Part shown: positions 1-43,981 of the stretch, in pieces
How positions within the stretch are numbered: the first letter of the stretch is position 1
How the letters are laid out: the number at the start of each line of letters is the position of its first letter
Source of the DNA: an uncultured Elusimicrobia bacterium
Lineage (GTDB): Bacteria; Elusimicrobiota; Elusimicrobia; 2-01-FULL-59-12
Reading direction: 5' to 3'
DNA length: 43,981 nt
Assembly (NCBI GenBank): GCA_964506645.1
Contig: CAZDML010000004.1
Location: forward strand, 1 to 43,981
The notes under the pieces: model-generated
The model's database searches: none
What the model was told of the DNA's origin: nothing
The model's input: the letters and a program-made list of their open reading frames with translations, nothing else
Made by a program: the position numbers and the translations under genes

Positions 1-548
1 CCTTCATACACGCTTTCCCAGAAATCGAGAATACGAAACGATGGCGACCAGAGTTTTTCGAGTTCGGCTTTCGTAAAACGATGCGGCCCGTCCGTGCCCG
101 GCTCCTTGTCACTAAACACACGTAAGAAAAACTGCCCGCCACGCTTGAGCACCCGGTGGATCTCGCTGACGGCTTTGGAGCGGTCGGAAATATCCAGGGT
201 ATGGAAGCACCCCCGGTCATAGGCAAAGTCGACAAAGGCATCTTCCACAGGCAGGTGCCGGGCATCCCCCTGCTGGAAGAAACCGAACAACCCATGATTT
301 GATGCGTTTTCTCGCGCTATTTTAACAGCGGTAGGGCTCAAATCGATGCCGATCACATTAAACCCCTGCTCAATCAAGTAGACGGCGTCGTGCCCGGGGC
401 CGGTCCCGATGTCGAGAGCATCCCCCTTGGCAATACGCCCTGTTTTTACCAGGCGAACCAGATCGGGGTCAGGGCCCCCGGAATTCCAGGGTAAATTCTC
501 CACTGGGGTGGAGATGTAGTGGGTTTCCCAGTCGTTTATTTCAGGCAC
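1..548 (-). CDS. Class I SAM-dependent methyltransferase (TPMT/TehB-like); 3' end runs off the window
   Basis: Not in the ORF track because it has no stop in the window. Manual translation from GTG at 548: MPEINDWETHY..LPWNSGGPDPDL..GDALDIGTGPGHDAVYLIEQGFNVIGIDLSPTAV..VDFAYDRGCFHTL..VLKRGGQFFL. Contains motif I (DxGxGxG), acidic motif II and the DRGCFH motif. Confidence 0.9.
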   Translation of the reverse strand, partial: MPEINDWETHYISTPVENLPWNSGGPDPDLVRLVKTGRIAKGDALDIGTGPGHDAVYLIEQGFNVIGIDLSPTAVKIARENASNHGLFGFFQQGDARHLPVEDAFVDFAYDRGCFHTLDISDRSKAVSEIHRVLKRGGQFFLRVFSDKEPGTDGPHRFTKAELEKLWSPSFRILDFWESVYE

Positions 549-554
549 AAAACT

Positions 555-584
555 AGTGTAGAACAGTTAACCGCTATTTAACAA
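555..584 (-). promoter_or_regulatory. Putative sigma70 promoter TTGTTA-N18-TACACT, 6 nt before the GTG start (leaderless-type)
   Basis: Hexamers read on the minus strand; no Shine-Dalgarno between the -10 and GTG. Confidence 0.5.
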
Positions 585-659
585 TTCTGTCATCTTGCTG
601 TAATACTCATCCGCTACATTTAACCTGTAGGTCGCCACCTTTTATAAAGGAGAACCGCT

Positions 660-1184
660 ATGCAGCAAATGGCCCAGCAAGACGAAGAACTTAACGAAGT
701 TAACGTTATTCCACTGGCCGATCTTTCGTTAGTTCTCCTGATCATTTTAATGGTTCTGAGCCCCATGGCGACCCAGGGCATGATCGCACTCACGAAGGCT
801 CAGGCACAGGCGGCCGAAACGGCGCAAGAAATTACCCAGCCGGAAACCCCGATTATCGTGAGTTTTGAACCGGGCGTGCTGCGTTTGGACGAAACCATCA
901 CCACCTCTGATCTTGATTTTATTGAGAAACTTGAAGCACTTTTGATGAAACGCAAAGACAAAGCGGTGAACCTTACCGCCTCGCCGCTCTTGACCCATGG
1001 GGATGTGGTCCGTGTGATGAATATGATTCAGCACCACGGCGCTGCCAATTTGGTCATGCTCAAATGGGACGCCTCAGCCAATCAGCCGGCCGCCATTGCC
1101 GCGGCGGCCGAAGAGCGTGCGAAAGTTGCTGCGGCTTCCAAGCCGGGTACCGTTCATTTGCGCCGTAAAGGAGCGCGGTCATGA
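660..1184 (+). CDS. exbD: Biopolymer transport protein ExbD/TolR family
   Basis: EVNVIPLADLSLVLLIILMV TM segment with the conserved Asp; periplasmic domain ..HGDVVRVMNMIQHHGA; AAGGAG RBS upstream. Confidence 0.9.
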   Translation: MQQMAQQDEELNEVNVIPLADLSLVLLIILMVLSPMATQGMIALTKAQAQAAETAQEITQPETPIIVSFEPGVLRLDETITTSDLDFIEKLEALLMKRKDKAVNLTASPLLTHGDVVRVMNMIQHHGAANLVMLKWDASANQPAAIAAAAEERAKVAAASKPGTVHLRRKGARS

Positions 1185-2398
1185 TGCCGGACATGACGCC
1201 GCAAATGGCCGGCTTCGCGCCGATCCCGGGAATGACACGCATCATTCCAGTCATCCGCCGTCCTGCCGCTTCGGTCCACGTGCTGATGCAGCGTGATTAC
1301 GAAGTCTCTGGATCACGTCTCGCGTTTGGGTTAGCGGTTGCCTCGCACATCATCCTCTTTTTATGGAACCCAACACTGCTCCCTGCAGGCCATCTGGCGC
1401 CGCCCCCCGAGTTGATGCATGTGGAATTTCGTGAAGCGCTTCCGCCGGTGGTGAAACCGCAGCCGCCGAAGCCGGTGGTGAAACCGATCGAGAAAAAGAA
1501 AGCGCCGGTTGTTCAAAAGAAACTGGAAAAGAAAGCCAAGAAATCGGGGCTCACCCTTTCCGCCAAGTCGCATGCGCCAGTGAAAAAGGCCGCGCCCGTG
1601 CCGGTAGCCAAGCCAAAACCGGTCATTGCGATTCCGCATTATGTGCCGCATACGGCCGAAGACGATCTGGTCAACCCGTCGCATGCCCCGCAGCAGCTGA
1701 GTGTGCCAGCACGCCCGGCCTCGCCCAATGTCCTGTCTGCCCCGCAGAAGCTGGTGGGGAAAACACGGGGCGTGAAAGTCAGCAATGTTCGATTTGAATT
1801 GGCCGAAGCCGGAACACTTTCCGGCAGTGCGCGCGCGGGATCACCCGTGGTCGCTATTCCATTAGGCGAAGAAGCGGGGGATATGGCTGTGCTCCCTTCC
1901 GCACCGGCGTTGCATGAATCTCCAAAAGGAAAAGGATTGGGCGGTGCGTCCCGCTATCAACCTGGCCTGGGGGCCGGTGCCGGGGAACTGGCGGGCCGTA
2001 ACCGCGGTGGGTATAGGGGCGGCGTCATTCGTGCCGATGCGGGCGTGAGCGCAGAAGTCGGTATTACAGGAACAGGATCCAGCAAAGGCCATGCGGGTGC
2101 AGCCGGTCCAGATATTGCCGGTCCCGTGGGTGATCGCGGAATTTCGAAGAAAGTCCTGCCGGAATATCCAGCCTGGGCCGAAGAGAAGGGGATTTCTGCG
2201 ATGGTGAAGATTTACTTTACGGTACGCGCCGATGGCTCGGTGCGCTCGACCTTAGAGATTCGTCAAAGCTCGGGGTATGCGGAACTCGACGAGCTGGCGA
2301 AAGACGCTCTGCGCAAATGGAAGTTCCAACCGACAGATGCCAGCTCCGGAGAATCGGATGCCTGGGGAGTGATTACGTTCCGCTTCACGCTCGGCTAA
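1181..2398 (+). CDS. tonB: Energy transducer TonB family protein
   Basis: N-terminal TM with SH motif (AVASHIILF), Pro/Lys-rich spacer, C-terminal TonB_C (PEYPAWAEEKGISAMVKIYFTV..SSGYAELDELAKDALRKWKF); ATGA overlap with exbD. Confidence 0.9.
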   Translation: MMPDMTPQMAGFAPIPGMTRIIPVIRRPAASVHVLMQRDYEVSGSRLAFGLAVASHIILFLWNPTLLPAGHLAPPPELMHVEFREALPPVVKPQPPKPVVKPIEKKKAPVVQKKLEKKAKKSGLTLSAKSHAPVKKAAPVPVAKPKPVIAIPHYVPHTAEDDLVNPSHAPQQLSVPARPASPNVLSAPQKLVGKTRGVKVSNVRFELAEAGTLSGSARAGSPVVAIPLGEEAGDMAVLPSAPALHESPKGKGLGGASRYQPGLGAGAGELAGRNRGGYRGGVIRADAGVSAEVGITGTGSSKGHAGAAGPDIAGPVGDRGISKKVLPEYPAWAEEKGISAMVKIYFTVRADGSVRSTLEIRQSSGYAELDELAKDALRKWKFQPTDASSGESDAWGVITFRFTLG

Positions 2399-2820
2399 AG
2401 CCGGACGTGTTCCTTATATAAACATTTGTTCATCACGACTTTGAGGCCGGCGGTCCGCGCTTTCTCCGCAGCTTCGTTATGGACAATGCCTTCCTGCATC
2501 CACACCGACTTCGCTTTCTTCGCGATCGCCTGATCGACAATCTCCGGAACCGCCGAGGGTTCACGGAAAATATTCACCATATCAATCGACCCCGGAATCT
2601 CCGCGAGCGACCCATACGCTTTCTCGCCCAGAATTTCCTTCTGCCCGGGATTGACCGGAATAATTGTATAGCCTTGATCCTTCATATAGGCCGACACGCT
2701 GTGACTGGGGCGCTCGGGTTTCGGGGACAGCCCGACCACAGCGATAACTTTTGTCGTTCGCAGAAGCTCTGCGATTTCTGCGTTCGTGGCATTTTCTTTC
2801 GGGAATTCGCATTCAGGCAT
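2395..2820 (-). CDS. CoA-binding protein (YccU-like)
   Basis: IAVVGLSPKPERPS..GYTIIPVNP..IDMVNIFR..VWMQEG..AGLKVVMNKC signature. Confidence 0.9.
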   Translation of the reverse strand: MPECEFPKENATNAEIAELLRTTKVIAVVGLSPKPERPSHSVSAYMKDQGYTIIPVNPGQKEILGEKAYGSLAEIPGSIDMVNIFREPSAVPEIVDQAIAKKAKSVWMQEGIVHNEAAEKARTAGLKVVMNKCLYKEHVRL

Positions 2821-3568
2821 GGGAGATCCTTTCTAAGAAGTGGAGTAAGTGACGGTTAAACTCGGCTGAATTTTCCAGATTGCTCATGTGCGCTGCATCG
2901 GGAATCACGTGCATCTCTGAACCAGTAATCTTTGCATGCAGGGCCTCGGAAGCGGCCGGGGGTGTAATAGCGTCTTTCTCGCCCACGAGAATCAGGGTAG
3001 GCACCTTGATGGCTGACAACGCAGGGGTCGTGTCGGTTCTTGCGGCCATTGCCAGCAGCGCTCCGCGAATGCCGAGAGTCGGGTTGGCCAGAATCACACG
3101 GCGAATCTTTTCTACAGCCGCTCTATTTGTTTCAAAACTTTCCGGGGCAAACACGGCTTTTAAAAAGCCTTCCGCGTAAGCCACTTTATCCGCTTCCACC
3201 GCTTTCATGCCGGCTGCGCGCTTGATTTTGGCTTCGTTGGTGTCGGCTTCGCTGCGCGTGTCCGCCAAAACAAGTCCGGCGACCCGCTCCGGGGCGCGTT
3301 CGATTGCACGCAGGGCGATGTAGCCGCCCATGGACAGCCCGCAAAGAATAGCCTTCGGTATTTTTTTCTGGTCCAGGAGGGCAAGGAGATCATCGACAAA
3401 AAGGTCGATGGTGTATTGTCCGTCCCCGGCTGGCGTCTGACCATGCCCACGTAGGTCGTACGTGATGACGGGAAAAGTTTTTAGCGCCTCGACCTGCGGA
3501 TCCCACATCGCCTTGCTGAACGGAAAACCGTGAATAAAAACGATTGGTGTGCTTGGCGCGGAACCCAT
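2813..3568 (-). CDS. Alpha/beta-fold hydrolase (3-oxoadipate enol-lactonase-like)
   Basis: IHGFP oxyanion loop, YDLRGHG, nucleophile GLSMGG, acid GEKD, His in AAHMSN. Confidence 0.9.
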   Translation of the reverse strand: MGSAPSTPIVFIHGFPFSKAMWDPQVEALKTFPVITYDLRGHGQTPAGDGQYTIDLFVDDLLALLDQKKIPKAILCGLSMGGYIALRAIERAPERVAGLVLADTRSEADTNEAKIKRAAGMKAVEADKVAYAEGFLKAVFAPESFETNRAAVEKIRRVILANPTLGIRGALLAMAARTDTTPALSAIKVPTLILVGEKDAITPPAASEALHAKITGSEMHVIPDAAHMSNLENSAEFNRHLLHFLERISHA

Positions 3569-3574
3569 AAACGC

Positions 3575-3583
3575 ATTCTATCA
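3575..3583 (-). promoter_or_regulatory. Extended -10 (TGnTAGAAT) 6 nt before ATG of the hydrolase (leaderless-type)
   Basis: Minus strand reads TGA-TAGAAT-GCGTTT-ATG; no SD. Confidence 0.55.
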
Positions 3584-3644
3584 CGTCTTTTGGTCAGGCC
3601 AAGCGGAGCACCACGTTGCGTTGTTAGGCCTGACCAAAAGACGT
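3583..3644. repeat. Perfect 18-bp inverted repeat with 26-nt loop
   Basis: ACGTCTTTTGGTCAGGCC (3583-3600) is the exact reverse complement of GGCCTGACCAAAAGACGT (3627-3644). Lies directly after the stop of the 1666-aa ORF. Confidence 0.9.
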
Positions 3645-3645
3645 A

Positions 3646-6600
3646 TTACGCTGCAGTTTTGAGAAGAGAGGTGTTGTTCCTAGAGGTTTTGGATCGCTGG
3701 GTTCGGAAAAAGAGCGCTATCGCGCCGATCGCGCTTCCCAGAAGGACCGACGGCAATAGCCAGGGGAATACACGGCGGGTGTTAGGGGTCGATGAGGAGG
3801 ACGAAAGAGTTTCCTTTGATCCGGGTTTCCTTTTAACCAGGCTACGCAGGTAATGACCCGTGAGAGCGACTTGTTTGTAGCCGCTGTCCCAATTTTCGCT
3901 GACGGTGGGATTGAGACCGGAGTTTTTTTGAGCAGCTTGAAGTACGGCGCTTGTGAGACGATTCACGTCCGAAGACACCTGGCCGAACATGGCCCAGCCG
4001 GAGAAGATAAATCCGTTTTCACCCGCTTTCTTGTGATCGCTGTAGGGCGCGTTGGATCCGGTGATGTAGTTGGAGACTAGCGGGTTTGTTGTGCTGCCGT
4101 TCCACATGGTTGTGGTTAAGGTGCGGGACATGCGCAGGACATCGTCCGAAGTAAATGGACCAATGCCAGCTTCCCGCATGAAGAGCATCATCTCCACCCG
4201 ATTGGTGTGATCGGTATCCCAATCTTTGTCTGTGTTGCGGTCGTCTTTAATAAATTGGCCCTTGTCCCAGATCCATCCCTTCCCGGCAGGGGTCAGTCGC
4301 GCCTTAAACGCTCGGCCAATTTTTTCGGCGAGGGTTTTGTATGGGGTCTCCCGGGTTGCCTGATATAAAAAGGTTGCGATATCGCCCAGAAGCCAAGACT
4401 TATCGTTCCACTTCACGCCTTCGCCCCAGTCTTCCGGATCATGCTCTAGCCAGTCGGGATAGCGTGACGCATCGAGATTTAAGCGTCCCTCATCAACACC
4501 CGGCAGCACGCTACTGACAAAACGCACATACGCTTTGGCTTTAGCTGCGTATTTGGACTTGAGCGCCGGGGTTGTCATGATCATCGCGGCCGCACGGGCG
4601 ATCGGCTGGAGGGTTTGCAGCGTATAAACGTCCTCCGGTTTTCCAGAGGAAGCGTCCTTCCAGGCGGGATGTCCGTTCACGGTGGAAACCTTGGCGATCA
4701 TCGCATCGATTTCGTCCAACGCTTTTTGGAACTCCGCGCTGTCCTGCGTGGCTTCCACGGCAGAAAGCATGCCCATGAGCTGGATGCTCACCAGGTAATA
4801 CTGCTCGGCATCCGCGCTTTGAATCATTTCTTTTGTCTCTTGATAGGAGTCTTTTAAGACCTGCTGGTGCAGAGCGGTTGCCTGCGTTAACGACAATTCT
4901 CCGGAGGGTGTAGATTGGGCAGAAAGGTTGCGCGACAGGAGAAGCAGGAGAAGGAAGGGAATGATCGTCCCCGGTCTCCGGATGCTTCCCCCCGCCGCTT
5001 TCTGTTGAAGAGATTTGACGGAGATATAAATAATCGGCACCGTTCGCAAGGCTGTTGTGACCATGTGAAATCGGTTGGTACTGGCTTCTCCAATAAAGGA
5101 CAGGGACGCCACTGAATCGGTCCCGTCCAGCGCTTTGACCCGCAACTGTACAGAGAAATCTTGGGGATCTCTATGCGGTTGCATAACATTTAATACAACG
5201 GTCTGTGGCCCGTTCCGACCGTACCCTGAGGCGGTAAAGACAAGCGTATCCTTGGTGGCCGAGTCGCACGACAAAATAACAGGATCCGTCGGATCGCCCA
5301 AGCGCACCTCGATCCCCTTCACAACACTCCATCCGCGTGACCAGGATTCTTTCGCTTCGGGACGCTGCAGCATTTCTGCACGGACATGTTGACGGTCTTC
5401 GGCGCGATCAAACGACAATGACCCCAGCATGGGCATGGTTCCGGACAAAAATTTCATGAGATCCATCCAAAGCGCATCCTGCAAAGAAAAATCACCCGGG
5501 GTCGCCGTACCGATCACTCCATCGGATGTTTGTCTGTTTGTGGCATTTGTTTTTGCGTGTGTCACGATAGCACTAATCAACCCTGCAACCAAAGCTACTC
5601 CCAGTAGAAGAGGGCTTCCCATCCATGCCTCAAGAGGGTTATCTGGAATACGTAGACCTTCCGATCCAAAAATCGCCAGTAGCTGCGCTCCCCCGGGAAC
5701 AGCGATAGCAGCCATAGCCCACCATCCCCACGTCGTAGCACCTTCCAGCCAGCCTCTTTCGCGAAGATTGCGCAGATCTGCTGAAGTAACCGGTACTGGC
5801 TTGGCATTGCTTCCCTTATAAACACGAGGATGCACCCCACGCGAGCCATAGATCAGGCCACTCAACAAGACGGCGACACTTCCTACAAAAAAGGTCGCGA
5901 TCCCCGCGCTCTCTTCGCGGGATGTCCCTGTATCAAAAGGATGCTGATAGAAATACCCGTGCGTGAGGACCATGGGGAGTGCGATAAGCACGCCCTGAAA
6001 AAAGAGGCCCTGAACCATGGGGGCCAAGACGGTTTGGATAGTCGAGAGCGGTACGCCGCGTTTCATCAGCGGCTGATAGATCAGCCGGTCAAACCAGAAG
6101 CCAATCAGACCGCCTGTGGCGGTTCCTTGAGTTGTCGTGGAGGAATAGCGATCGCTTCGCAAGAGAGCCCGGGCTTCGGCATCGGCAATGACTGTGACGT
6201 CGGAATGCAAGCGAAGCACGGACGACGGTAGTTCAGTTGAAATAGGACCTTCCAGTGCTTTCTGCAGGGCGACGGCTTTTTTGGGGCCGCTCACGAGCTG
6301 CAAAATTTTCCGCGCATCCAGGATGGTTCCCAAACCAACGGTCAGTGCCCATTCTGGAACCAGGCTTGGATCGTTCCCGAAGAATTCCTGATTTTGAACA
6401 CGCGTTCGTGCTGCAATTTTCACAAGATCTGTTCGAGACTCAAAATGGGACCCGGGTTCACGAAACGCTAGATGTCCATTCTCGCCCATCCCTAATACGG
6501 CCAAATCAATGCCACCCAGACTTTTAATTAAGACTTCGTAAGCGGTTGCTTCGGCTGCTGCTGATTCAGCTTGGTCATTAAGCGTGTGGACATGCTCTGC

Positions 6601-8646
6601 GTTAAAACCAAGTTCTGGCTTTCGACTCTGCACATCCAGAAGCGGATCGGTTAGAACGCGTTTAGCATGGGCCGCAAAGCTTTGGTCCGCATAGGCGGCT
6701 GGAATCTGATAGTAGTTGTCCAAGAAAAAGAAATGCACATTGGAAAGGTCGAGAGGATGTTCTTCTAAAAGGCGAACGAGCTCTTGATACATTCCGCGCG
6801 ACGTGCGGTCGGCCGGCAGGAGCAGGTTGGCACGGCCCTTTTCCTGAAGATTTTTCTGGAGAGTGTCATACACGAATCGGGCAGCGGGCTCAGCGACGGC
6901 ATCACGGTCGGGCACACCGACCAAGTTGACGGGATAATCGTTTTCGTCTGCCGGCGCAACAATTGAGGAATTCGTTTGCGAAGGCGGAACCCAATGGTAT
7001 TTTGTGGTGTCGTATGTGTATCCTCGTTTGCCCGCTGCGGCTTCAATACGTTTCCAGGCCTCTGCATTGAGACCGTAAATCTTCAAGAGCGCACGCCGAT
7101 TCAGTTTAAAAATATCGTTCCAGGAAATTTTTCCAGCGCGTGCGAGCGAATTGATCAGACGTGTAATCGCGTGCTGCGTGTCTCCCCCATCGGTCTCACC
7201 TGGATAGAGAAAGTCGCTTCGCTGTATAAAGTCACCTGCGGCGAGCGCAGCCGCGCTGACCCATCGGTTGATATGCGGGACATAGCCGTGCTGCGCTGCG
7301 GCGTGGATAATATAAAGCTTGAAACGTGTGTTCAGGATCTCGTACGGTGCGCTCTCGAATAAATCTTTCCAAGACGTCCATCCTTTCTGTGTAAAGGTAC
7401 CCATGAGATCGTTGAGTGTCCGTTGCACAGCGCCTCGATCTTCCGTTCCCGCAGGTAAAAAATCCTTACGATTCACGCGATCATGCCTGCGCCTCTCGGT
7501 GGCGTGCTCCTCTATTTGTTTACGTAAAACGGCCAGTAGGACATTTGGAGGACTGGGTTTTGCAACCAGAGGGATATCGGGATAACGATCCAGGATAGGT
7601 TGGCTTAATTGCGTTTGCCCACTGCAGATGACCACCGGAAAATGAGGATTTGATGCTCGCAGGCTATCGATCAAATCTCCGCCGTGGCTGGAGATGAGAT
7701 GCGTATCGACAACGGCCGCAGCAAAACGACCGATGCCCAGTTTGAGTGCGTTCTCGACACTGTCTGCTTTTTCAACGACGTAGCCGTTTCTCTCTAAGAC
7801 CACTTCCCACAGGCGTGTAATATGTGCGTCGTCATCTACCACGAGAATTTTAGGACGAGAGGATAATTCTTTCTGAAGGGCGGTTCGAAAACGTCTCTCA
7901 TACGCAAATAATTTAGTCAGAGTATCGATGCGTGATTCTTGCAACATTTTCCGTAGTTGATCTGTGGGGATCTTTGGGATAAGCAACCGATGAGAAGCGA
8001 GGAGTTTGCTTGCTTGTCCGAAGCGTTCAATCATTTCAGCCGTCGCGATGCGGTGAATCAATGACGACGCATCAGGTTCTTGGAAGTGACCGCTATTTTC
8101 GTGAGTGATTTCTCGGCGTTCCTGAAATTCGGCCTGGGCTTGAGAAGCTTCGGTATTAAAAATAGCCGTATTGATCACGACGATCGGCATTCCATCGCTT
8201 TCACGGCGGTAATGGAAGGCAGGAATGTCGTGCTTAAGTTGATCGGTGTAGAGGACGATGGCCGTGGTCCCGTCTTTCTCGGTGGGGGACATGCGATTGG
8301 ACAGGGTCGTTAAATGCTCAGCGTTTTCTTTGAGTTCTTGCTTTGCCCACGCGTGAAATTGCGCGCCGTTGTCGAGGCCCGGAATTTTAAAGGTTCCGAT
8401 CCCTTCGTTGGGGAGAAGGCCAGAAAAGGTAGGCCGGATGTGCGGACTGGCTTCGGAAAGAATGTGCTGCATGCCCAGAACGCGAAGGATAAAGGCTTGA
8501 TCAGTAAAGAGAGATCCAGAGAGCCTCGTGGGCCCCGGCTTACAATCCGCCGGGGCGACAGCAGATAGCGCCGCTGTTGCCGGATCGGCAACCAAGGAGA
8601 CGGCGAGGACTAGCGCGACCCCGCGAGAGAAGTGACGGTTTTTCAT
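3646..8646 (-). CDS. Giant mosaic membrane protein (1666 aa): conserved leader, receiver domain, two alpha-CTD-like repeats, NagB-like domain, TM bundle, internal signal peptide, putative extracellular alpha/alpha domain, C-terminal TM and ..KTAA tail
   Basis: Receiver KILVVDDD..VVDTH..CSG..AKP (~7515-7860); 83-aa tandem repeats (~7017-7470); glucosamine-6-P deaminase fold with LDNY, GMGENGHLAFREPGS, ALTVGLGTIL (~6160-6935); several TMs (~5560-6120). Confidence 0.85.
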   Translation of the reverse strand: MKNRHFSRGVALVLAVSLVADPATAALSAVAPADCKPGPTRLSGSLFTDQAFILRVLGMQHILSEASPHIRPTFSGLLPNEGIGTFKIPGLDNGAQFHAWAKQELKENAEHLTTLSNRMSPTEKDGTTAIVLYTDQLKHDIPAFHYRRESDGMPIVVINTAIFNTEASQAQAEFQERREITHENSGHFQEPDASSLIHRIATAEMIERFGQASKLLASHRLLIPKIPTDQLRKMLQESRIDTLTKLFAYERRFRTALQKELSSRPKILVVDDDAHITRLWEVVLERNGYVVEKADSVENALKLGIGRFAAAVVDTHLISSHGGDLIDSLRASNPHFPVVICSGQTQLSQPILDRYPDIPLVAKPSPPNVLLAVLRKQIEEHATERRRHDRVNRKDFLPAGTEDRGAVQRTLNDLMGTFTQKGWTSWKDLFESAPYEILNTRFKLYIIHAAAQHGYVPHINRWVSAAALAAGDFIQRSDFLYPGETDGGDTQHAITRLINSLARAGKISWNDIFKLNRRALLKIYGLNAEAWKRIEAAAGKRGYTYDTTKYHWVPPSQTNSSIVAPADENDYPVNLVGVPDRDAVAEPAARFVYDTLQKNLQEKGRANLLLPADRTSRGMYQELVRLLEEHPLDLSNVHFFFLDNYYQIPAAYADQSFAAHAKRVLTDPLLDVQSRKPELGFNAEHVHTLNDQAESAAAEATAYEVLIKSLGGIDLAVLGMGENGHLAFREPGSHFESRTDLVKIAARTRVQNQEFFGNDPSLVPEWALTVGLGTILDARKILQLVSGPKKAVALQKALEGPISTELPSSVLRLHSDVTVIADAEARALLRSDRYSSTTTQGTATGGLIGFWFDRLIYQPLMKRGVPLSTIQTVLAPMVQGLFFQGVLIALPMVLTHGYFYQHPFDTGTSREESAGIATFFVGSVAVLLSGLIYGSRGVHPRVYKGSNAKPVPVTSADLRNLRERGWLEGATTWGWWAMAAIAVPGGAQLLAIFGSEGLRIPDNPLEAWMGSPLLLGVALVAGLISAIVTHAKTNATNRQTSDGVIGTATPGDFSLQDALWMDLMKFLSGTMPMLGSLSFDRAEDRQHVRAEMLQRPEAKESWSRGWSVVKGIEVRLGDPTDPVILSCDSATKDTLVFTASGYGRNGPQTVVLNVMQPHRDPQDFSVQLRVKALDGTDSVASLSFIGEASTNRFHMVTTALRTVPIIYISVKSLQQKAAGGSIRRPGTIIPFLLLLLLSRNLSAQSTPSGELSLTQATALHQQVLKDSYQETKEMIQSADAEQYYLVSIQLMGMLSAVEATQDSAEFQKALDEIDAMIAKVSTVNGHPAWKDASSGKPEDVYTLQTLQPIARAAAMIMTTPALKSKYAAKAKAYVRFVSSVLPGVDEGRLNLDASRYPDWLEHDPEDWGEGVKWNDKSWLLGDIATFLYQATRETPYKTLAEKIGRAFKARLTPAGKGWIWDKGQFIKDDRNTDKDWDTDHTNRVEMMLFMREAGIGPFTSDDVLRMSRTLTTTMWNGSTTNPLVSNYITGSNAPYSDHKKAGENGFIFSGWAMFGQVSSDVNRLTSAVLQAAQKNSGLNPTVSENWDSGYKQVALTGHYLRSLVKRKPGSKETLSSSSSTPNTRRVFPWLLPSVLLGSAIGAIALFFRTQRSKTSRNNTSLLKTAA

Positions 8647-8662
8647 AGGAAATGGATGAAAA

Positions 8663-8668
8663 AGTATA
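8663..8668 (-). promoter_or_regulatory. Putative -10 box TATACT 16 nt upstream of the 1666-aa ORF ATG
   Basis: Same hexamer, same TTT run and same 16-nt spacing as upstream of the 649-aa ORF; no SD. Confidence 0.45.
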
Positions 8669-8745
8669 ACGGGTTATCGACGGAGGATGAATAGAGCGTT
8701 CGGCTAAATGATGGGGTCTGTAAGACCCAAAGAAGACTGGGTCCT

Positions 8746-10155
8746 TTACGGATGGGAGAAGGAGATAACGGTTTCGATGTGGGAGGTGTGTGGGAATAGA
8801 TCGACAGGCTGGACGTCTTCCACGCGGTAGCCGCCGCGGGTTAAGAGCGCCGTGTCACGGGCCAGAGTTCCGGGATCGCAGGAGACGTAAATCAGCTGAT
8901 GCGGACGCAGCTGTAAGATCCCTTGAACGACTTCTTTGGAGCAGCCTGCGCGCGGCGGATTAACGACGGTGAGCTTGCCGGAAGCGGGCCGATCGATCCC
9001 GGAGCGCATGAAGCGTTCAGTGGGTTCGCCGATAAAGCGGGCATTGCGGATGTTGTTGAGGCGAGCATTCTTCTCGGCGTCGCGGGCGGCGCTTTCCACT
9101 TCTTCCACGCCCAGCACAGCCTTAAACTGGGGCGCCAGATAAAGCGCGATGCTGCCGACGCCGCAGTAGAGATCCAGAAGGAGATCCCCGCGCGCCGCCT
9201 TTTTCACCACGTCATACAGCACCTTCGCCTGTACGGTGTTGACCTGAAAAAAGGATCCCGGCGATAACAGAAACCGTAAAGTTCCGAGACGTTCTTCGAT
9301 CGTCTCTGCGCCGGCGATGGAGCGCCAGCGCCTGCCGAGAATGACATTGGTATGGGCCGGATTGATGTTCTGATGAATACCGGCCAGGGCCGGAAATTCG
9401 GTGACCAGCGTCTGGACGATTTCGCGTTCGTGGGGGAAATCGGGGGTGTACGTGACAAAGGCGAGCAGCGCCTGTGTCGCATTTTGTGTGGTTCGTACCA
9501 ACAGATGCCGCAGCCATCCGGTGCGACGGTCTTCGTCATAGGCTCGCACGCCATACCGTTCCAGGAGCGCCCGCGCCCGGTTTACAATGGCGACCGAAAG
9601 CTCGGGCTGCACCAGACAATCCTCGATCGGCATAATGTCGTGCGATCCCGGCGCATAAAAACCTGTGACCAGTCGCTTCCCATCCCAGCCCACCGGCTGT
9701 TGCACCTTGTTGCGGTACCTCCAAGGATCCTTCATTCCGATCGTCGGGTTCACGCGAACGCCTTTTACGCCGCCAATGCGCTCAAGGGTTTCACGGACAA
9801 GCTCGGTTTTAGCGCGGAGCTGAGCATCGTAGGTTAGGTGCTGCCACGTACATCCGCCGCAGAAGAGGGATTGCTGTTTATTTAGTTGGAAGTGGTAGGG
9901 ACAGGCCGGTGTAATACGTTCTGGCGACTGCTCGATGACACGGACGGGATACGCACGGGCAAAACGATCGCGGGTTTCGGTAATTTCTACTTCGAGTGTA
10001 TCCCCCGGAGCGGCGTAGGGAACAAAGAGGACGCCCTCATCCGTACGGGCGACGCCATCACCACCCAGCGAGAGCCGCTCAATGGTGACGGTGCGCCGCG
10101 AACCGATCTTAAGGAGTTTGTTGCGAGAATCCACAGGATTACCCGTAAATTCCAA
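8746..10155 (-). CDS. rlmD: 23S rRNA (uracil-C5)-methyltransferase, RlmD/RumA family
   Basis: TRAM N-domain, CPYH..CGGCTWQH Fe-S motif, SFFQVN, DLYCGVG, NPPRAG, catalytic YVSCDP and DLFPHTSHIE. The called TTG start lies in a repeat element, so the real start is probably slightly downstream (e.g. GTG 10134). Confidence 0.92.
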   Translation of the reverse strand: MEFTGNPVDSRNKLLKIGSRRTVTIERLSLGGDGVARTDEGVLFVPYAAPGDTLEVEITETRDRFARAYPVRVIEQSPERITPACPYHFQLNKQQSLFCGGCTWQHLTYDAQLRAKTELVRETLERIGGVKGVRVNPTIGMKDPWRYRNKVQQPVGWDGKRLVTGFYAPGSHDIMPIEDCLVQPELSVAIVNRARALLERYGVRAYDEDRRTGWLRHLLVRTTQNATQALLAFVTYTPDFPHEREIVQTLVTEFPALAGIHQNINPAHTNVILGRRWRSIAGAETIEERLGTLRFLLSPGSFFQVNTVQAKVLYDVVKKAARGDLLLDLYCGVGSIALYLAPQFKAVLGVEEVESAARDAEKNARLNNIRNARFIGEPTERFMRSGIDRPASGKLTVVNPPRAGCSKEVVQGILQLRPHQLIYVSCDPGTLARDTALLTRGGYRVEDVQPVDLFPHTSHIETVISFSHP

Positions 10156-10271
10156 TCATCAAATTCCAAGCTCCAAATAAGCTCCAATAATTAAACATCT
10201 AAACAGGTTTTGTTTTTGTATTTGATGATTATTTGTTTATTTGGTTATTGGATTTTGGTGATTGGAGTTTG
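10148..10271. repeat. Heptamer-built imperfect inverted-repeat element, copy 1
   Basis: Left arm ttccaat-catcaaa-ttccaag-ctccaaa-(taag)-ctccaat..; right arm ..(ttta)-tttggtt-attggat-tttggtg-attggag. Same architecture at 28752 and 32967. Confidence 0.85.
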
Positions 10272-10691
10272 TGAACCATTGTCCTGGCTCAGACGATGCA
10301 GAGTGTCCTGCACATCCGGCAACAGGGCGCTCTTGGGATATTTTTCCTGAAAGGCATTTAATGCGGCGATCGCTTCCGCGCGTTTCCCTTGGCGGGCCTG
10401 TTCCACCGCTTCGCGGTAGACCTTTACTTCGGCGACGTCCACGGCCTGCGATCCTTTCTTTTCCTTCCAATAGAGAGCCGATTTTTCCTGCTTCGCGCCG
10501 CGAAGACCCGCAACACTGGCGGAGCCGGCCGTCGGTTTATTGGCTCGTTGTGCGGTGTGGTCGAGCTTCACCTGAAGTTTTTGCAAGTAATCATTTAAAT
10601 TTTCTACGGGCTGCGCGGTTTCTGCCATCGCGCTTGCGCCGAGTATTGCGGTAAGCCCCAACACCACCAGCCAGTTTGTTCTACGATTCAT
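10245..10691 (-). CDS. Exported hypothetical protein with coiled coil and one TPR-like hairpin (CpoB/YbgF-like C-terminus)
   Basis: AGGAGG RBS before ATG 10691 (MNRRTNWLVVLGLTAILGASAMA = Sec signal); YREAVEQARQGKRAEAIAALNAFQEKYPKSALLPD resembles an outer-membrane-type TPR. Confidence 0.75.
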   Translation of the reverse strand: MNRRTNWLVVLGLTAILGASAMAETAQPVENLNDYLQKLQVKLDHTAQRANKPTAGSASVAGLRGAKQEKSALYWKEKKGSQAVDVAEVKVYREAVEQARQGKRAEAIAALNAFQEKYPKSALLPDVQDTLHRLSQDNGSQTPITKIQ

Positions 10692-10730
10692 ATGACCTCC
10701 TGTTGGATGCTGCTGTTTTTGAAAAATCCC

Positions 10731-10759
10731 TTGCACGAAAAGTCTTTTGGCGTTATACA
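10731..10759 (+). promoter_or_regulatory. Sigma70 promoter TTGCAC-N17-TATACA
   Basis: Hexamers at 10731-10736 and 10754-10759, upstream of the 19-aa sORF. Confidence 0.65.
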
Positions 10760-10798
10760 CAAAGTGTCGTACAAAAAAAACGGGAGGTGAGACCGCTC

Positions 10799-10858
10799 AT
10801 GAAGAAAAAAACCAAGAAGCACGGAAAAAAAGTTAAACGTACCCATAAACGCCGTTAA
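10799..10858 (+). CDS. 19-aa highly basic small protein MKKKTKKHGKKVKRTHKRR
   Basis: GGGAGGTGA RBS 8 nt upstream, own promoter and downstream intrinsic terminator. Confidence 0.65.
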   Translation: MKKKTKKHGKKVKRTHKRR

Positions 10859-10887
10859 GTCCGCCTGAACTCCGGCGGATTTTTTTT
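10859..10887 (+). terminator. Rho-independent terminator
   Basis: TCCGCC/GGCGGA stem, 8-nt loop, followed by 8 T. Confidence 0.8.
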
Positions 10888-10904
10888 CGTCCGGATTTGT
10901 ACGG

Positions 10905-10941
10905 AAACCTCGCCAGCGGGAAAGTGCCAACGGCGGGGTTT
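10905..10941. terminator. Second stem-loop (possible terminator between convergent genes)
   Basis: AAACCTCGCC pairs with GGCGGGGTTT (10 bp, one G-U on the + strand). Confidence 0.35.
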
Positions 10942-10957
10942 TCATTTTAGGATTTTT

Positions 10958-11191
10958 TTATCCAACCAGGAAAATGAGATAGACGCCGCAAAGGAGCGCT
11001 GTCCCTGCGCCTGTCACCATCGTGAAAGGAAAAGTCGATTTGAAATGAACGAGGAGTCCGGACGACGTGCTGAGGGCGCCCGCGTGTCGCTGGTTTTCAC
11101 GCCACACCTGATAACTGCGCACACAGGTGACGATGCCCCACAAGAGGCCTGCTCCGGCATAGACAATTTCGTTTCCGTCGTGAGGTCTCAT
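10958..11191 (-). CDS. Small two-TM hypothetical membrane protein (77 aa)
   Basis: Two hydrophobic segments (IVYAGAGLLWGIVTCV; FTMVTGAGTALLCGVYLIFLVG); no competing better ORF. Confidence 0.55.
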   Translation of the reverse strand: MRPHDGNEIVYAGAGLLWGIVTCVRSYQVWRENQRHAGALSTSSGLLVHFKSTFPFTMVTGAGTALLCGVYLIFLVG

Positions 11192-11439
11192 CGTAGGCGG
11201 AGTTTAACGCCAGATCGACGGTAATGCAATGGAAAATCAATAGCGTGAGGAAAAATTTACGACTTCGTGAGCCGATGCCGCCGGACATTGTACGCGGCGA
11301 GGTCGGGTCATGGCGGCAGGCGTGTTTCGCTGCACTCCTCAGGGCTTCATGGGACCGGCAAAGGCATGCAAGAGGAGACCCGCTAAAATGACATAAGTTA
11401 AATTTGGTCTAAAAATAGAAGCAAAATCGACAGCCAGAC

Positions 11440-11892
11440 CTACCGTAGCCAGTCTTGATGAAACTCTTGCCCGTCCCACCAAATCAGGGAATACGACGTG
11501 TCTTTTCCGCAGCCGATGGCGGTGTTTTTCAGAGAAATCTCTTCTGTTCCTTTATAAATACCTGGGGGGCGTATGTCCAGGGGATCACAGTAGCGAGCAT
11601 TTGGGACGGGCATCATGCGGTAGGCGATGTGGGTGGTTCCGGAGGAGAGGGCGACCAAGAGTGTGGTGCAATAAAAGGAAGGATCACAGTCGTCTGGTTT
11701 CAAAATCAGGGCATAATCGGCCTGATGGTCCCCGTTCAAGTCGCTGCTGACCCATCGGTCCACCGGATCCATGGGGTAGCGTTCAGATAAATACGTCTGG
11801 ATATTTTTTGGGAGAGTCTCGGTCGGCGCTCCCGCCGATGCCGGAAGCGAGCTTAAAGACAGAAGAACGGAAAGAAAGAAGCGGGTCCACAT
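11440..11892 (-). CDS. Secreted hypothetical protein (150 aa) with DxNGDxxxD Ca-binding-like loop
   Basis: Sec signal MWTRFFLSVLLSLSSLPASA; DLNGDHQADYA motif; four Cys. Confidence 0.75.
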   Translation of the reverse strand: MWTRFFLSVLLSLSSLPASAGAPTETLPKNIQTYLSERYPMDPVDRWVSSDLNGDHQADYALILKPDDCDPSFYCTTLLVALSSGTTHIAYRMMPVPNARYCDPLDIRPPGIYKGTEEISLKNTAIGCGKDTSYSLIWWDGQEFHQDWLR

Positions 11893-11934
11893 GCTTGAAT
11901 GATTTCAAACTTCGCGGGTGTGGGCAAGCGTTGG

Positions 11935-13884
11935 TTATGCGGCCGTGTCGATGCGTCGTTTGGATTTTCGGGCAGGAAGCGGCGCAGGGTCGGCGTCTTC
12001 CCCTGAGGAATGGAAAATGGTGAGGGTATGCGTCTGGGGATCATATAGCGGCTGCTTCAACAGGTAGTCCGGACTGGCCCAGAACAGCAACTCATCCACT
12101 TCATCGCGCGATAGATACTGTCCGTCACGCACAATGCGAATAATCGCTTCTTCCTGGTTCTGCGAGACCAGAAGTTTCCAGGCGGCCAGTGCGGCCATAG
12201 AAGGAATATCGTGATAGGTGCTCTGCGCGAAACCGCGCAAGCCGCCGGGGACCGCGATTTTTACTGTATGTAAATGTTGCTCGATGCTTTCCCGGGCGGA
12301 TACCAGGAGTCGCAAGAGCACGGGCTGGTCGGTTTTGTGAAGTTCGCTTAAAAGACGCAGACGATGGGTCAGGGTCAGCAGCTTCTTGTACTCAATGAAT
12401 AGAATCCCTGGGATTTTTTCCAGGGCCATGTGAGACATATCCAGTATATGCGTGATCAAATGAGTGTCACGGCCCAGCAGGGTCCTAAAAGCAGCGCCAT
12501 GGTTTTTCCAGATCCATTGCTGTTGAACCAGCAGTTGACCTTCCGGAGGCACGGCGACCAGAACCGTCTTTTTTGTGCTGTGCTTGGAGGGATCCCAGAA
12601 GAGCAGGGGTTTTTTCCTGGGAGCCGCGGCTGATTTTAAAAGAATATCCTCCCACACCCGCTCAAGCATATCGTGCTGCTCCTTGAGCTTAGAGCGCGGG
12701 TGATGCGCGAGCAGGTGCAGTCCTTTGGGTCGGCCGAGATAAATGTCTGAAAACGATAGGCCCGCGTGCGACTGTCTTTCATGTTTGCGATTTTCGTGAT
12801 CCGCATCCGAAGAGGCCGTCCCCTGGGCAGAACGGACGAGGGTCCACAAGGGTTGCTTTTCAGGGAAGAGATCCGGAAATTGGCCGCGCAGAATTTGTAA
12901 ACAGGCCATCAGGTCAAACCCTTCTACGTCCAGCGCATTTTGAATGCGGTCCAGGAGCGCGCGGTGTTGGTGCACAAGCTGGCCTACCGCAATATCCTCG
13001 TCATCCGAATCGGTAGGCGGATGAATGATCAGGGCTGATTGAAGTGCACGGGTAAAGTCGCGCAATTTTTCGATATCTGCAGGCCCGGCTTCTCCATGGG
13101 TGAGCCGAAGGCTGATCGCCTGCATTTCTGGAGCCACTGATTCGATGAGCATCGGATAAATGTTCACGTCGATTTCGTCCACGCCAGAAAGAAATTCGTT
13201 GCGCAAGTGATACCCTTGCAATGCCAGAAGCCGGAGCGCGGCTTCCGGGTAGTGCGCCAGTCGGACCGCCCTTTCTGAAAATCGGACGTGGTAGGCGGCC
13301 GCGGCATGAACCATCCAGTCCCACACGGTGGGCAGCGTATTCGGCCAGGCATCCTCAGTTTTGACCCAGCCGTCCAGGAGATGTTGGGCTGTCTTAAGCA
13401 AGGGCGCGGCCTGAGCTTGCGGAATATCCCCTTCCAGAATTCGCTCCATGACTCGAATCAAATTTTCGTCGCGAGGGTTTTTTAAATCCACATCGAGCAA
13501 ACCGGCGCTAAGGAAAAAACGGTCCCAGGCGGACTCTCCGCTGCCGCTTTTGTGAATTCGAACACCGGGCGGAAGGCTCATGCCTATCGCGATGGGAATT
13601 CCGGAGGGATGGTCCTCGGCATGGCTCCATGTCCAGTTTTTATGAAGAGTCAACGGGGAGTTCTGCCGGATTTTCCAATCGATTGGGGAATGTCCAGTAA
13701 AGGCAACGACCAGTAGAACTGTAAGCGCTTCGGATTCCGTCCGGGGGGTGTAAGACGCATCCCCTGGAGCCGCGTTTGAACGAGGTATTTCTACTAACGG
13801 GAGCGCAGCGGCGACCGCAGGCTCAAAGCCCAGGCAGAAAGCAAGCACCACCGCGGCGCAGCGAAGGAAGAGTTTGTTCGTCAT
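11935..13884 (-). CDS. Hypothetical protein (649 aa from MTNKLF) of the conserved-leader/AA-tail family
   Basis: Leader MTNKLFLRCAAVVLAFCLGFEPAVAAA aligns in register with the two giant ORFs; ends KRRIDTAA. No recognisable domain. Confidence 0.8.
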   Translation of the reverse strand: MTNKLFLRCAAVVLAFCLGFEPAVAAALPLVEIPRSNAAPGDASYTPRTESEALTVLLVVAFTGHSPIDWKIRQNSPLTLHKNWTWSHAEDHPSGIPIAIGMSLPPGVRIHKSGSGESAWDRFFLSAGLLDVDLKNPRDENLIRVMERILEGDIPQAQAAPLLKTAQHLLDGWVKTEDAWPNTLPTVWDWMVHAAAAYHVRFSERAVRLAHYPEAALRLLALQGYHLRNEFLSGVDEIDVNIYPMLIESVAPEMQAISLRLTHGEAGPADIEKLRDFTRALQSALIIHPPTDSDDEDIAVGQLVHQHRALLDRIQNALDVEGFDLMACLQILRGQFPDLFPEKQPLWTLVRSAQGTASSDADHENRKHERQSHAGLSFSDIYLGRPKGLHLLAHHPRSKLKEQHDMLERVWEDILLKSAAAPRKKPLLFWDPSKHSTKKTVLVAVPPEGQLLVQQQWIWKNHGAAFRTLLGRDTHLITHILDMSHMALEKIPGILFIEYKKLLTLTHRLRLLSELHKTDQPVLLRLLVSARESIEQHLHTVKIAVPGGLRGFAQSTYHDIPSMAALAAWKLLVSQNQEEAIIRIVRDGQYLSRDEVDELLFWASPDYLLKQPLYDPQTHTLTIFHSSGEDADPAPLPARKSKRRIDTAA

Positions 13885-13900
13885 TAAAATACCTGCGAAA

Positions 13901-13928
13901 AGTATAGGGGGTTTTGAGCAGCAGACAA
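13901..13928 (-). promoter_or_regulatory. Putative promoter TTGTCT-N16-TATACT, 16 nt upstream of ATG 13884
   Basis: Hexamers read on the minus strand. Confidence 0.5.
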
Positions 13929-14049
13929 ATAGAGCCAAAGTCTATAAATAGGGAGAAAAAGACCCTAAAAAGCCTGGGCCCTTAGGCCTGTATTTTTGCC
14001 CTTCCGATCCATAGATCCACCGACGAGAAGTCGATAGACTTTAGAACGC

Positions 14050-17000
14050 ATGAAATCCCACCTTTTCACACGAATTATTGCGGCCGTTTTGTGCCTTGCG
14101 ATGGGGCAAGAACCTGCAGCACAAGCAGCGCAATGGGCAACGGCCAATGAGCAACGGGCTACACATTGCGCATCGCGCATGGCCCATCGCGACGTTTCTC
14201 CTTTTTCCTCCCAAGCCTTGGTGGGCTGCCTCATCGCAGGCTTTGTCGGCTTTCATGCGCTTCACCAGGGGCATGCCGAGGCTATGCAACTTCGTATCAA
14301 TGCTGGGACCTTGCTGGGGATTTTAACGGGTTCAGCCGTCCTGGGCATTATGAAGTCCGGTGACAGTACCCCTCCTCCTATCGCTCTACAGATTCAGTAC
14401 CTTTCCACGGCGCCTCCCCCGATCTATCAAGACGCGATTCGACATTTTTTTGATGAAGAGGATTACCTTAGTCTTCGCGAAAGCGTACGACTCTCGGGTG
14501 GCCCGGACAATTTGGATGGCTATCGAGTAGCGCTCTTTATAAAAACGGTGCAAAGTGCAGAAATAGCCATTGTTTCTGAAGTCCGCTATGAAGCTATTCA
14601 CACCGTTACAGGAAAAACACATAAAGGGAAATTCGCCCTGCACTCGTCCTGGTTGGACAACCCGGAAGATCTACAGCAGGAGCTGTTAACTCTTGAACGA
14701 CTCCGCAATGACTCGCCCGACTTGTTCGAGAGCATTCCCGCACTCTATACCGTTGCTAGGATTTTGATCGATAGAAATCAACCGATCATTTTCGGAACGA
14801 CGGACTGGGTTCCGGTCGAAGATATTAATTTCCGTCTGAACCCATCGGGAACGCATCTAGAGCCCTACATCACTTATTTGGATCAGCCCTCCGATTCCTT
14901 ATCCCCCGAAGACGCTGATTGGGTGACAAGAGAAATCGCCCGCCTCTTAATTTCCACGGCATTAACTGGAACTACTCTGGTCCCGTCACTCAATACCGGC
15001 ATGTTTGCGCTAGAGCGGCGATCGGGGGATAGGCCTAAAGTCTGGCTTGTCGGAGGAACTCCGCTCAGAGAAGAAGCGATTGAGTCTGCTGTCGGGGCAC
15101 TCGCAGAGCAATTTTTAATGCTTCTGGGTCTTCGACTCTATGATGCCGAAGAGCATCGAGCGAAGAACATGGATACAGGGTTACCCACGCACCCGATTTT
15201 TACCCCCGAACAGTTGCTGGCCGGTTTCCATGCGATGCTCATAGATAAAGTAGGTGCAGTTTCCGGCATGAAATTATTCATCGCCTTTGTCGCTCAGCTG
15301 GGATACAGCATTGAGCGCCTCAACACATTAGAAGAATATACCGGCTTCACCCCCGAAGCACTGACGGAGCGTTTAACAGCCTATTTACACACTCTTCATC
15401 CCAGGGCCATCGTTGCAAAGTCTCCCTGGGGCCAACTCTACGGAGAACTGAATGAAGGCAAAGAGCATCTTCAGACTCTTCTGAAAAAAGAGGGTCTTCA
15501 GATCCTGCTTCGGGCTTACCCGCAGATCCAAGAACTAATCGATACCGCGCGTTTTGCTGACCTGAAAGTTCTCATCGAAGACATCATTGCGCCGGAGCAG
15601 GAAACAACGATTTTGTTCGAAGCGCCGTTCATCCAGTCCCTGAAATATCTTCGACAAATCCAATTTCTAAGAAAAGAGGATGCGGTTCCATTTGTTCGAG
15701 ATGTTTTCAAAGCCATCGTGGGCCAGTTTGTAAACGAACATCAGATTGGTTTTGTGGCAGGCCAATCCGAAGCGATTGCTTTGGCTGTGGAACAGCTTCA
15801 AGCGCTTTATGAGGAAGTTTGGGGGTGGACCGATGATTTGCAAACCTTCATGGTGGAACTTGTGGCTGCGCGCGAGTGGAGTGTCGAAGAAGCCAGCCAC
15901 AAACTAAAACGTCTTCTGGTTGCACTCACCGAGCGGCACCGTACTTACAACCAAAGCATCCGTCTGCGAAAACCCGGCTTTGAGAACAAGCCCTATGCCA
16001 TGACAGGGGGAAGTTCTGAGCGAGCCGTGGTGCGGTGGCCCTACGTGGGTATTGAGGGACAACAGCCCTTGTCCCATACGGGTGTTTGGCCACAAGCTCA
16101 GGCGCTTTTGGACTTTCTGAGCACGCCAACCACGAAATTGCCGAAGTATGCCGACATCATTGTGATTTTTGGCAATGACCTGCTGGCCTCCTCCCGAAAA
16201 GGCGCGGAACTCTATAAGCAATACACAGCGGCGGCCAAAAAACTAGGACGTCCTTTCCCGAAAATATTCGTGACGGGCGGCAGCGGCCGGGACACGCCGG
16301 CGCATTGGGTGAAAGGGGAAGCTCACGCGCATCAGCAAATTCTCCGTGAGCACGCTATTTCACCAGGGCGCATTTTCCGGGAATCAAGAGCAACGAATAC
16401 AGAAGACAATGCCATTGCCGCAGCCAATTTCTTCCTTCAGCGCGGATATACCGAGGAGGATCCTGTCGATACGGTGGTTGTCATTCAAAGCCCTGCCTCG
16501 ACCCTGCGTGCACAGTTGACGCTCGAAAAGTGGGCTGGAACATTGGCCCGGCGGGTCGTGGGTGTTGCCCCTTTTGATCCCGATATCGAGCGGTCCGACC
16601 CGGCCACACGGCTGCGGCTCCTGGAGACCGCCGTCGGTGAAATTGGCCGTCTTCTGGATTATCCGGGCAAAGGCTATTTCCGTGCTGTCGAGATTCCGGA
16701 TGAGATTCTTCAATTAACGTTAGATGTCCAACGCTCACTGCTCACCGATCCTTCTCTGCGGCCAGAAACGCGTACGGCACTGATTCGTTGGGGAGATGTG
16801 ATGAGTGTAGAACTCGTGCGCAGGGCTTTGCCGGCGGGCCGCAGCCCTCAGCACTTTCCGCCTCCGGCTCCATTCGAACCTACGACGCGAATCCTAACAG
16901 CTTCTGGCAATTCCAATATGAGTTATTTGAACCGTCATACGTCGCAATGGTCTTGGATGCGTAGGGAATTGTGGCCCACCATGATTCAAGCCAAAGTCGC

Positions 17001-20000
17001 GGCTGGACGAAAACAGATCGAGGTTATTATTCTTGGGGCCTCCACCGGGGAAGAACTGGCTCGTGCGTATCATGAAATCATTTTGGCTTTGCAGGACCAA
17101 CATGAAGACCCGCGGCAATGGATTCTTCGAATCCAAGGATGGGAAATCGATGCAGGGACGGCAGCCGCTGCCGCGCGGCGCTTAGCGGGCGAAGAACCCT
17201 TTGTGTATGACTTGCCCGAGCGTGCCGACAAAGCGCCTCTTCACCTGGATTATGCTCAGCAATGCGTGAAGACGCTCAATAGTTTTCTGGGTGTGCCTGG
17301 CCATTCTTTAGAAGTGCATCAGGCAGATTTCCAGACAGCACATTTGGATGAGCTCTATCCAGAGACGGACCTCGTTATCGAAAATCAAGTCTTCTATCAG
17401 TTGGGTCTGACGAATGAGTCCATAGCGTTTTATGAACGCTTAGCCCGATGGGCTCGACCCTGGATGGTTGGGGGCGAGTTCTATTATTTGCATCAGTACG
17501 GAGGACGCCCTGTGCGCGAAGTTATGCATGAGACCCCTCTATCGGCGGGAGAACGTACGCATTTAGTCAGCTCCCCTTTAGTTATATCTCCATCAACCGT
17601 CTCTCCCATCCCAAGCATCAAAGTGGTGGCCATCGATTGGAACAGCACGCTTTATTCAGAAAGTAAGCAAACCCTACGGAAGGGAGCACGGGAATTCTTA
17701 GAAGGTCTCGGTGATCGTGGCATCACGGCTTACGTGTGGAGCAATAACCCGGACGTCTGGAATCATGTGATCCGATTCGACCTGACGGGTTTGCTCCAGA
17801 AGCCTGCTTGGATTATTAAGGATAAACGGGCCCAGTTAACGCAGTTGATAGAGCATCTTCGGGTTCCTCCCGATCAGATTGTGGCGATGGGTGATGAGGC
17901 GGCGGATATTCTCGTGGCCAAACGCTTGGGAACAAAAGCCATTCTCATTCGAAGTCGCAGCAGCGTGGATACGTCGCTTCTCGTAGGAAAAATGGTGCCG
18001 GATGCCGTCATCCCCAATCTGTATCATCCCGACAATATCGCAGATCTCATCGCCGGTGGCGTAAACCCCGACCCGGCGGGCCGTCGCTGGACCTCCTTTT
18101 TTGTGCCGCTGCAAGGAAAAATCATTATGGCCATTCCTCAAGACGGCCTTACGGGGGATGAACTGGAACGCTATGTTCGCCGTGTCGCGCCATTTCGGGA
18201 AACAAGACAATTTGTCTGGCCTTTAATGCCCGTGATGATTGTGCCCACGCTCGCCATGGCCGGGCTGCTCAGCGTCCTGCCCTATTCCGACCCTCATTCT
18301 CTGACGGCTAAAACGCTCATTTTTCTTGCTGCGGCCTCGTTCGGCGCTACGGGCGCGGTTGTGAGTGCTTGGCTCTTTCGTCTCGCCCACAGCAAGGTCT
18401 ATCACGTATCCGGACAAGAGCAACATGCGTATATTGGCGCACCTGTTCCACCGACCGCAGACGAAAAACCTCTTCTTTTTAAACGCGGACTGGTGTATGC
18501 CTTGGCGCTGGTGCTTCCTCTCTTGGGTGCTGTGGCGAGCGTCCTTTTGGGTGCGAATGCAGGAGTCGCCGCTGGACTTGCGGTCACATCCCTGGGTGCT
18601 CCCTGGGCCATACACAGCTATCGCAACAATAAGCCGTTCGGGCAGATCTTTGCGGGTCATCCTGTCTGGAAGGAATTGTTGATGGCGCACCCGTCGGAAG
18701 ACTTCCCATCGCTTTATCAAGAATTCTTGAACTTTTTGCGCTTCCTGGGACAGGAAAATCATCGTACTGATAAACCCACAACTCTCTTGCGAGACGCCCA
18801 CCATGTATTAAATCGTTGGAACATCAAACGGGTGGCAAATATTGCCATTCCTGAAGTGGTGCGACCCGATTTTGAAATGCTGAATGCGGGTGTACGACAG
18901 TCGCTTGCTGGCGTGGGCTGGGCTTCTCGAGAAGATATTCTGCAACGCCTTCGCTCCCTGGCTCATGCAGCGCCTCGAAATGAGACAGTCCTTTCCTTGG
19001 GGAGCAGTGATGGTGAGGGACTTCCTTTGCTGGAACTGGTCTTGTCTTATCGTGAAGTCACTCTTGTGGATTTGGACGATGTGAGCTTGCAGCGCGGTAT
19101 GGAGCGGCTACGTCGTGATCTTGTGCAAGATAAGCTTGGGTTAAACGCAGAACAGATAACAGCCATTCTCGCTCGTGTTCATGTGATTCGTGAAGATATT
19201 TCGGGAATTGTCGAAGAATTTACGGGTCACATAGATCATATTCTTCGCGAAGAAACGTCAGATGCCCGCCTTGTGGATGCTTTGGTTACATACCTTCGCT
19301 CCTATGGATCACGCTCTTCTTGGCCCGCACCTGCGTTCGGCGCCCACGATCTTGTTATTTGTCCACTCGTTATGACGCAGCTGCAGTCGGCCTTACCTCA
19401 CGTGATGCAAAAGCAGATCGATGCACGTATTTCTCATTTATCTCGAGAGCAACTCTTGGCCCTGATGGGTGCCGTGAATGAATTTACAGATGCGGTCATG
19501 AAGGCCCACCTGGCACACCTCGAGCAATGGGTAAAACCCACCGGGCATCTCTACTGGTCGGATACGACGGACGAGGTGGAATTTGATATTCGCGGACAAC
19601 AGCAAGCTCTCCCGATGATATCAATGGAGGCGTTCAAAGCTGCGGCCTCCAAGCATTTTGATGTTCGTCCCCTGGATCTCTGGACGTGGATTCAGACGAT
19701 TCCGACCGTCTCCATTTTGGGTCAGCTCTTCTTTGTTGAAGCGTTGGCAATGCGGCCGCATCGTGTGATCTCGGCAGGCATGCGAGTGAGAGACCGCCGA
19801 GGCCAGGAACGTGAGATTGATGAGGTTCGCGAGGATGGCAAGGTTCATCTCACAGGGGATGCCCCTCATATCTACATAAGTATGGGACTTCTGGAGATTG
19901 TTCCTGTTATCTCGCAAGAGGCCAAGAGTGAGGACACAGAGGAAGATGTAAAGCAGGGCACCCCCAGGAATTCCTATTTCTTGCTGCTTGTGCTTTTCTT

Positions 20001-23000
20001 GTTTACTGGCGGTTTGGCCCGTAGTGCGAAAGCGCAGGATGTTTCTATGCCGCATTCGTTCGTGACAGAGATGGTCTGGAGTGATTTTCCGTGGATTTCA
20101 GCATTGCTCGCGGTTGTCATCCCTGCGGCGGCCTGGGTGATATGGAAATACGTTCCTCGGTTTTGGGTGCCAGCCCCTTGGGTCGCTCAGATGGATTCTG
20201 CGGAGACCCGCTGGGAAGGTTGGCAGCAGATCCCTGCAATAGAACCAGAGACCGATGAAGTCGACGCACTCTATCACTTTTATTATTGGAGTCGTCACCC
20301 CGACTGGCAATCCTTGGCACCTCAAGATTGGAAGCAGTTAAAAGGGTTTGTCGAAAGCGCTCAAAAGCGTCAGGCTGCAGAGGGTTTCCCGGTTCTGGTT
20401 CTCCCGCCGGATCTGCTGGCGACGCTGCTCGCACAGCCGGAGGGCCTGGCCGAGCTCCTGCGCCGCGTTCATCCTTACACCCTCCAGTCGCTCGAGCATG
20501 CCGACTCGCCGGTGTCGCGCTTCACCATGCATGAGGGCGTGTACTACCAGCTTTTTGCAGAAAAATTACTTGGACGTCTGCCGGAAGGGGGCGTGAATCT
20601 TATAAATATTGATCCGCATTCGGACGCGATTTACCAGGCCCACGAGTATATGTCGAATCGCTTTTTGCGGGGCACAAATCAGGAGAAGGCCACGCAGCGG
20701 CTGCACTATAAGGGCGTCACAGATTTTAATTGGATCGCCGCCGCGGTCGGGGATGGGCTGGTGCGCGAAGCCGTGACCATCCCGCCGAAGCAAACGATCT
20801 GGACCGTGGGTCATATTCGCCGCCACGCCGAAGGGTGGCCGATGGTTATGGAGACCGATATCAGCGATCTCGGTAAAGCAGCTGAGTTTACTGAGGAGGC
20901 CCCGCTCTGGGTCACCGTGGATATGGATATGTTCAGCTTGCGCTCTGAATTTGTCCCTCAGCAGACGATTTATCATCATGGCGAACGGACGGCACGCGCG
21001 ATCATCGAGCTAATGGTTGCAGATCTTGGGTTGCATCGAAAGAAGATCGATCGCTTGTCGACGGCGGTCTCTCCAACCTACATCTCACTAAAGGCTACCC
21101 CTAAACAGATCGACATGTACCAGAGGGTTACCGAGGAAGTGCTTTCACCGCTGCTTCGGCCCAAGGCGACGGCAGCCCCAACTCCGATGGGGTCGTCCCC
21201 CGTACTCAAGGTACTCTTGGAAGCGTTGGGACTTAGCGATGCGGTCATTGCCAACTCGGAAAATGTGCAAGAGACGGGAGCGCCCTATACCCTCAAGCGG
21301 TTGCAGCTTCCCGTGCGATCGAGTCAGCATGGCGTCCCCCAGGGCCTGGATATTCTTCGACATGAGTTGACACTGCATTACCTAGGCCCCCTGAGTATGG
21401 ACTTGGTGTATTCTAAAGAGGGCACGTTGGTGGCCATTTCGCCGACCCCCAGCACATCCCTTCCTAAAAAACTGTTTTACATCGATGCGACGCCGTACCA
21501 GTTCACTTTTCCGCAATCCTCGGAGGCACGCGCAGAGTGGGAGAAATTTGTAGCGCAATACAAACGGGACCAGGATGTCGTGCGTGTGTATCTGTCCTAC
21601 TTCAAACGATCCAGCGGATTAGAGCCACGACGGCTCAATAGCCTGGCCCCACTCGCGCACGCCCATTACGATGCTGCCGATAAAAAATGGGAGGTCGCCG
21701 GCATAAACATCCATTTATTCGATATTACGCGCTGGCTTTCGGCCGCTGCGAAACTCGGACGCCGTATCGTTTTGCCTGTCTTTCCTACGGTGTATCATCC
21801 GCAGTCCACCCAACTATCAGAATCCGACCGCAACTACTACAAGGCGTTGCACGAAGAGGTGTCTTATAAAAAGGACCAGCGTATTCTGGTTGTCGGTCCC
21901 GGATCCGGACTGGAAGTCTGGGCGTTAGCCCAGAAAACAGAGCTTCCAATTTCTGTCATTGGCATCAATCCGTTGGAAGTCGCCAACGTGAAAGCGCTCG
22001 CTGCGCTCGGGGGCTTTTCCGTTAATATTCTCGTTGGCGATAACGTCATCGATGAAAACGGCCATCCTCGATTCCCGGGAATAGAATTCGATGTCATCGT
22101 CTGGAACATGCCGGCGCTGGAACATCCGCTAACCTACGACTTAACGCATAAGCAGTTGCATCAGTATCACGATGGCGATTTGGGCGGCGAAACCCTCTCC
22201 CGTTTTGGCATTGGACTTCTAAAAGTTCTCGCTCCACAAGGTTACTCTCTTATATGGAACCGCTTGCCGCGCGGTACAGAAAATCCTGCACAGGTGATCC
22301 GAGACTACCTGCATCTGAAGGTAGAGGATTCACAGACGACTTCATTTGAAGTGGAGGAATTAGATCGCGGTGTCTATCGGATTTCCCGCGCGCCTTCGGT
22401 CGCACAGCGCGTGGGAATGGGCATGCCGCACCATCTCTACAACCTTTACCATCCGGAGGCTGTACTGACGCGTTCGGGGGATTCCTCCATGAAACCAAAA
22501 CATTCGCGGCGGCCCTGGGGTGTGATTGTTCTGGGCTTAGCTTCGGGTTTTGCAGGCGGGATGTCCCTTCTACTGGCGCAGAACGGCACGCTGCATGAGA
22601 TGTATCCTGAGGTTCTTCTTTTTACGCTCATCAGTGGTGTCGTGACAAGCCTTGTGTGGGCCTCCCTGCAGGAAATGCATGCTACGAAAAGTGAGTCGTA
22701 TTCTTCACGTCTGAGTATCTACTTAGCGCTGTCGGTTTTGTGTGTTGGCAGTTGTATGCCTCTATCCCTGGGTATTTTTACCGGTGTCTTTATTCATTTG
22801 TTTATTTCGCTCAGTCTTCGCTCCTCCGATGATGCGGTAAAGACGCCGGAAGCGGTTTTGTCGCGACTCTGGCCCGCCTTTTTTGCGTCTTTAGAATCTC
22901 AGCAGCCGGAGGAGCGTGAGCGCGCGGAAGCTGCCTTGATCGATGGGTTGTTCGTTTTTGCCATGCATCCACGTCTCTATCTACGGCGCATTATGACGCT

Positions 23001-23730
23001 GGCCAAACAAGAGCGGGCCACGACGCCTCTATCCGAAGATCATGAACTACGTTGGCTCGCCAAAGAGGCCCAAGGAGCATTGCGCTCCATGGGCGTTGCC
23101 GTTGTCCTGAGCGACGGGCAGGACACCCACGGTTTCTGGCATCTGTCCCCTCGTTTGTATCGTGTGCTGCGTACGGATGCTGCATCTGCCCAGATGGATG
23201 GAAAGCCGCTTCGCATCGTATACGCCCACCATCTCGACAGACGCCCGCGCGCGCAAGACCCGATGTATCTTGATAAGAAGGAGAACGTGCTTTATGTGAA
23301 CATTGATTACTTTGTGGCATTAGCAAAGAAGTTGACGGCGCTCCAAGATCTTCCTGAATTTACGAATGAATTGATCGCCTCATCGGTGCACCATGAATTC
23401 GCCATCCCCTTGTCCGAATATCATTTCGAGCCTCTGCCGTTAGAGGAGGCGCTGTTTTCTCCGGACCGTTCTACGTCCAAGGGACGTTGGTGGAACACGT
23501 TCTTAAAGGGCCTCTTTTTTGGCCTATTTTTTGTTGTTCCTGCGTTGCTCGATGCGCAAACGATCCGTCCGAATGTGGATGCTATGACGCTGGCTTCCAA
23601 AATCCATGGGGTTTCTTCTTCGGGATACTCGGGGGTGTCCTCCTGGACCGTAGACGATCTTTTCCATTCCAAACCCAAAGGGCGGATGGTCACGCCCATC
23701 GATCATGAGCGACTGCGCCGCGCCGCGTAA
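14050..23730 (+). CDS. Giant mosaic membrane protein (3226 aa): conserved leader, possible kinase-like region, DUF218/YdcF, CheR-like methyltransferase, HAD-like, TM bundle, second SAM-MTase, internal signal peptide, UPF0489-like, HemK/MTS-like MTase, TM bundle, internal signal peptide, ..RRAA tail
   Basis: Uninterrupted 9.7-kb ORF. DUF218 IIVIFG..IFVTGGSG..GEA..ESRATNTEDNA (~16150-16540); LGASTGEE (~17035); IDWNSTL..MGDEAADI (~17617-18030); LSLGSSDG..VDLD (~18980-19760); IDPHSD..FNWIAAAV..VDMDMF (~20520-21140); VVGPGSG..DVIVWNMP (~21770-22380). Confidence 0.88.
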   Translation: MKSHLFTRIIAAVLCLAMGQEPAAQAAQWATANEQRATHCASRMAHRDVSPFSSQALVGCLIAGFVGFHALHQGHAEAMQLRINAGTLLGILTGSAVLGIMKSGDSTPPPIALQIQYLSTAPPPIYQDAIRHFFDEEDYLSLRESVRLSGGPDNLDGYRVALFIKTVQSAEIAIVSEVRYEAIHTVTGKTHKGKFALHSSWLDNPEDLQQELLTLERLRNDSPDLFESIPALYTVARILIDRNQPIIFGTTDWVPVEDINFRLNPSGTHLEPYITYLDQPSDSLSPEDADWVTREIARLLISTALTGTTLVPSLNTGMFALERRSGDRPKVWLVGGTPLREEAIESAVGALAEQFLMLLGLRLYDAEEHRAKNMDTGLPTHPIFTPEQLLAGFHAMLIDKVGAVSGMKLFIAFVAQLGYSIERLNTLEEYTGFTPEALTERLTAYLHTLHPRAIVAKSPWGQLYGELNEGKEHLQTLLKKEGLQILLRAYPQIQELIDTARFADLKVLIEDIIAPEQETTILFEAPFIQSLKYLRQIQFLRKEDAVPFVRDVFKAIVGQFVNEHQIGFVAGQSEAIALAVEQLQALYEEVWGWTDDLQTFMVELVAAREWSVEEASHKLKRLLVALTERHRTYNQSIRLRKPGFENKPYAMTGGSSERAVVRWPYVGIEGQQPLSHTGVWPQAQALLDFLSTPTTKLPKYADIIVIFGNDLLASSRKGAELYKQYTAAAKKLGRPFPKIFVTGGSGRDTPAHWVKGEAHAHQQILREHAISPGRIFRESRATNTEDNAIAAANFFLQRGYTEEDPVDTVVVIQSPASTLRAQLTLEKWAGTLARRVVGVAPFDPDIERSDPATRLRLLETAVGEIGRLLDYPGKGYFRAVEIPDEILQLTLDVQRSLLTDPSLRPETRTALIRWGDVMSVELVRRALPAGRSPQHFPPPAPFEPTTRILTASGNSNMSYLNRHTSQWSWMRRELWPTMIQAKVAAGRKQIEVIILGASTGEELARAYHEIILALQDQHEDPRQWILRIQGWEIDAGTAAAAARRLAGEEPFVYDLPERADKAPLHLDYAQQCVKTLNSFLGVPGHSLEVHQADFQTAHLDELYPETDLVIENQVFYQLGLTNESIAFYERLARWARPWMVGGEFYYLHQYGGRPVREVMHETPLSAGERTHLVSSPLVISPSTVSPIPSIKVVAIDWNSTLYSESKQTLRKGAREFLEGLGDRGITAYVWSNNPDVWNHVIRFDLTGLLQKPAWIIKDKRAQLTQLIEHLRVPPDQIVAMGDEAADILVAKRLGTKAILIRSRSSVDTSLLVGKMVPDAVIPNLYHPDNIADLIAGGVNPDPAGRRWTSFFVPLQGKIIMAIPQDGLTGDELERYVRRVAPFRETRQFVWPLMPVMIVPTLAMAGLLSVLPYSDPHSLTAKTLIFLAAASFGATGAVVSAWLFRLAHSKVYHVSGQEQHAYIGAPVPPTADEKPLLFKRGLVYALALVLPLLGAVASVLLGANAGVAAGLAVTSLGAPWAIHSYRNNKPFGQIFAGHPVWKELLMAHPSEDFPSLYQEFLNFLRFLGQENHRTDKPTTLLRDAHHVLNRWNIKRVANIAIPEVVRPDFEMLNAGVRQSLAGVGWASREDILQRLRSLAHAAPRNETVLSLGSSDGEGLPLLELVLSYREVTLVDLDDVSLQRGMERLRRDLVQDKLGLNAEQITAILARVHVIREDISGIVEEFTGHIDHILREETSDARLVDALVTYLRSYGSRSSWPAPAFGAHDLVICPLVMTQLQSALPHVMQKQIDARISHLSREQLLALMGAVNEFTDAVMKAHLAHLEQWVKPTGHLYWSDTTDEVEFDIRGQQQALPMISMEAFKAAASKHFDVRPLDLWTWIQTIPTVSILGQLFFVEALAMRPHRVISAGMRVRDRRGQEREIDEVREDGKVHLTGDAPHIYISMGLLEIVPVISQEAKSEDTEEDVKQGTPRNSYFLLLVLFLFTGGLARSAKAQDVSMPHSFVTEMVWSDFPWISALLAVVIPAAAWVIWKYVPRFWVPAPWVAQMDSAETRWEGWQQIPAIEPETDEVDALYHFYYWSRHPDWQSLAPQDWKQLKGFVESAQKRQAAEGFPVLVLPPDLLATLLAQPEGLAELLRRVHPYTLQSLEHADSPVSRFTMHEGVYYQLFAEKLLGRLPEGGVNLINIDPHSDAIYQAHEYMSNRFLRGTNQEKATQRLHYKGVTDFNWIAAAVGDGLVREAVTIPPKQTIWTVGHIRRHAEGWPMVMETDISDLGKAAEFTEEAPLWVTVDMDMFSLRSEFVPQQTIYHHGERTARAIIELMVADLGLHRKKIDRLSTAVSPTYISLKATPKQIDMYQRVTEEVLSPLLRPKATAAPTPMGSSPVLKVLLEALGLSDAVIANSENVQETGAPYTLKRLQLPVRSSQHGVPQGLDILRHELTLHYLGPLSMDLVYSKEGTLVAISPTPSTSLPKKLFYIDATPYQFTFPQSSEARAEWEKFVAQYKRDQDVVRVYLSYFKRSSGLEPRRLNSLAPLAHAHYDAADKKWEVAGINIHLFDITRWLSAAAKLGRRIVLPVFPTVYHPQSTQLSESDRNYYKALHEEVSYKKDQRILVVGPGSGLEVWALAQKTELPISVIGINPLEVANVKALAALGGFSVNILVGDNVIDENGHPRFPGIEFDVIVWNMPALEHPLTYDLTHKQLHQYHDGDLGGETLSRFGIGLLKVLAPQGYSLIWNRLPRGTENPAQVIRDYLHLKVEDSQTTSFEVEELDRGVYRISRAPSVAQRVGMGMPHHLYNLYHPEAVLTRSGDSSMKPKHSRRPWGVIVLGLASGFAGGMSLLLAQNGTLHEMYPEVLLFTLISGVVTSLVWASLQEMHATKSESYSSRLSIYLALSVLCVGSCMPLSLGIFTGVFIHLFISLSLRSSDDAVKTPEAVLSRLWPAFFASLESQQPEERERAEAALIDGLFVFAMHPRLYLRRIMTLAKQERATTPLSEDHELRWLAKEAQGALRSMGVAVVLSDGQDTHGFWHLSPRLYRVLRTDAASAQMDGKPLRIVYAHHLDRRPRAQDPMYLDKKENVLYVNIDYFVALAKKLTALQDLPEFTNELIASSVHHEFAIPLSEYHFEPLPLEEALFSPDRSTSKGRWWNTFLKGLFFGLFFVVPALLDAQTIRPNVDAMTLASKIHGVSSSGYSGVSSWTVDDLFHSKPKGRMVTPIDHERLRRAA
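14128..14199. repeat. In-frame heptamer-periodic imperfect palindrome inside the giant ORF
   Basis: gcaatgg-gcaacgg-ccaatga-gcaacgg / attgcgc-atcgcgc-atggccc-atcgcga; GCGCAATG (14128) is the reverse complement of CATTGCGC (14164). Confidence 0.6.
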
Positions 23731-23776
23731 GCGCCCTACTTTCTTCCGACGAAATGAATTAAGATAGTCTCCGCAT

Positions 23777-24475
23777 ATGCCTCGATTAACAGGACTTTCC
23801 TTAGCCTTTCCCTGTCATAACGAAGAAGCCAATGTAGAGCGTGTGACGCGAGACGCGCTGCGCGTGGCGGCCCAGGTGGCGGATCGTTATGAAGTGATTC
23901 TTGTCGATGACGGCAGTCGCGACCGCACCGCGGAGATCGTGACGCGTCTAGCGCAGGAGTTTCCCCAGGTGCGTCTCGTGCGGCACCCGGTCAATAAAGG
24001 ATACGGTGAGGCGCTTAAATCCGGTTTTCGCGCGGCAACCATGCCCTGGGTGTTTTATTCCGATGGGGATGGACAATTTGATCTTAATGAACTACCCGCA
24101 CTGATTGAAAAAACGAAAGAGGCCGATATTGTTTCTGGTATTCGTGTTCACCGCGCTGACCCTTGGCATCGCAAAATGAATGCCGCTATTTTTGAACTGG
24201 CGGGCCGGATATTCTTCGGGTTACATGTACCCGATGTTGATTGTGCCTTTAAAATTTATAGGCGGGATCTTTTCGATAAGATTCGCATGAACACTTCGGG
24301 GGCCATGATCGATACGGAAGTATTGGTCAAAGCCAAACGGGCGGGATACCGTATCACGACCCTACCCGTTCGGCATCTCCCTCGGCAAGCCGGAGTGCAA
24401 TCCGGTGCGAAACTGCGCGTGATTCTGCGTGCCATGAAAGAATTCTGGGTGTTGTGGTGGGATCTGAGAAAGTAG
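23777..24475 (+). CDS. GT2 glycosyltransferase (polyprenol-phosphate sugar synthase, DPM1-like)
   Basis: FPCHNEE, VILVDDGSRD, NKGYGEA, DGDGQ (DxD), DVDCAFK motifs. Confidence 0.9.
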   Translation: MPRLTGLSLAFPCHNEEANVERVTRDALRVAAQVADRYEVILVDDGSRDRTAEIVTRLAQEFPQVRLVRHPVNKGYGEALKSGFRAATMPWVFYSDGDGQFDLNELPALIEKTKEADIVSGIRVHRADPWHRKMNAAIFELAGRIFFGLHVPDVDCAFKIYRRDLFDKIRMNTSGAMIDTEVLVKAKRAGYRITTLPVRHLPRQAGVQSGAKLRVILRAMKEFWVLWWDLRK

Positions 24476-26526
24476 CACAACGCCGTCTGGTGTGGACCGT
24501 CCTGGCGGCGATGGTTCTGGTCGCCGGGAGCATCATCCGGTGGCATCGTATCGACACGCGCCCGCCGGCCTGGGACCAGAGCGTGCATCTCCATCTCGCT
24601 CTCGACTATCGTGACTGTCTCCTTCACGGAAAACCCGTCACTTCTCCCTGGACGGCTGTTTATCCGCCGCTGTATCACCTTTCCTTAATCCCGGTATTGT
24701 CGCTCGGGACCCCTTCCGAAGCCAAAGCCGCGTTCATGCATCTGTTTTATTTTGCACTTCTCCTGTGGGGGCTTCTGCGCTTAACGCGAAGACTGGGCGC
24801 GGAGCCCGAAACCGCTGTGCTGGCGGGACTGCTGAGCGCGTCCTACGCCATTGTCATTTACACCATGCATTACGCACTGATCGATTTTCCGCTGACGGCG
24901 TGGGTTGTTTTTTCACTGGCGCTTCTCGCTGAGACCGAATCATTTACGCATCGCCGGAATTCTCTGATGTGGGGTGTTAGCGCCGGCTTGGGCGTCTTAT
25001 TTAAATTCCCTTTCGTACTTTTCTTTGCGGGGCCTGTTGCAGTAGCCATCGTCCAAAGCCGTTCGCGCAAAAACGCAGGGCTGGCTATTCTTACAGCGGT
25101 TGCTGTAGCTGCCCTGTGGTATGGTTGGCAGGGACCGGTCTTTCTACAGAACGCGCTCGGTTTGGCCGGAGAACGCGGTGCAGCGGAAGGGGACCCCTCC
25201 TGGACCCAGTGGCAGGGGTGGGCGTTTTACCTGGGCGCGCTGTACGACCAGCTGGGCATGGGCCCTCTTCTCTTCACGGGGATAGGGCTTGTTCTTTTTG
25301 TAGGAAAAAAAGAAGCACGCTCTCGCGCTGGTCTCATTGGTCTGACCTTGCTTTCCGGCTATCTGCTCTTCACGCTAATTCATAACAAGGATTTTCGCTA
25401 CACCACGCCTCTCTTGCCGCTCTTGGCCCTTCTTACGATCCTGGGCTATTATGGGACCGTTCGAAATCGGGGGGGCCGAGCCGTGATCACCGCCTGTGTG
25501 CTCGGACTCTGGCAGTGGAATGTGACGCATGTGGATTTGCCGCGTGCTGAGCACTGGAAGCATCGTGAGTTGGGCGAGATTCTGACGCACGCGCACGATC
25601 CTTCGCAGCCGTTTCTTCTCGTGAGCGTGTTGTCCAATCACCCGATGCTCTTTGGGCGAAACTTGCGCTGGAGTCTGCGATCGCAAGGAATCCGCATGGA
25701 TACTTCGTCGGTCGGTGATCCCAACGCGGACTTTGCCGAATTTGTGATTACAAAGTCGGGGGACGGCGGGCCGGAATCGGATGCGATTCGTCGTACGTGG
25801 CAATCACTGCAGGACGCCGGCCGGTCGTTTACAGCACTATTTCGTCCGATCGCTCAGGTGGATCTTCCGGATGGAAGCCAGGCGACGGTCTATCAGCGCG
25901 ATGTGCATCCGCGCTTCAAAGTGACACCGCTGAGCGTCAAAGCGGTGGAGAAAAAGATTCTTATGCTTGCGCGTGAGGCTGCAGGGAAGGGCTCGAAAGT
26001 TGTTATCCTGGCTACACCTGAACAGCTGCGCGAAGGGCGTATGGCCTTGGCGCGCCTGCATCTTCAAAACGGAACCGTGCAGGGTATTGCGTTGCCGCCC
26101 ATCGATGCAGAAATCACCGAAGCCCGACTGAATTTGTACCGACTTTACGACCGTCATGAGCCAGGGCTCTTGTCCTTTGGGTCACTGCACGTGAGCACTC
26201 AGATATCAGCACGGCAGGTCGAAGAAGAACTGAATTCGCGCGTGAAAGGCTTATCGAAAGCGCAGGCTCACTTTAAAAATGGCACGGTCGGCGTCCATGC
26301 GCGGCTTCACGGTATACCTCTTTCGGCATGGGCGCGCGTGGCTATTAAAAACGAGAAGCTCGTTGCGACAATCACCTGGTTGCGCGTCGCAGGGGTTCCG
26401 ATTCCTGGATTCTTGTTCGGGAAAGTCCACATTCAGAGCGTTCCGCTTTATCCAATTCCGTCGTTCCCGGGCCGTATTGATATCCGCAACCTCCACCTCG
26501 ACAACGATCTATTAACGCTCTCATGA
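24454..26526 (+). CDS. GT-C fold membrane glycosyltransferase (ArnT/GT39-like) with C-terminal LmeA/DUF2993-like domain
   Basis: PPAWDQSVH first-loop acidic motif, YPPLYH, about 11 TMs, KFPF, NKDFRY; C-terminal beta-rich soluble region. Confidence 0.8.
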   Translation: MVGSEKVAQRRLVWTVLAAMVLVAGSIIRWHRIDTRPPAWDQSVHLHLALDYRDCLLHGKPVTSPWTAVYPPLYHLSLIPVLSLGTPSEAKAAFMHLFYFALLLWGLLRLTRRLGAEPETAVLAGLLSASYAIVIYTMHYALIDFPLTAWVVFSLALLAETESFTHRRNSLMWGVSAGLGVLFKFPFVLFFAGPVAVAIVQSRSRKNAGLAILTAVAVAALWYGWQGPVFLQNALGLAGERGAAEGDPSWTQWQGWAFYLGALYDQLGMGPLLFTGIGLVLFVGKKEARSRAGLIGLTLLSGYLLFTLIHNKDFRYTTPLLPLLALLTILGYYGTVRNRGGRAVITACVLGLWQWNVTHVDLPRAEHWKHRELGEILTHAHDPSQPFLLVSVLSNHPMLFGRNLRWSLRSQGIRMDTSSVGDPNADFAEFVITKSGDGGPESDAIRRTWQSLQDAGRSFTALFRPIAQVDLPDGSQATVYQRDVHPRFKVTPLSVKAVEKKILMLAREAAGKGSKVVILATPEQLREGRMALARLHLQNGTVQGIALPPIDAEITEARLNLYRLYDRHEPGLLSFGSLHVSTQISARQVEEELNSRVKGLSKAQAHFKNGTVGVHARLHGIPLSAWARVAIKNEKLVATITWLRVAGVPIPGFLFGKVHIQSVPLYPIPSFPGRIDIRNLHLDNDLLTLS

Positions 26527-26612
26527 TTGTGCTGAGACAAAAAGAGGAAATGGAGACTTCCCTTCGATCGCTCGCGTGGATTTTTAATCAGTGCGGCGGA
26601 CTGGATGGCCCC

Positions 26613-26783
26613 GCAACTCGAGGAAGAGAAGCGCCTGCAGATTTAGCCTGGTCTAGACGAGAGAGCAGCCAGCTTGGCTCAGTCGCTGAACAGCGACTTA
26701 ATCGAATGTTCCTCAAGTTTGCTGGCTGGCGGCCAGACCGGGCGTCAAAAATCTGCACAAGCGCTGATTTTTCCTCGCTGTGC
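26613..26783 (+). ncRNA. Candidate structured ncRNA: ~165-nt imperfect rod with central bubble (6S RNA-like)
   Basis: Nested pairings CGAGGAA/TTCCTCG, AGCGC/GCGCT, TGCAGATTT/AAATCTGCA, GCCTGGTCT/AGACCGGGC; bubble 26655-26665 opposite 26729-26734; CAGCCAGC/GCTGGCTG; terminal AGTCGCT-GAAC-AGCGACT. G-U wobbles favour the + strand. Confidence 0.55.
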
Positions 26784-26805
26784 TCTTCCCAGAAGAAAAA
26801 AACGC

Positions 26806-28233
26806 ATGAATCGTAAACACCTGTGGCTTATTTTGGGATTTAGTTTCCTGGTACATCTGCCGGGACTGACGTCACCCCTTCTGGATTATCACGCGCATCG
26901 CCAGACCCAGACGATGTCCATGGCGCGCAATTTCGCTCGGCATGGCATGCACTTCCTCTCACCGGAAGTGGATAATTTTGGCTGGCCCACTCGTACCGGC
27001 ACCGAATTCCCTATTTACAGCTATTTGGTAGCGTTCCTCTTCAAATTGTTTGGCGAGCGTGACCTGTGGGGTCGCCTGCTGAGCTGTGTGTTTGCCGCGG
27101 GTGGGGCGGTGTTTCTATACCGATTTGTTCAGCGACGGCTCGGTGAGCGTTCGGCGCTGTGGGCGGCGCTCTCGATGTGTGTGGTCCCGGTCCATCTTTA
27201 TTTTACGCGGGCGGTGATGCCAGAACCGATGGCGCTCTGGGGGGTTCTGGGTTTTCTGGATTACTTTGATAAAGCCCAGCGAGAGACGGGGAGCCAGTCA
27301 TGGGGGTATTACGTTGCTGCAACCGTGCTGGGGGCCTTCGGTCCGATGTTAAAACTTCCATACCTTTATGCGCTTGCTCCGTTGTATTTCCTTCTTATTC
27401 TTGAAAAATATCCATTGCGCATTGCCCAGTGCGCATGGCGTCTGCTTCCGTTAGGCGTGATTCTTCTTGCCACAGGACTTTGGTACCGATATGCGCGCAC
27501 GGCACCGGCCGTTGTGTTGCCGCTGGACAAAGATTATTTTTGGAATAACCTGCAGGCGTCGCGGACGGCGCACCTCTGGGAAGCGCAGCTCGTTTCCCGG
27601 TTGCCAGAAATTTGTTTTACCTACGCGGGTCTTGTCTTTGCAGTGATAGGCGGAACGTACTTCTGGAAAAACCGCGAGCACCGCTGGTTTCTCGCCTGGC
27701 TGTTGGTGGGGGTGTTTTATACGGGAATGATTGGGGACTATGGTCTGATTCATCGCTATACGCTACTGCCCTGGGCACCGATCGCGGCGGTTTATATCGG
27801 AATGGGCATCGCGTGCATGCAGGACTGGGCGGGGGATATTTCGAAGCGCCGTGCGTTGTGGTTGGTTCTTGTCTTGGCGATTCCCATCCACGCAGGGTTT
27901 CGCATTAAACATTGGTACCGTGTCGAACGGCAGTGGCTCTTCCGCGCTCGCGACGTGGTCGCTCGCGTCAGCACACCGAAAGATCTCTGGATTACCAATA
28001 CGGCCGAAGATCCCGTGCTGTTGTACTACATCGACCGCTACGGTTTTTCTGTCGACTGTGGGGACAAGGGGCTCACCCGCATGGCGGGTTTTAAAATTCG
28101 CGGCGCAAAGTTCTTTTTAACCCCGACGGAAGGCAACTGGAGCAAACATCCGGAATTCGCTGCCTATTTCAATAAAACGGCGAAACTTTTGCACACCGAC
28201 CCCGAGTTCGTTATCTATCAAATTCAGAAGTAA
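26806..28233 (+). CDS. GT-C fold membrane glycosyltransferase (ArnT/GT39 family)
   Basis: HAHRQTQT, TEFPIYSY, GRLLS, SRA-like FTRAVMPEP, LKLP, HRYTLLP motifs; multi-TM. Likely start MNRKHLW at 26806 rather than 26674. Confidence 0.85.
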   Translation: MNRKHLWLILGFSFLVHLPGLTSPLLDYHAHRQTQTMSMARNFARHGMHFLSPEVDNFGWPTRTGTEFPIYSYLVAFLFKLFGERDLWGRLLSCVFAAGGAVFLYRFVQRRLGERSALWAALSMCVVPVHLYFTRAVMPEPMALWGVLGFLDYFDKAQRETGSQSWGYYVAATVLGAFGPMLKLPYLYALAPLYFLLILEKYPLRIAQCAWRLLPLGVILLATGLWYRYARTAPAVVLPLDKDYFWNNLQASRTAHLWEAQLVSRLPEICFTYAGLVFAVIGGTYFWKNREHRWFLAWLLVGVFYTGMIGDYGLIHRYTLLPWAPIAAVYIGMGIACMQDWAGDISKRRALWLVLVLAIPIHAGFRIKHWYRVERQWLFRARDVVARVSTPKDLWITNTAEDPVLLYYIDRYGFSVDCGDKGLTRMAGFKIRGAKFFLTPTEGNWSKHPEFAAYFNKTAKLLHTDPEFVIYQIQK

Positions 28234-28239
28234 GAGCCT

Positions 28240-28248
28240 TGATATAAT
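28240..28248 (+). promoter_or_regulatory. Extended -10 promoter TGaTATAAT for tRNA-Glu
   Basis: Perfect TGnTATAAT 26 nt upstream of the tRNA. Confidence 0.65.
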
Positions 28249-28274
28249 TAGAAGTCTTTAAAAAAGCGACTTTC

Positions 28275-28346
28275 GTCCTCATCGACTAGCGGTTAGGTCA
28301 GGTCCCTCTCAAGGACCAAGCACGGGTTCGATTCCCGTTGGGGACG
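28275..28346 (+). tRNA. tRNA-Glu (anticodon CTC); CCA not encoded
   Basis: Acceptor GTCCTCA/TGGGGAC, D-arm GAC..GTC, anticodon arm GGTCC-CTCTCAA-GGACC, T-arm ACGGG-TTCGATT-CCCGT. Confidence 0.95.
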
Positions 28347-28356
28347 GAAGTCGCTT

Positions 28357-28875
28357 TTATTTTTTCTGGGGAGCCTCGCTGGCGGTGGGAATGGTGGATT
28401 GGAAGCCGTAGTGCATGAGCAGTGACACGTCTTCTCGGTTAACCAACATGAGCAAAAGATCGCCGCGCGGCGAATTGCAGGCACGGCCCAGCGGTTTGTC
28501 GTGCATGTAGGGGCGGATCCGAAGGTCGTGGATGAAAAATCCTTTTTTGGTGAAAAACGCCTTCATGACGTTCACTTCATCTCGCATCGGATATTTGGTT
28601 CCCTTATTTTTATGCGCCTTCAGCCAGTCTTTTTCCCACGGATTGCTTAAACACTGAACAGGCTGGAGAGCCACCCATGCTTTGTTCGGGTCATCGGTCA
28701 TAAAGGGATTGGACGGTTTAGGTTTTGCTAGCGGGGCAGTGCGACACCCTAAAGTTCCAATCACCAAGCAACACATTCCAAACAAGCTCCAATAACCAAT
28801 GCTCAAAACCACGTTTGATCGTTGGATCTTTTTGTGTTTATTTGGAGCTTGGAATTTGGTTATTGGATTTTGCAT
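28357..28875 (-). CDS. Putative lipoprotein (hypothetical)
   Basis: Hydrophobic stretch ending IGTLGC (lipobox variant), then Pro/Lys linker and a small domain with QPVQCLSNPWE and RACNSPRG. The first ~40 codons come from a repeat element. Confidence 0.65.
   Translation of the reverse strand: MQNPITKFQAPNKHKKIQRSNVVLSIGYWSLFGMCCLVIGTLGCRTAPLAKPKPSNPFMTDDPNKAWVALQPVQCLSNPWEKDWLKAHKNKGTKYPMRDEVNVMKAFFTKKGFFIHDLRIRPYMHDKPLGRACNSPRGDLLLMLVNREDVSLLMHYGFQSTIPTASEAPQKK
28752..28873. repeat. Heptamer-built imperfect inverted-repeat element, copy 2
   Basis: ttccaat-caccaag-caacaca-ttccaaa-(caag)-ctccaat-aaccaat.. / ..(ttta)-tttggag-cttggaa-tttggtt-attggat. Confidence 0.85.
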
Positions 28876-30840
28876 TTAAGAGCCTTTCGCCTTTTTGGCT
28901 TGTTGGCGATATTGACGGGCTTTTTGATCGTTGGGGGTAACGCCGAGCCAGCCGTTTTCGTAGCACCCGGCAAGAAGTTCCAGCGCCTTGGCGTCACCAC
29001 CCGCGGCGGCTTGTTTGATGAGCTGCAGCGCTTTCTTTTCGTCCTTGGCGACGCCTTCCCCTTTCACATACAGCTGGCCTAAATTGAGTTGTGCTGCCGT
29101 CACACCGCCGGCCGCAGCTTTGGCGTACCAGGTCGCGGCCTGCGCAGGGTTGGCCGCCACACCCACGCCGCTTTCATACATCACACCCAAACGGTACTGT
29201 GCATCGGCATGTCCTTGTTCTGCGGCCTTCTGATACCACACGGCCGTTTGTGCGGGATCTTTGGGAACACCCTGGCCCAGGTAATACATGGCCCCGATGC
29301 GAACTTGCGATTCGACATGGCCCTGCTCCGCGGCTTTCTGGTACCCCTGTGCAGACTTCGCTAAATTTTTGGAAACACCCAGACCCGCTTCATACATGAA
29401 GCCGAGCTGCGCAAAGGCATCGACACTGCCTTGGTCTGCGGCTTTTTGCAACCAAAGATAGGCTTCGGCTGGATCTTTGGGGATTCCCTGGCCGTTGAGC
29501 AGCATGACGCCCAGATACACCTGCGCGTCGACTTGGCCGTTCTGTGCGGCTTTGCGTAAATAAGGAATGGCTTTGCTGGGATCCTTCGATGCCTTAGGAT
29601 CGTTGACCAGGGCGACCCCAACGATGGCTTGTGCTTCGGCGATGCCGTTGTCCGCGGCCTTCTGATACCACGCTTGTGCTTGGGCGGAATCTTTCGGAAC
29701 GCCTTCGCCTTCAGCGTACATCATGGCCAAATTGTATTGCGCTTCAGCGATGCCGCCTTCGGCGGCTTTGCGGTACCATTCAGCGGATTGCGCAGGATCT
29801 TTGGGCACCCCATCGCCCGTGGCGTAGAGCGCGGCCAGATTGTATTGCGCCTCATGAATATTTTTCTCGCCGGCTTTGCGGTACCAGACCGCCGCCTGCG
29901 CGACGTCCTTGGGAATGCCGTCCCCGTTCTGCAGCATGGCGCCGAGACGATAGGCCGCATCGGCATGGCCTTGTTCGGCAGCTTTTCGCAGCCAGTCCGA
30001 GGCCAGCGGCATGTTCTTGCCAACCCCCGTTCCCGAGCCATAAAAAAGTCCGAGATGATACTGGGCATCCGCGTCGCCCTGTTCGGCCGCTTTCTGGTAA
30101 TAGGTGATGGCTTGCGGAATATTGCGTGTAATGCCGTCGCCTTTGGCGAGCATCGTGGCAATAGCGAGCTGGGCTTTGGAATTGCCTTGCTCGGCTGCTT
30201 TGACATACCACGCAATCGCTTGCTGGAGATCTTGGGTCTGGCCTTCGCCGGTGTGAAACTGGCGTGCGTAATCGTACTGAGCACTTACTTCCCCGGCTTC
30301 GGCGGCTTTCTGCGTCCATTCTTTATGGCCGAGCCGGTAATGCGCTCGGGCATCGCCTTTCTCTGCCGCTTTCTGAAACCACATAGCGGCTTGAGCTGGG
30401 TCTTTCGTAAGGCCGACCCCATCCGCATAAATCGTGCCTACCTTATATTGGGCCTGGACTTCCCCTTGGGTGGCTGCCTTTTGATACCAATACAAAGCTT
30501 GTGCCGGGTCCTTGGGAACCCCCAACCCTTCACTGTACATCTGAGCCAGATAGAGCTGAGCAACCCCGTAATCCTTGTCTGCTGCCTTGCGGTACCACTC
30601 GGCGGCCTTTTCGGTGTCTTTTTTAACTCCTTGGCCGTTGGCGTAGATCTTCCCGATCGTAAACATGGCAAAGGAATTGCCCTGATCCGCCATGGGCGAC
30701 AGCAATTTCAGCGCGGTTTTATAATCCCCTTCGGTATAGGCCGTGAGTGCATCGGTGTTGGGCATGGCCCGGCTCCAAAGGGAGGCGGGACCCCCCAGAG
30801 TAAGGCTAAAAATAGCAACGAATAGGGTCTTTTGCTTCAT
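28876..30840 (-). CDS. Secreted Sel1-like (SLR) repeat protein, 16 full plus 1 truncated 36-aa repeats
   Basis: AQYxLGxMYxxGxGVxKDxxxAxxWYxKAAxxG repeats; signal peptide from MKQKTLFVAIF (30840). The longer called start runs through the riboswitch. Confidence 0.92.
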   Translation of the reverse strand: MKQKTLFVAIFSLTLGGPASLWSRAMPNTDALTAYTEGDYKTALKLLSPMADQGNSFAMFTIGKIYANGQGVKKDTEKAAEWYRKAADKDYGVAQLYLAQMYSEGLGVPKDPAQALYWYQKAATQGEVQAQYKVGTIYADGVGLTKDPAQAAMWFQKAAEKGDARAHYRLGHKEWTQKAAEAGEVSAQYDYARQFHTGEGQTQDLQQAIAWYVKAAEQGNSKAQLAIATMLAKGDGITRNIPQAITYYQKAAEQGDADAQYHLGLFYGSGTGVGKNMPLASDWLRKAAEQGHADAAYRLGAMLQNGDGIPKDVAQAAVWYRKAGEKNIHEAQYNLAALYATGDGVPKDPAQSAEWYRKAAEGGIAEAQYNLAMMYAEGEGVPKDSAQAQAWYQKAADNGIAEAQAIVGVALVNDPKASKDPSKAIPYLRKAAQNGQVDAQVYLGVMLLNGQGIPKDPAEAYLWLQKAADQGSVDAFAQLGFMYEAGLGVSKNLAKSAQGYQKAAEQGHVESQVRIGAMYYLGQGVPKDPAQTAVWYQKAAEQGHADAQYRLGVMYESGVGVAANPAQAATWYAKAAAGGVTAAQLNLGQLYVKGEGVAKDEKKALQLIKQAAAGGDAKALELLAGCYENGWLGVTPNDQKARQYRQQAKKAKGS

Positions 30841-30847
30841 ATGGGCA

Positions 30848-30900
30848 AGTCTAACAGGTGGACTTTGCTGTTGCAATACCGAATCTGGCTGGGGTATAAT
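30848..30900. promoter_or_regulatory. Divergent sigma70 promoters sharing one palindromic -35 (TTGCAA, 30871-30876)
   Basis: + strand TTGCAA-N18-TATAAT (30895-30900); - strand TTGCAA-N17-TAGACT (30853-30848), with TG extension, 7 nt before the Sel1 ATG. Confidence 0.6.
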
Positions 30901-30937
30901 TTGTCCACAGTTGTTCGTTCTTTTCGACAATAAGTTG

Positions 30938-31110
30938 CTCTTATCCAGAGTGGGGGTCCCGCAAACCTGTGTTTCAGGGGAGGCGGGACCAGCGTTCAGT
31001 GACACATCGAACGCTGGAGGGACGGGCCCGAGGATCCCACGGCAACCTTTAAAAAGGTGCCAACGCCTGGACACTTTAACCGCTGTGGTGGTTACTGATG
31101 CCGATAAGAG
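30938..31110 (+). ncRNA. SAM-I (S-box) riboswitch aptamer with ~60-nt insertion in P2
   Basis: P1 CTCTTATC/GATAAGAG; ATCCAGAG; GGAGGGACGGGCCCGAGGAT; CGGCAACC..GGTGCCAAC core; upstream of a thrC-like operon. Confidence 0.88.
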
Positions 31111-31119
31111 GAGGAATGT

Positions 31120-31158
31120 AACCCCAAGGGGCTATTCTCCGTGGGGTTTTTTATTTTT
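31120..31158 (+). terminator. Riboswitch expression-platform intrinsic terminator
   Basis: AACCCCA..TGGGGTT stem with inner GGGG/CTCC, then TTTTTTATTTTT ending at the thrC ATG. Confidence 0.75.
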
Positions 31159-32406
31159 ATGAGCGATCCAAAAATCAAAGCACTGCAGTGTAAAGAATGC
31201 GAACACCAGTACCCCGCCAAGGCGATTCACGTCTGTGAATTCTGCTTCGGTCCGCTGGAAGTCGTTTATAACTACGACAGCATCAAGAAGCGGGTGAGCC
31301 GTCAGAGTATCGAAGCCGGTCCCCGTACCCTCTGGCGCTATTGGGATCTTCTCCCGGTCGAATCCCGCGACGTGATCACGTTGCAGGAAGGCTTTACCCC
31401 GTTCTGGCATGCCAAAAACCTGGGGGAAGAGCTGGGCTTAAAGAAGCTCTACATCAAAAACGATTCTGTTAACCCGACCTTTTCTTTTAAAGACCGTGTC
31501 GTTGCCACCGCACTGAACCGCACCCGGGAGCTCGGGTTCGACACTATCGCTTGCGCGTCGACCGGAAACCTGGCCTGCGCCGTCGCCGCCTTCGGCTCGG
31601 TCGCCAAGCTGAAGACCTTTGTTTTTATCCCGGCCGACCTTGAACAGGGCAAGATCGTAGGCGCTGGAATTTGCCAGCCGACCATCGTCGGCGTGAAAGG
31701 CAACTACGACCAGGTGAACCGCCTCTGCGCGGAAGTCGCCGATGCCTTCAAGTGGGCGTTTGTGAACGTGAACATCCGACCCTACTATGCGGAAGGATCA
31801 AAGACCCTCGGTTTTGAAGTGGCCGAACAGCTCGGCTGGAAAGCGCCGGATCACTGTGTGGTGCCCATCGCCTCGGGGTCGCTGCTCACAAAGATTTATA
31901 AGGGTCTCCATGAGTTTATGGACCTGGGTCTCATCGAAAACCACAACGTTCGCATGACAGGCGCTCAGGCGGAAGGCTGCAGCCCGGTTGTCACGGCCTG
32001 GAAAGCCAAGTCCGATATCATTAAACCGATTCATCCCAATACGATCGCTAAGTCGCTAGCGATCGGGAATCCGGCCGATGGATTCTATGCCAAAAAGATC
32101 ATTGATAAGACGGGCGGGCTTGCTGAAAGTGTGACCGACCCCGAGATCGTAGAAGGCATTTCACTGCTCGCACGTACCGAAGGCATCTTCACAGAGACCG
32201 CCGGAGGGGTGACGATCGGTTCGTTGAAAAAGCTGGCCCAGTCTGGTAAGATTCAACCGAATGAGACGGTGGTTGCGTTTATCACCGGGAATGGCTACAA
32301 GACGCAAGAGGCAGTTCTGGGCGTGGCCGCAAAGCCCGTTGTCATCGACCCGTCCATCGCGCAATTTCGAGACATTTACGATCAACTTTCCGCCGTTCGA
32401 GCCTAA
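31159..32406 (+). CDS. thrC: Threonine synthase-family PLP enzyme (fold type II)
   Basis: Zn-ribbon CKEC..CEFC, LQEGFTP, NPTFSFKDR (PLP Lys), CASTGN, EGSKT, VVPIASGS, ETAGG, ITGNGYK. True reaction uncertain (see findings). Confidence 0.85.
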   Translation: MSDPKIKALQCKECEHQYPAKAIHVCEFCFGPLEVVYNYDSIKKRVSRQSIEAGPRTLWRYWDLLPVESRDVITLQEGFTPFWHAKNLGEELGLKKLYIKNDSVNPTFSFKDRVVATALNRTRELGFDTIACASTGNLACAVAAFGSVAKLKTFVFIPADLEQGKIVGAGICQPTIVGVKGNYDQVNRLCAEVADAFKWAFVNVNIRPYYAEGSKTLGFEVAEQLGWKAPDHCVVPIASGSLLTKIYKGLHEFMDLGLIENHNVRMTGAQAEGCSPVVTAWKAKSDIIKPIHPNTIAKSLAIGNPADGFYAKKIIDKTGGLAESVTDPEIVEGISLLARTEGIFTETAGGVTIGSLKKLAQSGKIQPNETVVAFITGNGYKTQEAVLGVAAKPVVIDPSIAQFRDIYDQLSAVRA

Positions 32407-32430
32407 CGCCACACACTTTTCGGAGGATTT

Positions 32431-32712
32431 ATGGCAGCTAAAGTTCGTATTCCAGCCCCTTTAAGAAAGCTCACCAAAGAGCAGGCCGTCGTTGATTGTA
32501 CCGGCAAGAATGTCGAAGAAATCTTGGCCAATTTGGAAAAACAATATCCGGGCATCAAAGAACGTATCTGCGATGAAAACGGTCAGATTCGCCGCTTCAT
32601 TAATGTGTTCATTAATGGGGAAGATATTCGCTTTAAAGACGGCGCTAAAACGGCTGTTGCCGAAGGCGCAGAAATTTCAATCATTCCTGCAATCGCAGGC
32701 GGCATTCGGTAG
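32431..32712 (+). CDS. Ubiquitin-like sulfur carrier, MoaD/ThiS/CysO family
   Basis: VRIPAPLRKLT..RRFINVFINGEDIRF..ISIIPAIAGG-IR; GGAGG RBS. Confidence 0.9.
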   Translation: MAAKVRIPAPLRKLTKEQAVVDCTGKNVEEILANLEKQYPGIKERICDENGQIRRFINVFINGEDIRFKDGAKTAVAEGAEISIIPAIAGGIR

Positions 32713-32720
32713 GAGTTATT

Positions 32721-32966
32721 GTGGTTAAGAAACAACTTGAACTGATTTATCCGACCAACCTCATCAAAGAACCTCTGATATATCAGATGGCCAAGAAAAT
32801 CCCGGTGGTGTTTAATATCCGCCGCGCGAAAGTAACGCCGACCATCGGCGAAATCGTTCTTGAGCTCGAAGCCGAAAACGATAAAGTGCTCACCGATGCC
32901 ATTGAATTTCTCTCCCGCAAAGGCGTCGAAATCCAGCCGGTCACCGGCTCCTCCGTAGAGTCTTAA
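32721..32966 (+). CDS. Stand-alone NIL domain protein
   Basis: LIYPTNLIKEPLIYQMAKKIPVVFNIRRAKVTPTIGEIVLEL..AIEFLSRKGVEI; GGAG RBS, GTG start. Confidence 0.85.
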   Translation: MVKKQLELIYPTNLIKEPLIYQMAKKIPVVFNIRRAKVTPTIGEIVLELEAENDKVLTDAIEFLSRKGVEIQPVTGSSVES

Positions 32967-33081
32967 GTTCCAATAACCAAGCACCAAGTTCCAAATAAAC
33001 TCGAAACACCAAACTACAAACAGTTTGGGCGGTTACTTTTTATGTGCTTGGTTATTATTTGGATCTTGGAATTTGGAGCTT
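32967..33081. repeat. Heptamer-built imperfect inverted-repeat element, copy 3 (between convergent genes)
   Basis: ttccaat-aaccaag-caccaag-ttccaaa-(taaa)-ctcgaaa-caccaaa-ctacaaa / cttggtt-(atta)-tttggat-cttggaa-tttggag. Confidence 0.85.
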
Positions 33082-33100
33082 AGCGATTGAGTTGGATGTG

Positions 33101-34003
33101 TTACCAGGTTTTTGATTTTTCCAGAATATAGACGGGAACGTTGTAGCGGTTAAACTTCGCTTCTTCGTATTTGTCTTTGACGGCCAGATCAATGCGCAGT
33201 CCTTTAATGGCGCTGCCGGTATCAGCGGCATACGCGTACCCATATCCCTTCACATACAGCCGCGTCCCGAGCGGAATCACCGTGGGATCCACGGCCACCA
33301 ACCCCCGTTGCAATTTAAACCCCAGATAGGTTGTATCGCTGGGGACATACTTTTCACCCACGTAATAGCCCGTCGCGCGCAGGTGCAGCACTTTGCATTT
33401 ACTCAGGTCATAGACTTTTTCCGGCAGATTGTTATTTTTGAGCAGCGTGAGCGTATAGCTCGGGTGTTTGATGACTTTGCTTTTGAGGATTTTTCGGGAG
33501 GCTTCGGTCCCGTTGTGCAGTGTCTTTTCCACGCGCCGCACGATTTCTTTAACCACGCCTTTACGCACGAGTACTTTGCGCAGGTTGCCGGTGAGACGCG
33601 TTTGTTCCGTGATAATCAGCGGGGTGGTCTGGGTCTCAGTTTCGATTTGGCGCGTCACGCGGACGACTTTAATCGTGGTGTGACGCTGCAGGAGATCGGC
33701 GGGTGGTGGTAGACAAAAATCGTCTTTGCCGAGCACAATGTTCCGTTCGGCCAGAGCGTCTCCAACCGTTTTGACGTGGGTACGGTAGGTCTGAATTTTC
33801 CCGTCCGCTTGGATGGCAATGACAGGCGTATTCCAACGGCGTATGCCTCCGCCTAAAAGAAGAATTAAGAAAGCAATTTCCAGCGAGACCACCACCGGAT
33901 GGCGGCGGATATCAAACCAGGAAAGAACATCACGCGGCGAATGCCGCCGCTCAGGAGAGTCGGAAGAGGGCTCGTGCATTGGCGCTAGTGACCCGGGCAA
34001 CAT
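33101..34003 (-). CDS. DUF348-G5-3D domain cell-wall remodelling protein (YabE/Sps-like)
   Basis: TM anchor; TVGDALAERNIVLGKDD (DUF348); G5; 3D domain with all three Asp (VAVDP, ADTG, RID). Follows tatD as in the conserved metG-tatD-yabE cluster. Confidence 0.85.
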   Translation of the reverse strand: MLPGSLAPMHEPSSDSPERRHSPRDVLSWFDIRRHPVVVSLEIAFLILLLGGGIRRWNTPVIAIQADGKIQTYRTHVKTVGDALAERNIVLGKDDFCLPPPADLLQRHTTIKVVRVTRQIETETQTTPLIITEQTRLTGNLRKVLVRKGVVKEIVRRVEKTLHNGTEASRKILKSKVIKHPSYTLTLLKNNNLPEKVYDLSKCKVLHLRATGYYVGEKYVPSDTTYLGFKLQRGLVAVDPTVIPLGTRLYVKGYGYAYAADTGSAIKGLRIDLAVKDKYEEAKFNRYNVPVYILEKSKTW

Positions 34004-34781
34004 CCTCAGAGGGTTTATTTTTTAAAGCAGCAATTTCACGGCCGATGACCGCAATGGCATGCGGTTCATTACGTTGACCGCGCTGCGACTGCGGCGGTAG
34101 ATACGGGGAGTCGGTTTCCAGCACGATACGTTCCAAAGGCATTTGACGCACCACCTGCTGCAGGAGTTTTGCCGACGGGTACGTGACAGGACCGTCAAAG
34201 CCTAACATAAATCCATGCAGGAGATAGGTTTGCGCGTCTGGCCAGCCTCCAGAAAAACAGTGGATCACGCCGTTTGGACGCGGGCAATCCAGAGCACCGG
34301 ATGTTTCGGGGAAAAATTCGGCCAGGCGTTTTTGAATGTCCTTCTGTGCGGGACCGGCTTGCGGATGTTCCTGAGCATCACGGCAATGAATCACAATGGG
34401 CATTCCGGCTTCGCGCGCCAACTCAAGTTGACGGCAAAAGAGATAGTCCTGCTGCTCTTTCGTGTTCTGCATCCGGTGGTAATCGAGCCCGAATTCACCC
34501 ACGGCAACCACCTTGGGATGTTTCATCAACTCCCTGAGTTGGGTGGAAAGCGCGGTCCACTCGGCCGGACCGTACGTATGTGCATAGTGCGGATGAATCC
34601 CCAGTGCGGCGTAAATGGTCGGCGTTGATTCGGCCAGGGCCACCGCTGCATCCCACATATCGGGCGACTCGGCAATTTCGATGAGGGTGGTGACTCCGGC
34701 GTCACGCGCACGGGACAGCGCGGCGTCGCGGTCGTGAGCGAACTTCTCGTCGTTAACGTGGCAGTGAGTGTCGGTCCACAC
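33951..34781 (-). CDS. tatD: TatD family DNase/exonuclease
   Basis: DTHCH, GIHPH, VGEFGLDY, IHCRDA, IHCFSG, LETDSPYL. Confidence 0.95.
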   Translation of the reverse strand: MWTDTHCHVNDEKFAHDRDAALSRARDAGVTTLIEIAESPDMWDAAVALAESTPTIYAALGIHPHYAHTYGPAEWTALSTQLRELMKHPKVVAVGEFGLDYHRMQNTKEQQDYLFCRQLELAREAGMPIVIHCRDAQEHPQAGPAQKDIQKRLAEFFPETSGALDCPRPNGVIHCFSGGWPDAQTYLLHGFMLGFDGPVTYPSAKLLQQVVRQMPLERIVLETDSPYLPPQSQRGQRNEPHAIAVIGREIAALKNKPSEDVARVTSANARALFRLS

Positions 34782-34784
34782 CGG

Positions 34785-36311
34785 TTATTTCCTGGGGAAA
34801 AGCGGGGTGCCTTTCTGGGTGAGCTGTCCTGCGGCAAGCTCCACACGGGTCGGGTCTTCGAAGAAGGCTCGGGCGCTCGTCGTGAAATCATCGGTTTGAC
34901 CCAGCTGACGCCAGATGGTTAGCGTTGTTTCCGGCATAAACGGCCAGAGGTAATACAAAATCATTTTCAGGGATACCAAGACGCCATAGAGCACATCTGG
35001 AATATCGGCCGGGTTTTCTTTGGCCATCTTCCACGGGGCCATCCGCTCGATAAATCCATTCACAGCGCTGATTGCTTTCCAGATTTCAGCCAGCGCCAAA
35101 TGAAAGGCCTGGTTCTCGAGATGGGCTGGGACATTCTTTACGAGAATCGCGCCCACTTCGGTGATGATTTCGCGGCGGGTTTGTGAGACTGGAATCTTTC
35201 CTTCGGAATATTTTTCCACCATGGTCAGTGCGCGCGAAATCAGGTTGCCCATGTTGTTGGCCAAAGCGGCGTTGTAGGCCGTTTTCATTAAATCTTTGGT
35301 GAAATCGCCGTCCGCGCCAAAGGGGAAAGCCGAGAGCAGAAGATAGCGCGTTCCTTCCACACCGTATTCCGAAATTAACTCGGCGGGGCGCACCACATTG
35401 CCCATGCTTTTGGACATTTTCTGGCCGTTGACGGTAAAAAAGCCGTGGGTAAAAACTTTTTTGGGCAGTTTCATACCGGCTGCCATCAGAAGTGCCGGCC
35501 AGATGACCGCATGGAACCACAAAATGTCTTTCGCCATCAGATGTAGATCGGCTGGCCACCATTCTTCCATTCGCTTTTGGTTTTCTGGATAACCCAGCGC
35601 TGTCAGGTAATTGATGAGGGCATCGACCCAGACATAGGTTGTCTGGGAGCGGTCCCAGGGTAGCGGAATCCCCCAGGCCAGCGTCGCCCGCGAGATGCTG
35701 ATATCGTTCACGTCTTGCTTGAGCTTGCCGATAACTTCATTGCGGCGCTCGATCGGAAAAATTTTGAAATGGTTGGGGTGGCTTTCGTCCGTGATCGCCG
35801 TAAGCAGGTCGTTTTTATAATGAGAGAGGCGGAAAAAGTAATTGTCTTCTTCTTGTACTTCCGGCTTGATGCGGTGATCGGGGCAGAGCCCACCGATGAG
35901 TTCGTCGTCCGTATAAAAACGTTCGCACTGAACACAGTATTTGCCCTGGTAACGGCCTTTGGAGATGGCCCCTTTGTCCCAGAGTGTCTTGAGGAAGGTT
36001 TGTACCGCACGCGCATGTTCCGGCATCGTGGTGCGGATAAACATGTCGTTGGTGATGTTGAGAGATTTCCAGGCCGATTGAAATTGTGCGGCGATTTCAT
36101 CGGTATAAAGCTGCGGATCTTTGTTGTGCGCGGCGGCGGCTTGGGCGATCTTGGTTCCGTGCTCATCGGTTCCGGTCAGGAAAAAGACTTCGTCCCCAAT
36201 CAAGCGGTGCCAGCGCGCCAGGACGTCCGCGGCCACAGTGGTATAGGCGTGCCCGATATGCGGCACATCATTGACGTAGTAAATGGGTGTTGTGAGATAG
36301 TATCGGGTCAT
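34785..36311 (-). CDS. metG: Methionine--tRNA ligase (short form, no C-terminal tRNA-binding domain)
   Basis: YLTTPIYYVND, HIGH, GTDEHG, YVWVDAL, KDILWFH, KMSKS. Confidence 0.97.
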   Translation of the reverse strand: MTRYYLTTPIYYVNDVPHIGHAYTTVAADVLARWHRLIGDEVFFLTGTDEHGTKIAQAAAAHNKDPQLYTDEIAAQFQSAWKSLNITNDMFIRTTMPEHARAVQTFLKTLWDKGAISKGRYQGKYCVQCERFYTDDELIGGLCPDHRIKPEVQEEDNYFFRLSHYKNDLLTAITDESHPNHFKIFPIERRNEVIGKLKQDVNDISISRATLAWGIPLPWDRSQTTYVWVDALINYLTALGYPENQKRMEEWWPADLHLMAKDILWFHAVIWPALLMAAGMKLPKKVFTHGFFTVNGQKMSKSMGNVVRPAELISEYGVEGTRYLLLSAFPFGADGDFTKDLMKTAYNAALANNMGNLISRALTMVEKYSEGKIPVSQTRREIITEVGAILVKNVPAHLENQAFHLALAEIWKAISAVNGFIERMAPWKMAKENPADIPDVLYGVLVSLKMILYYLWPFMPETTLTIWRQLGQTDDFTTSARAFFEDPTRVELAAGQLTQKGTPLFPRK

Positions 36312-37267
36312 TGTTGACGTCGAAGTGTAGCAAGTTGGAGGAGTAAATTGTCGTACACAAGTCCGGGCTGCACATTGTGTCGCAGTTGGATCTGTGCCTG
36401 TTCAATGAGTCGCACAGAGGATTGCGCGGGCATGTAGCCGGAGTGTAGTGCCCGCCAGGCGGGAACGAGCAGGTGGCTTAGACGCTCTTCCACATCGGGC
36501 CGTGTGAGGCGGTTGGCTTTGGTTCGACGTTCGGGCCCAGAGACAATTTCGCCTGCTTTCTTGTGAGCGAGAGATTCCCAGAGGTCTTCTGCTTCACGAA
36601 TCGCTTCAATTTGTTCGGCTCTCCCCAGGTGGAGCGCGCGGCCGGGCGATCCGAGCGCGAGTTCGATCAAGCGGATCCGGTCTTCCTCGGCAACACCTTG
36701 CTGCGCAAGGCATTTCTGCATCTCCTCATCGCTCAAAGGACGAAAGCGAATGGGTTGGCAGCGCGACAAAATCGTTTGGAACAGCCGGTCACGAAAGGGC
36801 GTGAGTAAAAAGAGCGCGGTATGTTCGGGCGGCTCTTCCAGAATCTTGAGAAGCGCGTTAGCGGCATCCGCGGTGAGACGCTCGGCGTCATCCAAGATCG
36901 AGACTTTCCATCGGCCTTCCCCGGCGCTCTGTAGCAGACGGCGCCGTTCGTTTTGGATCGTTTCCATGCGCAGGGACTGCTGCTTTTCGATCGGTTCGCC
37001 GCGCTCGGCCGCCTGACTGAACAAGCTGATCACGCGCACATCCGGGTGATTGCCTGCGGCGATCTTCTTGCAGCTTAAACACGCGTCCGCGTTGCAGGGC
37101 TTCTTGGCGGCCGAACAGTTGAGTGCCTTTGCCACTTCGATGGCCAGCGTACGTTTGCCAACCCCTTCCGGACCAAAAAACAGCAACGGGTGCGTTGTTT
37201 CTTTAGTGACCCAACGCTGACAGAGGTCGACGGCCAGGGACTGTCCGATAATGGAAGAAAAGCTCAT
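36308..37267 (-). CDS. holB: DNA polymerase III delta' subunit
   Basis: GPEGVGK, Zn-Cys cluster, HPD, ANALLKILEEPP, TILSRC. Confidence 0.93.
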   Translation of the reverse strand: MSFSSIIGQSLAVDLCQRWVTKETTHPLLFFGPEGVGKRTLAIEVAKALNCSAAKKPCNADACLSCKKIAAGNHPDVRVISLFSQAAERGEPIEKQQSLRMETIQNERRRLLQSAGEGRWKVSILDDAERLTADAANALLKILEEPPEHTALFLLTPFRDRLFQTILSRCQPIRFRPLSDEEMQKCLAQQGVAEEDRIRLIELALGSPGRALHLGRAEQIEAIREAEDLWESLAHKKAGEIVSGPERRTKANRLTRPDVEERLSHLLVPAWRALHSGYMPAQSSVRLIEQAQIQLRHNVQPGLVYDNLLLQLATLRRQQ

Positions 37268-37884
37268 GCAAGAAATTTTTCGATGGCAGCGCGAATGAGC
37301 GCCTGTGTTTTGTTCATGTCAGGTTGTTGCTGGATCACTCGAAATCGTCTCGGTTCTTTTTTCGCTAGGGCCAAAAAACCTTTTCGCACATTGTTATGGA
37401 ACGTGGCGCCGGCCAATTCCATGCGGTCGTGGCCGTTCTTGGCCTTCTTGGCTTGCTTCAAGCCTTTGTCGGAAGCGACATCGAGCAAAATAGTTAAGTG
37501 AGGAACCAGTCCACCGGAAGCGACTTTATTGAGGTGGGAGATCATTTTCGTATCCAGTCCACGCCCATACCCCTGATAGGCCAGAGTCGAGTCGGTGTAA
37601 CGGTCACAGATCACCAGGGTTCCCTTCTTAAGATACGTGCGGATCAGCGAGACATGCTGGGCGCGGTCGGCTTCAAACAGGAGAAGTTCAGCCTTGGGAT
37701 CCAGCGGTACCTTGGTTTGGAGCAGGATCTGGCGAATGGGTTGGGAGAGCTCGGTCCCCCCGGGTTCACGGGTCGTGACCACGGAGAATCCCTGCGCTTC
37801 CAGCCAGGGCGCCAAAAGCCGGATATGCGTGGATTTCCCACTGCCTTCCGGCCCTTCAAAGGTAATAAAAATGCCCTTCTTCAT
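37264..37884 (-). CDS. tmk: Thymidylate kinase
   Basis: FITFEGPEGSGKST, TREPGG, ADRAQH, CDRYTDSTLAYQGYGRG. Confidence 0.97.
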   Translation of the reverse strand: MKKGIFITFEGPEGSGKSTHIRLLAPWLEAQGFSVVTTREPGGTELSQPIRQILLQTKVPLDPKAELLLFEADRAQHVSLIRTYLKKGTLVICDRYTDSTLAYQGYGRGLDTKMISHLNKVASGGLVPHLTILLDVASDKGLKQAKKAKNGHDRMELAGATFHNNVRKGFLALAKKEPRRFRVIQQQPDMNKTQALIRAAIEKFLA

Positions 37885-37893
37885 AGCGGTCTC

Positions 37894-37899
37894 ATTATA
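37894..37899 (-). promoter_or_regulatory. -10 box TATAAT 9 nt before the tmk ATG
   Basis: Minus strand TATAAT-gagaccgct-ATG; no SD. Confidence 0.5.
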
Positions 37900-37923
37900 C
37901 TTGGATCGTCGGTGACAGGTCGA

Positions 37924-38208
37924 CTAAGCGGCGTGCTTGAGGAGAGTTTCGTTAATGATCGTCTGATAGCCAATACCGCGGCGCTTCGCTTCGGCCTTTG
38001 CCCAAGCCAACGCTGCTGGGTGCAGCCGAATAAACGTCGGCTTGTATTTGTGCTCATCTAATTTAGGCGGTCGTCCACGCGGAGGGCGTTTAACGCCCAA
38101 TTTGCGCTCAATCGCTTTCCTGCCGGCTTCTACTTCCTCCGGCGTGGCACGTCTTGATTTGGAGAAATCAAAATCTCTTTCCAGATCTTTATCGTCGTTG
38201 TGCTTCAT
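37924..38208 (-). CDS. brnA: BrnA antitoxin of type II TA system
   Basis: DFDFSK..RGRPPK..IRL..LAWAK..GYQTIINETL; AAAGGA RBS before ATG 38208; overlaps brnT. Confidence 0.88.
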   Translation of the reverse strand: MKHNDDKDLERDFDFSKSRRATPEEVEAGRKAIERKLGVKRPPRGRPPKLDEHKYKPTFIRLHPAALAWAKAEAKRRGIGYQTIINETLLKHAA

Positions 38209-38464
38209 AGTGTTTCCTTTCTCGCTGATTCGCTTTGCGAGCACTGATAATTCGGCATACGGTGTCATCCTTGCGCAAAGTAACGATCACGAGCAGCAGA
38301 CCTTCCTCATATCTTGTTTCAGATCGTGACGAATGGAGAGGATCATCTTCAATCCGATGGTTCGGATCATCAAAAATCGTGATGGCCAGCTCAAACAAAA
38401 CCCCATGCTTGATAACGTTCGTAAGCGCCTTCCCAAAATCCCACTCATAATCTGTATATACCAT
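38189..38464 (-). CDS. brnT: BrnT family ribonuclease toxin (possibly with short internal deletion)
   Basis: EWD..K..N..KHG..FE.A..IFDDP..RIISARKA..ER..YE. Confidence 0.88.
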   Translation of the reverse strand: MVYTDYEWDFGKALTNVIKHGVLFELAITIFDDPNHRIEDDPLHSSRSETRYEEGLLLVIVTLRKDDTVCRIISARKANQRERKHYEAQRR

Positions 38465-38535
38465 AATAAACCCTTCCTTTCAACTTCTTAGAGTCAAAAA
38501 GAAGGGATTTATTCCATATTCAGGCGATAAAAAGC

Positions 38536-38640
38536 CTCAGCCCCCTGAGAGCGTCCTTGCGTCCCGCCAGCTTCGCTGGGTGGGACTGTCCCGCTTCCTA
38601 TAAAAATAGGGTGGCGGGACGAACGCTTCAGGGGGCTGAG
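38536..38640. repeat. 105-nt nested palindromic intergenic element (REP/MITE-like)
   Basis: CTCAGCCCCCTGA/TCAGGGGGCTGAG (13 bp perfect), AGCGT/ACGCT, CGTCCCGCC/GGCGGGACG, plus an internal second GTCCCGC and a CCTAT-aaaa-ATAGG hairpin. Confidence 0.8.
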
Positions 38641-38684
38641 TGTGATCCTGCTACGGCCCTTAGGCAAGTAGGCAGGTCAGATTT

Positions 38685-40646
38685 TTATGCAGAGAACCCA
38701 AAGGCCACCTTCGCCAGGGTTTTCTTACGCTCTTCTTCAATGCGTGCGCGCATGAAGGGTGCTGTCAGCGCATCGGCTGCTGTACCGAAGAGTTTTTCGG
38801 CGGCTTGAGCGAGCTCCGCGGGAAGTTCCATGCCCTGATCCACATACGATTGAATCTGGCTTGCCATAGATTCCATTTTCTGGATGCGCCGTACCACAGA
38901 CGTCGTCCAACCCACAAAACTTACAGCAGCACCGACGGCAAGGAGCAAAGCCATCGGGCCCGTGTCCATTGTGGCCACCGCAGGGATGCCAAAGCCATCC
39001 GCAAAAGCGGCCGAGGGAAAAAGCAAGAGCGTCGCGGCCAGCGTGAGCGTACGCAGGATCCATTTTTTCTTTCCTGTTTTTGCTTTATCGCTCCAAACAA
39101 GCCCCCCCACAAAAACTCCAAGGCTTAAGACACCCCGGACGATCGTGGTCCACGGATTGCTCGGCTGCTTCGGAGTTTGCATATCTTCATCAAAAAATGT
39201 GCCTTTGGGTTGTGAAGCTGCGGAATCGGCTTTTTTGGGGGCGAGAGGCATTTCCATACTTACCCCACCCACAGTTGCTTTTTCTTGGGTAGGAACGCTT
39301 GCTGAAACAGCCGCAGTCTCACGAGGTGCTTCTACTGCCATGCGGAGCTGCGGACGGGAAGAGCCCATGGGAGCGTCTTGTCCCAAAGCCATGCTCCCTG
39401 CGCCAGCGAGTACAAGTGCTAGCATCGCGCGTACGCTCAGCCGGCGGACAGATCCCGCAGCAGCGGCCAGACTCGCCGTTACTTGTCCTGCCGCATGAAA
39501 AGGACGGGTAAGACCCGCTGCGGCCCAATCCTTACCGGAGGACAACTGCTCCGGTGTCAAATGCTTGCCCAGCATGCGGTTGATGTAGAGCATCTCATCG
39601 ATTTTGGAGTGCTTGCGCACGTTGGGGGAAATCACGGCATAGCTTAAGCCTTGCTGTTTTAAAAGCTGGGTAATTCCATCGGTATGGAAGCCGCCCACGA
39701 CCATGACGGTGGTGGTCTGGTGATCAAGAGCGCGCAACTTCAGGCTGTTCTTAAAAAGTTCTTTATCGCGCATGAGGGCAACGACGTAGTAGTCAATCGC
39801 CGCGGACACCGGCATGAGCAGGGTGTTCGCCTCATCTTTTGGCAGCGCCTGTTGCAGGTGCAGCAGAGCCGCGCTGGCATTTTTTACGGCTGGGCCAAAT
39901 TCTTCTGGCGTGAGATCGAGATTCGCAAGTTGTTCCACGGCCGCAATTTCGTTGTCGAGCTCGGCAGCGTTGGTGCGAGCCATGGGTGTTTCCTTATTAA
40001 CGCGCTGAAGCGCCCCGCGGAGAATCGATAGGTTTTCGCGCAGTGCCATACGGGCCTGATACGACTTGGCAAAGAAATCGAGAGCCGATTGATAGAGCGG
40101 CATCGTCTCAATACCGTAGAGGCTGCCCTCGCCTTCGGTGACCACATAATGAAAGTCACCCGGCATTTCACCTTGGCGGATCAAATAATCGGCAGCCTGG
40201 GTGCGGGATTTTGCGTCGCCTATTTTCTGCATGGCCGAGACATCAACAGGACCTTCCTGGCCTTCAACCGCGATGCGGTTGGGAAGCAGGTTCATGCCTT
40301 TAAGCGTTTTCAAAATTTTGGAGATCGCAAACTGAACCGAGCGGTTGGCGTGGAGATCCTGAATCAGGATGACGTCCGGTGTGAACCCGGTGGTCAATGT
40401 TTTCGCCGAGTAGACATCGGATACGAAGCCAATCGATTTGGAGAGCGGTAGCGAGAAAGAAGCTCCCATCGGTGCCGCGTGAGACGTCACCGGTACCGAG
40501 GTTCCCGCGATGGCCGCGCTTAAGCTCACGGCCATAAACTTCGTGGCCATGCGGCGGCGCTGGGTGTTCGAGAAGGTCGATACCATGACCGGCTCAAGCG
40601 TCTCGCGATTAAAAATCCATTGAATAAAGTCGGTTAAACGTTTCAT
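38685..40646 (-). CDS. Exported protein with TIKI/TraB/ChaN-like N-terminal domain followed by internal signal-peptide-like segments and TMs
   Basis: GGAG RBS before MKRLT (40646); signal ..SVPVTSHA; ILIQDLH..IAVEG..LYGIE..RDKELF..VVGGFH..SYAVISP (~39618-40375). Confidence 0.8.
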   Translation of the reverse strand: MKRLTDFIQWIFNRETLEPVMVSTFSNTQRRRMATKFMAVSLSAAIAGTSVPVTSHAAPMGASFSLPLSKSIGFVSDVYSAKTLTTGFTPDVILIQDLHANRSVQFAISKILKTLKGMNLLPNRIAVEGQEGPVDVSAMQKIGDAKSRTQAADYLIRQGEMPGDFHYVVTEGEGSLYGIETMPLYQSALDFFAKSYQARMALRENLSILRGALQRVNKETPMARTNAAELDNEIAAVEQLANLDLTPEEFGPAVKNASAALLHLQQALPKDEANTLLMPVSAAIDYYVVALMRDKELFKNSLKLRALDHQTTTVMVVGGFHTDGITQLLKQQGLSYAVISPNVRKHSKIDEMLYINRMLGKHLTPEQLSSGKDWAAAGLTRPFHAAGQVTASLAAAAGSVRRLSVRAMLALVLAGAGSMALGQDAPMGSSRPQLRMAVEAPRETAAVSASVPTQEKATVGGVSMEMPLAPKKADSAASQPKGTFFDEDMQTPKQPSNPWTTIVRGVLSLGVFVGGLVWSDKAKTGKKKWILRTLTLAATLLLFPSAAFADGFGIPAVATMDTGPMALLLAVGAAVSFVGWTTSVVRRIQKMESMASQIQSYVDQGMELPAELAQAAEKLFGTAADALTAPFMRARIEEERKKTLAKVAFGFSA

Positions 40647-40794
40647 GCGAGTCTCCAATAAGTCGTTATTCGCTTTCTTGTGACTTTAAGAGTGTACCGG
40701 AAGAGCCAAAGTAGGTAAATAGAACCCAAGGCCAAAAATGGAGGTCTTTTGGGCCCAGGGGTTTCCTGGGTCCCGGCGTCACGGCGATGTCGCA

Positions 40795-42867
40795 TTATTT
40801 GATAATGACGAATTTCCCACGGTTTTGGTGTCCGGAAGGGTCAGTGACTACATATAGGTAGAGACCTGAGGCGACTTTGTCTCCTTTTTCATTGGTCATA
40901 TCCCACTGTGCAGAGGTGTTAGAAGTCGTTAGCGTTCGGACATGATGTCCGGATACAGTGAAAATCTTTAGGGTGCAGCCCGCGGTAATTTGATCAATGG
41001 TCAGTGGAAGTCCGGCGTGGCGGTCACTCCGCCAGGGGTTGGGATAAATGCGCGGGTTAGGTGTAGATGCAAGCTGTGCCGAACTCTCGGACGGAGGTGC
41101 TGTGGCCGTTATGCAAACACGCGTGGAGTCCCGCTGACTGTGCGCATCGTAGGGGATCGACACATCTTGGGTATTGTTCCAAAAGTACAACTTTTGAATG
41201 GTGGTCGTAACAGGGTCTTGGTTGAGAGCCGGACCAAATTGATAGCACGGATAAAACGCATCCTGATCATTAAAGTGGGGGTAGCCAATGTATTTTCGAT
41301 CGGGCTCGGTGGGAAACAGATGCAGCGTATTGCTGGCCACGTGCATGTCATAAATTCCCATGCCGCGATAATCATTGGGAGCGAAGGCTTCGACGTCATT
41401 TTGAACCGAGGTCAGTCGGATGCCCTGCGTGTTCCAGAGAGTATTGTTTGTGACGCGTATTTGAAGGGCCACATCGTGAGCCCGCCGTGATTCGGGGCTG
41501 ATCCAAGTGGAGAGGCCATCTCGCACATTGTCTCCAACGCGCACTTGAATAGAACGAGAATCGTAGAGCGTATTACGGTCAATCGTGCAGTTCACGCCTC
41601 CGCTATAAATCGTAATGCCGATGGGGTTATCGATCAGCGTATTGCCGCGAAGGGTAATGTCTTTGGCATCCCAACGGCGAATAACAAACAAGCTTCCAAC
41701 CTCAGGAATACTATCCCAAGGACGATCCACCGTTATTGTTTTATTGGAGGTATTTAGGTTGGAAATATATCGCCAGCTTCCCATGGCCCGGCCGGAGGTA
41801 ATGATGACCACATGTCCAGTATAAGCCGCCAAGCGCGTGGAGGTGTCGGGGCCCCACAGAGCGCTGGAATCGCTTAAGCTCGTAGCCGTGACGGCTGAAA
41901 TCGTTCCTTGATCGGTAAAATCCTGGATATTGGAATGCTGGGTCATAATCGCTTCGCCGTCGCCTCCTTGTTCCTTGGGTGTATGGATGGACCGGAATGT
42001 GTTATCGAGGAGTTGAATTTGAGAGCCAAAACTGAGCTCTATCCCGCCGCTTTCTATGGCTTCAAGTTCCGGGTGTCCATCGGCCGTTGAGCCGGCGTAT
42101 TTGCCGAGAGAGTCGCGTGTGAACGTGTTTCCTTGGATCAATGCATTTTGGTTCAGCTGCATTTGAACACGTCCGAAGTTGTACGTCACGGTGTTGTTCA
42201 AGAATGACACGTTCGTATTGTCGATGATATAGATGGGGCCAAAAACGGTCGACGTCGAATCCATCGTGGAGTTTTGCACGAGCAGCAGGTCGGCATTACC
42301 GATCCAAACACTTCGTCCATTGCTCAGATGAATATCCAGATTGTTGAGGAAAATTTTGCTGTGCGGATTGGAGCCCCAGCTCCAGAGCGTCGCCACGGGT
42401 TGCGTGGAATTTGTCATTGAGAAGAGCCCTAGATCCGTCAGGCCGATGACGCTGCTGTCGCGGAGGGAGAGGCCGGACCAATGCATGGAGTTGTTGTCTT
42501 CTTGGAGGGGAGTCGGATTGTAGAACCGAACGCGTGAGGTCTGCGCACTGTCTCCTCGAAGAAGGACTCTCGGGAAGAGCTCAATGGGCGCACCCGAAGG
42601 CGTCACGATTTTGTAATCTCCCGCAGGGAGATAGACGGTCCCTCCTCCGTCGCTCCAGGCTTTATGGATCGCCGCGCGCAGTGCGGCGGCATCATCCGTG
42701 ATTCCGTCGCCGGCGGCGTTGTAGGGGGGAGACTTGATATTGATTTCATGTGCGGCGATGGTGTTAAAGTCGTTCGCCCAAGGGACGCCCAAAACGGACG
42801 GATCCCATGTCGCATAAAGAGGCGGTACGACAACGAGTAACCCAGCGATAAGAAGGAGGTGTTTCAT
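40795..42867 (-). CDS. Secreted right-handed beta-helix protein (Pectate_lyase_3/GH28-related) with T9SS/FlgD-like C-terminal domain
   Basis: Signal MKHLLLIAGLLVVVPPLYA; YNAAGDGITDDAAALRAAI..GGGTVYLPAGDY; Asn-rich beta-helix repeats; CTD IYPNP..KIFTVSG..VRTL..WD..N..G..VASGLYLY..GKFVIIK. Confidence 0.88.
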   Translation of the reverse strand: MKHLLLIAGLLVVVPPLYATWDPSVLGVPWANDFNTIAAHEINIKSPPYNAAGDGITDDAAALRAAIHKAWSDGGGTVYLPAGDYKIVTPSGAPIELFPRVLLRGDSAQTSRVRFYNPTPLQEDNNSMHWSGLSLRDSSVIGLTDLGLFSMTNSTQPVATLWSWGSNPHSKIFLNNLDIHLSNGRSVWIGNADLLLVQNSTMDSTSTVFGPIYIIDNTNVSFLNNTVTYNFGRVQMQLNQNALIQGNTFTRDSLGKYAGSTADGHPELEAIESGGIELSFGSQIQLLDNTFRSIHTPKEQGGDGEAIMTQHSNIQDFTDQGTISAVTATSLSDSSALWGPDTSTRLAAYTGHVVIITSGRAMGSWRYISNLNTSNKTITVDRPWDSIPEVGSLFVIRRWDAKDITLRGNTLIDNPIGITIYSGGVNCTIDRNTLYDSRSIQVRVGDNVRDGLSTWISPESRRAHDVALQIRVTNNTLWNTQGIRLTSVQNDVEAFAPNDYRGMGIYDMHVASNTLHLFPTEPDRKYIGYPHFNDQDAFYPCYQFGPALNQDPVTTTIQKLYFWNNTQDVSIPYDAHSQRDSTRVCITATAPPSESSAQLASTPNPRIYPNPWRSDRHAGLPLTIDQITAGCTLKIFTVSGHHVRTLTTSNTSAQWDMTNEKGDKVASGLYLYVVTDPSGHQNRGKFVIIK

Positions 42868-43350
42868 TTAATAATGACGAATTTGCCTCGTGCTTTATTG
42901 CCCTGCGGATCCGTCACCTGATACAGATAAAGTCCTGACGCTGCTTTGTCACCGCTATCGGTTGTCAGGTCCCAGGTGATCGACCCGCCCGCCGCCGCCT
43001 TTGCTCATAAAGTCATTGACCGCCGCCAGATACCCCGGCAGCAAGGGACTGTTGGGATAGGGAAGTTCCGTAATAATAATGACGTTGTATTTGGAGAGCC
43101 GCGCTGCGGTCACTTCGCTATAGGTATTGGTGTAATCCACTTCAAATCCCGCCGCATGCCAGGCGCGGATCAGTTCAAAACTCCCGGTGAAATAGTTATT
43201 GGAGATGAAAAGGACAGCCGGATTGGCTGCCTGTAGGGGAGGGGGACGAAGCGAGAAAGCCAATAACAAGAGGAATGGAAATAAAAAATGTCGAAAAAGC
43301 CAGTGAGAAACAGCCTCCTGGTCGCAAGGTTCTCGGTAATATCTTAACAC
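42864..43350 (-). pseudogene. Internally deleted secreted CTD-bearing protein gene
   Basis: N-terminal signal plus start of a GATase-like domain (..FMSKGGG) is joined out of frame at a GGC run (42984-42999) to 41 codons GGSITWDLTTDSGDKAASGLYLYQVTDPQGNKARGKFVIIK*. Its stop overlaps the next ATG (ATGA). Confidence 0.8.
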
Positions 43351-43477
43351 GCGTTAAGTTTAGCGGGAATTCAACGTTAAACAAGGCACATTTTGAGTAA
43401 TGAATTTATTGGGTAGGGAGGCCCAGAAATATAAATGGCCTATTAAAAACGAATCTATTTTTAGGCGTGATCTTTCG

Positions 43478-43981
43478 CTATATCAACTCTACAGAGCTGT
43501 CAGGAACCCAGCCTTTCAAGCCTTCGGAAGGGATGCCGATTTCCAACCATCCTTGGATGGGTTCCTGTTCGTCGAGGACCAGCACGCGGCGCCCTTCGGG
43601 AATGGTGAAGTTAGCCGTGTAGCTCATGGTGGGACCACTGCGGACTTCGGCGGTGGGAATAATGACAACGGCTTCGCGTTTCGTAGCCAAGTTCACCCGG
43701 AATCCTAGCCATGCCGTGAGGACGAGCCAGAGGACGACAATTCCCAGGGTGAGTTCCGCGCCCGGCTGATACCGGCCCAGCATCCGCAACGTTCCCCCCG
43801 CGCAGAGTCCGATAAAGAAGAGGCTGGCTAAAATCGTCAGGGTGTTAAAGGAAAGACTAAAAAAGAGCCGCCAGAGAAGCCGCGCCAGCGCACCGTTGGG
43901 TAAAAGCGGATCTCCGGCTTTGGTCAGTGCGAAATGAAGATTGAAGATGACATCGCCCTGACTCGAATTTAAGCGAAAGGC
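43478..43981 (-). CDS. BatE-like TPR/TM/SH3b protein, 5' end outside the window
   Basis: Frame is open from 43981: AFRLNSSQGDVIFNLHFA (end of TPR), two TMs, EVRSGP..FTIPEG..V..L..GWLEI..GLKGWVP (SH3b). Confidence 0.8.
   Translation of the reverse strand, partial: AFRLNSSQGDVIFNLHFALTKAGDPLLPNGALARLLWRLFFSLSFNTLTILASLFFIGLCAGGTLRMLGRYQPGAELTLGIVVLWLVLTAWLGFRVNLATKREAVVIIPTAEVRSGPTMSYTANFTIPEGRRVLVLDEQEPIQGWLEIGIPSEGLKGWVPDSSVELI

Follow-up and report, generated by a model that had tools for sequence, protein, structure and literature searches.

Three large open reading frames in a 43,981-nt stretch of DNA from an uncultured Elusimicrobia bacterium (hereafter the window) begin with closely similar peptides, and their products are otherwise as different as a 649-residue orphan and a 3226-residue multi-domain protein. 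What is a conserved N-terminus doing on such unlike proteins? The original prediction was that it is a dedicated recognition tag, which addresses unrelated cargo to one machine.

The N-termini of ORF1, ORF2 and ORF3 align without gaps over residues 1-26 (Table 1), with pairwise identities of 13/26, 10/26 and 12/26. Nine columns are invariant (M1, F6, R8, A11, V13, L14, P22, A23 and A26), and position 21 is always D or E. When the leaders were shuffled with their n-, h- and c-regions kept separate, eight invariant columns other than the initial Met were reached once in 200,000 trials (P ~5e-6); the ungapped leader of the original prediction, with F6, R8, A11, V13, L14 and [DE]21-P22-A23, is thus borne out by alignment and shuffle alike. 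A degenerate DNA pattern of the invariant positions matched these three leader sites and no others in the window, where none was expected, and still only these with two mismatches permitted. Scored locally, a leader HMM gave ORF1-3 more than 100 bits, and it gave at most 2.2 bits to ordinary signal peptides of the same window, so the concern that such a model might match Sec substrates at large proved unfounded there.

Behind the leader the three proteins part company. All-against-all BLASTP found nothing in common outside residues 1-27 (1-54 for ORF1/ORF2), in agreement with the original prediction. With topology taken from crude hydropathy, as throughout for ORF1-3, ORF1 runs from its leader through an unannotated region to an intact receiver (REC) domain (aa 267-347) and a NagB-type deaminase (aa 576-840; 182 bits; PDB 2bkv, 1e-37), then to four transmembrane (TM) helices (aa 880-1031), an internal signal-peptide-like segment (aa 1227-1242), a possible CAZyme-like (alpha/alpha)6 module behind that segment (aa 1243-1625), a TM helix (aa 1629-1648) and a basic tail. 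ORF3 holds DUF218 (aa 702-842), HAD (aa 1190-1325) and methyltransferase-like (aa 2600-2750) domains, several TM clusters, two internal signal-peptide-like segments and a tail ending RRAA-COOH. Pfam searches run piece by piece over the stretches of ORF1 and ORF3 that lack annotation returned no match, nor did a PDB sequence search with ORF3. A search of 1.84 billion representatives with ORF2 yielded only two weak homologs, P0003 and P0004, and the fold matches of its AlphaFold model (pLDDT 46) were meaningless. We found no phage genes and no rRNA in the window, and only a tRNA-Glu. The conservation of the leader on three otherwise unrelated proteins, as read from their sequences, hints at common regulation and handling.

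Table 1. Positions in the window of ORF1-3 and of their conserved or signal-like features.
Feature	Coordinates	Strand	Description
ORF1	3646..8646	-	1666 aa; start at 8646
ORF1 5' flank	8647..8746	-	all intergenic DNA between the rlmD stop codon and ORF1; ~70% aligns in register with the ORF2 flank
ORF1 leader	8569..8646	-	MKNRHFSRGVALVLAVSLVADPATAA
ORF1 second motif	8491..8508	-	FTDQAF, aa 47-52
ORF1 internal junction	4897..5013	-	SLQQKAA-GGSIRRPG-TIIPFLLLLLLSRNLSA-QSTP
ORF1 tail	3649..3702	-	TQRSKTSRNNTSLLKTAA, ending TAA-COOH
ORF2	11935..13884	-	649 aa; start at 13884; leader and all-alpha orphan body
ORF2 5' flank	13885..13984	-	within the 165-nt divergent intergenic region common to ORF3
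ORF2 leader	13807..13884	-	MTNKLFLRCAAVVLAFCLGFEPAVAA
ORF2 second motif	13723..13740	-	TESEAL, aa 49-54
ORF2 tail	11938..11973	-	ARKSKRRIDTAA
ORF3	14050..23730	+	3226 aa; start at 14050
ORF3 promoter-proximal 28 nt	14014..14042	+	ATCCACCGACGAGAAGTCGATAGACTTT; aligns to the ORF1 flank
ORF3 leader	14050..14127	+	MKSHLFTRIIAAVLCLAMGQEPAAQA
ORF3 second motif	14203..14220	+	FSSQAL, aa 52-57
ORF3 internal signal-peptide-like segment	19957..20094	+	..SYFLLLVLFLFTGGLARSAKA-QD.., then SFVTEMV and a TM helix
ORF3 second internal signal-peptide-like segment	23479..23574	+	..FLKGLFFGLFFVVPALLDA-QT..
ORF3 tail	23698..23727	+	IDHERLRRAA

Such a resemblance might mean nothing, having arisen by chance among Ala/Leu-rich signal peptides or by recent duplication or gene conversion of 5' ends. 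Signal peptides are biased in composition, and the three genes are neighbors, which favors recombination; chance, however, is at odds with the region-preserving shuffle, and a recent event is at odds with the codons. Where leader residues are identical, the codons match in 4/12, 4/9 and 4/12 cases, against 3.7, 3.0 and 3.7 expected from codon usage. Synonymous sites are therefore saturated, which rules out recent gene conversion and indicates that the divergence is old and that the peptide has been kept by selection. The DNA upstream is conserved as well. The ORF1 and ORF2 flanks, kept in register from the ATG, can be aligned over ~88 nt (z 6.8; 0/300 shuffles), and those of ORF1 and ORF3 have 28 nt in common (z 3.6). 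Flanks of the family lack a Shine-Dalgarno sequence and place a -10-like TAnACT box 15-22 nt ahead of the start codon; that of ORF1 contains a hairpin (GGACCCAG..TGGGTC) and has its box, TATACT, 22 nt before the ATG. That similarity persists in non-coding flanks although the bodies cannot be aligned counts further against a meaningless resemblance, which we regard as very improbable.

What kind of signal is the leader? Judged by its residues, it has all the features of an ordinary Sec/signal peptidase I (SPase I) signal: K/R at positions 2, 4 and 8, a core at residues 9-20, P22, and T/V/A at position 24 with A at position 26 in all three, which fits the -3/-1 rule. By hydropathy the cores resemble the window's control signal peptides and differ from its true TM helices. 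More specialized classes fit poorly. There is a single Arg (position 8) and no twin-arginine S/T-R-R-x-F-L-K, with no NCBIfam/Pfam match, which disposes of a Tat signal; the ORF1 leader has no Cys, and those of ORF2 and ORF3 are unaligned and outside the L-[AS]-[GA]-C lipobox context of a lipoprotein (SPase II) signal. We also rejected a type IV prepilin signal, with its short basic leader and G/F-T-L-[IL]-E motif, as the second motif of ORF1-3 lies 45-50 residues in, with no Gly at -1 and an acidic or amide residue at +4, and N_methyl/TIGR02532 found no match in the N-termini of ORF1-3 (Pfam/NCBIfam, E up to 10). An ESPR-type signal sets a conserved extension of ~25 aa ahead of a normal signal peptide, whereas this leader measures 26 aa in total; it has no ESPR match, and no beta-barrel or TPS domain accompanies it. 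More generally, Pfam/NCBIfam searches with the first 95-105 residues (E up to 10) turned up nothing relevant, sorting signals included, and PEP-CTERM, LPXTG, GlyGly-CTERM and T9SS CTD had no match in ORF1-3. Only ORF1 closes with a TM helix and a basic cluster, which match no known motif, and no TM helix lies at the C-terminus of ORF2. ESPR and YSIRK are motifs of conserved position within Sec signals, so the premise of the original prediction, that generic Sec signals keep no fixed positions, has exceptions. The erp leaders are a further one (PMC10016077).

The second motif, a box of F-[ST]-x-[QE]-A-[LF] type, lies where the original prediction had placed it; the short hydrophobic stretch said to follow is clear in ORF2 and ORF3 and weak in ORF1, in which its rough insertion energy (+10.6) is not TM-like. 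Leader and second stretch might together form an uncleaved in-out-in hairpin that pins cytoplasmic enzyme arrays to the inner membrane, with the conserved positions serving helix packing or insertion. The clear stretch directly after the box in ORF2 and ORF3 suits such a tether, which would also keep the REC, NagB, HAD and methyltransferase domains on the cytoplasmic side, where they are able to function. Yet both stretches, of ~12-17 residues, score like signal peptides and not like TM helices, that of ORF1 is not hydrophobic, and the conserved P-A-x-x-A resembles a cleavage site. Moreover, ORF2, its homolog P0003 and two proteins of another organism described below (L3a and L3c) lack any further TM helix and resemble simple exported proteins. 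We consider the tether unlikely. If the leader is instead cleaved, and the second stretch of ORF1 does not span the membrane, the ORF1 receiver and NagB domains would lie outside the cytoplasm, where they make little functional sense; such cargo speaks against plain export of the entire protein.

The C-termini have a signature of their own: each of ORF1-3 closes with a basic tail that finishes in Ala-Ala (..[TR]-A-A). C-terminal Ala-Ala occurs in 5/7 family-like proteins versus 0/24 neighbors (Fisher p 1.2e-4), and the 3' ends have no DNA similarity past GCN-GCN-TAA. On a contig of another organism (L003) lie genes for three proteins, L3a-c, that likewise combine a signal peptide and an F-x-T-[QE]-A-[IL] box with a tail of this kind, and upstream DNA is conserved between L3a and L3c as well (z 6.5). 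Box and tail occur together in two or three organisms and are missing from every neighboring protein. On L003 the leaders are not conserved, and candidate relatives on L003 and L004 get no score from the window's leader HMM. A link to ORF1-3 is hinted at by the tail, by weak body homology (E 1.5e-4 and 2.5e-4) and by a box motif that was generalized after the sequences had been seen. GACCC/GGGTC palindromes upstream of family genes were no commoner than in shuffles in either organism. Three features had escaped the original prediction: the ends in ..[TR]-A-A, conservation of the DNA upstream, and signal-peptide-like segments inside the proteins. Selection on the leader, the upstream DNA, the Ala-Ala tails and the L003 proteins are findings new beyond it.

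Could leader positions F6, R8 and [DE]21-P22-A23, the box and the basic ..Ala-Ala end be recognition elements of a specialized machine, such as a peptidase devoted to removing the signal or processing the C-terminus, or an export route by which enzyme-bearing proteins reach the cell surface or enter another cell? Signal peptides usually evolve faster than mature proteins, and here the leader, under selection as a peptide, is better conserved than any other part of proteins that have nothing else in common; that it has outlasted all similarity of the bodies hints at constraint beyond generic Sec targeting. The co-occurrence of box and tail points the same way, as do the indifference of the leader HMM to ordinary signal peptides and the Omnitrophota literature, with its long proteins bearing a signal peptide, TM helices, and metabolic and regulatory domains predicted to be extracellular. 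On the other hand, the leader obeys generic SPase I rules, it is box and tail and not leader that are conserved on L003, and the substrates on which receiver, GGDEF, NagB and SAM-methyltransferase domains depend are cytoplasmic. Neither the 44 kb window nor L003 yielded a gene for a secretion system or peptidase, and no candidate machine appeared in the window plus 14.6 kb of context.

Nor did the searched collections yield another bearer of the leader. A strict degenerate DNA pattern had one match each in GTDB species genomes and JGI metagenomes, both of them the same FtsX-like C-terminus of a Gemmatimonadetes MAG and attributable to chance. A leader profile run against a 5.8-billion-protein index gave 207 word-sharing candidates, none at E <=10, and also missed the window's own proteins; a profile of ORF2 and its homologs retrieved only itself from that index and nothing from viral contigs. 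Homology search with the whole of ORF3 returned ORF3 alone, and no exact match to ORF1, ORF2 or ORF3 came up in a contig index. Each protein tested forms a cluster of one, a sign that this lineage has hardly been sampled, and these negatives are weak evidence; even so, GTDB, JGI and the protein collections did not extend the leader-defined family beyond the window. What stands of the predicted tag is a specific, in-register leader kept by selection on unrelated bodies, and what does not is a further member or a nearby machine; a dedicated sorting or processing tag strikes us as rather doubtful.

The explanation we prefer, with middling confidence, is that ORF1-3 belong to a small, lineage-specific family built on a conserved promoter-plus-leader module and defined by its ends, not by its body. 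The module would comprise ~90-100 nt of promoter-proximal DNA with the -10-like box; a 26-residue Sec-type signal peptide with a basic n-region including R8, a 12-residue core and [DE]-P-A-x-x-A; a variable spacer of 20-25 residues; and the F-[ST]-x-[QE]-A-[LF] box opening the second short hydrophobic stretch. The conserved flank would act as a common promoter, with the three genes probably co-regulated, and the leader would bring the N-terminus to the Sec translocon, presumably to be cut after A26. In-register conservation of the leader would then reflect common descent of the module under purifying selection, because the members share start-up, targeting and handling. The bodies may have been built independently behind the module by domain accretion and gene fusion, yielding membrane-threaded proteins in which cytoplasm-type modules (REC, NagB, HAD, methyltransferases) are predicted to alternate with exported ones. 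One internal junction in ORF1, in which a family-type C-tail seems to run into a new signal peptide, is suggestive of such fusion.

The same junction allows a more far-reaching reading. Leader, F-x-x-[QE]-A-[LIF] box and basic ..Ala-Ala C-terminus could be a previously undescribed bipartite signature that marks the substrates of one sorting or processing route in a deep lineage with hardly any sampling, with the giant members as polyproteins: threaded through the membrane, they would be cut at internal signal-peptide-like junctions (in ORF1, for example, ..SLQQKAA / GGSIRRPG-TIIPFLLLLLLSRNLSA / QSTP..) into separately localized enzymes. Signal peptidase cuts flavivirus polyproteins in much this manner. 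We think this reading as a whole quite improbable.

Returning to the promoter-plus-leader family, we compared its features with known systems. ESPR (autotransporters/TpsA), YSIRK-G/S, KxYKxGKxW and Tat are Sec or Tat signals that keep fixed residues on cargo proteins that are unrelated and frequently very large. The ORF1-3 leader likewise places fixed-position residues on unrelated cargo, but it has none of their motifs and no N-terminal extension, and the family is confined to one poorly sampled lineage. At the other end, Ala-Ala-COOH after a basic stretch recalls ssrA (..LAA) and RseA (..VAA), C-terminal degrons or ligands of non-polar type recognized by cytoplasmic ClpXP/FtsH and periplasmic Tsp/Prc. 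Unlike these degrons, the tails are genetically encoded and have T/R/K/S and not Leu as third-last residue. The conserved N- and C-terminal signatures would serve as simple search keys for the rest of the family in a complete genome of the lineage, and point to the residues to mutate; with three certain members on one contig, the family's reach is small so far.

For the bodies, the nearest likeness is to the long proteins of Omnitrophota, which combine a signal peptide, many TM helices, and methyltransferase, receiver and sugar-metabolism domains in one open reading frame, and whose cytoplasm-type domains are predicted to lie outside (10.1101/2023.11.21.568195; 10.64898/2026.06.07.730766). The Omnitrophota proteins differ in exceeding 10,000 aa and in often having SecA-like or C39 domains, and in a text search neither paper mentioned a conserved leader family or used the word 'leader'. 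If the module is functional, it offers a handle on the targeting and membrane arrangement of long mixed-domain proteins, a question raised for Omnitrophota.

The architecture as a whole most recalls the erp (OspE/F-related) genes of Borrelia burgdorferi, in which one promoter/leader/sorting sequence is joined to many unrelated bodies (PMC10016077). In these genes the 'upstream homology box' (UHB) arrangement conserves the promoter/operator, the leader and the first mature residues ahead of bodies of many independent origins, and expression of the genes is coordinated (PMC10016077). Here, too, members have upstream DNA in common, as the ORF1/ORF2, ORF1/ORF3 and L3a/L3c flanks show, and a conserved leader is found ahead of unrelated mature bodies in ORF1-3. 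The likeness is architectural only: erp products are small lipoproteins encoded at allelic sites on cp32 prophages, whereas ORF1-3 have no lipobox, lie in no prophage and have multi-domain membrane bodies of 650-3226 aa with an added C-terminal Ala-Ala tail. If functional, the module would be a second, independent case of a promoter-plus-leader cassette, outside spirochaete prophages.

The original prediction that ORF1, ORF2 and ORF3, three large proteins of the window, begin with an in-register leader was borne out: residues 1-26 align without gaps, with M1, F6, R8, A11, V13, L14, P22, A23 and A26 invariant and D or E at position 21. When shuffling was confined to the n-, h- and c-regions, so that signal-peptide architecture was kept, the eight invariant non-Met columns were equalled once in 200,000 shuffles, and a degenerate DNA pattern of the invariant positions, allowed up to two mismatches, found just the three leader sites in the window. 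The common leader is a real, statistically solid feature. That it arose by chance is disfavoured by the shuffle, and that it reflects recent conversion is disfavoured by codon choice: at positions with the same residue, codons matched in 4/12, 4/9 and 4/12 cases, against 3.7, 3.0 and 3.7 expected from codon usage. Matches this near expectation indicate that synonymous sites are saturated, and hence that the residues stem from old divergence under peptide-level selection. The bodies, as predicted, have no visible sequence in common; all-against-all BLASTP at permissive settings found no similarity among the three proteins elsewhere.

Features of the window and of contigs L003, L004 and L006 outside it
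Feature	Location	Strand	Remarks
ORF1	window 3646-8646	-	1666 aa
ORF1 C-terminal tail	window 3649-3702	-	
ORF1 internal segment	window 4897-5013	-	signal-peptide-like
ORF1 5' flank	window 8647-8746	-	
Neighbour	window 10245-10760		undisputed signal peptide
Neighbour	window 11440-11892		undisputed signal peptide
ORF2	window 11935-13884	-	649 aa
ORF2 C-terminal tail	window 11938-11973	-	
ORF2 5' flank	window 13885-13984	-	
ORF3	window 14050-23730	+	3226 aa
ORF3 internal segment	window 19957-20094	+	signal-peptide-like
ORF3 internal segment	window 23479-23574	+	signal-peptide-like
ORF3 C-terminal tail	window 23698-23727	+	
Glycosyltransferases	window 23777-28233	+	family 2, then two PMT/GT-C
BrnA-type antitoxin gene	window 37924-38268	-	adjoins tmk
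Orphan	window 38685-40658	-	657 aa; signal peptide, two internal signal-peptide-like segments
Beta-helix (pectate-lyase-like) protein	window 40795-42867	-	undisputed signal peptide; weak T9SS-like C-terminal domain
Orphan	L003 3123-4406	-	427 aa; signal peptide, box
P0004, ORF2-like	L003 6553-7737	+	SPFLTEALAP; end ..LLKAA
Double-GGDEF protein	L003 8839-11982	+	1047 aa; signal peptide, box
P0003	L004 104-2539	+	tandem duplication of ORF2-like domain
BrnT/BrnA pair	L006 794-1334		

By sequence, the leader is of standard signal-peptidase-I layout: a basic n-region leads into a hydrophobic core of 12 residues and then [DE]-P-A-x-x-A, where the residues at -3 and -1 of a predicted cut after A26 are small. 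Tat (no twin arginine), lipoprotein (no aligned lipobox cysteine), prepilin (G-F-T-L-I-E absent) and ESPR-type signals (no such extension) were rejected, and no Pfam or NCBIfam model matched the first 95-105 residues of ORF1-3, even at E = 10. A rough insertion-energy sum places the leader cores with the undisputed signal peptides encoded by neighbours and apart from the true transmembrane helices of ORF1. The predicted second motif (FTDQAF, TESEAL and FSSQAL in ORF1, ORF2 and ORF3) lies within residues 47-57. The hydrophobic stretch said to follow it stands out in ORF2 and ORF3 and is weak in ORF1. That leader and stretch together form an uncleaved hairpin tether is a serious rival reading that we consider unlikely.

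Conservation extends into the flanking DNA. In register with the ATG, ~88 nt of 5' flank can be aligned between ORF1 and ORF2 (z 6.8; matched by 0/300 dinucleotide shuffles), and the ORF3 flank has a 28-nt promoter-proximal block in common. The 100-nt intergenic region of ORF1, all of which takes part in the alignment, holds a hairpin right past the bordering rlmD stop codon and, at its other end, TATACTTTT, placed 22 nt ahead of the start codon; the aligned hairpin in the 165 nt between the divergent neighbours ORF2 and ORF3 has no upstream gene to terminate. A -10-like hexamer, TA[ATG]A[CA]T, stands 12-22 nt before the start, without a Shine-Dalgarno sequence, in six of the seven family-like genes. 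Because it also occurs near the start of 4/26 other genes (hydrolase, Sel1, tmk and NamZ), it probably represents no more than the promoter of the individual gene, the 5' leader being very short or absent, which suggests that leaderless or near-leaderless mRNAs are frequent in the window and L003 organisms.

The proteins finish in basic tails ending Ala-Ala before a TAA stop (..SLLKTAA, ..RRIDTAA and ..ERLRRAA in ORF1, ORF2 and ORF3), a feature of 5/7 family-like proteins vs 0/24 neighbours in the window and L003 (Fisher p 1.2e-4). Signal-peptide-like segments also lie inside ORF1 (..LLLLLLSRNLSA-QS..) and ORF3 (..GGLARSAKA-QD.. and ..VVPALLDA-QT..), in every case with Gln as the next residue. 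The ORF1 segment is preceded by ..SLQQKAA, reminiscent of a family C-terminus, which suggests that ORF1 is a fusion of two family genes or has a polyprotein-like organisation. A bipartite sorting or processing signature coupled to polyprotein-like cleavage at the internal signal peptides seems to us very improbable. Tails, conserved flank DNA and internal segments all go beyond the original prediction. The 657-aa orphan of the window, with internal segments ..ALVLAGAGSMALG-QD.. and ..LLLFPSAAFA-DG.. and the end ..GFSA, may be a distant relative; it gave no match to the leader HMM.

ORF1 carries a receiver domain, with acidic pocket, phospho-acceptor Asp and conserved Lys all present, and a NagB-type glucosamine-6-phosphate deaminase domain (TIGR00502, 182 bits; PDB 2bkv, 1e-37) that keeps the ..NGH..F.EP.. 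active-site motif. ORF3 has DUF218, HAD phosphatase and HemK-like methyltransferase domains, and ORF2 is an all-alpha orphan. The ORF1 and ORF3 domain activities are cytoplasm-type; should the leader act as a cleaved export signal, and the weak second stretch of ORF1 not cross the membrane, receiver and NagB would lie outside the cytoplasm. Past the internal segment, ORF1 residues 1243-1625 gave a low-confidence model (pLDDT 49.7, pTM 0.57) that is structurally closest to (alpha/alpha)6 carbohydrate-active enzymes of GH76, PL5, GH88 and GH9 (TM about 0.45-0.54, E above 0.01). This amounts to no more than a hint that the module is of an exported type.

Relatives outside the window are few. Of ten window proteins tested against about 15 billion proteins clustered at 90% identity, nine stood alone in their clusters and the tenth, thrC, grouped only with two 49-residue fragments. 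Same-organism sequences elsewhere were short Logan contigs only; the window organism is almost unsampled. A homology search with ORF3 returned only ORF3 itself, and a strict leader DNA pattern hit GTDB species genomes once and JGI metagenomes once, in both cases by chance. A leader profile retrieved no further members from an index of 5.8 billion proteins, a weak negative because the search also missed the window's own proteins, which the profile scores at 100-116 bits locally. Against 1.84 billion representatives, ORF2 had two weak homologs, P0003 and P0004 (E 1.5e-4 and 2.5e-4). The three have in common the motifs DW[LM] and G[PY]HLR[AN][DE], and their C-terminal tails can be aligned as ..[IL]T[IV][FY]H..R[KR]S..[IL][DL][TK]AA. 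A linker, ..AGMEE[PR].., is found four times in P0003, at domain boundaries.

On L003 (14.6 kb), from another organism, P0004 is clustered with an orphan and a double-GGDEF protein; the three have unrelated bodies and in common a signal peptide, the box F-x-T-[QE]-A-[IL]-[PA]-P and ends in ..AA or ..SA. The latter two carry DFTREAIPPVLL or SFFTQAIPPALV about 20 residues past the signal peptide and end in ..RFASAA or ..TVLQSA, the GGDEF box being in frame only with GTG at 8839 as start (called start, 8917). Upstream DNA is common to two of the three genes (z 6.5). At least two organisms probably have members of a family recognisable by its signal peptide, F-x-x-[QE]-A-[LIF] box and basic ..AA tail, the window-L003 link consisting of weak body homology, the tail and a short motif generalised after the sequences were seen. 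The L003 leaders differ from one another, and the window leader HMM gave no score on the L003 proteins.

Ordinary bacterial chromosome makes up the window (43,981 nt, 54% G+C), which carries exbD, tonB, an alpha/beta hydrolase gene, rlmD, a Sel1-repeat protein gene, thrC, tatD, metG, holB, tmk and one tRNA-Glu. The glycosyltransferase run starts 47 nt past the ORF3 stop on the same strand; it is possibly co-transcribed with ORF3 and might glycosylate exported parts of family proteins. At its C-terminus the beta-helix protein weakly matches FlgD_ig and CHU_C (T9SS-type), below threshold, a hint at the organism's type of cell envelope and secretion. Logan contigs encoding an identical tmk product have a BrnT/BrnA pair at the position of the BrnA-type gene.

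It had also been proposed that a single machine recognises the leader as a dedicated tag. Signal peptides usually evolve fast, and here nothing in ORF1-3 is as well conserved as the leader, the reverse of the usual pattern; the joint occurrence of N- and C-terminal signatures also favours such a tag. However, no candidate machine is encoded near ORF1-3, the leader search turned up no further bearers, the leader follows generic rules and the cargo is largely cytoplasm-type. With these key supports absent, we hold a dedicated tag to be doubtful. The best-supported reading is that ORF1-3 form a lineage-specific family, its reach limited to three certain members on one contig of a barely sampled lineage. 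Its conserved 5' module would run from a promoter through a Sec-type signal peptide to a short box after the signal, behind which bodies of independent origin would have been joined.

Such a family is akin to known promoter/leader-module families and motif-bearing signal peptides, and its Ala-Ala tails resemble ssrA/RseA-type C-terminal degrons or PDZ-protease ligands. ORF1, with cytoplasm-type domains behind an export-like leader, poses the puzzle of the long SP+TM proteins of Omnitrophota, whose cytoplasm-type domains are likewise predicted to lie outside (10.1101/2023.11.21.568195; 10.64898/2026.06.07.730766).

Follow-up and report, generated by a model that had tools for sequence, protein, structure and literature searches.

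Three very long ORFs on the 43,981-nt stretch of DNA analysed here (the window) contain internal segments that look like signal peptides, which raises the question of whether their products are polyproteins cut by signal peptidase or membrane proteins assembled by gene fusion. A sequence-only reading had flagged five such segments (sites 1 to 5) and offered two explanations: processing of the giant ORFs into cytoplasmic and exported modules, or fossil signal peptides from whole secreted genes that were fused in frame.

Giant ORFs and their hydrophobic segments

All five segments were recovered in ORFs A, B and C in the frames given for them, and the peptides match the translation of their coordinates (Table 1). 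For site 5, the start at 38997 stood and the end, originally given as 39072, was one base too long. The residue numbers reported with the segments referred to the +1 residue, which puts the putative cuts at A1243↓Q1244, A1995↓Q1996, A3169↓Q3170, G426↓Q427 and A553↓D554. The reading frames are uninterrupted around all five sites, each of which lies deep inside its ORF, and no in-frame ATG, GTG or TTG with a Shine-Dalgarno sequence was found just upstream of any of them. GC3 varies along each of A, B and C, and its change points fall close to the junctions; A goes from 0.52 up to 0.63, with 0.71 in the signal segment.

Table 1. Coordinates of ORFs A to D and their features in the window. Arrows mark putative cuts.
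Feature	Residues	Coordinates	Strand	Description
ORF A	1666 aa	3646..8646	-	mosaic membrane protein
Leader of A		8560..8646	-	MKNRHFSRGVALVLAVSLVADPATAALSA; basic stretch, ~12 hydrophobic residues, then [DE]P-x-x-A-A
Receiver domain of A	aa 267-347	7606..7848	-	Pfam PF00072, E 3e-10; several NCBIfam response-regulator models also match
NagB-like domain of A	aa 579-815	6202..6912	-	PF01182, E 6e-23; TIGR00502 nagB, E 9e-54, under equivalog cut-off
Four-helix TM bundle of A	aa 872-1031	5554..6033	-	K+R 18 inside vs 6 outside
Site 1 (A)	aa 1223-1244	4915..4980	-	RRPGTIIPFLLLLLLSRNLSAQ; up to cut RRPGTIIPFLLLLLLSRNLSA↓Q
Exported-type module of A	aa 1245-1625	3772..4914	-	predicted divergent (alpha/alpha)6 six-hairpin, GH76-like
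C-terminal anchor and basic tail of A		3649..3771	-	VFPWLLPSVLLGSAIGAIALFF-RTQRSKTSRNNTSLLKTAA
ORF B	3226 aa	14050..23730	+	chain of cytoplasmic-type enzyme modules
Site 2 (B)	aa 1973-1996	19966..20037	+	RNSYFLLLVLFLFTGGLARSAKAQ; up to cut RNSYFLLLVLFLFTGGLARSAKA↓Q; first helix of hairpin
Return helix of site-2 hairpin		20086..20145	+	FPWISALLAVVIPAAAWVIW, then KYVPRF
Sixth A↓Q segment (B)	aa 2815-2844	22492..22581	+	KPKHSRRPWGVIVLGLASGFAGGMSLLLA↓Q; first helix of four-helix bundle
Site 3 (B)	aa 3144-3170	23479..23559	+	KGRWWNTFLKGLFFGLFFVVPALLDAQ; up to cut KGRWWNTFLKGLFFGLFFVVPALLDA↓Q; last helix of B
ORF C	657 aa from TTG start, 653 aa from ATG	38685..40658	-	
Site 4 (C)	aa 405-427	39378..39446	-	RRLSVRAMLALVLAGAGSMALGQ; up to cut RRLSVRAMLALVLAGAGSMALG↓Q; first hydrophobic segment past conserved N-domain
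Site 5 (C)	aa 530-554	38997..39071	-	KKKWILRTLTLAATLLLFPSAAFAD; up to cut KKKWILRTLTLAATLLLFPSAAFA↓D; third of four tail helices
ORF D	649 aa	11935..13938	-	probable start ATG at 13884

The giant ORFs of the window contain about 25 hydrophobic segments, and the flagged five were a selection from these, comprising the subset with a short h-region and an N-in to C-out orientation. Basic residues are located N-terminal to each of the five and each ends in a -3/-1 site. Their charge-free stretch spans 14-17 residues, compared to 20-28 in most other helices of the same proteins, and the c-region of several follows the textbook form, with Pro at -6 plus AxA. Judged by stretch length and c-region, the segments appear more signal-peptide-like than anchor-like. 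The -3/-1 rule is permissive and holds for roughly half of the TM helix ends in these proteins, in either orientation, as read by eye from the segment list. A sixth segment ending in A↓Q, missing from the original five, was located in B. The large modules of the giant ORFs are cytoplasmic-type enzymes, including receiver, NagB-like, CheR-like (by eye), HemK-like and HAD domains. With these modules placed inside, the positive-inside K/R counts are 18:6 for A, 30:4 for B and 12:4 for C. The K/R distribution is compatible with one alternating topology in which all flagged segments run from the cytoplasm outwards, the orientation of sites 4 and 5 being putative.

Architecture of ORF A and origin of site 1

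From the N- to the C-terminus, ORF A comprises a leader, a receiver, a NagB-like domain, a four-helix TM bundle, and an orphan domain of ~190 aa. The internal signal peptide comes next and leads into the (alpha/alpha)6 module, after which a TM anchor and the tail close the protein. The receiver has DD, D, S and K-P at the phospho-acceptor positions, as read from the translation, and the intact residues argue for its location on the cytoplasmic side. The NagB-like domain is glucosamine-6-phosphate deaminase/6-phosphogluconolactonase-like, a cytoplasmic-type sugar-phosphate enzyme. Both flanks of the four-helix bundle are predicted to be cytoplasmic because of the loop charges. The layout of anchor and basic tail recurs in a 1447-aa ORF (L081).

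For the module after site 1, 184 homologues were found with HMMER. Its profile matched GH76 alpha-1,6-mannanases in the PDB with an E-value of 1e-6. The AF2 model had a pLDDT of 87 and a pTM of 0.89, and all Foldseek matches of this model were (alpha/alpha)6 enzymes with TM-scores of 0.35-0.5. The module is thus confidently predicted to adopt an (alpha/alpha)6 GH76-like fold. Like secreted GH76 alpha-1,6-mannanase-like six-hairpin glycosidases, it has stand-alone relatives with Sec or lipoprotein signals; its likeness to GH76 is one of profile and fold, and it shares only 10-15% identity with the solved enzymes.

Among the 96 homologues spanning the N-terminal part of the module, 39 carry an N-terminal Sec or lipobox signal directly before it, and in 26 it follows non-hydrophobic sequence of extracellular type. 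In two (P0053 and P0059), a hydrophobic segment lies upstream of an internally placed module. No homologue in this set other than A has the module behind more than 1200 residues with a TM bundle and cytoplasmic-type enzyme domains, and the fused architecture of A was found in one of 97 family members. In the alignment, the stretch RRPG...LSA↓Q of A falls on the N-terminal signal peptides of the stand-alone module homologues. This match supports the in-frame fusion of a whole secreted gene, so that the fossil signal peptide proposed earlier received direct support, for site 1 only. Site 1 is the strongest of the five cases; the alignment shows that its segment descends from a signal peptide of the cleavable kind.

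Sites 2 to 5 in ORFs B and C

ORF B comprises DUF218, CheR-like (by eye), HAD and HemK-like methyltransferase modules with TM bundles of four, two and four helices between them, followed by a final helix. Homology searches returned no homologue of B except B itself. Site 2 is followed by ~22 residues, a return helix and then the HemK-like methyltransferase, because of which both of its flanks are predicted to be cytoplasmic. After site 3, only a 56-aa tail remains. The topology needed for cutting into cytoplasmic and exported modules fits site 1 only.

ORF C consists of a leader, a conserved N-domain (aa ~64-385) and a variable four-helix tail. The N-domain weakly resembles the EreA/ChaN fold; many members of this superfamily are extracytoplasmic. 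Sites 4 and 5 are located in the fast-evolving TM tail. Loss of the AxA↓Q sites with retention of TM hydrophobicity had been named as evidence against processing. For site 4, compared in seven homologues including C, the outcome was mixed: the helix was kept, clearly in six and weakly in P0003, and the ending in a small residue and Gln only in part. The ends read G↓Q in three members (C, L081 and L085) and V↓Q, GS↓RAQ, lipobox-like LAAC and AQA↓M (P0003) in one each.

N-terminal leaders and C-termini

The signal-like N-terminal leaders of A, B, C and D had not been listed before. A leader made of a basic stretch, 12-13 hydrophobic residues and [DE]P/AxA is present on these four ORFs and on every family member examined, and the leader pattern of A is common to B, D and two metagenome ORFs. 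ORF D, with the leader MTNKLFLRCAAVVLAFCLGFEPAVAAA of the same type as A, has no internal signal-like segment. The C-terminal alanine is invariant, relatives included, with the ends AA in A, RRAA in B, SA in C and -TAA in D. A second hydrophobic stretch is located 20-40 residues past the leader in A, B, D and two relatives. Leaders that look cleavable clash with a cytoplasmic first module, unless this second, weak helix makes a hairpin. Internal segments with lipobox-like ends were detected in three relatives (P0005, L105 and L107), with ~0.3 expected by chance in a rough estimate, which suggests that internal signals may be retained in processable form.

Glutamine at position +1

Gln occupies +1 at four of the five flagged sites (binomial P 2e-5 at 4.4% Gln, with the sites chosen post hoc). 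Of the ~19 segments that run N-in to C-out in the giant ORFs of the window, five have Gln at +1 (P about 0.001), as counted with a crude site picker that was blind to the +1 residue and devised after the data were seen. None of the five ordinary N-terminal signal peptides in the window has Gln at this position. By eye, four have T, P, E and R, of which a crude predictor recovered two (T and E), and the fifth has a lipoprotein-type cysteine. In homologous metagenome giant ORFs, Gln was counted by eye at +1 of about 1-3 of ~45 signal-like segments (P = 0.32 at 3/45).

The Q-rule is a phylum-wide trait of most N-terminal SPI substrates, goes along with a glutaminyl cyclase and is described as specific to Bacteroidetes (PMC5837995, PMC10653852). 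The sites in the window share with it a Gln right after a small -1 residue behind a signal-like helix. However, the contig is Elusimicrobiota-like, not Bacteroidota, and none of its ordinary signal peptides has Gln at +1. With Gln also rare in the homologous giant ORFs, the link to the Bacteroidota Q-rule made in the sequence-only reading is not supported. Gln after the sites is a local peculiarity, locally enriched, and no Q-rule.

Membrane topology, probable fusion and possible cleavage

The five segments are probably topogenic helices of the start-transfer or signal-anchor type, oriented N-in to C-out, in giant mosaic inner-membrane proteins that arose when once-separate units were fused in frame. 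The inherited signal at site 1 would keep its job after fusion, opening the Sec channel mid-chain so that the module reaches the periplasm. Sites 2-5 may be short transmembrane helices of the ordinary sort, or older fossils like site 1, and their small-x-small ends may be what many helix ends have anyway. Cleavage by signal peptidase I is possible, most plausibly at site 1, and the fusion explanation works without it. As in polytopic inner-membrane proteins with start-transfer and signal-anchor helices, the cytoplasmic side is basic, orientations alternate, and the soluble modules are separated by hairpins and four-helix bundles; unlike in the usual case, the flagged helices are shorter and at least one is derived from a cleavable signal peptide. 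The C family, which retains the site-4 helix while its end varies, favours this explanation. The short charge-free stretches, the enrichment of Gln at +1, the G↓Q shared by three C-family members, the lipobox-like ends in relatives and the resemblance of the leaders of A-D to cleavable signal peptides count against it.

All of these but the leaders would be at home in true bacterial polyproteins, a reading that appears rather unlikely here. Signal peptidase I (joined in relatives by the lipoprotein pathway Lgt/LspA) would routinely cut at one or more internal signals, yielding several membrane-anchored and exported proteins, and the Gln exposed at the new N-terminus may form pyroglutamate. Consistent with this are the canonical n/h/c layout with short h-regions, as in AKA↓Q, P-x-x-A-F-A↓D and P-A-L-L-D-A↓Q, and the coincidence of site 1 with both the N-terminal signal peptides and the predicted signal-peptidase sites of stand-alone homologues. 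Such fusions would also be selectively neutral if cleaved. However, cuts at sites 2, 4 and 5 and at the sixth site would merely fragment helical hairpins or bundles and release no exported module. Neither the ordinary signal peptides nor most of the homologous giant ORFs have the Gln, the -3/-1 rule fits about half of all helix ends, and a fusion unique to A within its family does not amount to a conserved polyprotein design.

A natural precedent for such processing is the cytochrome b/c1 precursor encoded by the fused FbcH genes of Bradyrhizobium japonicum and relatives (review, PMC4986455). In both cases, one ORF combines a polytopic membrane unit with a periplasmic unit that has its own signal peptide at the junction, and A follows the same layout of TM bundle, cytoplasmic linker domain, signal peptide, periplasmic module and C-terminal anchor. 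The FbcH precursor was reportedly shown experimentally to be cleaved at the internal signal (Thony-Meyer, James and Hennecke, 1991, PNAS 88:5001). The FbcH halves are subunits of one complex, whereas the fused partners of A have no known functional link; the FbcH fusion is conserved in a family and reportedly cleaved, whereas that of A is a single case with putative cleavage. Viral polyproteins, such as flavivirus and bunyavirus glycoprotein precursors, likewise have several internal signal-like helices in one long ORF with alternating topology. They belong to the eukaryotic ER, with host signal peptidase, short conserved products and proven cleavage, whereas most of the helices flagged here lie between cytoplasmic modules or within helix bundles. 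In a study of the ER (PMC2114505), a cleavable signal inside an already translocating chain was neither cut nor stopped transfer. The giant proteins of Omnitrophota (10,000-85,000 aa), which carry C39 or S8 peptidase domains proposed as cutters (bioRxiv 10.1101/2023.11.21.568195), also come from an uncultured lineage. Their very long ORFs likewise combine N-terminal signal peptides with many predicted TM helices and divergent modules of enzyme-like type, and cleavage into several proteins is posed as a question for them as well. In contrast, the present proteins have 650-3200 aa, no peptidase domain was detected in them, the candidate cutter is signal peptidase and the C family is headed only by a weak EreA/ChaN-like fold.

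Export of the giants as surface or secreted multi-enzyme or effector-like proteins, with the leaders acting as genuine cleavable Sec signals, is improbable. The internal segments would then stop transfer or insert into a target membrane, and several of the flagged ones would be in the wrong orientation for signal peptidase. The leader conserved on every family member examined, which is the only strong hydrophobic segment in several C-family giant ORFs (L083, L087, L100 and L102), fits this explanation, as do the weak EreA/ChaN likeness of the C N-domain and the N-out/C-in charges of the first helix past the N-domain in L088. It would, however, badly reverse the positive-inside rule in A, with a 39-residue loop and ~6 K/R outside, and would go against it in B and C as well. 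It would leave a phospho-receiver, a sugar-phosphate deaminase-like domain and SAM methyltransferases outside the cell, and the second hydrophobic stretch seen in A, B and D and in two relatives can bring the chain back into the cytoplasm.

It is hardly credible that adjacent genes were merged by an assembly or sequencing error or a very recent stop loss, or that the downstream units arise from internal starts: the fused architecture of A is unique, GC3 steps up near its junction (...CAA CAG AAA GCG GCG GGG GGA AGC ATC CGG AGA...), CAA and CAG are each one transition from a stop, and a G-rich Shine-Dalgarno-like run lies 5 nt before an ATC that is one change from ATG, but two independent changes would be required there, none of the five sites has a start codon with a Shine-Dalgarno sequence ahead of it, stop-free ORFs of 1666 and 3226 codons are impossible by chance, and similar giant ORFs with internal signals, 2000-2500 aa long, occur on independent contigs from metagenomes.

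Internal signal-like segments in the giant ORFs

The window carries four unusual large ORFs, A, B, C and D, of which A, B and C are read as mosaic membrane proteins. The sequence-only reading had flagged five internal signal-like segments in these three (site 1 in A, sites 2 and 3 in B, sites 4 and 5 in C), either as signal peptidase I (SPI) sites of polyproteins with a Bacteroidota-like Gln at +1 or as fossil signal peptides from fused secreted genes. Translation confirmed all five peptides at their positions and in the frames of A, B and C; one span in C had been drawn a base too long (end 39072; 39071 is correct). The residue numbers used then denote the +1 residue, which places the putative cuts at A1243/Q1244, A1995/Q1996, A3169/Q3170, G426/Q427 and A553/D554. 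From Q1244 onward, A reads QSTPSGELSLTQATALHQQVLK. The putative neo-N-termini Q1996 and Q3170 of B read QTIRPNVDAMTLASK, and C reads QDAPMGSSRPQLR from Q427, with D554 as its other putative start.

Each site has a basic N-terminal side, a charge-free stretch of 14–17 residues and a small-x-small motif. By inspection and a crude rule-based scan, the tripartite Sec/SPI layout (basic n-region, h-region of 7–15 residues, small residues at -3/-1) fitted five of five segments. The N-terminal location of Sec/SPI signal peptides was not found, as the segments start at aa 1223 in A, 1973 and 3144 in B, and 405 and 530 in C. No in-frame ATG, GTG or TTG with a Shine-Dalgarno sequence precedes any of them; the sites are therefore truly internal, and internal translation starts were ruled out.

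The five segments are a selection from about 25 hydrophobic segments in the giant ORFs of the window. A sixth A/Q segment, absent from the sequence-only reading, is located at aa 2815–2844 of B (KPKHSRRPWGVIVLGLASGFAGGMSLLLA/QNG, ending GGMSLLLA/QNG), and a signal-peptide-like leader opens all four ORFs. By our reading of the site list, about half of the helix ends satisfy the -3/-1 rule in either orientation, so the small-x-small motif adds little. A global residue-shuffle test gave 10 real signal-like segments against a mean of 3.2 in the shuffles, which is weakly informative because hydrophobic composition alone yields signal-like stretches. A C-family ORF of >2569 aa in metagenome locus L093 carries a segment at aa 860–885 (LFAWAIPFLLLLTGLLGTANRSNA/QNV) that resembles site 1 of A (IIPFLLLLLLSRNLSA/QST). 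No similarity was detected between the sequences downstream of the two.

Coordinates of the giant ORFs, their terminal features and neighbouring genes
Feature	Position	Strand	Description
ORF A	3646-8646	-	1666 aa
ORF B	14050-23730	+	3226 aa
ORF C	38685-40658	-	657 aa
ORF D	11935-13938	-	~649 aa
Sixth A/Q segment, ORF B	22492-22581	+	
Conserved N-domain of C	39504-40469	-	motifs IQDLH.N, VEG, GGFHT
Leader of A	8560-8646	-	MKNRHFSRGVALVLAVSLVADPATAA
Leader of B	14050-14130	+	MKSHLFTRIIAAVLCLAMGQEPAAQAA
Leader of D	13804-13884	-	MTNKLFLRCAAVVLAFCLGFEPAVAAA
Leader, ORF beside C-family gene in L081	L081:1566-1650		MFKRLIRGLALFLTVCLIADPAAAQA
Leader, ORF beside C-family gene in L082	L082:8722-8800		MLKRIHRFIALFLSAALIVDPGLAAV
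C-termini of giant ORFs in the window	3649-3654, 23722-23727, 11938-11943, 38688-38693		
ThrC	31141-32406	+	
BrnA-antitoxin-like ORF	37924-38268	-	
Beta-helix protein	40795-42867	-	
GT2 and two PMT_2/ArnT-like genes	23777-28233	+	

Topology and modules of the giant proteins

ORF A combines a receiver domain (PF00072, E 3e-10), whose phospho-acceptor positions hold DD, D, S and K-P, with a NagB-like domain (TIGR00502, E 9e-54). ORF B contains DUF218, a HAD phosphatase-like domain and a HemK-like methyltransferase (E 3e-5); a CheR-like motif, ILGASTGEE, was found by eye. These modules are assigned to the cytoplasm because they require ATP-driven phosphorelay, sugar phosphates or SAM. With the enzyme modules placed inside, Lys and Arg in loops and helix flanks were distributed 18:6 (A), 30:4 (B) and 12:4 (C) between inside and outside, and every flagged segment runs from inside to outside.

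Site 1 is followed by a module of 381 residues, a TM helix and a basic tail (ALFF-RTQRSK…TAA). This module, a GH76-like unit with signal-bearing stand-alone homologues, fits an extracytoplasmic passenger. No such passenger follows site 2. There, a return helix (FPWISALLAVVIPAAAWVIW-KYVPRF) comes after about 22 residues and is followed by about 790 residues including the methyltransferase, so site 2 forms the first half of a hairpin and does not lead an exported module. A four-helix bundle starts with the sixth segment. Site 3 is the final helix of B and precedes only a 56-residue tail. The four-helix tail of C contains sites 4 and 5 as its first and third helices; there, short loops follow or the orientation is ambiguous.

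The third-position G+C (GC3) was heterogeneous within A, B and C, with change points near codons 1108, 1814 and 379, respectively (permutation P<0.01 each), consistent with a mosaic origin. In B, GC3 steps from 0.52 to 0.60 near codon 1814 (P ~0.003), compatible with a fusion boundary at an imprecise position about 160 codons before site 2. We rejected paralogy among the modules of A–D, because BLAST similarity was weak and confined to the leaders of about 25–40 residues. A word-indexed search for homologues of B matched B alone, and pattern scans of genomes and metagenomes were empty. No useful PDB sequence matches were obtained for segments of B or the C-family profile, and most modules remained orphans in Pfam searches of ten sub-segments at E<=1.

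The flagged segments are best read as topogenic helices of giant mosaic inner-membrane proteins, an explanation that we consider fairly probable. The proteins would have been assembled by in-frame fusion, and at least one former signal peptide would now act as an internal start-transfer sequence.

A probable exported glycosidase-like module behind site 1

An exhaustive HMMER search with aa 1035–1666 of A as query retrieved 184 proteins at E<=1e-3. All of them matched aa ~1226–1630, and none matched the 190 residues upstream of site 1. The family was recovered by this search only; when the C-terminal 566 aa of A served as query, a word-indexed search returned nothing. The N-terminal part of the module was covered by 96 homologues among the 149 matches listed. 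An N-terminal hydrophobic signal stood immediately before the module in 32 of the 96, and a lipobox-like signal in seven more. The module lay behind non-hydrophobic, extracellular-type sequence in 26 homologues, leads were short or truncated in 29, and in two (P0053 and P0059) the module is internal with a hydrophobic segment before it. Only A, among the 96 surveyed matches listed, carries it behind >1200 residues in which cytoplasmic-type enzyme domains and a TM bundle are present. On multiple alignment, RRPGTIIPFLLLLLLSRNLSA/QSTPSGELSLTQATALH of A lined up with MNSAKKARW…GAFPALAA/DAPYTQAQLAALH of P0055. Site 1 also aligned with …LTHA/ADLLDFRALH (P0084) and …AARA/ATPYSLDQMVSIH (P0096).

The module was modelled as a confident (alpha/alpha)6 toroid (AF2 pLDDT 87, pTM 0.89). 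Its family profile matched GH76 alpha-1,6-mannanases in the PDB (E 1e-6), and the top Foldseek neighbours were all six-hairpin (alpha/alpha)6 enzymes at modest TM-scores of 0.35–0.5. Predicted fold and profile together assign the module to the six-hairpin (alpha/alpha)6 glycosidase superfamily as a GH76-like member. Conserved columns of the family are D233, N282, G286, G306 and T234/H236.

Within A, GC3 climbs from 0.52 over codons 1–1100 to 0.63 over the final 560 codons; the signal segment has 0.71. The DNA of the junction (…CAA CAG AAA GCG GCG GGG GGA AGC ATC CGG AGA…) has a G-rich, Shine-Dalgarno-like run 5 nt before an ATC that is one change from ATG, and two Gln codons that are each one transition from a stop codon. 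Speculatively, a former gene start may have left this trace.

Taken together, these data show that a complete gene for an exported, membrane-anchored glycosidase-like protein joined the reading frame of a polytopic protein at its 3' side and kept its signal peptide. The fossil-signal alternative is thereby demonstrated at site 1, where the signals of stand-alone homologues align; sites 2–5 would be ordinary short TM helices or older fossils of this kind. Since members of the module family lie outside the cytoplasm, we infer that the signal still has to initiate translocation in the fusion.

New membrane-protein topologies can arise by a fusion in which the secreted partner keeps its signal within a long chain, a route that is known but has very seldom been documented. 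The cytochrome b/c1 protein of Bradyrhizobium is the textbook case of a fusion with a retained internal signal. Its precursor, FbcH, is reportedly cut at that signal. FbcH offers a natural precedent for such cleavage. The fused cytochrome b/c1 (FbcH) genes of Bradyrhizobium have been described (PMC4986455). The FbcH-type arrangement, in which one ORF joins units that are separate elsewhere and the signal of the second unit lies at the junction, was found for site 1 of A only. ORF A is a clean, datable example from an uncultured phylum: its single frame joins a cytoplasmic sensor/enzyme chain and a TM bundle to the whole of an exported glycosidase-like gene.

Glutamine at position +1 and host lineage

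The proteins encoded by A–D contain 4.2–4.7% Gln. Gln occupies +1 at four of the five flagged sites (P = 2e-5), the choice of sites being post hoc. A crude site picker blind to +1, written after the data had been seen, placed Gln at five of about 19 N-in to C-out segments of A–D (P ~0.001). Related Elusimicrobia loci had Gln at +1 in about 1 of 10 crude predictions, several of them dubious. In homologous giant ORFs from metagenomes it was found in about 1–3 of about 45 signal-like segments (P = 0.32 at 3 of 45). Gln at +1 is possibly a real local enrichment.

The Bacteroidota Q-rule would have most ordinary SPI substrates carry Gln at +1. Read by eye, the +1 residues of four ordinary N-terminal signal peptides of the window are T, P, E and R, and a fifth carries a lipoprotein-type Cys; the sample is small, and the crude predictor recovered two of the four. 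Pfam matches among the window ORFs scanned, a subset of the window, included no periplasm-facing glutaminyl cyclase. As ordinary signal peptides and most homologous giant ORFs lack Gln at +1, the Q-rule was rejected for the window.

The proposed link to Bacteroidota also failed on the host. ThrC is 81, 77, 78 and 67% identical to that of four Elusimicrobia MAGs, followed by cyanobacteria at 60–64%. The genes after it, o300-TatD-MetRS-HolB-Tmk, are syntenic and 52–73% identical in the four MAGs, whose contigs stop before the positions of C and B, where synteny is uninformative. These identities and the synteny indicate an Elusimicrobiota-like host and not a member of the Bacteroidota. ThrC has an N-terminal zinc ribbon with a NinF-like match. 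The cyanobacterial proteins as closest relatives outside the Elusimicrobia may reflect lateral transfer of thrC.

Sites 4 and 5 in the C family

The C-family profile recovered 27 metagenome loci. The conserved part comprises the leader and the N-domain (C aa ~64–385), whose motifs are invariant. The N-domain had no Pfam or PDB sequence match. It was modelled with pLDDT 77, and Foldseek returned EreC (E 2e-3), then ChaN and HopBA1, at a TM-score of about 0.25, which weakly suggests an erythromycin-esterase/ChaN/HopBA1-like fold. It heads metagenome ORFs of 2043, 2114, 2137 and 2435 aa and incomplete ones of >2400, >2560 and >2569 aa. Modules behind internal signals in relatives gave no above-threshold Pfam match.

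At site 4, the first segment after the N-domain, the hydrophobic stretch is clear in six of seven proteins including C, while its end varies: …SMALG/QDA in C, …ALLG/QVV in L081, …MMSG/QVR in L085, …LAAV/QQA in P0004, …NLGS/RAQ in L082 and a lipobox-like RRAVLGSVALAAC in P0005. The segment of P0003 is weak and ends …TTAQA/M. The helix is kept in most homologues and its end varies, so that a cleavage site is not conserved across the lineage; by the refuting condition of the sequence-only reading, the result is mixed. Charges place the N-domain inside for C, L081, L082, L085 and P0005. The leader is the only strong hydrophobic segment in L083, L087, L100 and L102, L088 has the opposite charge pattern, and charge rules give conflicting topologies between members. 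Should the leader function as a signal peptide, sites 4 and 5 would point into the cytoplasm, where signal peptidase could not cut them.

Three relatives combine an internal basic n-region and h-region with a lipobox-like end deep inside giant ORFs: P0005 (aa ~349–360, LAAC), L105 (aa 651–668, …FTMVLAAC) and L107 (aa 1218–1233, …GMAALSAC). About 0.3 such ends were expected by chance in our rough estimate. From their sequence, these segments look like internal lipoprotein signals.

The BrnA-antitoxin-like ORF that adjoins C is 76% identical to L087:247-534 beside a C-family gene, and the neighbourhood of C is conserved to this extent.

Cleavage at the internal segments

Cleavage by SPI is a real possibility, although as a regular step at one or more sites, with site 1 as the best candidate, we consider it rather unlikely. 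It would fit the short h-regions of the flagged segments, their c-regions with Pro at -6 and AxA, and the local enrichment of Gln at +1. Site 1 coincides with the signal peptides and predicted cleavage sites of stand-alone homologues, and the lipobox-like segments of relatives exceed the chance expectation. Cuts at sites 2, 4 and 5 and at the sixth segment, however, would only fragment hairpins. The fusion in A is, moreover, a one-off: its architecture occurred in none of the other homologues with a covered N-terminus, among the matches listed, so that fusion and cleavage site are not conserved across the lineage as in the FbcH type.

Cleavage of giant proteins has been raised as a question for Omnitrophota, with peptidase domains as candidates (bioRxiv 10.1101/2023.11.21.568195). 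There the candidate cutter is a peptidase domain of the giant protein, whereas here it would be signal peptidase. If internal signals were cleaved, fusion to a downstream secreted gene would cost nothing, which would help to explain the growth of giant ORFs. Cleavage would also bear on whether giant TM-rich bacterial proteins act as a single chain or as several products. For annotation, internal signal-like helices in giant ORFs mark old gene boundaries and changes of compartment. By themselves they are not evidence of processing, for which proteomics is needed.

Shared leader and C-terminal alanine

The leaders of A, B and D share one pattern with fixed spacing, in which basic residues precede about 12 hydrophobic ones, followed by [DE]P and x-x-A-A. 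ORFs beside C-family genes in L081 and L082 have such leaders as well, and the five leader-sharing giant ORFs are otherwise unrelated. Most have a second hydrophobic stretch 20–40 residues after the leader, weak in A, which could return the chain to the cytoplasm. By its pattern, the shared leader looks like a dedicated sorting signal or hairpin anchor.

The final residue was alanine in 17 of 17 complete giant-class ORFs, a class membership assigned by us, and 10 of the 17 ended in -AA. In the same sequences, alanine ended 13 of 123 ORFs of 150–599 aa and none of 13 other ORFs of at least 600 aa. Outside the window, alanine-ending giant ORFs were found in L081, L082, L087, L088, L090, L094, L100 and L102. 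In most cases the alanine follows a TM helix, then a basic cluster and a short tail. A role as degron or sorting signal is possible, and leader and alanine together suggest a dedicated recognition system at both termini. As a pair they might reflect a sorting or quality-control signal that has so far gone unrecognised.

Fusion proteins with an internal signal peptide and giant TM-rich proteins are already known kinds. We consider it distinctly unlikely that Elusimicrobiota-like and other uncultured bacteria have a so far undescribed class of giant, modular proteins of the envelope that mature as true polyproteins. Its marks would be the shared leader (a basic stretch before 12 hydrophobic residues and [DE]P-x-x-A-A), a C-terminal alanine without exception, mostly as -AA, and internal type I and type II (lipobox) signals that still function and stem from secreted and lipoprotein genes absorbed into the ORFs. 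In such a class, modules would be released or re-anchored by signal peptidases I and II, and both termini would be read by a dedicated system.

Neighbouring genes

The window of 43,981 bases has a G+C content of about 54%. Ordinary genes encode ExbD, TonB, a CoA-binding protein, an alpha/beta hydrolase, an RlmD-like protein, a GT2 glycosyltransferase, two PMT_2/ArnT-like glycosyltransferases, a Sel1-repeat protein, ThrC and a 3D-domain protein. Candidate genes for TatD, MetRS, HolB and Tmk were named by eye, by synteny and from an alignment. Also encoded are a BrnA-like antitoxin and a right-handed beta-helix protein. At its C-terminus, the beta-helix protein has a weak match to T9SS-type sorting domains (CHU_C/FlgD_ig), on a contig that is Elusimicrobiota-like. 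The GT2 and the two PMT_2/ArnT-like membrane glycosyltransferase genes lie directly 3' of ORF B on the same strand and may be functionally tied to it through envelope glycan work.

What the first reader, a model, noticed from the sequence alone, without database searches (positions are those of the whole stretch)
7017..7470. Tandem 83-aa repeats resembling the RNA polymerase alpha C-terminal domain next to a receiver domain
Repeat 2 (TRLINSLARAGKISWNDIFKLNRRALLKIYGLNAEAWKRIEAAAGKRGY) follows the alpha-CTD pattern R..N.L.RAG...+.D+......LLKI..L......I. Repeat 1 is a more diverged copy, and both start RxDFL. They lie directly after a receiver with intact DD, D, S and K. An alpha-CTD mimic could titrate activators or bind UP-element DNA, in this cell or in a host/prey cell if delivered.
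Basis: inference. Interest (0 to 1): 0.7.

Follow-up and report, generated by a model that had tools for sequence, protein, structure and literature searches.

The report
Two alpha-CTD-like repeats after a receiver
A giant, one-of-a-kind gene from an uncultured Elusimicrobiota bacterium carries two tandem 83-residue copies of a small DNA/protein-binding module related to the tail domain of RNA polymerase's alpha subunit, placed between a phosphorylation switch and a sugar-deaminase domain, but the residues that let the real tail domain bind promoter DNA are mostly gone, so a "polymerase mimic" role is unproven.

Summary
Residues 393-475 (R1) and 476-557 (R2) of a 1666-aa ORF (window 3646-8646, minus strand) are a real 83-aa tandem repeat: Smith-Waterman score 78 against 24±5 for shuffles, 0 of 5000 shuffles as high.

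R2 is a divergent homologue of the RNA polymerase alpha C-terminal domain family. In 1.84 billion representative proteins, its only relatives are two proteins built from seven PF03118 repeats. HMMs built from those repeats hit R2 and nothing else in the window. A model made with that alignment superposes on solved alpha-CTDs at about 1 Å.

R1 is a degenerate copy that lacks the second hairpin. It is recognisable only through R2.

An intact receiver lies directly upstream, and an apparently intact NagB-type deaminase domain follows.

The "mimic" interpretation is weak:
- Only 2 of 7 residues of the DNA-binding 265 determinant survive (R496, N499), and K298 has become Glu.
- Only 1 of 8 residues of the activator-contact 287 determinant survives.
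- Pfam PF03118 does not score the region.

The whole ORF is a singleton with no orthologue, so conservation cannot be tested. The module most likely acts as a receiver-linked adaptor or binding unit. It is a new variant of a known domain in an unprecedented architecture, of moderate interest.

The parts
3646..8646 (-). 1666-aa ORF that contains everything below. It is a singleton with no orthologue in the collections searched.
   Evidence: ORF list. It is identical to P0001, a one-member cluster from an NCBI contig of 45,269 bp. No relative of the repeat region was found.
8566..8646 (-). Sec-type signal-peptide-like N-terminus, aa 1-27 (MKNRHFSRGVALVLAVSLVADPATAAL).
   Evidence: Hydropathy peak at aa 9-27. 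The n/h/c-region pattern was read from the sequence. No signal-peptide predictor was available.
7483..7860 (-). Receiver (REC) domain, aa 263-388, with DDD270-272, D314, S342 and K363.
   Evidence: PF00072 E=3e-9. PDB receivers match at E=1.6e-7 to 1.5e-6 over the full length, with the conserved residues aligned. NCBIfam response-regulator models also match.
7222..7470 (-). Repeat 1 (R1), aa 393-475. A degenerate copy with a 5-residue deletion of the second hairpin and an extra C-terminal helix.
   Evidence: R1 against R2. No direct alpha-CTD signal. Helix pattern from the single-sequence model (low confidence).
6976..7221 (-). Repeat 2 (R2), aa 476-557. An alpha-CTD-type (HhH)2 domain with an N-terminal 12-residue insertion and a C-terminal beta-hairpin.
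7021..7164 (-). Alpha-CTD-homologous core of R2, aa 495-542 (TRLINSLARAGKISWNDIFKLNRRALLKIYGLNAEAWKRIEAAAGKRG). R496 and N499 correspond to E. coli R265 and N268. G525, N527, E529, A530 and R533 replace N294, G296, K298, S299 and E302.
   Evidence: HMM alignment. Residue mapping.
6151..6915 (-). NagB-type glucosamine-6-phosphate deaminase domain, aa 578-832, with the GMGENGHLAFREPG motif.
   Evidence: PF01182 E=5.8e-22. TIGR00502 E=8.9e-54 but below its cutoff. 138 bits to B. subtilis NagB 2bkv. The closest relatives are stand-alone ~250-aa NagB proteins at 35-43% identity.
5554..6033 (-). Cluster of hydrophobic, transmembrane-like segments, aa ~872-1031.
   Evidence: Kyte-Doolittle peaks at aa 872-895, 914-932 and 1013-1031.
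3706..3762 (-). C-terminal transmembrane-like anchor, aa 1629-1647, followed by a basic tail.
   Evidence: Hydropathy.

Best explanation
R1 and R2 are an ancient tandem duplication of an alpha-CTD-type double helix-hairpin-helix domain. The duplication was captured inside a mosaic 1666-aa protein of an uncultured Elusimicrobiota bacterium, between an intact phospho-receiver and a NagB-type deaminase domain.

R2 is a true but divergent homologue of the PF03118 family. It keeps the hydrophobic core, the first hairpin and the Arg/Asn pair of helix 1. It has lost the Gly-Lys-Ser contacts of the second hairpin and is strongly basic (core net +7). R1 is a decayed copy without the second hairpin.

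Inferred mechanism: the pair acts as the receiver's immediate output or adaptor module. It would be a small binding unit, for a protein partner or for nucleic acid or another polyanion contacted non-specifically. Receiver phosphorylation would change its exposure or dimerisation, and it couples the receiver to the downstream deaminase and membrane part. It does not act as a faithful copy of RNA polymerase's UP-element-binding tail.

Shown: the repeat, the homology of R2, the domain order, the intact REC and NagB motifs, and the loss of the determinants. Inferred: the adaptor or binding role and the phospho-control.
For: The repeat is real.

R2 homology to PF03118-type domains:
- Library-wide E=1.1e-9 and 1.5e-5 to two 7x PF03118 proteins, the only hits among 1.84e9 representatives.
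- Independent HMMs from P0002 alone (25.8 bits) and P0003 alone (17.0 bits) both hit R2. The shuffle maximum is 7.3 bits.
- The same HMM scores genuine alpha-CTDs at 47-56 bits, and its profile retrieves about 50 RNAP alpha chains from the PDB.
- hhalign of R1+R2 against PF03118-type repeats gives E=4e-4.

Structure: the AF2 model of R2 has pLDDT 89. Its best Foldseek matches are alpha-CTDs at 0.9-1.5 A over 46-50 columns.

Core residues are kept while determinant residues are lost (with the lists in PMC10853779).

REC is intact. The NagB motif is intact and its nearest relatives are ordinary NagB proteins.
Against: - Pfam PF03118 itself does not report R2.
- All Foldseek E-values are 0.13 or higher.
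- The confident model was built on an alignment made of PF03118 repeats, so it is not independent. The alignment-free model was poor (pLDDT 46.5).
- There is no orthologue, so there is no evidence of purifying selection on the repeats.
- The N-terminus looks like a cleavable signal peptide. That would place REC, the repeats and NagB outside the cytoplasm, where phosphotransfer and GlcN6P are not expected. Topology, and hence the proposed phospho-control, is therefore uncertain.
- The adaptor role is an inference with no direct test.
Confidence: 0.45

Rival explanations
1. The repeats are a DNA-binding output domain. REC plus the tandem alpha-CTD-like domains would form an unconventional response regulator that binds the DNA minor groove or backbone as alpha-CTD does, perhaps while tethered to the membrane.
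For: R496 and N499 correspond to the key R265 and N268. The R2 core carries net +7 against -1 for E. coli alpha-CTD. The repeats sit in the position of an output domain directly after REC. Two copies would parallel the two alpha-CTDs of RNAP (established knowledge).
Against: Five of the seven 265-determinant residues are replaced, including K298 to Glu and the Gly of hairpin 2. R1 lacks hairpin 2. The protein continues into an enzyme domain and several membrane segments and has a signal-like N-terminus. No REC-HhH output type was found in the literature searched.
Confidence: 0.2
2. One reading: an alpha-CTD decoy that titrates activators or other alpha-CTD-binding proteins, or occupies UP elements, either in this cell or in a host or prey cell after export.
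For: The fold and family are alpha-CTD-like. The ORF has a signal-like N-terminus, and a neighbouring 3226-aa ORF is built in the same style. Phage proteins named as alpha-CTD domain-containing exist and superpose on the model at about 1 A.
Against: The activator-contact 287 determinant is 1 of 8 conserved, the 265 determinant is 2 of 7, and the 261 region is interrupted by a 12-residue insertion. Identity to solved alpha-CTDs is only 18-32%. R2 scores lower on the family HMM than real alpha-CTDs (27 against 47-56 bits). No secretion-system or effector context was identified. The determinants used are those of E. coli and may not apply to this phylum.
Confidence: 0.05
3. The repeats are a decaying or neutral spacer. 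The ORF would be a recent mosaic of captured modules (or an assembly or frameshift artefact), and the repeats would be relics serving at most as a linker.
For: The ORF is a singleton with no orthologue anywhere. R1 is visibly degenerate. An internal signal-peptide-like segment at aa ~1222-1245 suggests fusion of formerly separate genes. The NagB domain is only about 40% identical to ordinary stand-alone NagB proteins.
Against: A 5-kb ORF without a stop codon at 54% GC is not expected by chance. R2 keeps a complete hydrophobic core and models confidently. The REC and NagB catalytic motifs are intact.
Confidence: 0.2
4. The resemblance is generic: R2 is merely some helix-hairpin-helix or SAM-like domain with no special relation to alpha-CTD.
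For: Pfam reports nothing. The direct PDB hit is not significant (E=0.68). Foldseek E-values are weak, and Rad51/RadA N-terminal domains also appear lower in the list. P0002 also matches HHH_5.
Against: The only significant relatives in 1.84e9 proteins match PF03118 far better than HHH_5 (E=2.5e-76 against 5.7e-30). No other HhH protein appears in the PDB sequence searches with R2 or R1+R2, while alpha-CTD is top in both. The high-probability Foldseek hits are nearly all alpha-CTD.
Confidence: 0.05

Closest known systems
C-terminal domain of bacterial RNA polymerase alpha subunit (alpha-CTD; Pfam PF03118; e.g. PDB 1doq, 1lb2, 1z3e, 3k4g)
   Same: About 50-residue four-helix double helix-hairpin-helix core. 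Conserved core positions are L270/L501, D280/D511, L290/L521, K291/K522, L295/L526, I303/I534, R310/R541 and G311/G542, and R265/R496 and N268/N499 are kept. Model superposition is 0.9-1.5 A.
   Different: Not part of RpoA. Present in two tandem copies inside a REC-NagB membrane protein. Five of seven 265-determinant and seven of eight 287-determinant residues are changed. There is a 12-residue insertion before helix 1 and an added C-terminal beta-hairpin. The domain is basic rather than slightly acidic. It falls below Pfam detection.
Uncharacterised tandem PF03118-repeat proteins from metagenomes (P0002, 570 aa; P0003, 592 aa; small PF03118 proteins P0005-P0010)
   Same: They are the only significant sequence relatives of R2. 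Their alpha-CTD-like units are tandem at a period of about 65-75 aa, and they are not part of RpoA.
   Different: They carry seven or more near-canonical units that keep the NLGxKS hairpin, and they have no REC, NagB or membrane parts. R2 is an outlier, and here there are only two units, one of them degenerate.
Phage proteins annotated 'RNA polymerase alpha subunit C-terminal domain-containing protein' (BFVD, e.g. A0A6J5M7I6, A0A6J5N2B9, Mycobacterium phage Mithril A0A5Q2WLP1)
   Same: Non-RpoA alpha-CTD-like domains that superpose on the R2 model at 1.0-1.2 A over 46-49 columns.
   Different: They are small single-domain phage proteins with a structural match only (E>=0.24). They have no characterised function, and no significant sequence hit to phage families was found.
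Response regulators with non-canonical output domains
   Same: An intact receiver is followed directly by a small helical domain in the position of an output module.
   Different: I know of no described response-regulator class that uses an alpha-CTD/HhH output or a NagB domain (own knowledge; the literature search found none). The receiver here is internal to a 1666-aa protein, preceded by 260 residues of unknown function.
NusA acidic repeats AR1-AR2 (tandem (HhH)2 domains; a resemblance recalled from memory, not tested by sequence)
   Same: Two consecutive (HhH)2 modules of about 70-80 residues that act in protein-protein regulation.
   Different: NusA repeats are acidic, while R2 is strongly basic. 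NusA does not appear among the top 50 Foldseek matches.

Membership tests
RNA polymerase alpha-CTD family (Pfam PF03118) | Sequence scores above the Pfam gathering threshold of PF03118 | tested here: not met
   hmmscan at E<=10 reports no PF03118 hit for R1, R2 or both together.
RNA polymerase alpha-CTD family (Pfam PF03118) | Significant homology to bona fide family members | tested here: met
   For R2 only. E=1.1e-9 and 1.5e-5 to 7x PF03118 proteins in an exhaustive search. 27.4 bits on an HMM of their repeats against a shuffle maximum of 7.3. R1 does not meet this.
RNA polymerase alpha-CTD family (Pfam PF03118) | Double helix-hairpin-helix fold superposable on solved alpha-CTDs | tested here: inconclusive
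   The model has pLDDT 89 and its top Foldseek hits are alpha-CTDs at about 1 A. However, the model used an alignment of PF03118 repeats, Foldseek E-values are >=0.13, and the alignment-free model failed (pLDDT 46.5).
RNA polymerase alpha-CTD family (Pfam PF03118) | 265 determinant for UP-element DNA binding (E. coli 265, 268, 294, 296, 298, 299, 302; PMC10853779) | tested here: not met
   Only R265/R496 and N268/N499 are kept. N294 becomes G, G296 becomes N, K298 becomes E, S299 becomes A and E302 becomes R. R1 lacks the second hairpin.
RNA polymerase alpha-CTD family (Pfam PF03118) | 287 and 261 determinants for activator and sigma contacts | tested here: not met
   The 287 determinant is 1 of 8 conserved. 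The 261 region is separated from helix 1 by a 12-residue insertion. These are E. coli definitions and may not transfer to Elusimicrobiota.
RNA polymerase alpha-CTD family (Pfam PF03118) | Position at the C-terminus of RpoA, tethered to the alpha-NTD | tested here: not met
   The repeats lie between REC and NagB in a 1666-aa ORF, with no RpoA N-terminal domain.
Response regulator (receiver-containing protein) | Receiver fold with acidic pocket, phospho-acceptor Asp, Ser/Thr and Lys | tested here: met
   PF00072 E=3e-9. Full-length alignments to solved receivers match DDD, D, S and K.
Response regulator (receiver-containing protein) | Cognate histidine kinase and demonstrated phosphotransfer | not testable with these tools
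   No kinase gene was recognised among the neighbouring ORFs examined. Biochemistry is needed.
Glucosamine-6-phosphate deaminase (NagB, TIGR00502/PF01182) | Family HMM match and catalytic GxGxNGHxAFxEPG motif | tested here: inconclusive
   PF01182 is above its cutoff (79.1 against 27 bits). TIGR00502 scores 182.5 bits, below its 236.9 cutoff. The motif GMGENGHLAFREPG aligns to B. subtilis NagB. Activity is untested.
Tandem PF03118-repeat proteins (P0002/P0003 type) | Array of many near-canonical alpha-CTD units as the whole protein | tested here: not met
   There are only two units, one degenerate, embedded among unrelated domains.

The most novel reading that the evidence does not exclude
The REC-(alpha-CTD-like)x2 unit would be a new kind of signalling output: a phosphorylation-gated decoy of RNA polymerase's two alpha-CTDs. 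It would sequester alpha-CTD-binding regulators or occupy AT-rich promoter DNA. It would be carried on an exported or membrane-anchored giant protein, so that it could act on a neighbouring, host or prey cell.
Probability: 0.05. Interest if true: 0.8.

Novelty: new variant of a known kind. Interest (0 to 1): 0.35.

Why it matters
Alpha-CTD is known almost only as the activator- and UP-element-binding tail of RNA polymerase. Non-RpoA copies exist in databases (tandem-repeat proteins, small phage proteins), but I found no literature on them.

A duplicated alpha-CTD-derived module wired directly to a receiver domain and an amino-sugar enzyme would, if functional, add a new output or adaptor type to two-component signalling. 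It would also show how the alpha-CTD fold is re-used outside transcription.

Its value is limited for three reasons. The gene is a singleton in an uncultured Elusimicrobiota lineage. The DNA- and activator-binding determinants are mostly lost. No comparative or experimental handle exists yet.

Tried and rejected
**Searches that failed or found nothing**
- The whole-ORF homologue search timed out.
- The exact-sequence contig look-up found nothing.
- The word-indexed homologue search with the repeats found nothing.
- The GTDB genome scan with the repeats found nothing.
- The JGI metagenome scan gave one hit (L081). It is a chance 8-mer (HDRVNRKD) inside a C5 DNA methyltransferase and was rejected.
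- Pfam, PHROGs and PADLOC on the repeats and on the unknown N- and C-terminal parts gave nothing significant.
- PDB sequence searches of aa 28-262 and aa 1240-1625 gave nothing.
- Literature searches for alpha-CTD-like domains outside RpoA, for PF03118, and for REC+HhH outputs found nothing relevant.
- No paralogous copy of the repeats or of other parts of the ORF exists elsewhere in the window.

**Tests that were uninformative**
- The alignment-free AlphaFold model of R1+R2 was too poor to use (pLDDT 46.5). I did not send it to Foldseek.
- The profile search with alignment A1 returned only six small PF03118 proteins and no REC fusions.
- The NagB-domain search found only ordinary stand-alone NagB proteins and no REC or HhH fusion.

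**Alignment choice**
- A two-repeat alignment (A3) mis-aligned the second half of R1, so it was not used for modelling.
Full report
**Where the finding sits**

The coordinates 7017-7470 lie on the minus strand inside one uninterrupted ORF of 1666 codons (3646-8646). They correspond to residues 393-544. Family scans give this domain order:
- a signal-peptide-like N-terminus, followed by about 230 residues of unknown function;
- a receiver domain (PF00072, E=3e-9);
- the two repeats;
- a NagB-type glucosamine-6-phosphate deaminase domain (PF01182 E=5.8e-22; TIGR00502 E=8.9e-54, below its cutoff);
- a cluster of hydrophobic segments at aa 872-1031;
- about 600 further residues of unknown function, ending in a C-terminal hydrophobic anchor.

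The neighbouring genes are ordinary housekeeping genes: RlmD, MetRS, TatD, the delta' subunit of DNA polymerase III, thymidylate kinase and threonine synthase. MetRS is 68-72% identical to MetRS of uncultured Elusimicrobiota MAGs, so the window comes from that phylum.

**Is the repeat real?**

Yes. R1 (aa 393-475) and R2 (aa 476-557) have a period of exactly 83 residues, and both begin RxDFL. BLASTP gives E=1e-8 at 34% identity. The Smith-Waterman score of 78 compares with 24.4±4.6 (maximum 50) for 5000 shuffles, none of which reach it. There is no tandem repeat at the DNA level, so the duplication is old.

**Is it alpha-CTD-like?**

For R2, yes by sequence.
- An exhaustive phmmer search of 1.84 billion representative proteins returned only three proteins: the ORF itself (P0001 is identical to it), P0002 (E=1.1e-9) and P0003 (E=1.5e-5).
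- Both relatives consist of seven Pfam PF03118 RNA_pol_A_CTD repeats. They score E=2.5e-76 and 6.5e-49 on PF03118, far better than on HHH_5.
- An HMM built from their 14 repeats hits only residues 495-542 of the ORF (20.4 bits) and only that site in all six frames of the window.
- Against R2 alone the HMM gives 27.4 bits, while 5000 shuffles of R2 never exceed 7.3 bits.
- HMMs built from P0002 alone and from P0003 alone both hit R2, at 25.8 and 17.0 bits.
- The same HMM scores genuine E. coli and T. thermophilus alpha-CTDs at 47 and 56 bits. The joint profile retrieves about 50 RNA polymerase alpha chains from the PDB (E down to 1e-17), followed by Hel308 and DMC1/RadA.
- Searched directly against the PDB, R2 and the R1+R2 profile both have T. 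thermophilus alpha-CTD (1doq) as top hit. The E-values are not significant (0.68 and 0.72), and no other HhH protein is listed.
- hhalign of R1+R2 against PF03118-type repeats gives E=4e-4.
- Pfam's own PF03118 model does not report the region. R2 is therefore an outlier of the family.

**Structure**

With an alignment of R2, R1 and twelve PF03118 repeats, AlphaFold gives pLDDT 89 and pTM 0.76. The model has four helices plus a C-terminal beta-hairpin. Foldseek against the PDB is led by RNAP alpha-CTDs:
- 7vpd_S;
- 1doq, 1.5 Å over 50 columns;
- 1z3e_B, 0.9 Å over 46 columns;
- 1lb2_E, 1.0 Å over 49 columns.

Probabilities reach 1.0. RadA/Rad51 N-terminal domains and winged-helix proteins rank lower.

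Two cautions apply. Every Foldseek E-value is 0.13 or higher, as is usual for a 50-residue domain. The alignment that drove the model consisted of alpha-CTD-family repeats. The independent, alignment-free model of R1+R2 was poor (pLDDT 46.5). It only confirms the same helix positions in both repeats at the 83-residue offset.

Against the viral structure library, several phage proteins named "RNA polymerase alpha subunit C-terminal domain-containing" superpose at 1.0-1.2 Å.

**R1**

R1 aligns to R2 through the first three helices and through the last helix (IIHAAAQHGY against IEAAAGKRGY). It has a 5-residue deletion exactly at the second hairpin and a different C-terminal extension. On its own it shows no alpha-CTD signal: -3.2 bits on the repeat HMM and hhalign E=0.4.

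Whether it keeps the Arg/Asn pair depends on the alignment. In the gapless alignment, D413 and G416 occupy those positions. With a 4-residue shift, R409 and N412 do. R1 is best described as a degenerate copy.

**Functional determinants**

I took the determinant lists from PMC10853779 (see also PMC9178005). I used an HMM-anchored alignment to E. coli alpha-CTD. I recalled that sequence from memory, and its numbering checks out (R265, N268, G296, K298, S299). R2 compares with it as follows.

| Determinant (E. coli) | Kept in R2 | Changed in R2 |
|---|---|---|
| 265 (DNA binding) | R265/R496, N268/N499 | N294→G525, G296→N527, K298→E529, S299→A530, E302→R533 |
| 287 (activator contact) | L289/L520 | the other 7 of 8 residues |
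| 261 (sigma contact) | not assessable | separated from helix 1 by a 12-residue insertion |

The structural core is kept: L501, D511, I512, L521, K522, L526, I534, R541 and G542. The R2 core carries net +7, against -1 for E. coli alpha-CTD. The tandem-repeat relatives keep the NLGxKS hairpin, so its loss is specific to this protein.

**Flanking domains**

The receiver is full length (aa 263-388). In alignments to solved receivers, DDD270-272, D314, S342 and K363 occupy the canonical positions. The NagB domain scores 138 bits to B. subtilis NagB and keeps the GMGENGHLAFREPG motif. Its nearest relatives are ordinary stand-alone NagB proteins of about 250 residues at 35-43% identity. None is fused to REC or HhH domains.

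**Uniqueness**

The ORF is a one-member cluster. The repeat region has no relative in:
- the 5.8-billion-cluster index;
- 185,579 species-representative genomes;
- JGI metagenomes. The single hit there, L081, is a chance 8-mer in a C5 DNA methyltransferase.

Conservation, covariation and synteny therefore cannot be used.

**Interpretation**

What is shown:
- a real, old tandem duplication;
- R2 as a divergent member of the alpha-CTD branch of (HhH)2 domains;
- an intact receiver directly before the repeats and an apparently intact NagB domain directly after them;
- loss of most residues that make alpha-CTD bind UP elements and activators.

What is inferred: the pair acts as the receiver's proximal output or adaptor module. 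It would bind a protein or a polyanion and couple the receiver to the deaminase and membrane part. I give the whole statement a confidence of about 0.45. The homology part alone is about 0.85.

The rivals are:
- a true DNA-binding output domain (0.2), favoured by R496, N499 and the basic charge;
- a decaying spacer in a mosaic or artefactual ORF (0.2), favoured by the singleton status and the decay of R1;
- a merely generic HhH resemblance (0.05).

An unresolved difficulty for every intracellular reading is the Sec-type N-terminus (aa 1-27). If it is cleaved, REC, the repeats and NagB would lie outside the cytoplasm. I could not run a signal-peptide or topology predictor.

**Comparison and novelty**

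The domain type is known (PF03118 alpha-CTD). Non-RpoA copies exist as uncharacterised tandem-repeat proteins, small PF03118 proteins and phage proteins. I found no paper on any of them.

The REC-(alpha-CTD-like)x2-NagB order was not seen in any other protein found in these searches. To my knowledge it is also absent from described response-regulator output classes (one search found nothing).

I rate it a new variant of a known kind, with interest 0.35. It is a genuine and slightly surprising domain re-use, but there is no functional evidence, no orthologues, and the key determinants are degraded.

Noticed in passing
window 4912-4983 (-), aa ~1222-1245 of the 1666-aa ORF: An internal segment looks like a complete signal peptide (GGSIRRPGTIIPFLLLLLLSRNLSAQS). 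It precedes a ~370-residue domain of unknown function and a C-terminal anchor. This suggests that a formerly separate secreted protein was fused in frame.
   Followed up: no
window 14050-23730 (+): A second giant ORF of 3226 aa is built in the same style. It has a signal-like N-terminus, cytoplasm-type enzyme domains (DUF218, HAD hydrolase), internal hydrophobic segments and an internal signal-like stretch (YFLLLVLFLFTGGLARSAKAQD). It shows no BLASTP similarity to the 1666-aa ORF.
   Followed up: partly
window 8566-8646 (-), aa 1-27: A Sec-type signal-peptide-like N-terminus sits on a protein whose next recognisable domains (REC, NagB) are normally cytoplasmic. The topology is unresolved.
   Followed up: partly
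window 40795-42867 (-): A 690-aa right-handed beta-helix, pectate-lyase-like protein has a C-terminal FlgD_ig/CHU_C-type (type IX secretion-like) sorting domain.
   Followed up: no
window 28876-31074 (-): A 732-aa protein is made almost entirely of ~36-residue repeats of the type 'GxGVPKDxxQAxxWYxKAAEQG', which looks Sel1/TPR-like. This was read from the translation and was not scanned against Pfam.
   Followed up: no
L082 7676-10381 (+): Three adjacent genes (155, 592 and 126 aa) are made of PF03118 alpha-CTD-like repeats. They lie beside alternative-complex-III genes and thyA-folA on an ENA metagenome contig. They may be one long repeat gene split by gene calling.
   Followed up: no
L081 512-1867 (+): A C5 DNA methyltransferase from a termite-gut metagenome shares the exact octapeptide HDRVNRKD with the linker before R1. 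I judged this a chance match.
   Followed up: yes
window 28274-28347 (+): A single tRNA-Glu(CTC) gene is the only RNA gene found in the window.
   Followed up: yes
window 11935-13938 (-) and 38685-40658 (-): Two further ORFs of about 660 aa have no Pfam family. The second has a signal-like N-terminus and C-terminal hydrophobic segments. The first has only a weak IS630-transposase-like hit (E=0.006).
   Followed up: no

Follow-up and report, generated by a model that had tools for sequence, protein, structure and literature searches.

Does a 19-codon reading frame in the spacer between two minus-strand genes of an uncultured Elusimicrobia bacterium encode a genuine protein, and if so, what could so small and so basic a peptide be doing? 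The window, by which we mean the whole stretch of DNA analyzed (43,981 nt), belongs to a metagenome-assembled genome of 2.24 Mb with 53% GC in 217 contigs (G000 hereafter; related genomes and loci keep their working labels). A preliminary description, based on the letters of the window, had placed at 10731-10887 a stand-alone transcription unit for a Lys/Arg-rich peptide, and had suspected a deliberately expressed gene overlooked by standard annotation. The reading frame is present exactly as described, at 10799-10858 on the plus strand, with 12 Lys/Arg and two His among its 19 residues, and gene callers do not report it. Only one other contig of this species carries the locus, Logan SRR8797213, and its DNA is identical.

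The reading frame and its expression signals

The spacer and its two flanking genes contain the following features:

10245-10691, minus strand: divergent neighbor encoding a 148-aa tetratricopeptide repeat (TPR) protein with a signal peptide, weakly YbgF/CpoB-like; constant partner of the cassette
10731-10736, plus strand: -35 element TTGCAC; a TTG[AC]A/G-type hexamer occurs in 8/8 related cassettes, with a constant 17 nt to the -10
10754-10759, plus strand: -10 element TATACA; the GTTATAC block is kept in G000, L123, L125, L126, G002 and G004
10782-10790, plus strand: Shine-Dalgarno (SD) sequence GGGAGGTGA, read from the sequence
10799-10858, plus strand: micro-gene of 19 codons plus TAA (ATG at 10799, TAA ending at 10858), from the sequence and the ORF list
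10857-10888, plus strand: terminator 1, a 9-bp hairpin plus U8 found by terminator scan, with its stem at 10857-10882 overlapping the stop codon
10908-10948, plus strand: terminator 2, ancestral (CCTCGCC...GGCGGGG plus UUUUCAUUUU), with a homologous hairpin and U-tract in relatives
10958-11191, minus strand: convergent neighbor encoding a 77-aa two-TM protein, weakly SdpI-like (PF13630, E = 0.0077)

The codons of the micro-gene (ATG AAG AAA AAA ACC AAG AAG CAC GGA AAA AAA GTT AAA CGT ACC CAT AAA CGC CGT TAA) specify MKKKTKKHGKKVKRTHKRR, a product of 2.40 kDa with a computed pI of about 12 that comprises 9 Lys and 3 Arg, carries its histidines at positions 8 and 16 and lacks Asp and Glu altogether. 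Its formal charge would be about +12 to +13, with neither acidic nor hydrophobic core residues. DNA and protein searches of the source genome revealed no paralog or repeat copy, and a collection of 15 billion proteins contains none of the extended frames of the ORF.

The signals around this frame resemble the initial account of them in most respects. The SD was said to lie at 8 nt, and GGGAGGTGA indeed ends 8 nt 5' of the ATG at 10799. The promoter had been called near-consensus, which overstates it: the -35 hexamer matches three of the six positions of the E. coli consensus, TTGCAC-N17-TATACA as a whole matches 7/12 of TTGACA/TATAAT, and a promoter scan did not call it. It is nevertheless conserved at 8/8 related loci, in the aligned form TTGnAn, N17 with a CTTTTCA core, TAnAnA, and similar promoters are found elsewhere in the lineage, as in front of the genome's own rpmH (TTGCAT-18-TATAAG) and of a relative's mraZ (TTGACA-17-TATACT). 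Read on the opposite strand, TATACA becomes TATAAC, a candidate -10 that may serve the divergent 148-aa gene.

Downstream, the immediate intrinsic terminator of the preliminary description was recovered by the scan as a stem of 9 bp (10857-10882) with a T-run behind it, which folds at -13.6 kcal/mol (z = -2.65). This hairpin is specific to the G000 lineage, being missing from the closest relative, L123, and from every other aligned cassette. A second and stronger hairpin follows (terminator 2, -22.8 kcal/mol, z = -4.87), whose form CCyCGCCAG...CTGGCGGGG plus UUUCGUUUU is shared by 6/7 cassettes with two compensatory pairs. The window therefore contains two tandem terminators, one lineage-specific and one ancestral, and the unit does not end at 10887 as first proposed, running on to the second terminator that ends at 10948. 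The A-tract that flanks terminator 2 is symmetric with its U-tract and suggests that this terminator may be used in both directions and also stop the convergent 77-aa gene.

The genes beyond the spacer (10958-11191, 11440-11892 and 11935-13938) all lie on the minus strand, and relatives show the same convergent layout. We rejected a leader peptide or transcription attenuator because no co-directional gene follows the terminator. An 85-aa ORF antisense to the unit (10688-10945, minus strand) is unconserved, being broken in G002 and G004.

Within its own genome, the combination of Lys/Arg richness and SD is only mildly unusual. G000 contains 77,204 short ORFs (sORFs) of 12-45 aa; 75 have a Lys/Arg fraction of at least 0.5, and an SD-like 5-mer is found in 2.1%, such that about 1.6 sORFs with both properties are expected and exactly one is observed, the micro-gene itself. 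The genome has only five instances of the arrangement GGAGGTGA, 4-9 nt, ATG. ATG-initiated sORFs of 15-25 aa with a Lys/Arg fraction of at least 0.55 number six per 2.24 Mb, or 4e-4 expected per 300-nt strand window, a figure that takes the composition of G000 as a proxy when applied to the loci of relatives. Since chance within one genome is not negligible, the case for a gene rests on comparison with relatives.

Orthologs at the syntenic locus and selection on the peptide

Direct searches failed with a query so short and of such low complexity. In 41 relatives, homology searches that used either the peptide or the cassette as query returned the query locus only. An HMM of three peptides, run on 151 genomes of the class, produced only spurious matches inside genes and missed one known member. 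The pattern M-x-K-[KR]-T... gave no new stand-alone copy in 301 class genomes; what it caught were N-termini and tails of long proteins, random sORFs without an SD, and bL34 starts, the last explained by the beginning of the genome's own bL34, MPKRTYQP... (C40:10276-10401, 46 aa, 67 bits). The pattern MKK[KR][TS][KR][KR]H, applied to 401 genomes of the phylum, matched G000, G002 and the N-termini of two 510-aa proteins only, and a promoter-block search within the family returned three known cassettes plus unrelated promoters only. We therefore took the route through the conserved 148-aa neighbor, reading the DNA upstream of each of its homologs (P0004, P0005 and P0011 were left out of this reading). 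Six distinct peptides of 18-19 aa are encoded at the same spot in the same divergent orientation:

G000: MKKKTKKHGKKVKRTHKRR
L123 (ENA wood metagenome; neighbor protein 72% identical): MKKKTRKHGKKVKRSHKRR
L125 (Logan SRR22388092): MKKRSKRHARRAPKRSHKR
G002 (MGUR01000058, 'Elusimicrobia bacterium RIFCSPLOWO2_01_FULL_59_12'): MKKRTKRHAKRSSKRRSR
L130 (JGI 3300020921): MKKRTKRHVRRSAKRNRR
G004: MLKRTARIRRRLLRRNRRR

All six consist of 58-63% Lys/Arg, contain no Asp or Glu and have a pI of about 12. They share the core MKK[KR][TS][KR][KR]H.[KR][KR]: M1 and K3 never vary, Lys or Arg always occupies positions 4, 7, 10, 11 and 14, Thr or Ser always occupies position 5, and His8 is present in 5/6. Five have a GRAVY of -2.6 to -2.7, with at most one or two aliphatic residues after Met1; the sixth, that of G004, is the only one with Leu or Ile (GRAVY -1.76).

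The signals for translation are conserved with the frame. Five orthologs have GGAGGTG(A) at a distance of 7-8 nt from the ATG, the sequence of the spacer being different in each. The G004 locus has no SD and no terminator, and its ATG follows the -10 by 6 nt (TATAGC TTCAGT ATG), pointing to a leaderless mRNA. In G002, L130, L125 and L132 the 5' UTR is longer and contains a conserved hairpin, CCCGA...TCGGG, which is absent from G000, L123 and G004, where the ORF is kept. In L126/L127 the same promoter is followed by the end of the contig. L132/L133 (NCBI GCA_009772455.1) retains promoter, 5' hairpin and terminator, with SD and ORF deleted, and its hairpin, CCCGAGAGAGGTCGTCGGG, is identical to that of G002. 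The promoter is the sole element found at all eight loci. The search in relatives for a conserved Lys/Arg-rich sORF, which the preliminary description had suggested, has in sum yielded an 18-19-aa ortholog in five further lineages, the frame being conserved in six lineages and the SD in five.

The pattern of substitution points to the peptide as the object of selection. G000 and L123 have diverged at about 9.5 of 10.8 synonymous sites but at only about 2.5 of 46.2 non-synonymous sites, giving pS 0.88 and pN 0.05 (Fisher p about 1e-8), and the two replacements, K6R and T15S, are both conservative. Between G002 and L130 the values are pS 0.71 and pN 0.18; all these pN and pS values are based on 19 codons. 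Across lineages, Lys AAA/AAG codons are swapped for Arg CGN codons, to the point that G004 uses CGN almost throughout. Nucleotides are rewritten while charge is kept, and a constraint on the RNA or on the antisense strand is therefore no explanation. The conservation of frame, length, charge, N-terminal core and SD spacing is strong comparative evidence for purifying selection on the peptide, and we consider it very probable that the 19-codon ORF is a real, selected protein-coding gene. The idea of a deliberately expressed gene overlooked by annotation is well supported by conservation, purifying selection and conserved translation signals across six lineages.

Origin and loss of the cassette

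All cassettes are located upstream of the 148-aa gene on the opposite strand, at 21-39 nt from its start. The product of this gene scores 20.9 bits with TIGR02795, short of the cut-off; its weak resemblance to BamD is likewise sub-threshold, and it is labeled 'TolA-binding protein' in JGI records. In family members without the cassette, the 77-aa gene abuts the 148-aa gene in an operon-like manner, the two being fused or separated by about 20 nt. This arrangement was scored in G001, in G005-G009 and at several metagenome loci, the G001 case consisting of reading frames that run together; the same-strand gene abutting the 148-aa gene is usually, not always, the 77-aa one. Judged from this layout, the cassette was inserted in antisense orientation between two co-directional genes, on the upstream side of the 148-aa gene.

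Carriers are rare, at 3/401 representative genomes of the Elusimicrobiota. In the other genera of the family the micro-gene is absent from the locus, and the motif has no match elsewhere in their genomes. A maximum-likelihood tree of 22 neighbor proteins, built from a single protein alignment of 130 columns, places the carriers in one clade together with the ORF-less L132 and the cassette-free L128; support is moderate, at 83/73 for this clade and 91/87 for an inner node. A single-gene tree of RlmD from 10 genomes gave an unresolved star. The single carrier clade suggests one origin, one complete loss (L128) and one partial loss (L132), with the micro-gene lost at least twice inside the clade.

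As to where the insertion came from, a repeat or mobile-element origin is unsupported, with no paralogous pieces in the G000 genome, and no donor sequence for the micro-gene was found within that genome either. A de novo origin is possible.

What the peptide may do

The explanation that we favor, at a probability of roughly 0.5, is a genuine micro-gene for a free polycationic peptide directed at RNA or the ribosome. A sigma-70-type promoter (10731-10759) would produce an mRNA of roughly 125-185 nt, its perfect SD would direct translation of the 19-residue peptide, and transcription would end at the two tandem terminators. The gene would have been born once, antisense in the spacer upstream of the YbgF/CpoB-like gene in the ancestor of one Elusimicrobiota subclade, and would have been maintained since then by selection on the peptide. 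Its product would remain in the cytoplasm as a disordered polycation and dock on a polyanion. RNA would be the likeliest polyanion, and the analogy with eL41, bS22, bL37 and Thx puts rRNA or the ribosome first among the candidates; taken by itself, the identification of RNA or the ribosome as the target is tentative and falls somewhat short of even odds. As far as comparison of the loci goes, the micro-gene is monocistronic and SD-led (apparently leaderless in one lineage), and its predicted product is extremely basic and rich in Gly, Ser and Thr.

The set of tiny polybasic proteins recognized in bacteria is growing. bS22, eL41 and mS38 (NF047430; PF08213 (COX24_C)/PF05162) are tiny polybasic proteins that occupy a small-subunit pocket at the subunit interface: bS22, of about 30-33 residues, sits as a bent helix in the 16S rRNA pocket made up of h2/h27/h44/h45, while eL41, with about 24-25 aa, folds into one helix. 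Two lineage-specific mini ribosomal proteins are bL37 (24 aa, mycobacteria) and Thx (Thermus), and bS22, bL37 and bL38 were all overlooked before being recognized as components of the ribosome. In Borrelia, bS22 is about 30 aa long and 61% Lys/Arg, was unannotated and was found only by cryo-EM; it is reported to be strongly conserved among those Borrelia species that were compared, and to be a candidate essential gene (PMC10618245). The micro-gene product shares with bS22, eL41 and mS38 a free-standing and usually unannotated gene, a Lys/Arg content of about 60-68% and the lack of acidic residues. Unlike bS22, it measures 18-19 aa, gives no profile match and is confined to one subclade in which it was repeatedly lost; unlike all three, it has Gly, Ser and Pro in its mid-region, which argues against one continuous helix. 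With bL37 and Thx it has in common a very small size, basic character, the presence of His, restriction to a lineage and escape from annotation, but no sequence similarity was detected, and bL37 and Thx are fixed across their own lineages with known binding sites.

The narrow, patchy distribution, with one subclade and losses inside it, argues against a core ribosomal protein, and repeated loss suggests an accessory rather than an essential role. An accessory role in RNA binding or RNA chaperoning would fit better than a core ribosomal one. A more specific version holds that, in one Elusimicrobiota clade, a polycation of 18-19 aa that originated de novo and antisense within an envelope-gene operon's spacer is now a stoichiometric ligand of an rRNA pocket on the ribosome. 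We regard this as a long shot; if true, it would be the shortest bacterial ribosomal protein known, and its locus would record a datable gain, and in places re-loss, of a ribosomal protein. Of the options raised in the preliminary description, nucleic-acid binding and association with the ribosome are both plausible, and a membrane-active peptide is disfavored: five of the six orthologs are essentially free of hydrophobic residues and no signal peptide is present. A type I toxin or membrane peptide was likewise rejected because there is no hydrophobic or amphipathic TM segment.

The strongest competitor, unlikely in our view, accepts the peptide as real and gives it a target other than RNA, in that it would act locally with the divergent YbgF/CpoB-like gene or with some other acidic partner, candidates for which are anionic membrane lipids, polyphosphate and an acidic protein. 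The same 148-aa gene adjoins the micro-gene in all 7-8 cassettes while the far-side gene varies (SdpI-like, RMD1-3/TAtT-like TPR, or small zinc-ribbon-like), although vertical inheritance of one insertion would also give such constant pairing. The two promoters apparently overlap, as TATACA and TATAAC on opposite strands, and a patchy, dispensable distribution is what an accessory regulator would show. However, the 148-aa protein carries a signal peptide and is exported whereas the micro-gene peptide has none, a hydrophobic or amphipathic segment is missing from 5/6 peptides, and no link is known between polybasic 19-mers and Tol-Pal-type proteins.

It is less probable still, and on balance doubtful, that the unit acts at the level of RNA or transcription with the ORF as a secondary feature, either as a small RNA or as a promoter-terminator module that divided a former two-gene operon and either insulates the 148-aa gene's promoter or competes with it. 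The persistence of promoter, 5' hairpin and terminator in L132/L133 without SD or ORF could mean that the RNA, or the act of transcribing it, has a value of its own; the presence of the promoter alone at all eight loci, the antisense position of the cassette between two co-directional genes and the symmetric A- and U-tracts of terminator 2 agree with this. L132 sits on a short branch beside carriers, however, and its remnant may be a recent deletion, while G000, L123 and G004 retain the ORF without the 5' hairpin. We rejected a structured small RNA: the whole transcript folds no more strongly than shuffled controls (z = +0.33), its Rfam search gave no match beyond noise (E >= 0.3, far below gathering scores), and apart from the terminator and, in some lineages, the 5' hairpin, the body of the mRNA is unconserved in sequence. 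An effect at the RNA level also leaves the conserved SD and its spacing, the low pN relative to pS and the exchange of Lys for Arg codons unexplained.

The micro-gene is very unlikely to belong, in highly diverged or shortened form, to a known family of tiny ribosomal proteins (bS22/eL41, the N-terminus of bL34, the tail of bS21, bL37 or Thx). Its size and composition fit the class, and the start MxK[KR]T is common to bL34 (MPKRT...), yet this likeness to the bL34 N-terminus (PF00468), beyond shared basic residues, extends over only 3-4 residues. Canonical rpmH scores above the cut-off in 11/11 family genomes and the sORF is not among the PF00468 matches at E <= 1, and bL34 was rejected on these grounds. 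When a profile built from the six peptides was compared with every PDB chain, one match resulted, to the C-terminal tail of bS21 (KRHAKKVQREQRRR against KRHAKRSSKRRSR), which is non-significant at E = 1.2; a piece of bS21 was also rejected, the genome's own bS21 (C6:22166-22333) being full length with its basic tail. With the 23-aa and 60-aa extended frames as queries, NCBIfam and Pfam returned no match at E <= 10 and E <= 1, respectively, nor did PHROG, and the bS22 model NF047430 had 0 matches at E <= 10 in six-frame translations of 11 family genomes. Similarity to a ribosomal or nucleic-acid-binding family was thus absent from NCBIfam, Pfam, the bS22 model and the PDB profile search, and the genome holds no DNA or protein paralog from which the micro-gene could derive.

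A functionless chance ORF in a spacer rich in promoters and terminators, for which its tiny size and the 1.6 such sORFs expected genome-wide might speak, is effectively refuted by the comparison of six orthologs with conserved frame, length and charge where 4e-4 are expected per locus, and by pS 0.88 against pN 0.05.

Taken together, our findings point to a new, homology-free family within the known class of tiny polybasic bacterial microproteins. Interest in it is limited by its narrow distribution and uncultured host. Its 19 codons place it among the shortest reading frames of bacteria in which sequence alone suffices to demonstrate purifying selection. Its history is unusually readable, with an apparent single origin in an operon spacer, orthologs that have a perfect SD or are leaderless, a second terminator added in the G000 lineage, and an ORF deleted in another lineage that kept the RNA shell. 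The locus thus offers a compact natural experiment in the birth, expression wiring and loss of a micro-gene.

Signals around the micro-gene, with a possible promoter overlap

The 19-codon Lys/Arg-rich micro-gene (10799-10858, plus strand) lies between a divergent, weakly YbgF/CpoB-like TPR gene of 148 aa (10245-10691) and a convergent, weakly SdpI-like membrane-protein gene of 77 aa (10958-11191), with these signals in the window:

10754-10760, both strands: overlapping -10 candidates, TATACA for the micro-gene and TATAAC on the opposite strand
10908-10948: the second of two terminators and the stronger one (-22.8 kcal/mol, z -4.87)
11255-11271, minus strand: CTCACGAAGTCGTAAAT, upstream of the 77-aa gene

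Six of the eight cassettes keep the opposite-strand TATAAC, which could serve as the -10 of the 148-aa gene, in which case its promoter and that of the micro-gene would overlap and might be mutually exclusive. On the other flank, CTCACGAAGTCGTAAAT fits a CTCAnnAAGTCGTAAAAT-like motif that most relatives and metagenome loci conserve 5' of their SdpI-like gene, and it probably acts as the promoter of an operon that includes this gene. The terminator at 10908-10948 has symmetric A- and U-tracts, and the stop codon of the 77-aa gene lies 10 nt away; it may be bidirectional, serving both the micro-gene and its convergent neighbor. The hairpin adjacent to the stop codon of the sORF is an addition specific to this lineage.

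Variation of the locus among relatives

Relatives and metagenomes provided the following features:

L014:2395-2450, minus strand (also L130, L125, L132): 5'-UTR stem-loop CCCGA(loop)TCGGG
L132:1351-1500 (also L133; NCBI GCA_009772455.1, WNFI01266228.1): orthologous cassette without SD and whole ORF
L013:3028-3130 (G004:C3, about 96035-96130): micro-gene orthologue of family relative G004, peptide MLKRTARIRRRLLRRNRRR
L011 / L020 (G001:C4, about 80000-80550): joined 77-aa SdpI-like and 148-aa TPR frames of family relative G001

The stem-loop, with eight predicted pairs and little variation, is conserved in four cassettes and may stabilize the mRNA; it is absent from the cassettes of the window's own genome (G000), L123 and G004. 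In the L132/L133 cassette the SD and the entire ORF are gone. What remains is a promoter (TTGAAA-17-TAAATA), followed by the 5' hairpin CCCGAGAGAGGTCGTCGGG and a terminator, and the putative product is a ~75-nt RNA with no ORF. The G004 orthologue, composed almost wholly of CGN Arg codons, has no SD and starts 6 nt past the -10, implying a leaderless mRNA; its cassette shows no terminator ahead of the stop codon of the convergent gene, which is 10 nt away. In G001, both neighbor frames are continuous as a single 176-aa open frame, which suggests a fusion where a membrane anchor would replace the signal peptide.

Other proteins and motif matches

A perfect GGAGGTGA SD precedes only five genes in the G000 genome, among them one on contig C3 (from 34440, plus strand) for a 73-aa protein made of two repeats, KVAK(A/V)GVK..(D/S)GYLYF(I/L)DK(Q/A)GDVSRAKM. 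Genomes from other families of the class (G124, G252, G063; L104-L106) encode a conserved ~147-aa protein, unrelated to the micro-gene, whose MAKKTPKKGKK.KK start is followed by a TM-like segment and by a long tail of (SHG)n repeats (GSHTSHGSHGSHGSH...). The bL34 N-terminus in many Elusimicrobiota, at class-wide loci including L073, L074 and L078, reads M[PS]KRTFQP[HN][KRN]RRRK and therefore matches a degenerate motif built from the micro-gene, a warning for sORF searches by motif.

Follow-up and report, generated by a model that had tools for sequence, protein, structure and literature searches.

From Omnitrophota, patchwork giant proteins rich in transmembrane (TM) segments have been reported (bioRxiv 10.1101/2023.11.21.568195), and Elusimicrobiota show an enrichment of huge proteins (PMC11573180). 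Such patchwork giants are common in both Omnitrophota and Elusimicrobiota, and their working is still unexplained, the described examples of 10 to 85 kaa being too large for expression or in silico folding. The window, i.e. the whole stretch of 43,981 nucleotides analysed here, stems from an Elusimicrobiota lineage represented by metagenome-assembled genomes (MAGs; MetG 68–72% identical to relatives) and encodes a protein of 3.2 kaa that has the same grammar, consisting of a leader, enzyme modules, TM bundles and internal signal-peptide-like segments. In our reading, the protein is a new representative of these mosaic giant membrane proteins, which are known as a class yet unexplained; the initial annotation of the sequence had missed this membership. 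The protein combines unrelated domains with TM helices and has modules homologous to those of other members, but it stays below 10,000 aa and has no detectable SecA-DEAD-like domain.

A single reading frame of mosaic build

The ORF of 3226 aa plus stop (14050..23730, on the + strand like all features given below) is a genuine single, unbroken Elusimicrobiota gene with a coding-type codon composition throughout, the order GC1 > GC3 > GC2 being kept over its full length; in agreement with the initial annotation, the frame is one and uninterrupted. A repeat search found neither tandem nor internal repeats in the ORF, nor any paralogy among the proteins of the window. Codon and GC character had been noticed by eye to shift along the ORF, and sliding GC3, the check proposed for this observation, indeed spans 0.41 to 0.69 in 150-codon windows, with values of 0.41–0.47 at aa 1600–1800 and of 0.63–0.69 at aa 2100–2500. 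As the binomial SD for windows of this size is ~0.04, the extremes lie ~3.3–3.6 SD away from the gene mean of 0.555.

The encoded protein is a membrane-anchored mosaic of the beads-on-a-string type, in which signal-peptide-like segments and TM hairpins or bundles lie between the independently folding enzyme modules. At least five different folds can be distinguished by Pfam/NCBIfam and Foldseek, hydropathy shows about 12 hydrophobic segments that form five groups, and the core of the earlier proposal, unrelated enzyme folds joined via linkers and TM bundles, is thus borne out by domain matches as well as by hydropathy. With respect to the six domains then called, five hold, namely DUF218, HAD, a CheR-like module, a second methyltransferase and, by sub-threshold matches only, a HemK-like module, whereas for UPF0489 there is no more than a motif resemblance. 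Four recognisable modules (DUF218/YdcF-type, CheR-like, NNMT-like and HemK-like) are putative S-adenosylmethionine (SAM)-binding folds, and a fifth is HAD phosphatase-like.

About 45% of the protein is without a recognisable fold (aa 105–690, 2035–2600 and 2925–3145). This share includes a soluble N-terminal region (aa ~105–690, 14362..16119), for which neither Pfam matches nor homologues were found, as well as a soluble region at aa ~2331–2600 (21040..21849) and a soluble C-terminal region at aa ~2925–3145 (22822..23484), both without Pfam match. Even at E ≤ 10, scanning 17 sub-segments against Pfam brought no useful match in the regions without family or for UPF0489, and a sequence search of the PDB with the whole protein gave no match.

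The enzyme modules and their relatives

The DUF218 module (YdcF/SanA/ElyC superfamily; aa ~696–912, 16135..16785) matches PF02698 over aa 702–842 with E = 9.3e-13 and 48.7 bits, above the gathering cut-off of 27.6, so that the earlier call stands; 75 representatives match the module. It retains the ATNTxxN and R-containing motifs of E. coli YdcF, SanA and ElyC (PF02698; PMC12176290) but falls into a subfamily of its own, marked by a VGExxRLxxYPxKGF extension at the C-terminus, whose members occur as stand-alone proteins of ~200–270 aa and also within giants, and it keeps all residues invariant in this subfamily (G, E, N, N, R, R, Y). E. coli YdcF binds SAM, and SanA and ElyC, both periplasmic, act on envelope polymer synthesis (PMC12176290). 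By analogy, SAM binding by YdcF would fit the SAM-centred module set of the window protein.

Next to it resides a CheR-like class I SAM methyltransferase module of the 'SYLNRH...STGEE' family (aa ~935–1150, 16852..17499), recognised by alignment, AlphaFold2 (AF2) and Foldseek. The AF2 model (pLDDT 87.8) has its best Foldseek matches in the methyltransferase domain of CheR1 (5xlx, E = 9e-5), and a profile built from 26 sequences of the module matches B. subtilis CheR (5ftw) with E = 0.0076; Pfam CheR and CheR_N give no match at E ≤ 10 in the window protein, and among 13 other giants, one is matched by PF01739 (matching region not given). With CheR (PF01739; PDB 1af7, 5ftw, 5xlx) the module shares the class I methyltransferase fold, CheR and CheR1 being the nearest solved structures, as well as the S-T-G-E-E motif (aa 998–1002, nt 17041–17055) and the acidic residue ending beta-2, and every residue invariant in its own subfamily is kept. 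It differs from CheR, however, in a TM-score of only ~0.5–0.6 at ~12% identity, in the lack of a Pfam CheR match, in having an N-terminal 'SYLNRHxxQWxW' element where CheR has CheR_N, and in that its family is found mostly inside giant proteins. Chemotaxis genes (MCPs, CheA/W/B) are absent from the 44-kb window, in keeping with the earlier description of a CheR-like domain that keeps STGEE outside a chemotaxis context.

The HAD-superfamily module (aa ~1190–1325, 17617..18024; Pfam and NCBIfam) passes the Pfam thresholds marginally (PF00702, 27.0 versus 26.4 bits; PF13242, 23 versus 22 bits), as far as the earlier HAD call is concerned. Like HAD phosphatases of the YqeG/IIIA type (PF00702/PF13242), it has motifs I (with the nucleophile Asp1196), II (VWSNN), III (Lys) and IV (GDEAAD) in order. 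However, motif I reads DWNST (aa 1196–1200, nt 17635–17649) and not DxDxT with both aspartates, Asp+2 being replaced by Asn in the window module and by Thr in the homologous module of the giant P0023 from a related Elusimicrobiota genome (DWTET; 28% pairwise identity, E = 2e-6). Because D-W-[NT]-x-T is common to both, the change at Asp+2 looks like a subfamily trait and not like decay. Across the HAD superfamily, it is the non-phosphatase branches that typically have a non-acidic residue here, e.g. Thr in P-type ATPases.

The second methyltransferase fold proposed earlier corresponds to an NNMT/PNMT-like class I module (aa ~1583–1905, 18796..19764; alignment, AF2, Foldseek), for which AF2 gives a confident model (pLDDT ~90+ over aa 1555–1935) closest to NNMT, PNMT and INMT, with the top 50 Foldseek matches at E 1.5e-9 to 2.4e-8. 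With these enzymes (PF01234; PDB 2iip, 2an3, 2a14) the model is matched at a probability of 1.0 over ~300 aligned columns, but identity is only 13–16%, PF01234 does not match, and the window module has a long helical insertion; among 21 relatives of the module, two to four are matched by Methyltransf_11/12/25. Whereas the consensus of its family is LGxGxGxDIP...LVDxD...DxTG, the window copy reads LGSSDGEGLP, i.e. its glycine loop is G-S-S-D-G-E-G instead of G-x-G-x-G-x-D and thereby off at two of its most conserved positions, a deviation that the initial annotation did not flag.

The HemK/MTS-like methyltransferase-like module (aa ~2601–2790, 21850..22419; VVGPGSG, VIGINP, WNMPA) is tentatively placed in its family by sub-threshold matches (TIGR00537, E = 2.7e-5, 24 bits versus a cut-off of 87; NF011529, E = 4.8e-4; Methyltransf_25, E 0.02–0.26), and its segment has no PDB sequence match. 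The loss of acidic SAM-binding positions, which had been pointed out before, can be seen in motifs I and II, VVGPGSG (aa 2614–2620, nt 21889–21909) and VIGINP (aa 2636–2641, nt 21955–21972); in addition, motif IV is WNMPA and not (D/N)PPY. Since this module lacks the acidic SAM-binding residues and NPPY and the NNMT-like glycine loop deviates, some modules may be inactive. Nevertheless, the earlier view that several domains are degenerate applies less widely than claimed: it agrees with the HemK-like module and the NNMT-like loop, while the HAD change is common to P0023 and the invariant residues of the DUF218 and CheR-like modules are intact.

The region called UPF0489 (aa ~2100–2330, 20347..21039; NIDPHSD, NWI, VDMDMFS) owes this name to motif resemblance only. 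NIDPHSD lies at aa 2186–2192 (nt 20605–20625), and DxHxD, NWI and DxDxDxFS are taken by us to resemble UPF0489 (arginase/deacetylase clan), as a lead only. PF12640 gave no Pfam match at E ≤ 10 in six different cuts of aa 2031–2350, the segment had neither a PDB sequence match nor a tblastn match among plasmids, and single-sequence AF2, with no homologues for an alignment, yielded an uninformative pLDDT of 30–40. The motifs quoted in its favour and for the other domains (STGEE, DWNST, VVGPGSG, VIGINP, NIDPHSD) are each present where they had been placed.

With regard to the architecture as a whole, no homologue of the same make-up was found in a HMMER pass with aa 690–1889 against 1.84 billion representatives, in which no match covers more than one module. 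Likewise, three word-index searches (whole protein, aa 1–689 and aa 2040–2820) found only the protein itself among the best 8000 candidates, with a lower sensitivity for long queries, and two contig scans with back-translated peptides of the whole protein, covering GTDB genomes and JGI metagenomes, found no relative. Single modules match at 25–40% identity, often in patchwork proteins of 2–6 kaa from Elusimicrobiota and Omnitrophota; for the CheR-like, NNMT-like and DUF218 modules, identity to their counterparts in such proteins is 25–37%. In 37 of the best 150 HMMER matches, the protein has at least 1000 aa and the module sits elsewhere in the chain. The module-sharing giants (P0018, P0039, P0081 and P0144 from Omnitrophota, P0118 from Elusimicrobiota) each have their own module set and order, and it is within Omnitrophota giants that the best relatives of specific window-protein modules lie; P0023 and P0005 share their MAGs with the loci L008 and L006, and the MetG of these loci is 69% identical to that of the window. 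A Pfam census of 13 such giants is heterogeneous and comprises DUF218, several methyltransferase types, APH, Metallophos, Lactamase_B, Aldo_ket_red, Radical_SAM, HATPase_c, CheR, HAD and peptidases. Judging from these sequence comparisons, the modules are drawn from a pool common to other 2–6 kaa patchwork proteins of both phyla. Amongst the three roles suggested earlier, that of a domain-shuffling reservoir is the best-fitting description, as the same modules recur at other positions in differently composed giants; a multi-effector and a ligand-sensing array are further candidates.

Membrane segments and chain ends

The protein begins with a signal-peptide-like leader (MKSHLFTRIIAAVLCLAMGQEPAAQAA; aa 1–27, 14050..14130), read from the sequence, the pattern of which is also present on two other genes of the window, followed by a hydrophobic segment that is a probable TM anchor (aa 83–101, 14296..14352; hydropathy 1.64). 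According to hydropathy, a TM bundle of ~4 hydrophobic helices (bundle 1; aa 1392–1516, 18223..18597) precedes an internal signal-peptide-like segment with a putative cleavage site (aa 1972–1995, ...LARSAKA↓QD) and a second TM helix (aa 2013–2031; both within 19963..20142). Bundle 3, comprising three to four helices (aa ~2823–2922, 22516..22815), is followed by the last signal-peptide-like hydrophobic segment (aa 3146–3169, ...VVPALLDA↓QT; 23485..23556) and by a C-terminal tail of 57 aa (23557..23727) with the end ...ERLRRAA. The topology predicted from these segments is ambiguous: because there are only one or two weak hydrophobic segments after the leader, the first 1300 residues may lie in the periplasm, where SAM-dependent enzymes would be pointless, their cofactor being absent outside the cell.

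An -Ala-Ala C-terminus is common to the window protein and other large leader-bearing proteins of the lineage. That these ends represent a conserved DNA element was rejected, as the DNA around the three stop codons is not conserved.

Gene neighbourhood, possible function and comparison with described giants

Only 47 bp 3' of the ORF stop, and not separated from it by any terminator-like site, lies a gene for a GT2 glycosyltransferase of the polyprenyl-phosphate sugar synthase type (23777..24475; Pfam Glycos_transf_2, E = 6.6e-32; best NCBIfam matches ArnC, dolichyl-P-hexose transferase and PpgS), the stop of which is overlapped by a PMT/ArnT-like GT-C glycosyltransferase gene (24454..26526; PMT, PMT_2), with a second GT-C gene following (26674..28233; PMT_2, E = 1.1e-10; Agl23-like). 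This neighbourhood is not conserved beside the other giants examined, no conserved partner genes point to an activity, and in the syntenic loci of relatives no orthologue of the giant occurs within 10 kb of metG. A neighbour of 1666 aa is also a mosaic and has a response-regulator receiver domain.

The explanation that we prefer, with a probability of roughly 0.45 for the whole, is that of a mosaic with membrane-tethered SAM and phosphate chemistry beside co-directional polyprenyl-phosphate glycosylation genes. Facing the cytoplasm with its supply of SAM, the soluble modules would be tethered to the inner membrane via the TM segments and act independently of each other. They might thus concentrate methyl-transfer and phospho-ester chemistry near the glycosylation machinery encoded directly downstream (ArnC/DPM1-type GT2 and two GT-C), and the protein might tailor lipid-linked or envelope glycoconjugate precursors. 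In this case, the HAD module would not be dead: having Asn where the general acid/base Asp+2 is expected, it might work slowly as a specialised phosphotransferase or else form a phospho-aspartate with a long lifetime.

The internal signal-peptide-like segments also allow for a membrane polyprotein, i.e. one chain that signal peptidase I would cut after A1995 (...ARSAKA↓QD) and A3169 (...ALLDA↓QT), perhaps along with other proteases, to give several separately acting membrane proteins and a C-terminal peptide of 57 aa, comparable to the processing of flavivirus polyproteins by signal peptidase. Three segments do have a Sec n-h-c layout with small residues at -1/-3 and then Gln or Ala, the same grammar recurs in the 1666-aa neighbour (...SRNLSA↓QS) and in P0008 (...SIAGA↓AQ), and an inter-module motif A-G-[AV]-E-E in other giants (seven copies in P0008 and three in P0002, versus 0.11 expected) looks like a boundary or cleavage mark; cleavage of giant proteins has also been raised by West-Roberts et al. 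(bioRxiv 10.1101/2023.11.21.568195). However, internal hydrophobic segments like these also occur where a TM helix is just an ordinary one, AG[AV]EE is missing from the window and a dedicated protease domain was not found in the ORF, which makes this reading doubtful. An extension of it seems improbable: the three leader-bearing large proteins of the window and their sister-MAG relatives might be lineage-specific mosaic membrane polyproteins with a Sec-type leader and an ssrA-like -Ala-Ala end, co-translationally inserted, cut into enzymes by signal peptidase and controlled in lifetime by AAA+ or tail-specific proteases reading -AA. If true, viral polyprotein processing would have a counterpart among bacteria in this lineage-specific class, which would also be a route to evolve and deploy shuffled enzyme modules and would have the -Ala-Ala C-terminus as its concrete, testable mark.

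It is unlikely that the protein is a cell-surface machine for predation or host interaction as proposed for the Omnitrophota 'archaeovorins', with most modules exported and acting on the envelope of another cell. Such a role would be in line with the modules common to Omnitrophota giants, the N-terminal leader and multiple TM segments, the periplasmic location of the DUF218 relatives SanA and ElyC (PMC12176290) and the link of giant proteins to prey contact made by Kizina (PMC9004380) and West-Roberts (bioRxiv 10.1101/2023.11.21.568195); yet the window protein is far smaller, all the domains behind that proposal (SecA-DEAD, HEAT, glycoside hydrolase, peptidase, adhesin-like) are lacking, and SAM-dependent methyltransferases would be left without their cofactor outside the cell. 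Rather improbable is also a scaffold or sensor of pseudoenzymes, in which several non-catalytic modules would bind ligands (SAM, phosphate esters) or dock proteins on a membrane signalling platform. While Asn at HAD Asp+2, the absence of both acidic SAM contacts and WNMPA for NPPY in the HemK-like module, the off-consensus glycine loop of the NNMT-like module and the receiver domain of the adjoining mosaic protein agree with this notion, the conservation of the HAD change in P0023 suggests function, the CheR-like and DUF218 modules retain all family-invariant residues and the ORF has no recognisable signalling output domain. Finally, an assembly chimera or a decaying fusion from which no functional protein is expressed is highly improbable, even though the sequence comes from a single contig for which no second assembly was found, GC3 is heterogeneous along the ORF and the architecture is a singleton. 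The frame is uninterrupted over 9.7 kb with coding-type codon-position composition, there are no repeats of the kind that lead to mis-joins, synteny with related MAGs is seen in the flank on one side, the modules keep family-invariant residues, and related genomes, assembled independently, also have comparable mosaic giants, among others on contigs of 64–186 kb; the sequence thus offers no sign of the chimeric join that the initial annotation had considered.

Because the window protein has the grammar of the giants at 3.2 kaa, with at least four modules modelled or assigned, it is tractable with respect to topology, chain integrity and single-module assays. In addition, two new module families could be delineated, the 'SYLNRH...STGEE' CheR-like and the NNMT-like family, which are both found largely inside giants and are handles to find and compare giant proteins.

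In comparison with the archaeovorin-type giants of Omnitrophota (PMC9004380; bioRxiv 10.1101/2023.11.21.568195), the window protein differs in its size (3.2 kaa versus >10–85 kaa), in its origin from Elusimicrobiota instead of Omnitrophota, in that SecA-DEAD, HEAT, GT5/GT1, peptidase C39/S8 and glycoside hydrolase domains were undetected by Pfam and NCBIfam, and in a host with no sign of a predatory lifestyle. Both, however, mix enzyme domains that are unrelated and in many cases divergent (HAD_2, methyltransferases and others) with many TM helices, both have large unannotatable stretches, and in both the architecture is unique to each protein.

Modular composition of the 3226-aa protein

The giant protein is encoded by a single open reading frame (14050..23730, + strand, 3226 codons) in which neither tandem nor internal repeats were found and which has no paralogue amongst the other window proteins. 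The modules of this membrane-anchored chain fold independently and comprise four SAM-binding folds, the HemK-like one being putative, and a HAD module; DUF218 is counted amongst the four folds because E. coli YdcF (DUF218) binds SAM (PMC12176290). With respect to the six domains proposed in the initial annotation, namely three methyltransferase folds, HAD, DUF218 and UPF0489, five could be recovered, one of them (HemK-like) weakly, whereas UPF0489 could not, and hydropathy confirmed the proposed transmembrane bundles between domains as groups of segments along the protein.

DUF218 (aa 702-842) scores far above the Pfam threshold (E 9.3e-13), and in an alignment with 13 relatives this copy retains all invariant residues of its subfamily. 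The HAD module (aa 1190-1325) is matched marginally above threshold by PF00702 and PF13242, and by a YqeG-type model with E 7e-6. The CheR-like module (aa ~935-1150) has no match in Pfam; an exhaustive HMMER search found at least 45 relatives of aa 925-1160 among the matches listed, and an alignment of 26 sequences shows a well conserved family (consensus SYLNRHxxQWxWLR...LGASTGEELARxFHE...W.I.I.G.E.D...RL.G..PF...YA...TLN.Y...DLVL.N.VL) whose invariant residues are all retained in the module. The family profile matches B. subtilis CheR (5ftw) over the whole methyltransferase domain (E 0.0076), and the solved structure closest to an alignment-based AlphaFold model (pLDDT 87.8, pTM 0.87) is the methyltransferase domain of P. 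aeruginosa CheR1 (E 9e-5, TM 0.5-0.6); further class I methyltransferases rank next. The NNMT-like module (aa ~1583-1905) has at least 33 relatives among the matches listed, with the family motifs LGxGxGxDIP, LVDxD, DxTG and FVxSxLVxSQL; AlphaFold models aa 1555-1935 with a pLDDT of about 90 or more, the top structural matches being NNMT, PNMT and INMT (E ~1e-9).

The HemK-like module (aa ~2601-2790) falls well short of the cut-offs of TIGR00537 (E 2.7e-5) and NF011529 (E 4.8e-4), matches Methyltransf_25 at E 0.02 and has no sequence match in the PDB. For the putative UPF0489 region (aa ~2100-2330), six different cuts gave no Pfam match at E<=10, neither the PDB nor plasmids yielded a match, no homologues to align were found, and AlphaFold run on the single sequence returned an unusable model; its peptides NIDPHSD (aa 2186-2192, + strand), NWI and VDMDMFS presumably resemble UPF0489/arginase-clan motifs, which is a lead and not a test. 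Altogether, about 45% of the protein (aa 105-690, 2035-2600 and 2925-3145) has no assignable family.

All peptides quoted in the initial annotation occur at the expected places, including, on the + strand, STGEE (aa 998-1002), DWNST (aa 1196-1200), VVGPGSG (aa 2614-2620) and VIGINP (aa 2636-2641). In the HemK-like module both acidic SAM contacts are missing and WNMPA replaces NPPY. As for the altered HAD motif, P0023, a giant protein from a related Elusimicrobiota MAG, contains a HAD module homologous to this one (28% identity, pairwise E 2e-6), with DWTET as motif I where the window protein has DWNST. By this sequence comparison D-W-[NT]-x-T is a trait common to both modules, which argues against simple decay. 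Replacement of Asp+2 by a non-acidic residue is typical of those HAD branches in which the phospho-aspartate persists longer, such as the P-type ATPases. The glycine loop of the NNMT-like module reads G-S-S-D-G-E-G, as against G-x-G-x-G-x-D in its family.

The codon-position order GC1 > GC3 > GC2 holds over the full reading frame. The compositional change described along it, including a richer stretch at ~20330-21250, is real but modest, since the GC3 extremes in 150-codon windows (0.41-0.47 at aa 1600-1800 and 0.63-0.69 at aa 2100-2500) lie ~3.3-3.6 SD out (binomial SD about 0.04); mean GC3 is 0.555, as compared to 0.53-0.67 for the other window genes. The lowest GC3 of the window is that of the NNMT-like module (18850-19450), and as no gene examined has a mean this low, the module may be the most recently acquired one of the protein.

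Membrane segments, leaders and C-termini

In a hydropathy scan with a 19-residue window the protein displays a first hydrophobic stretch at aa 83-101, some four clustered segments at aa 1392-1516, a pair at aa 1975-1995 and 2013-2031, a bundle of three to four segments at aa 2823-2922, and a last segment at aa 3151-3172. Three segments are laid out like a Sec signal peptide, a small-x-small site preceding Gln or Ala. These are the leader at the N-terminus (...EPAAQA/AQ), aa 1972-1995 (...ARSAKA/QD) and aa 3146-3169 (...ALLDA/QT). Cleavage and topology can be inferred from these sequence features as follows. With a cleaved leader and only a single further membrane-spanning helix, even-numbered bundles would hold all enzyme modules in the cytoplasm, the only compartment in which enzymes that depend on SAM make sense; should both weak N-terminal segments cross the membrane, the N-terminal 1300 residues would lie in the periplasm.

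A similar leader, M-[KT]-x-x-x-F-x-R-..-A-x-V-L-A-..-L-G-x-[ED]-P-A-x-A-A, is found in three window genes, namely those of the giant (14050-23730, +), of a 1666-aa mosaic protein (3646-8646, -) and of a 667-aa protein (11935-13938, -). All three products end in -Ala-Ala, an ending that is absent from 20 other proteins of the window that were read. Four further large proteins of sister MAGs share this end, i.e. P0023, the product of a >8000-aa gene upstream of it, a nearby 1023-aa protein of unknown family and the giant P0005 (ends at L081 8006, 18805 and 23849, and L087 10172). The seven termini of these large leader-bearing mosaic or unknown proteins are RRAA, KTAA, DTAA, KRAA, ACAA, AAAA and SVAA, encoded in DNA that shows no conservation near the stop codons. 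The -AA end resembles the ssrA tag (...ALAA), a signal recognised by ClpXP, FtsH and Tsp, and may serve as a degron or as a mark for sorting specific to this class.

The 1666-aa neighbour is built like the giant: a response-regulator receiver (aa 267-347) and a 6-phosphogluconolactonase/NagB-like domain (aa 579-815) are followed by a transmembrane bundle, an internal signal-peptide-like site (...SRNLSA/QS), a C-terminal soluble domain and a terminal transmembrane helix. Also a 657-aa protein without family match (38685-40658, -) has a leader and at least two more signal-peptide-like or transmembrane segments, its internal segments ...AGSMALG/QDAP and ...LLFPSAAFA/DG following the same internal-signal-peptide grammar; it ends in ...GFSA. 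In giants of other lineages, A-G-[AV]-E-E recurs between modules, with seven copies in P0008 (L083 10001-19030) and three in P0002 (L084 581-11278), where 0.11 are expected per locus, and several CheR-like modules start directly after AG[LV]EE..FP.P. This motif, which is absent from the window, may mark module boundaries or cleavage sites.

Chromosomal setting

The window is ordinary chromosome, as exbD/tonB, rlmD, thrC, tatD, metG, holB and tmk are present. Its MetG is 68-72% identical to that of several uncultured Elusimicrobiota MAGs, with which the tmk-holB-metG-tatD-3D-hyp-thrC block is syntenic up to thrC (31141-32406); in the 10-kb flanks fetched from these relatives, the giant gene, the glycosyltransferases and the Sel1 protein are all absent. 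A GT2 gene, with best matches to ArnC, dolichyl-phosphate hexose transferase and PpgS, starts 47 bp past the stop codon of the giant, the gap holding no terminator-like site, and its own stop is overlapped by the first of two GT-C (PMT/ArnT-type) transferase genes. A tRNA-Glu(CTC) gene (28274-28347, +) immediately follows the second GT-C gene, whilst the relatives' loci contain no tRNA. The block at 3646-28233 may be a lineage-specific insertion.

Between this tRNA and thrC, on the strand opposite to the glycosyltransferase block, lies a gene for a 732-aa protein with 14 Sel1 repeats (28876-31074, -; Pfam E 4.8e-146). A 690-aa protein (40795-42867, -) carries a type IX secretion C-terminal sorting domain (TIGR04183, 28.2 bits, cut-off 23) and a PorZ-like tail (E 5.9e-13), which is unexpected in an Elusimicrobiota genome as most known cases of this sorting system belong to the Bacteroidota group.

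Possible function and place amongst giant proteins

We infer, with a probability of about 0.45, that the soluble modules would lie on the cytoplasmic face, each acting independently, and that their methylation and phospho-ester chemistry would tailor lipid-linked or envelope glycoconjugate precursors. Against this speak the ambiguous topology, the lack of an assigned family for nearly half of the protein and a glycosyltransferase neighbourhood that is not conserved beside other giants. The internal signal-peptide-like sites are where the chain would be cut if it gave rise to separate proteins, which seems unlikely. An exported machine for predation or host interaction, as in the archaeovorin proposal, appears rather improbable, and a pseudoenzyme or sensor scaffold, to be set beside the altered HemK-like residues on the one hand and the intact DUF218 and CheR-like ones on the other, is slightly more doubtful still. 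That the uninterrupted, compositionally ordered reading frame is an assembly artefact is very improbable. The initial annotation was largely right in its observations (five of six domain calls, all motifs, transmembrane bundles, GC drift) and partly right in its interpretation.

The architecture was matched neither in word-index searches nor in back-translated scans of 185,579 species genomes nor in JGI metagenome scans, and among the best 150 matches of an exhaustive HMMER pass (query aa 690-1889) no protein covered more than one module. Proteins of 1000-5841 aa bearing the same module at another position account for 37 of these 150, and among the matches listed the CheR-like family is found mostly within such large proteins. 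Named sources are Candidatus Omnitrophota (P0018, P0039, P0081, P0144) and Elusimicrobiota (P0118); the MAGs of L008 and L006, which contain P0023 and P0005, respectively, each have a MetG 69% identical to that of the window. A Pfam census of 13 such giants is heterogeneous, comprising DUF218, several methyltransferase types, APH, Metallophos, Lactamase_B, Aldo_ket_red, Radical_SAM, HATPase_c, ABC1, CheR, HAD, peptidases and NAGPA. Other giants are surrounded by housekeeping genes, often beside toxin-antitoxin pairs; on three unrelated contigs such pairs (Phd/ParE, HicAB, AbiEi/AbiEii, RHH/PIN) follow a giant gene at a short distance downstream (L081 23908-27341, L083 19166-19722, L084 16286-16943), which suggests that giants occupy variable genome regions.

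The protein is real and unusual by ordinary standards, and its class has been noticed previously, so far without explanation. Proteins >5000 aa are enriched in Elusimicrobiota and Omnitrophica and were left uncharacterised by the survey that reported them (PMC11573180), and the "archaeovorins" of Omnitrophota are transmembrane-rich giants with jumbled, divergent metabolic domains, frequently HAD_2, Radical_SAM, NUDIX and GGDEF, and with a methyltransferase fold visible by structure prediction only (bioRxiv 10.1101/2023.11.21.568195). The window protein is smaller, and the SecA-DEAD, HEAT, glycosyltransferase and peptidase domains highlighted in archaeovorins are absent from it; it is therefore regarded as a new and small addition to this loosely defined kind rather than as a strict archaeovorin, of value as a tractable representative of its class.
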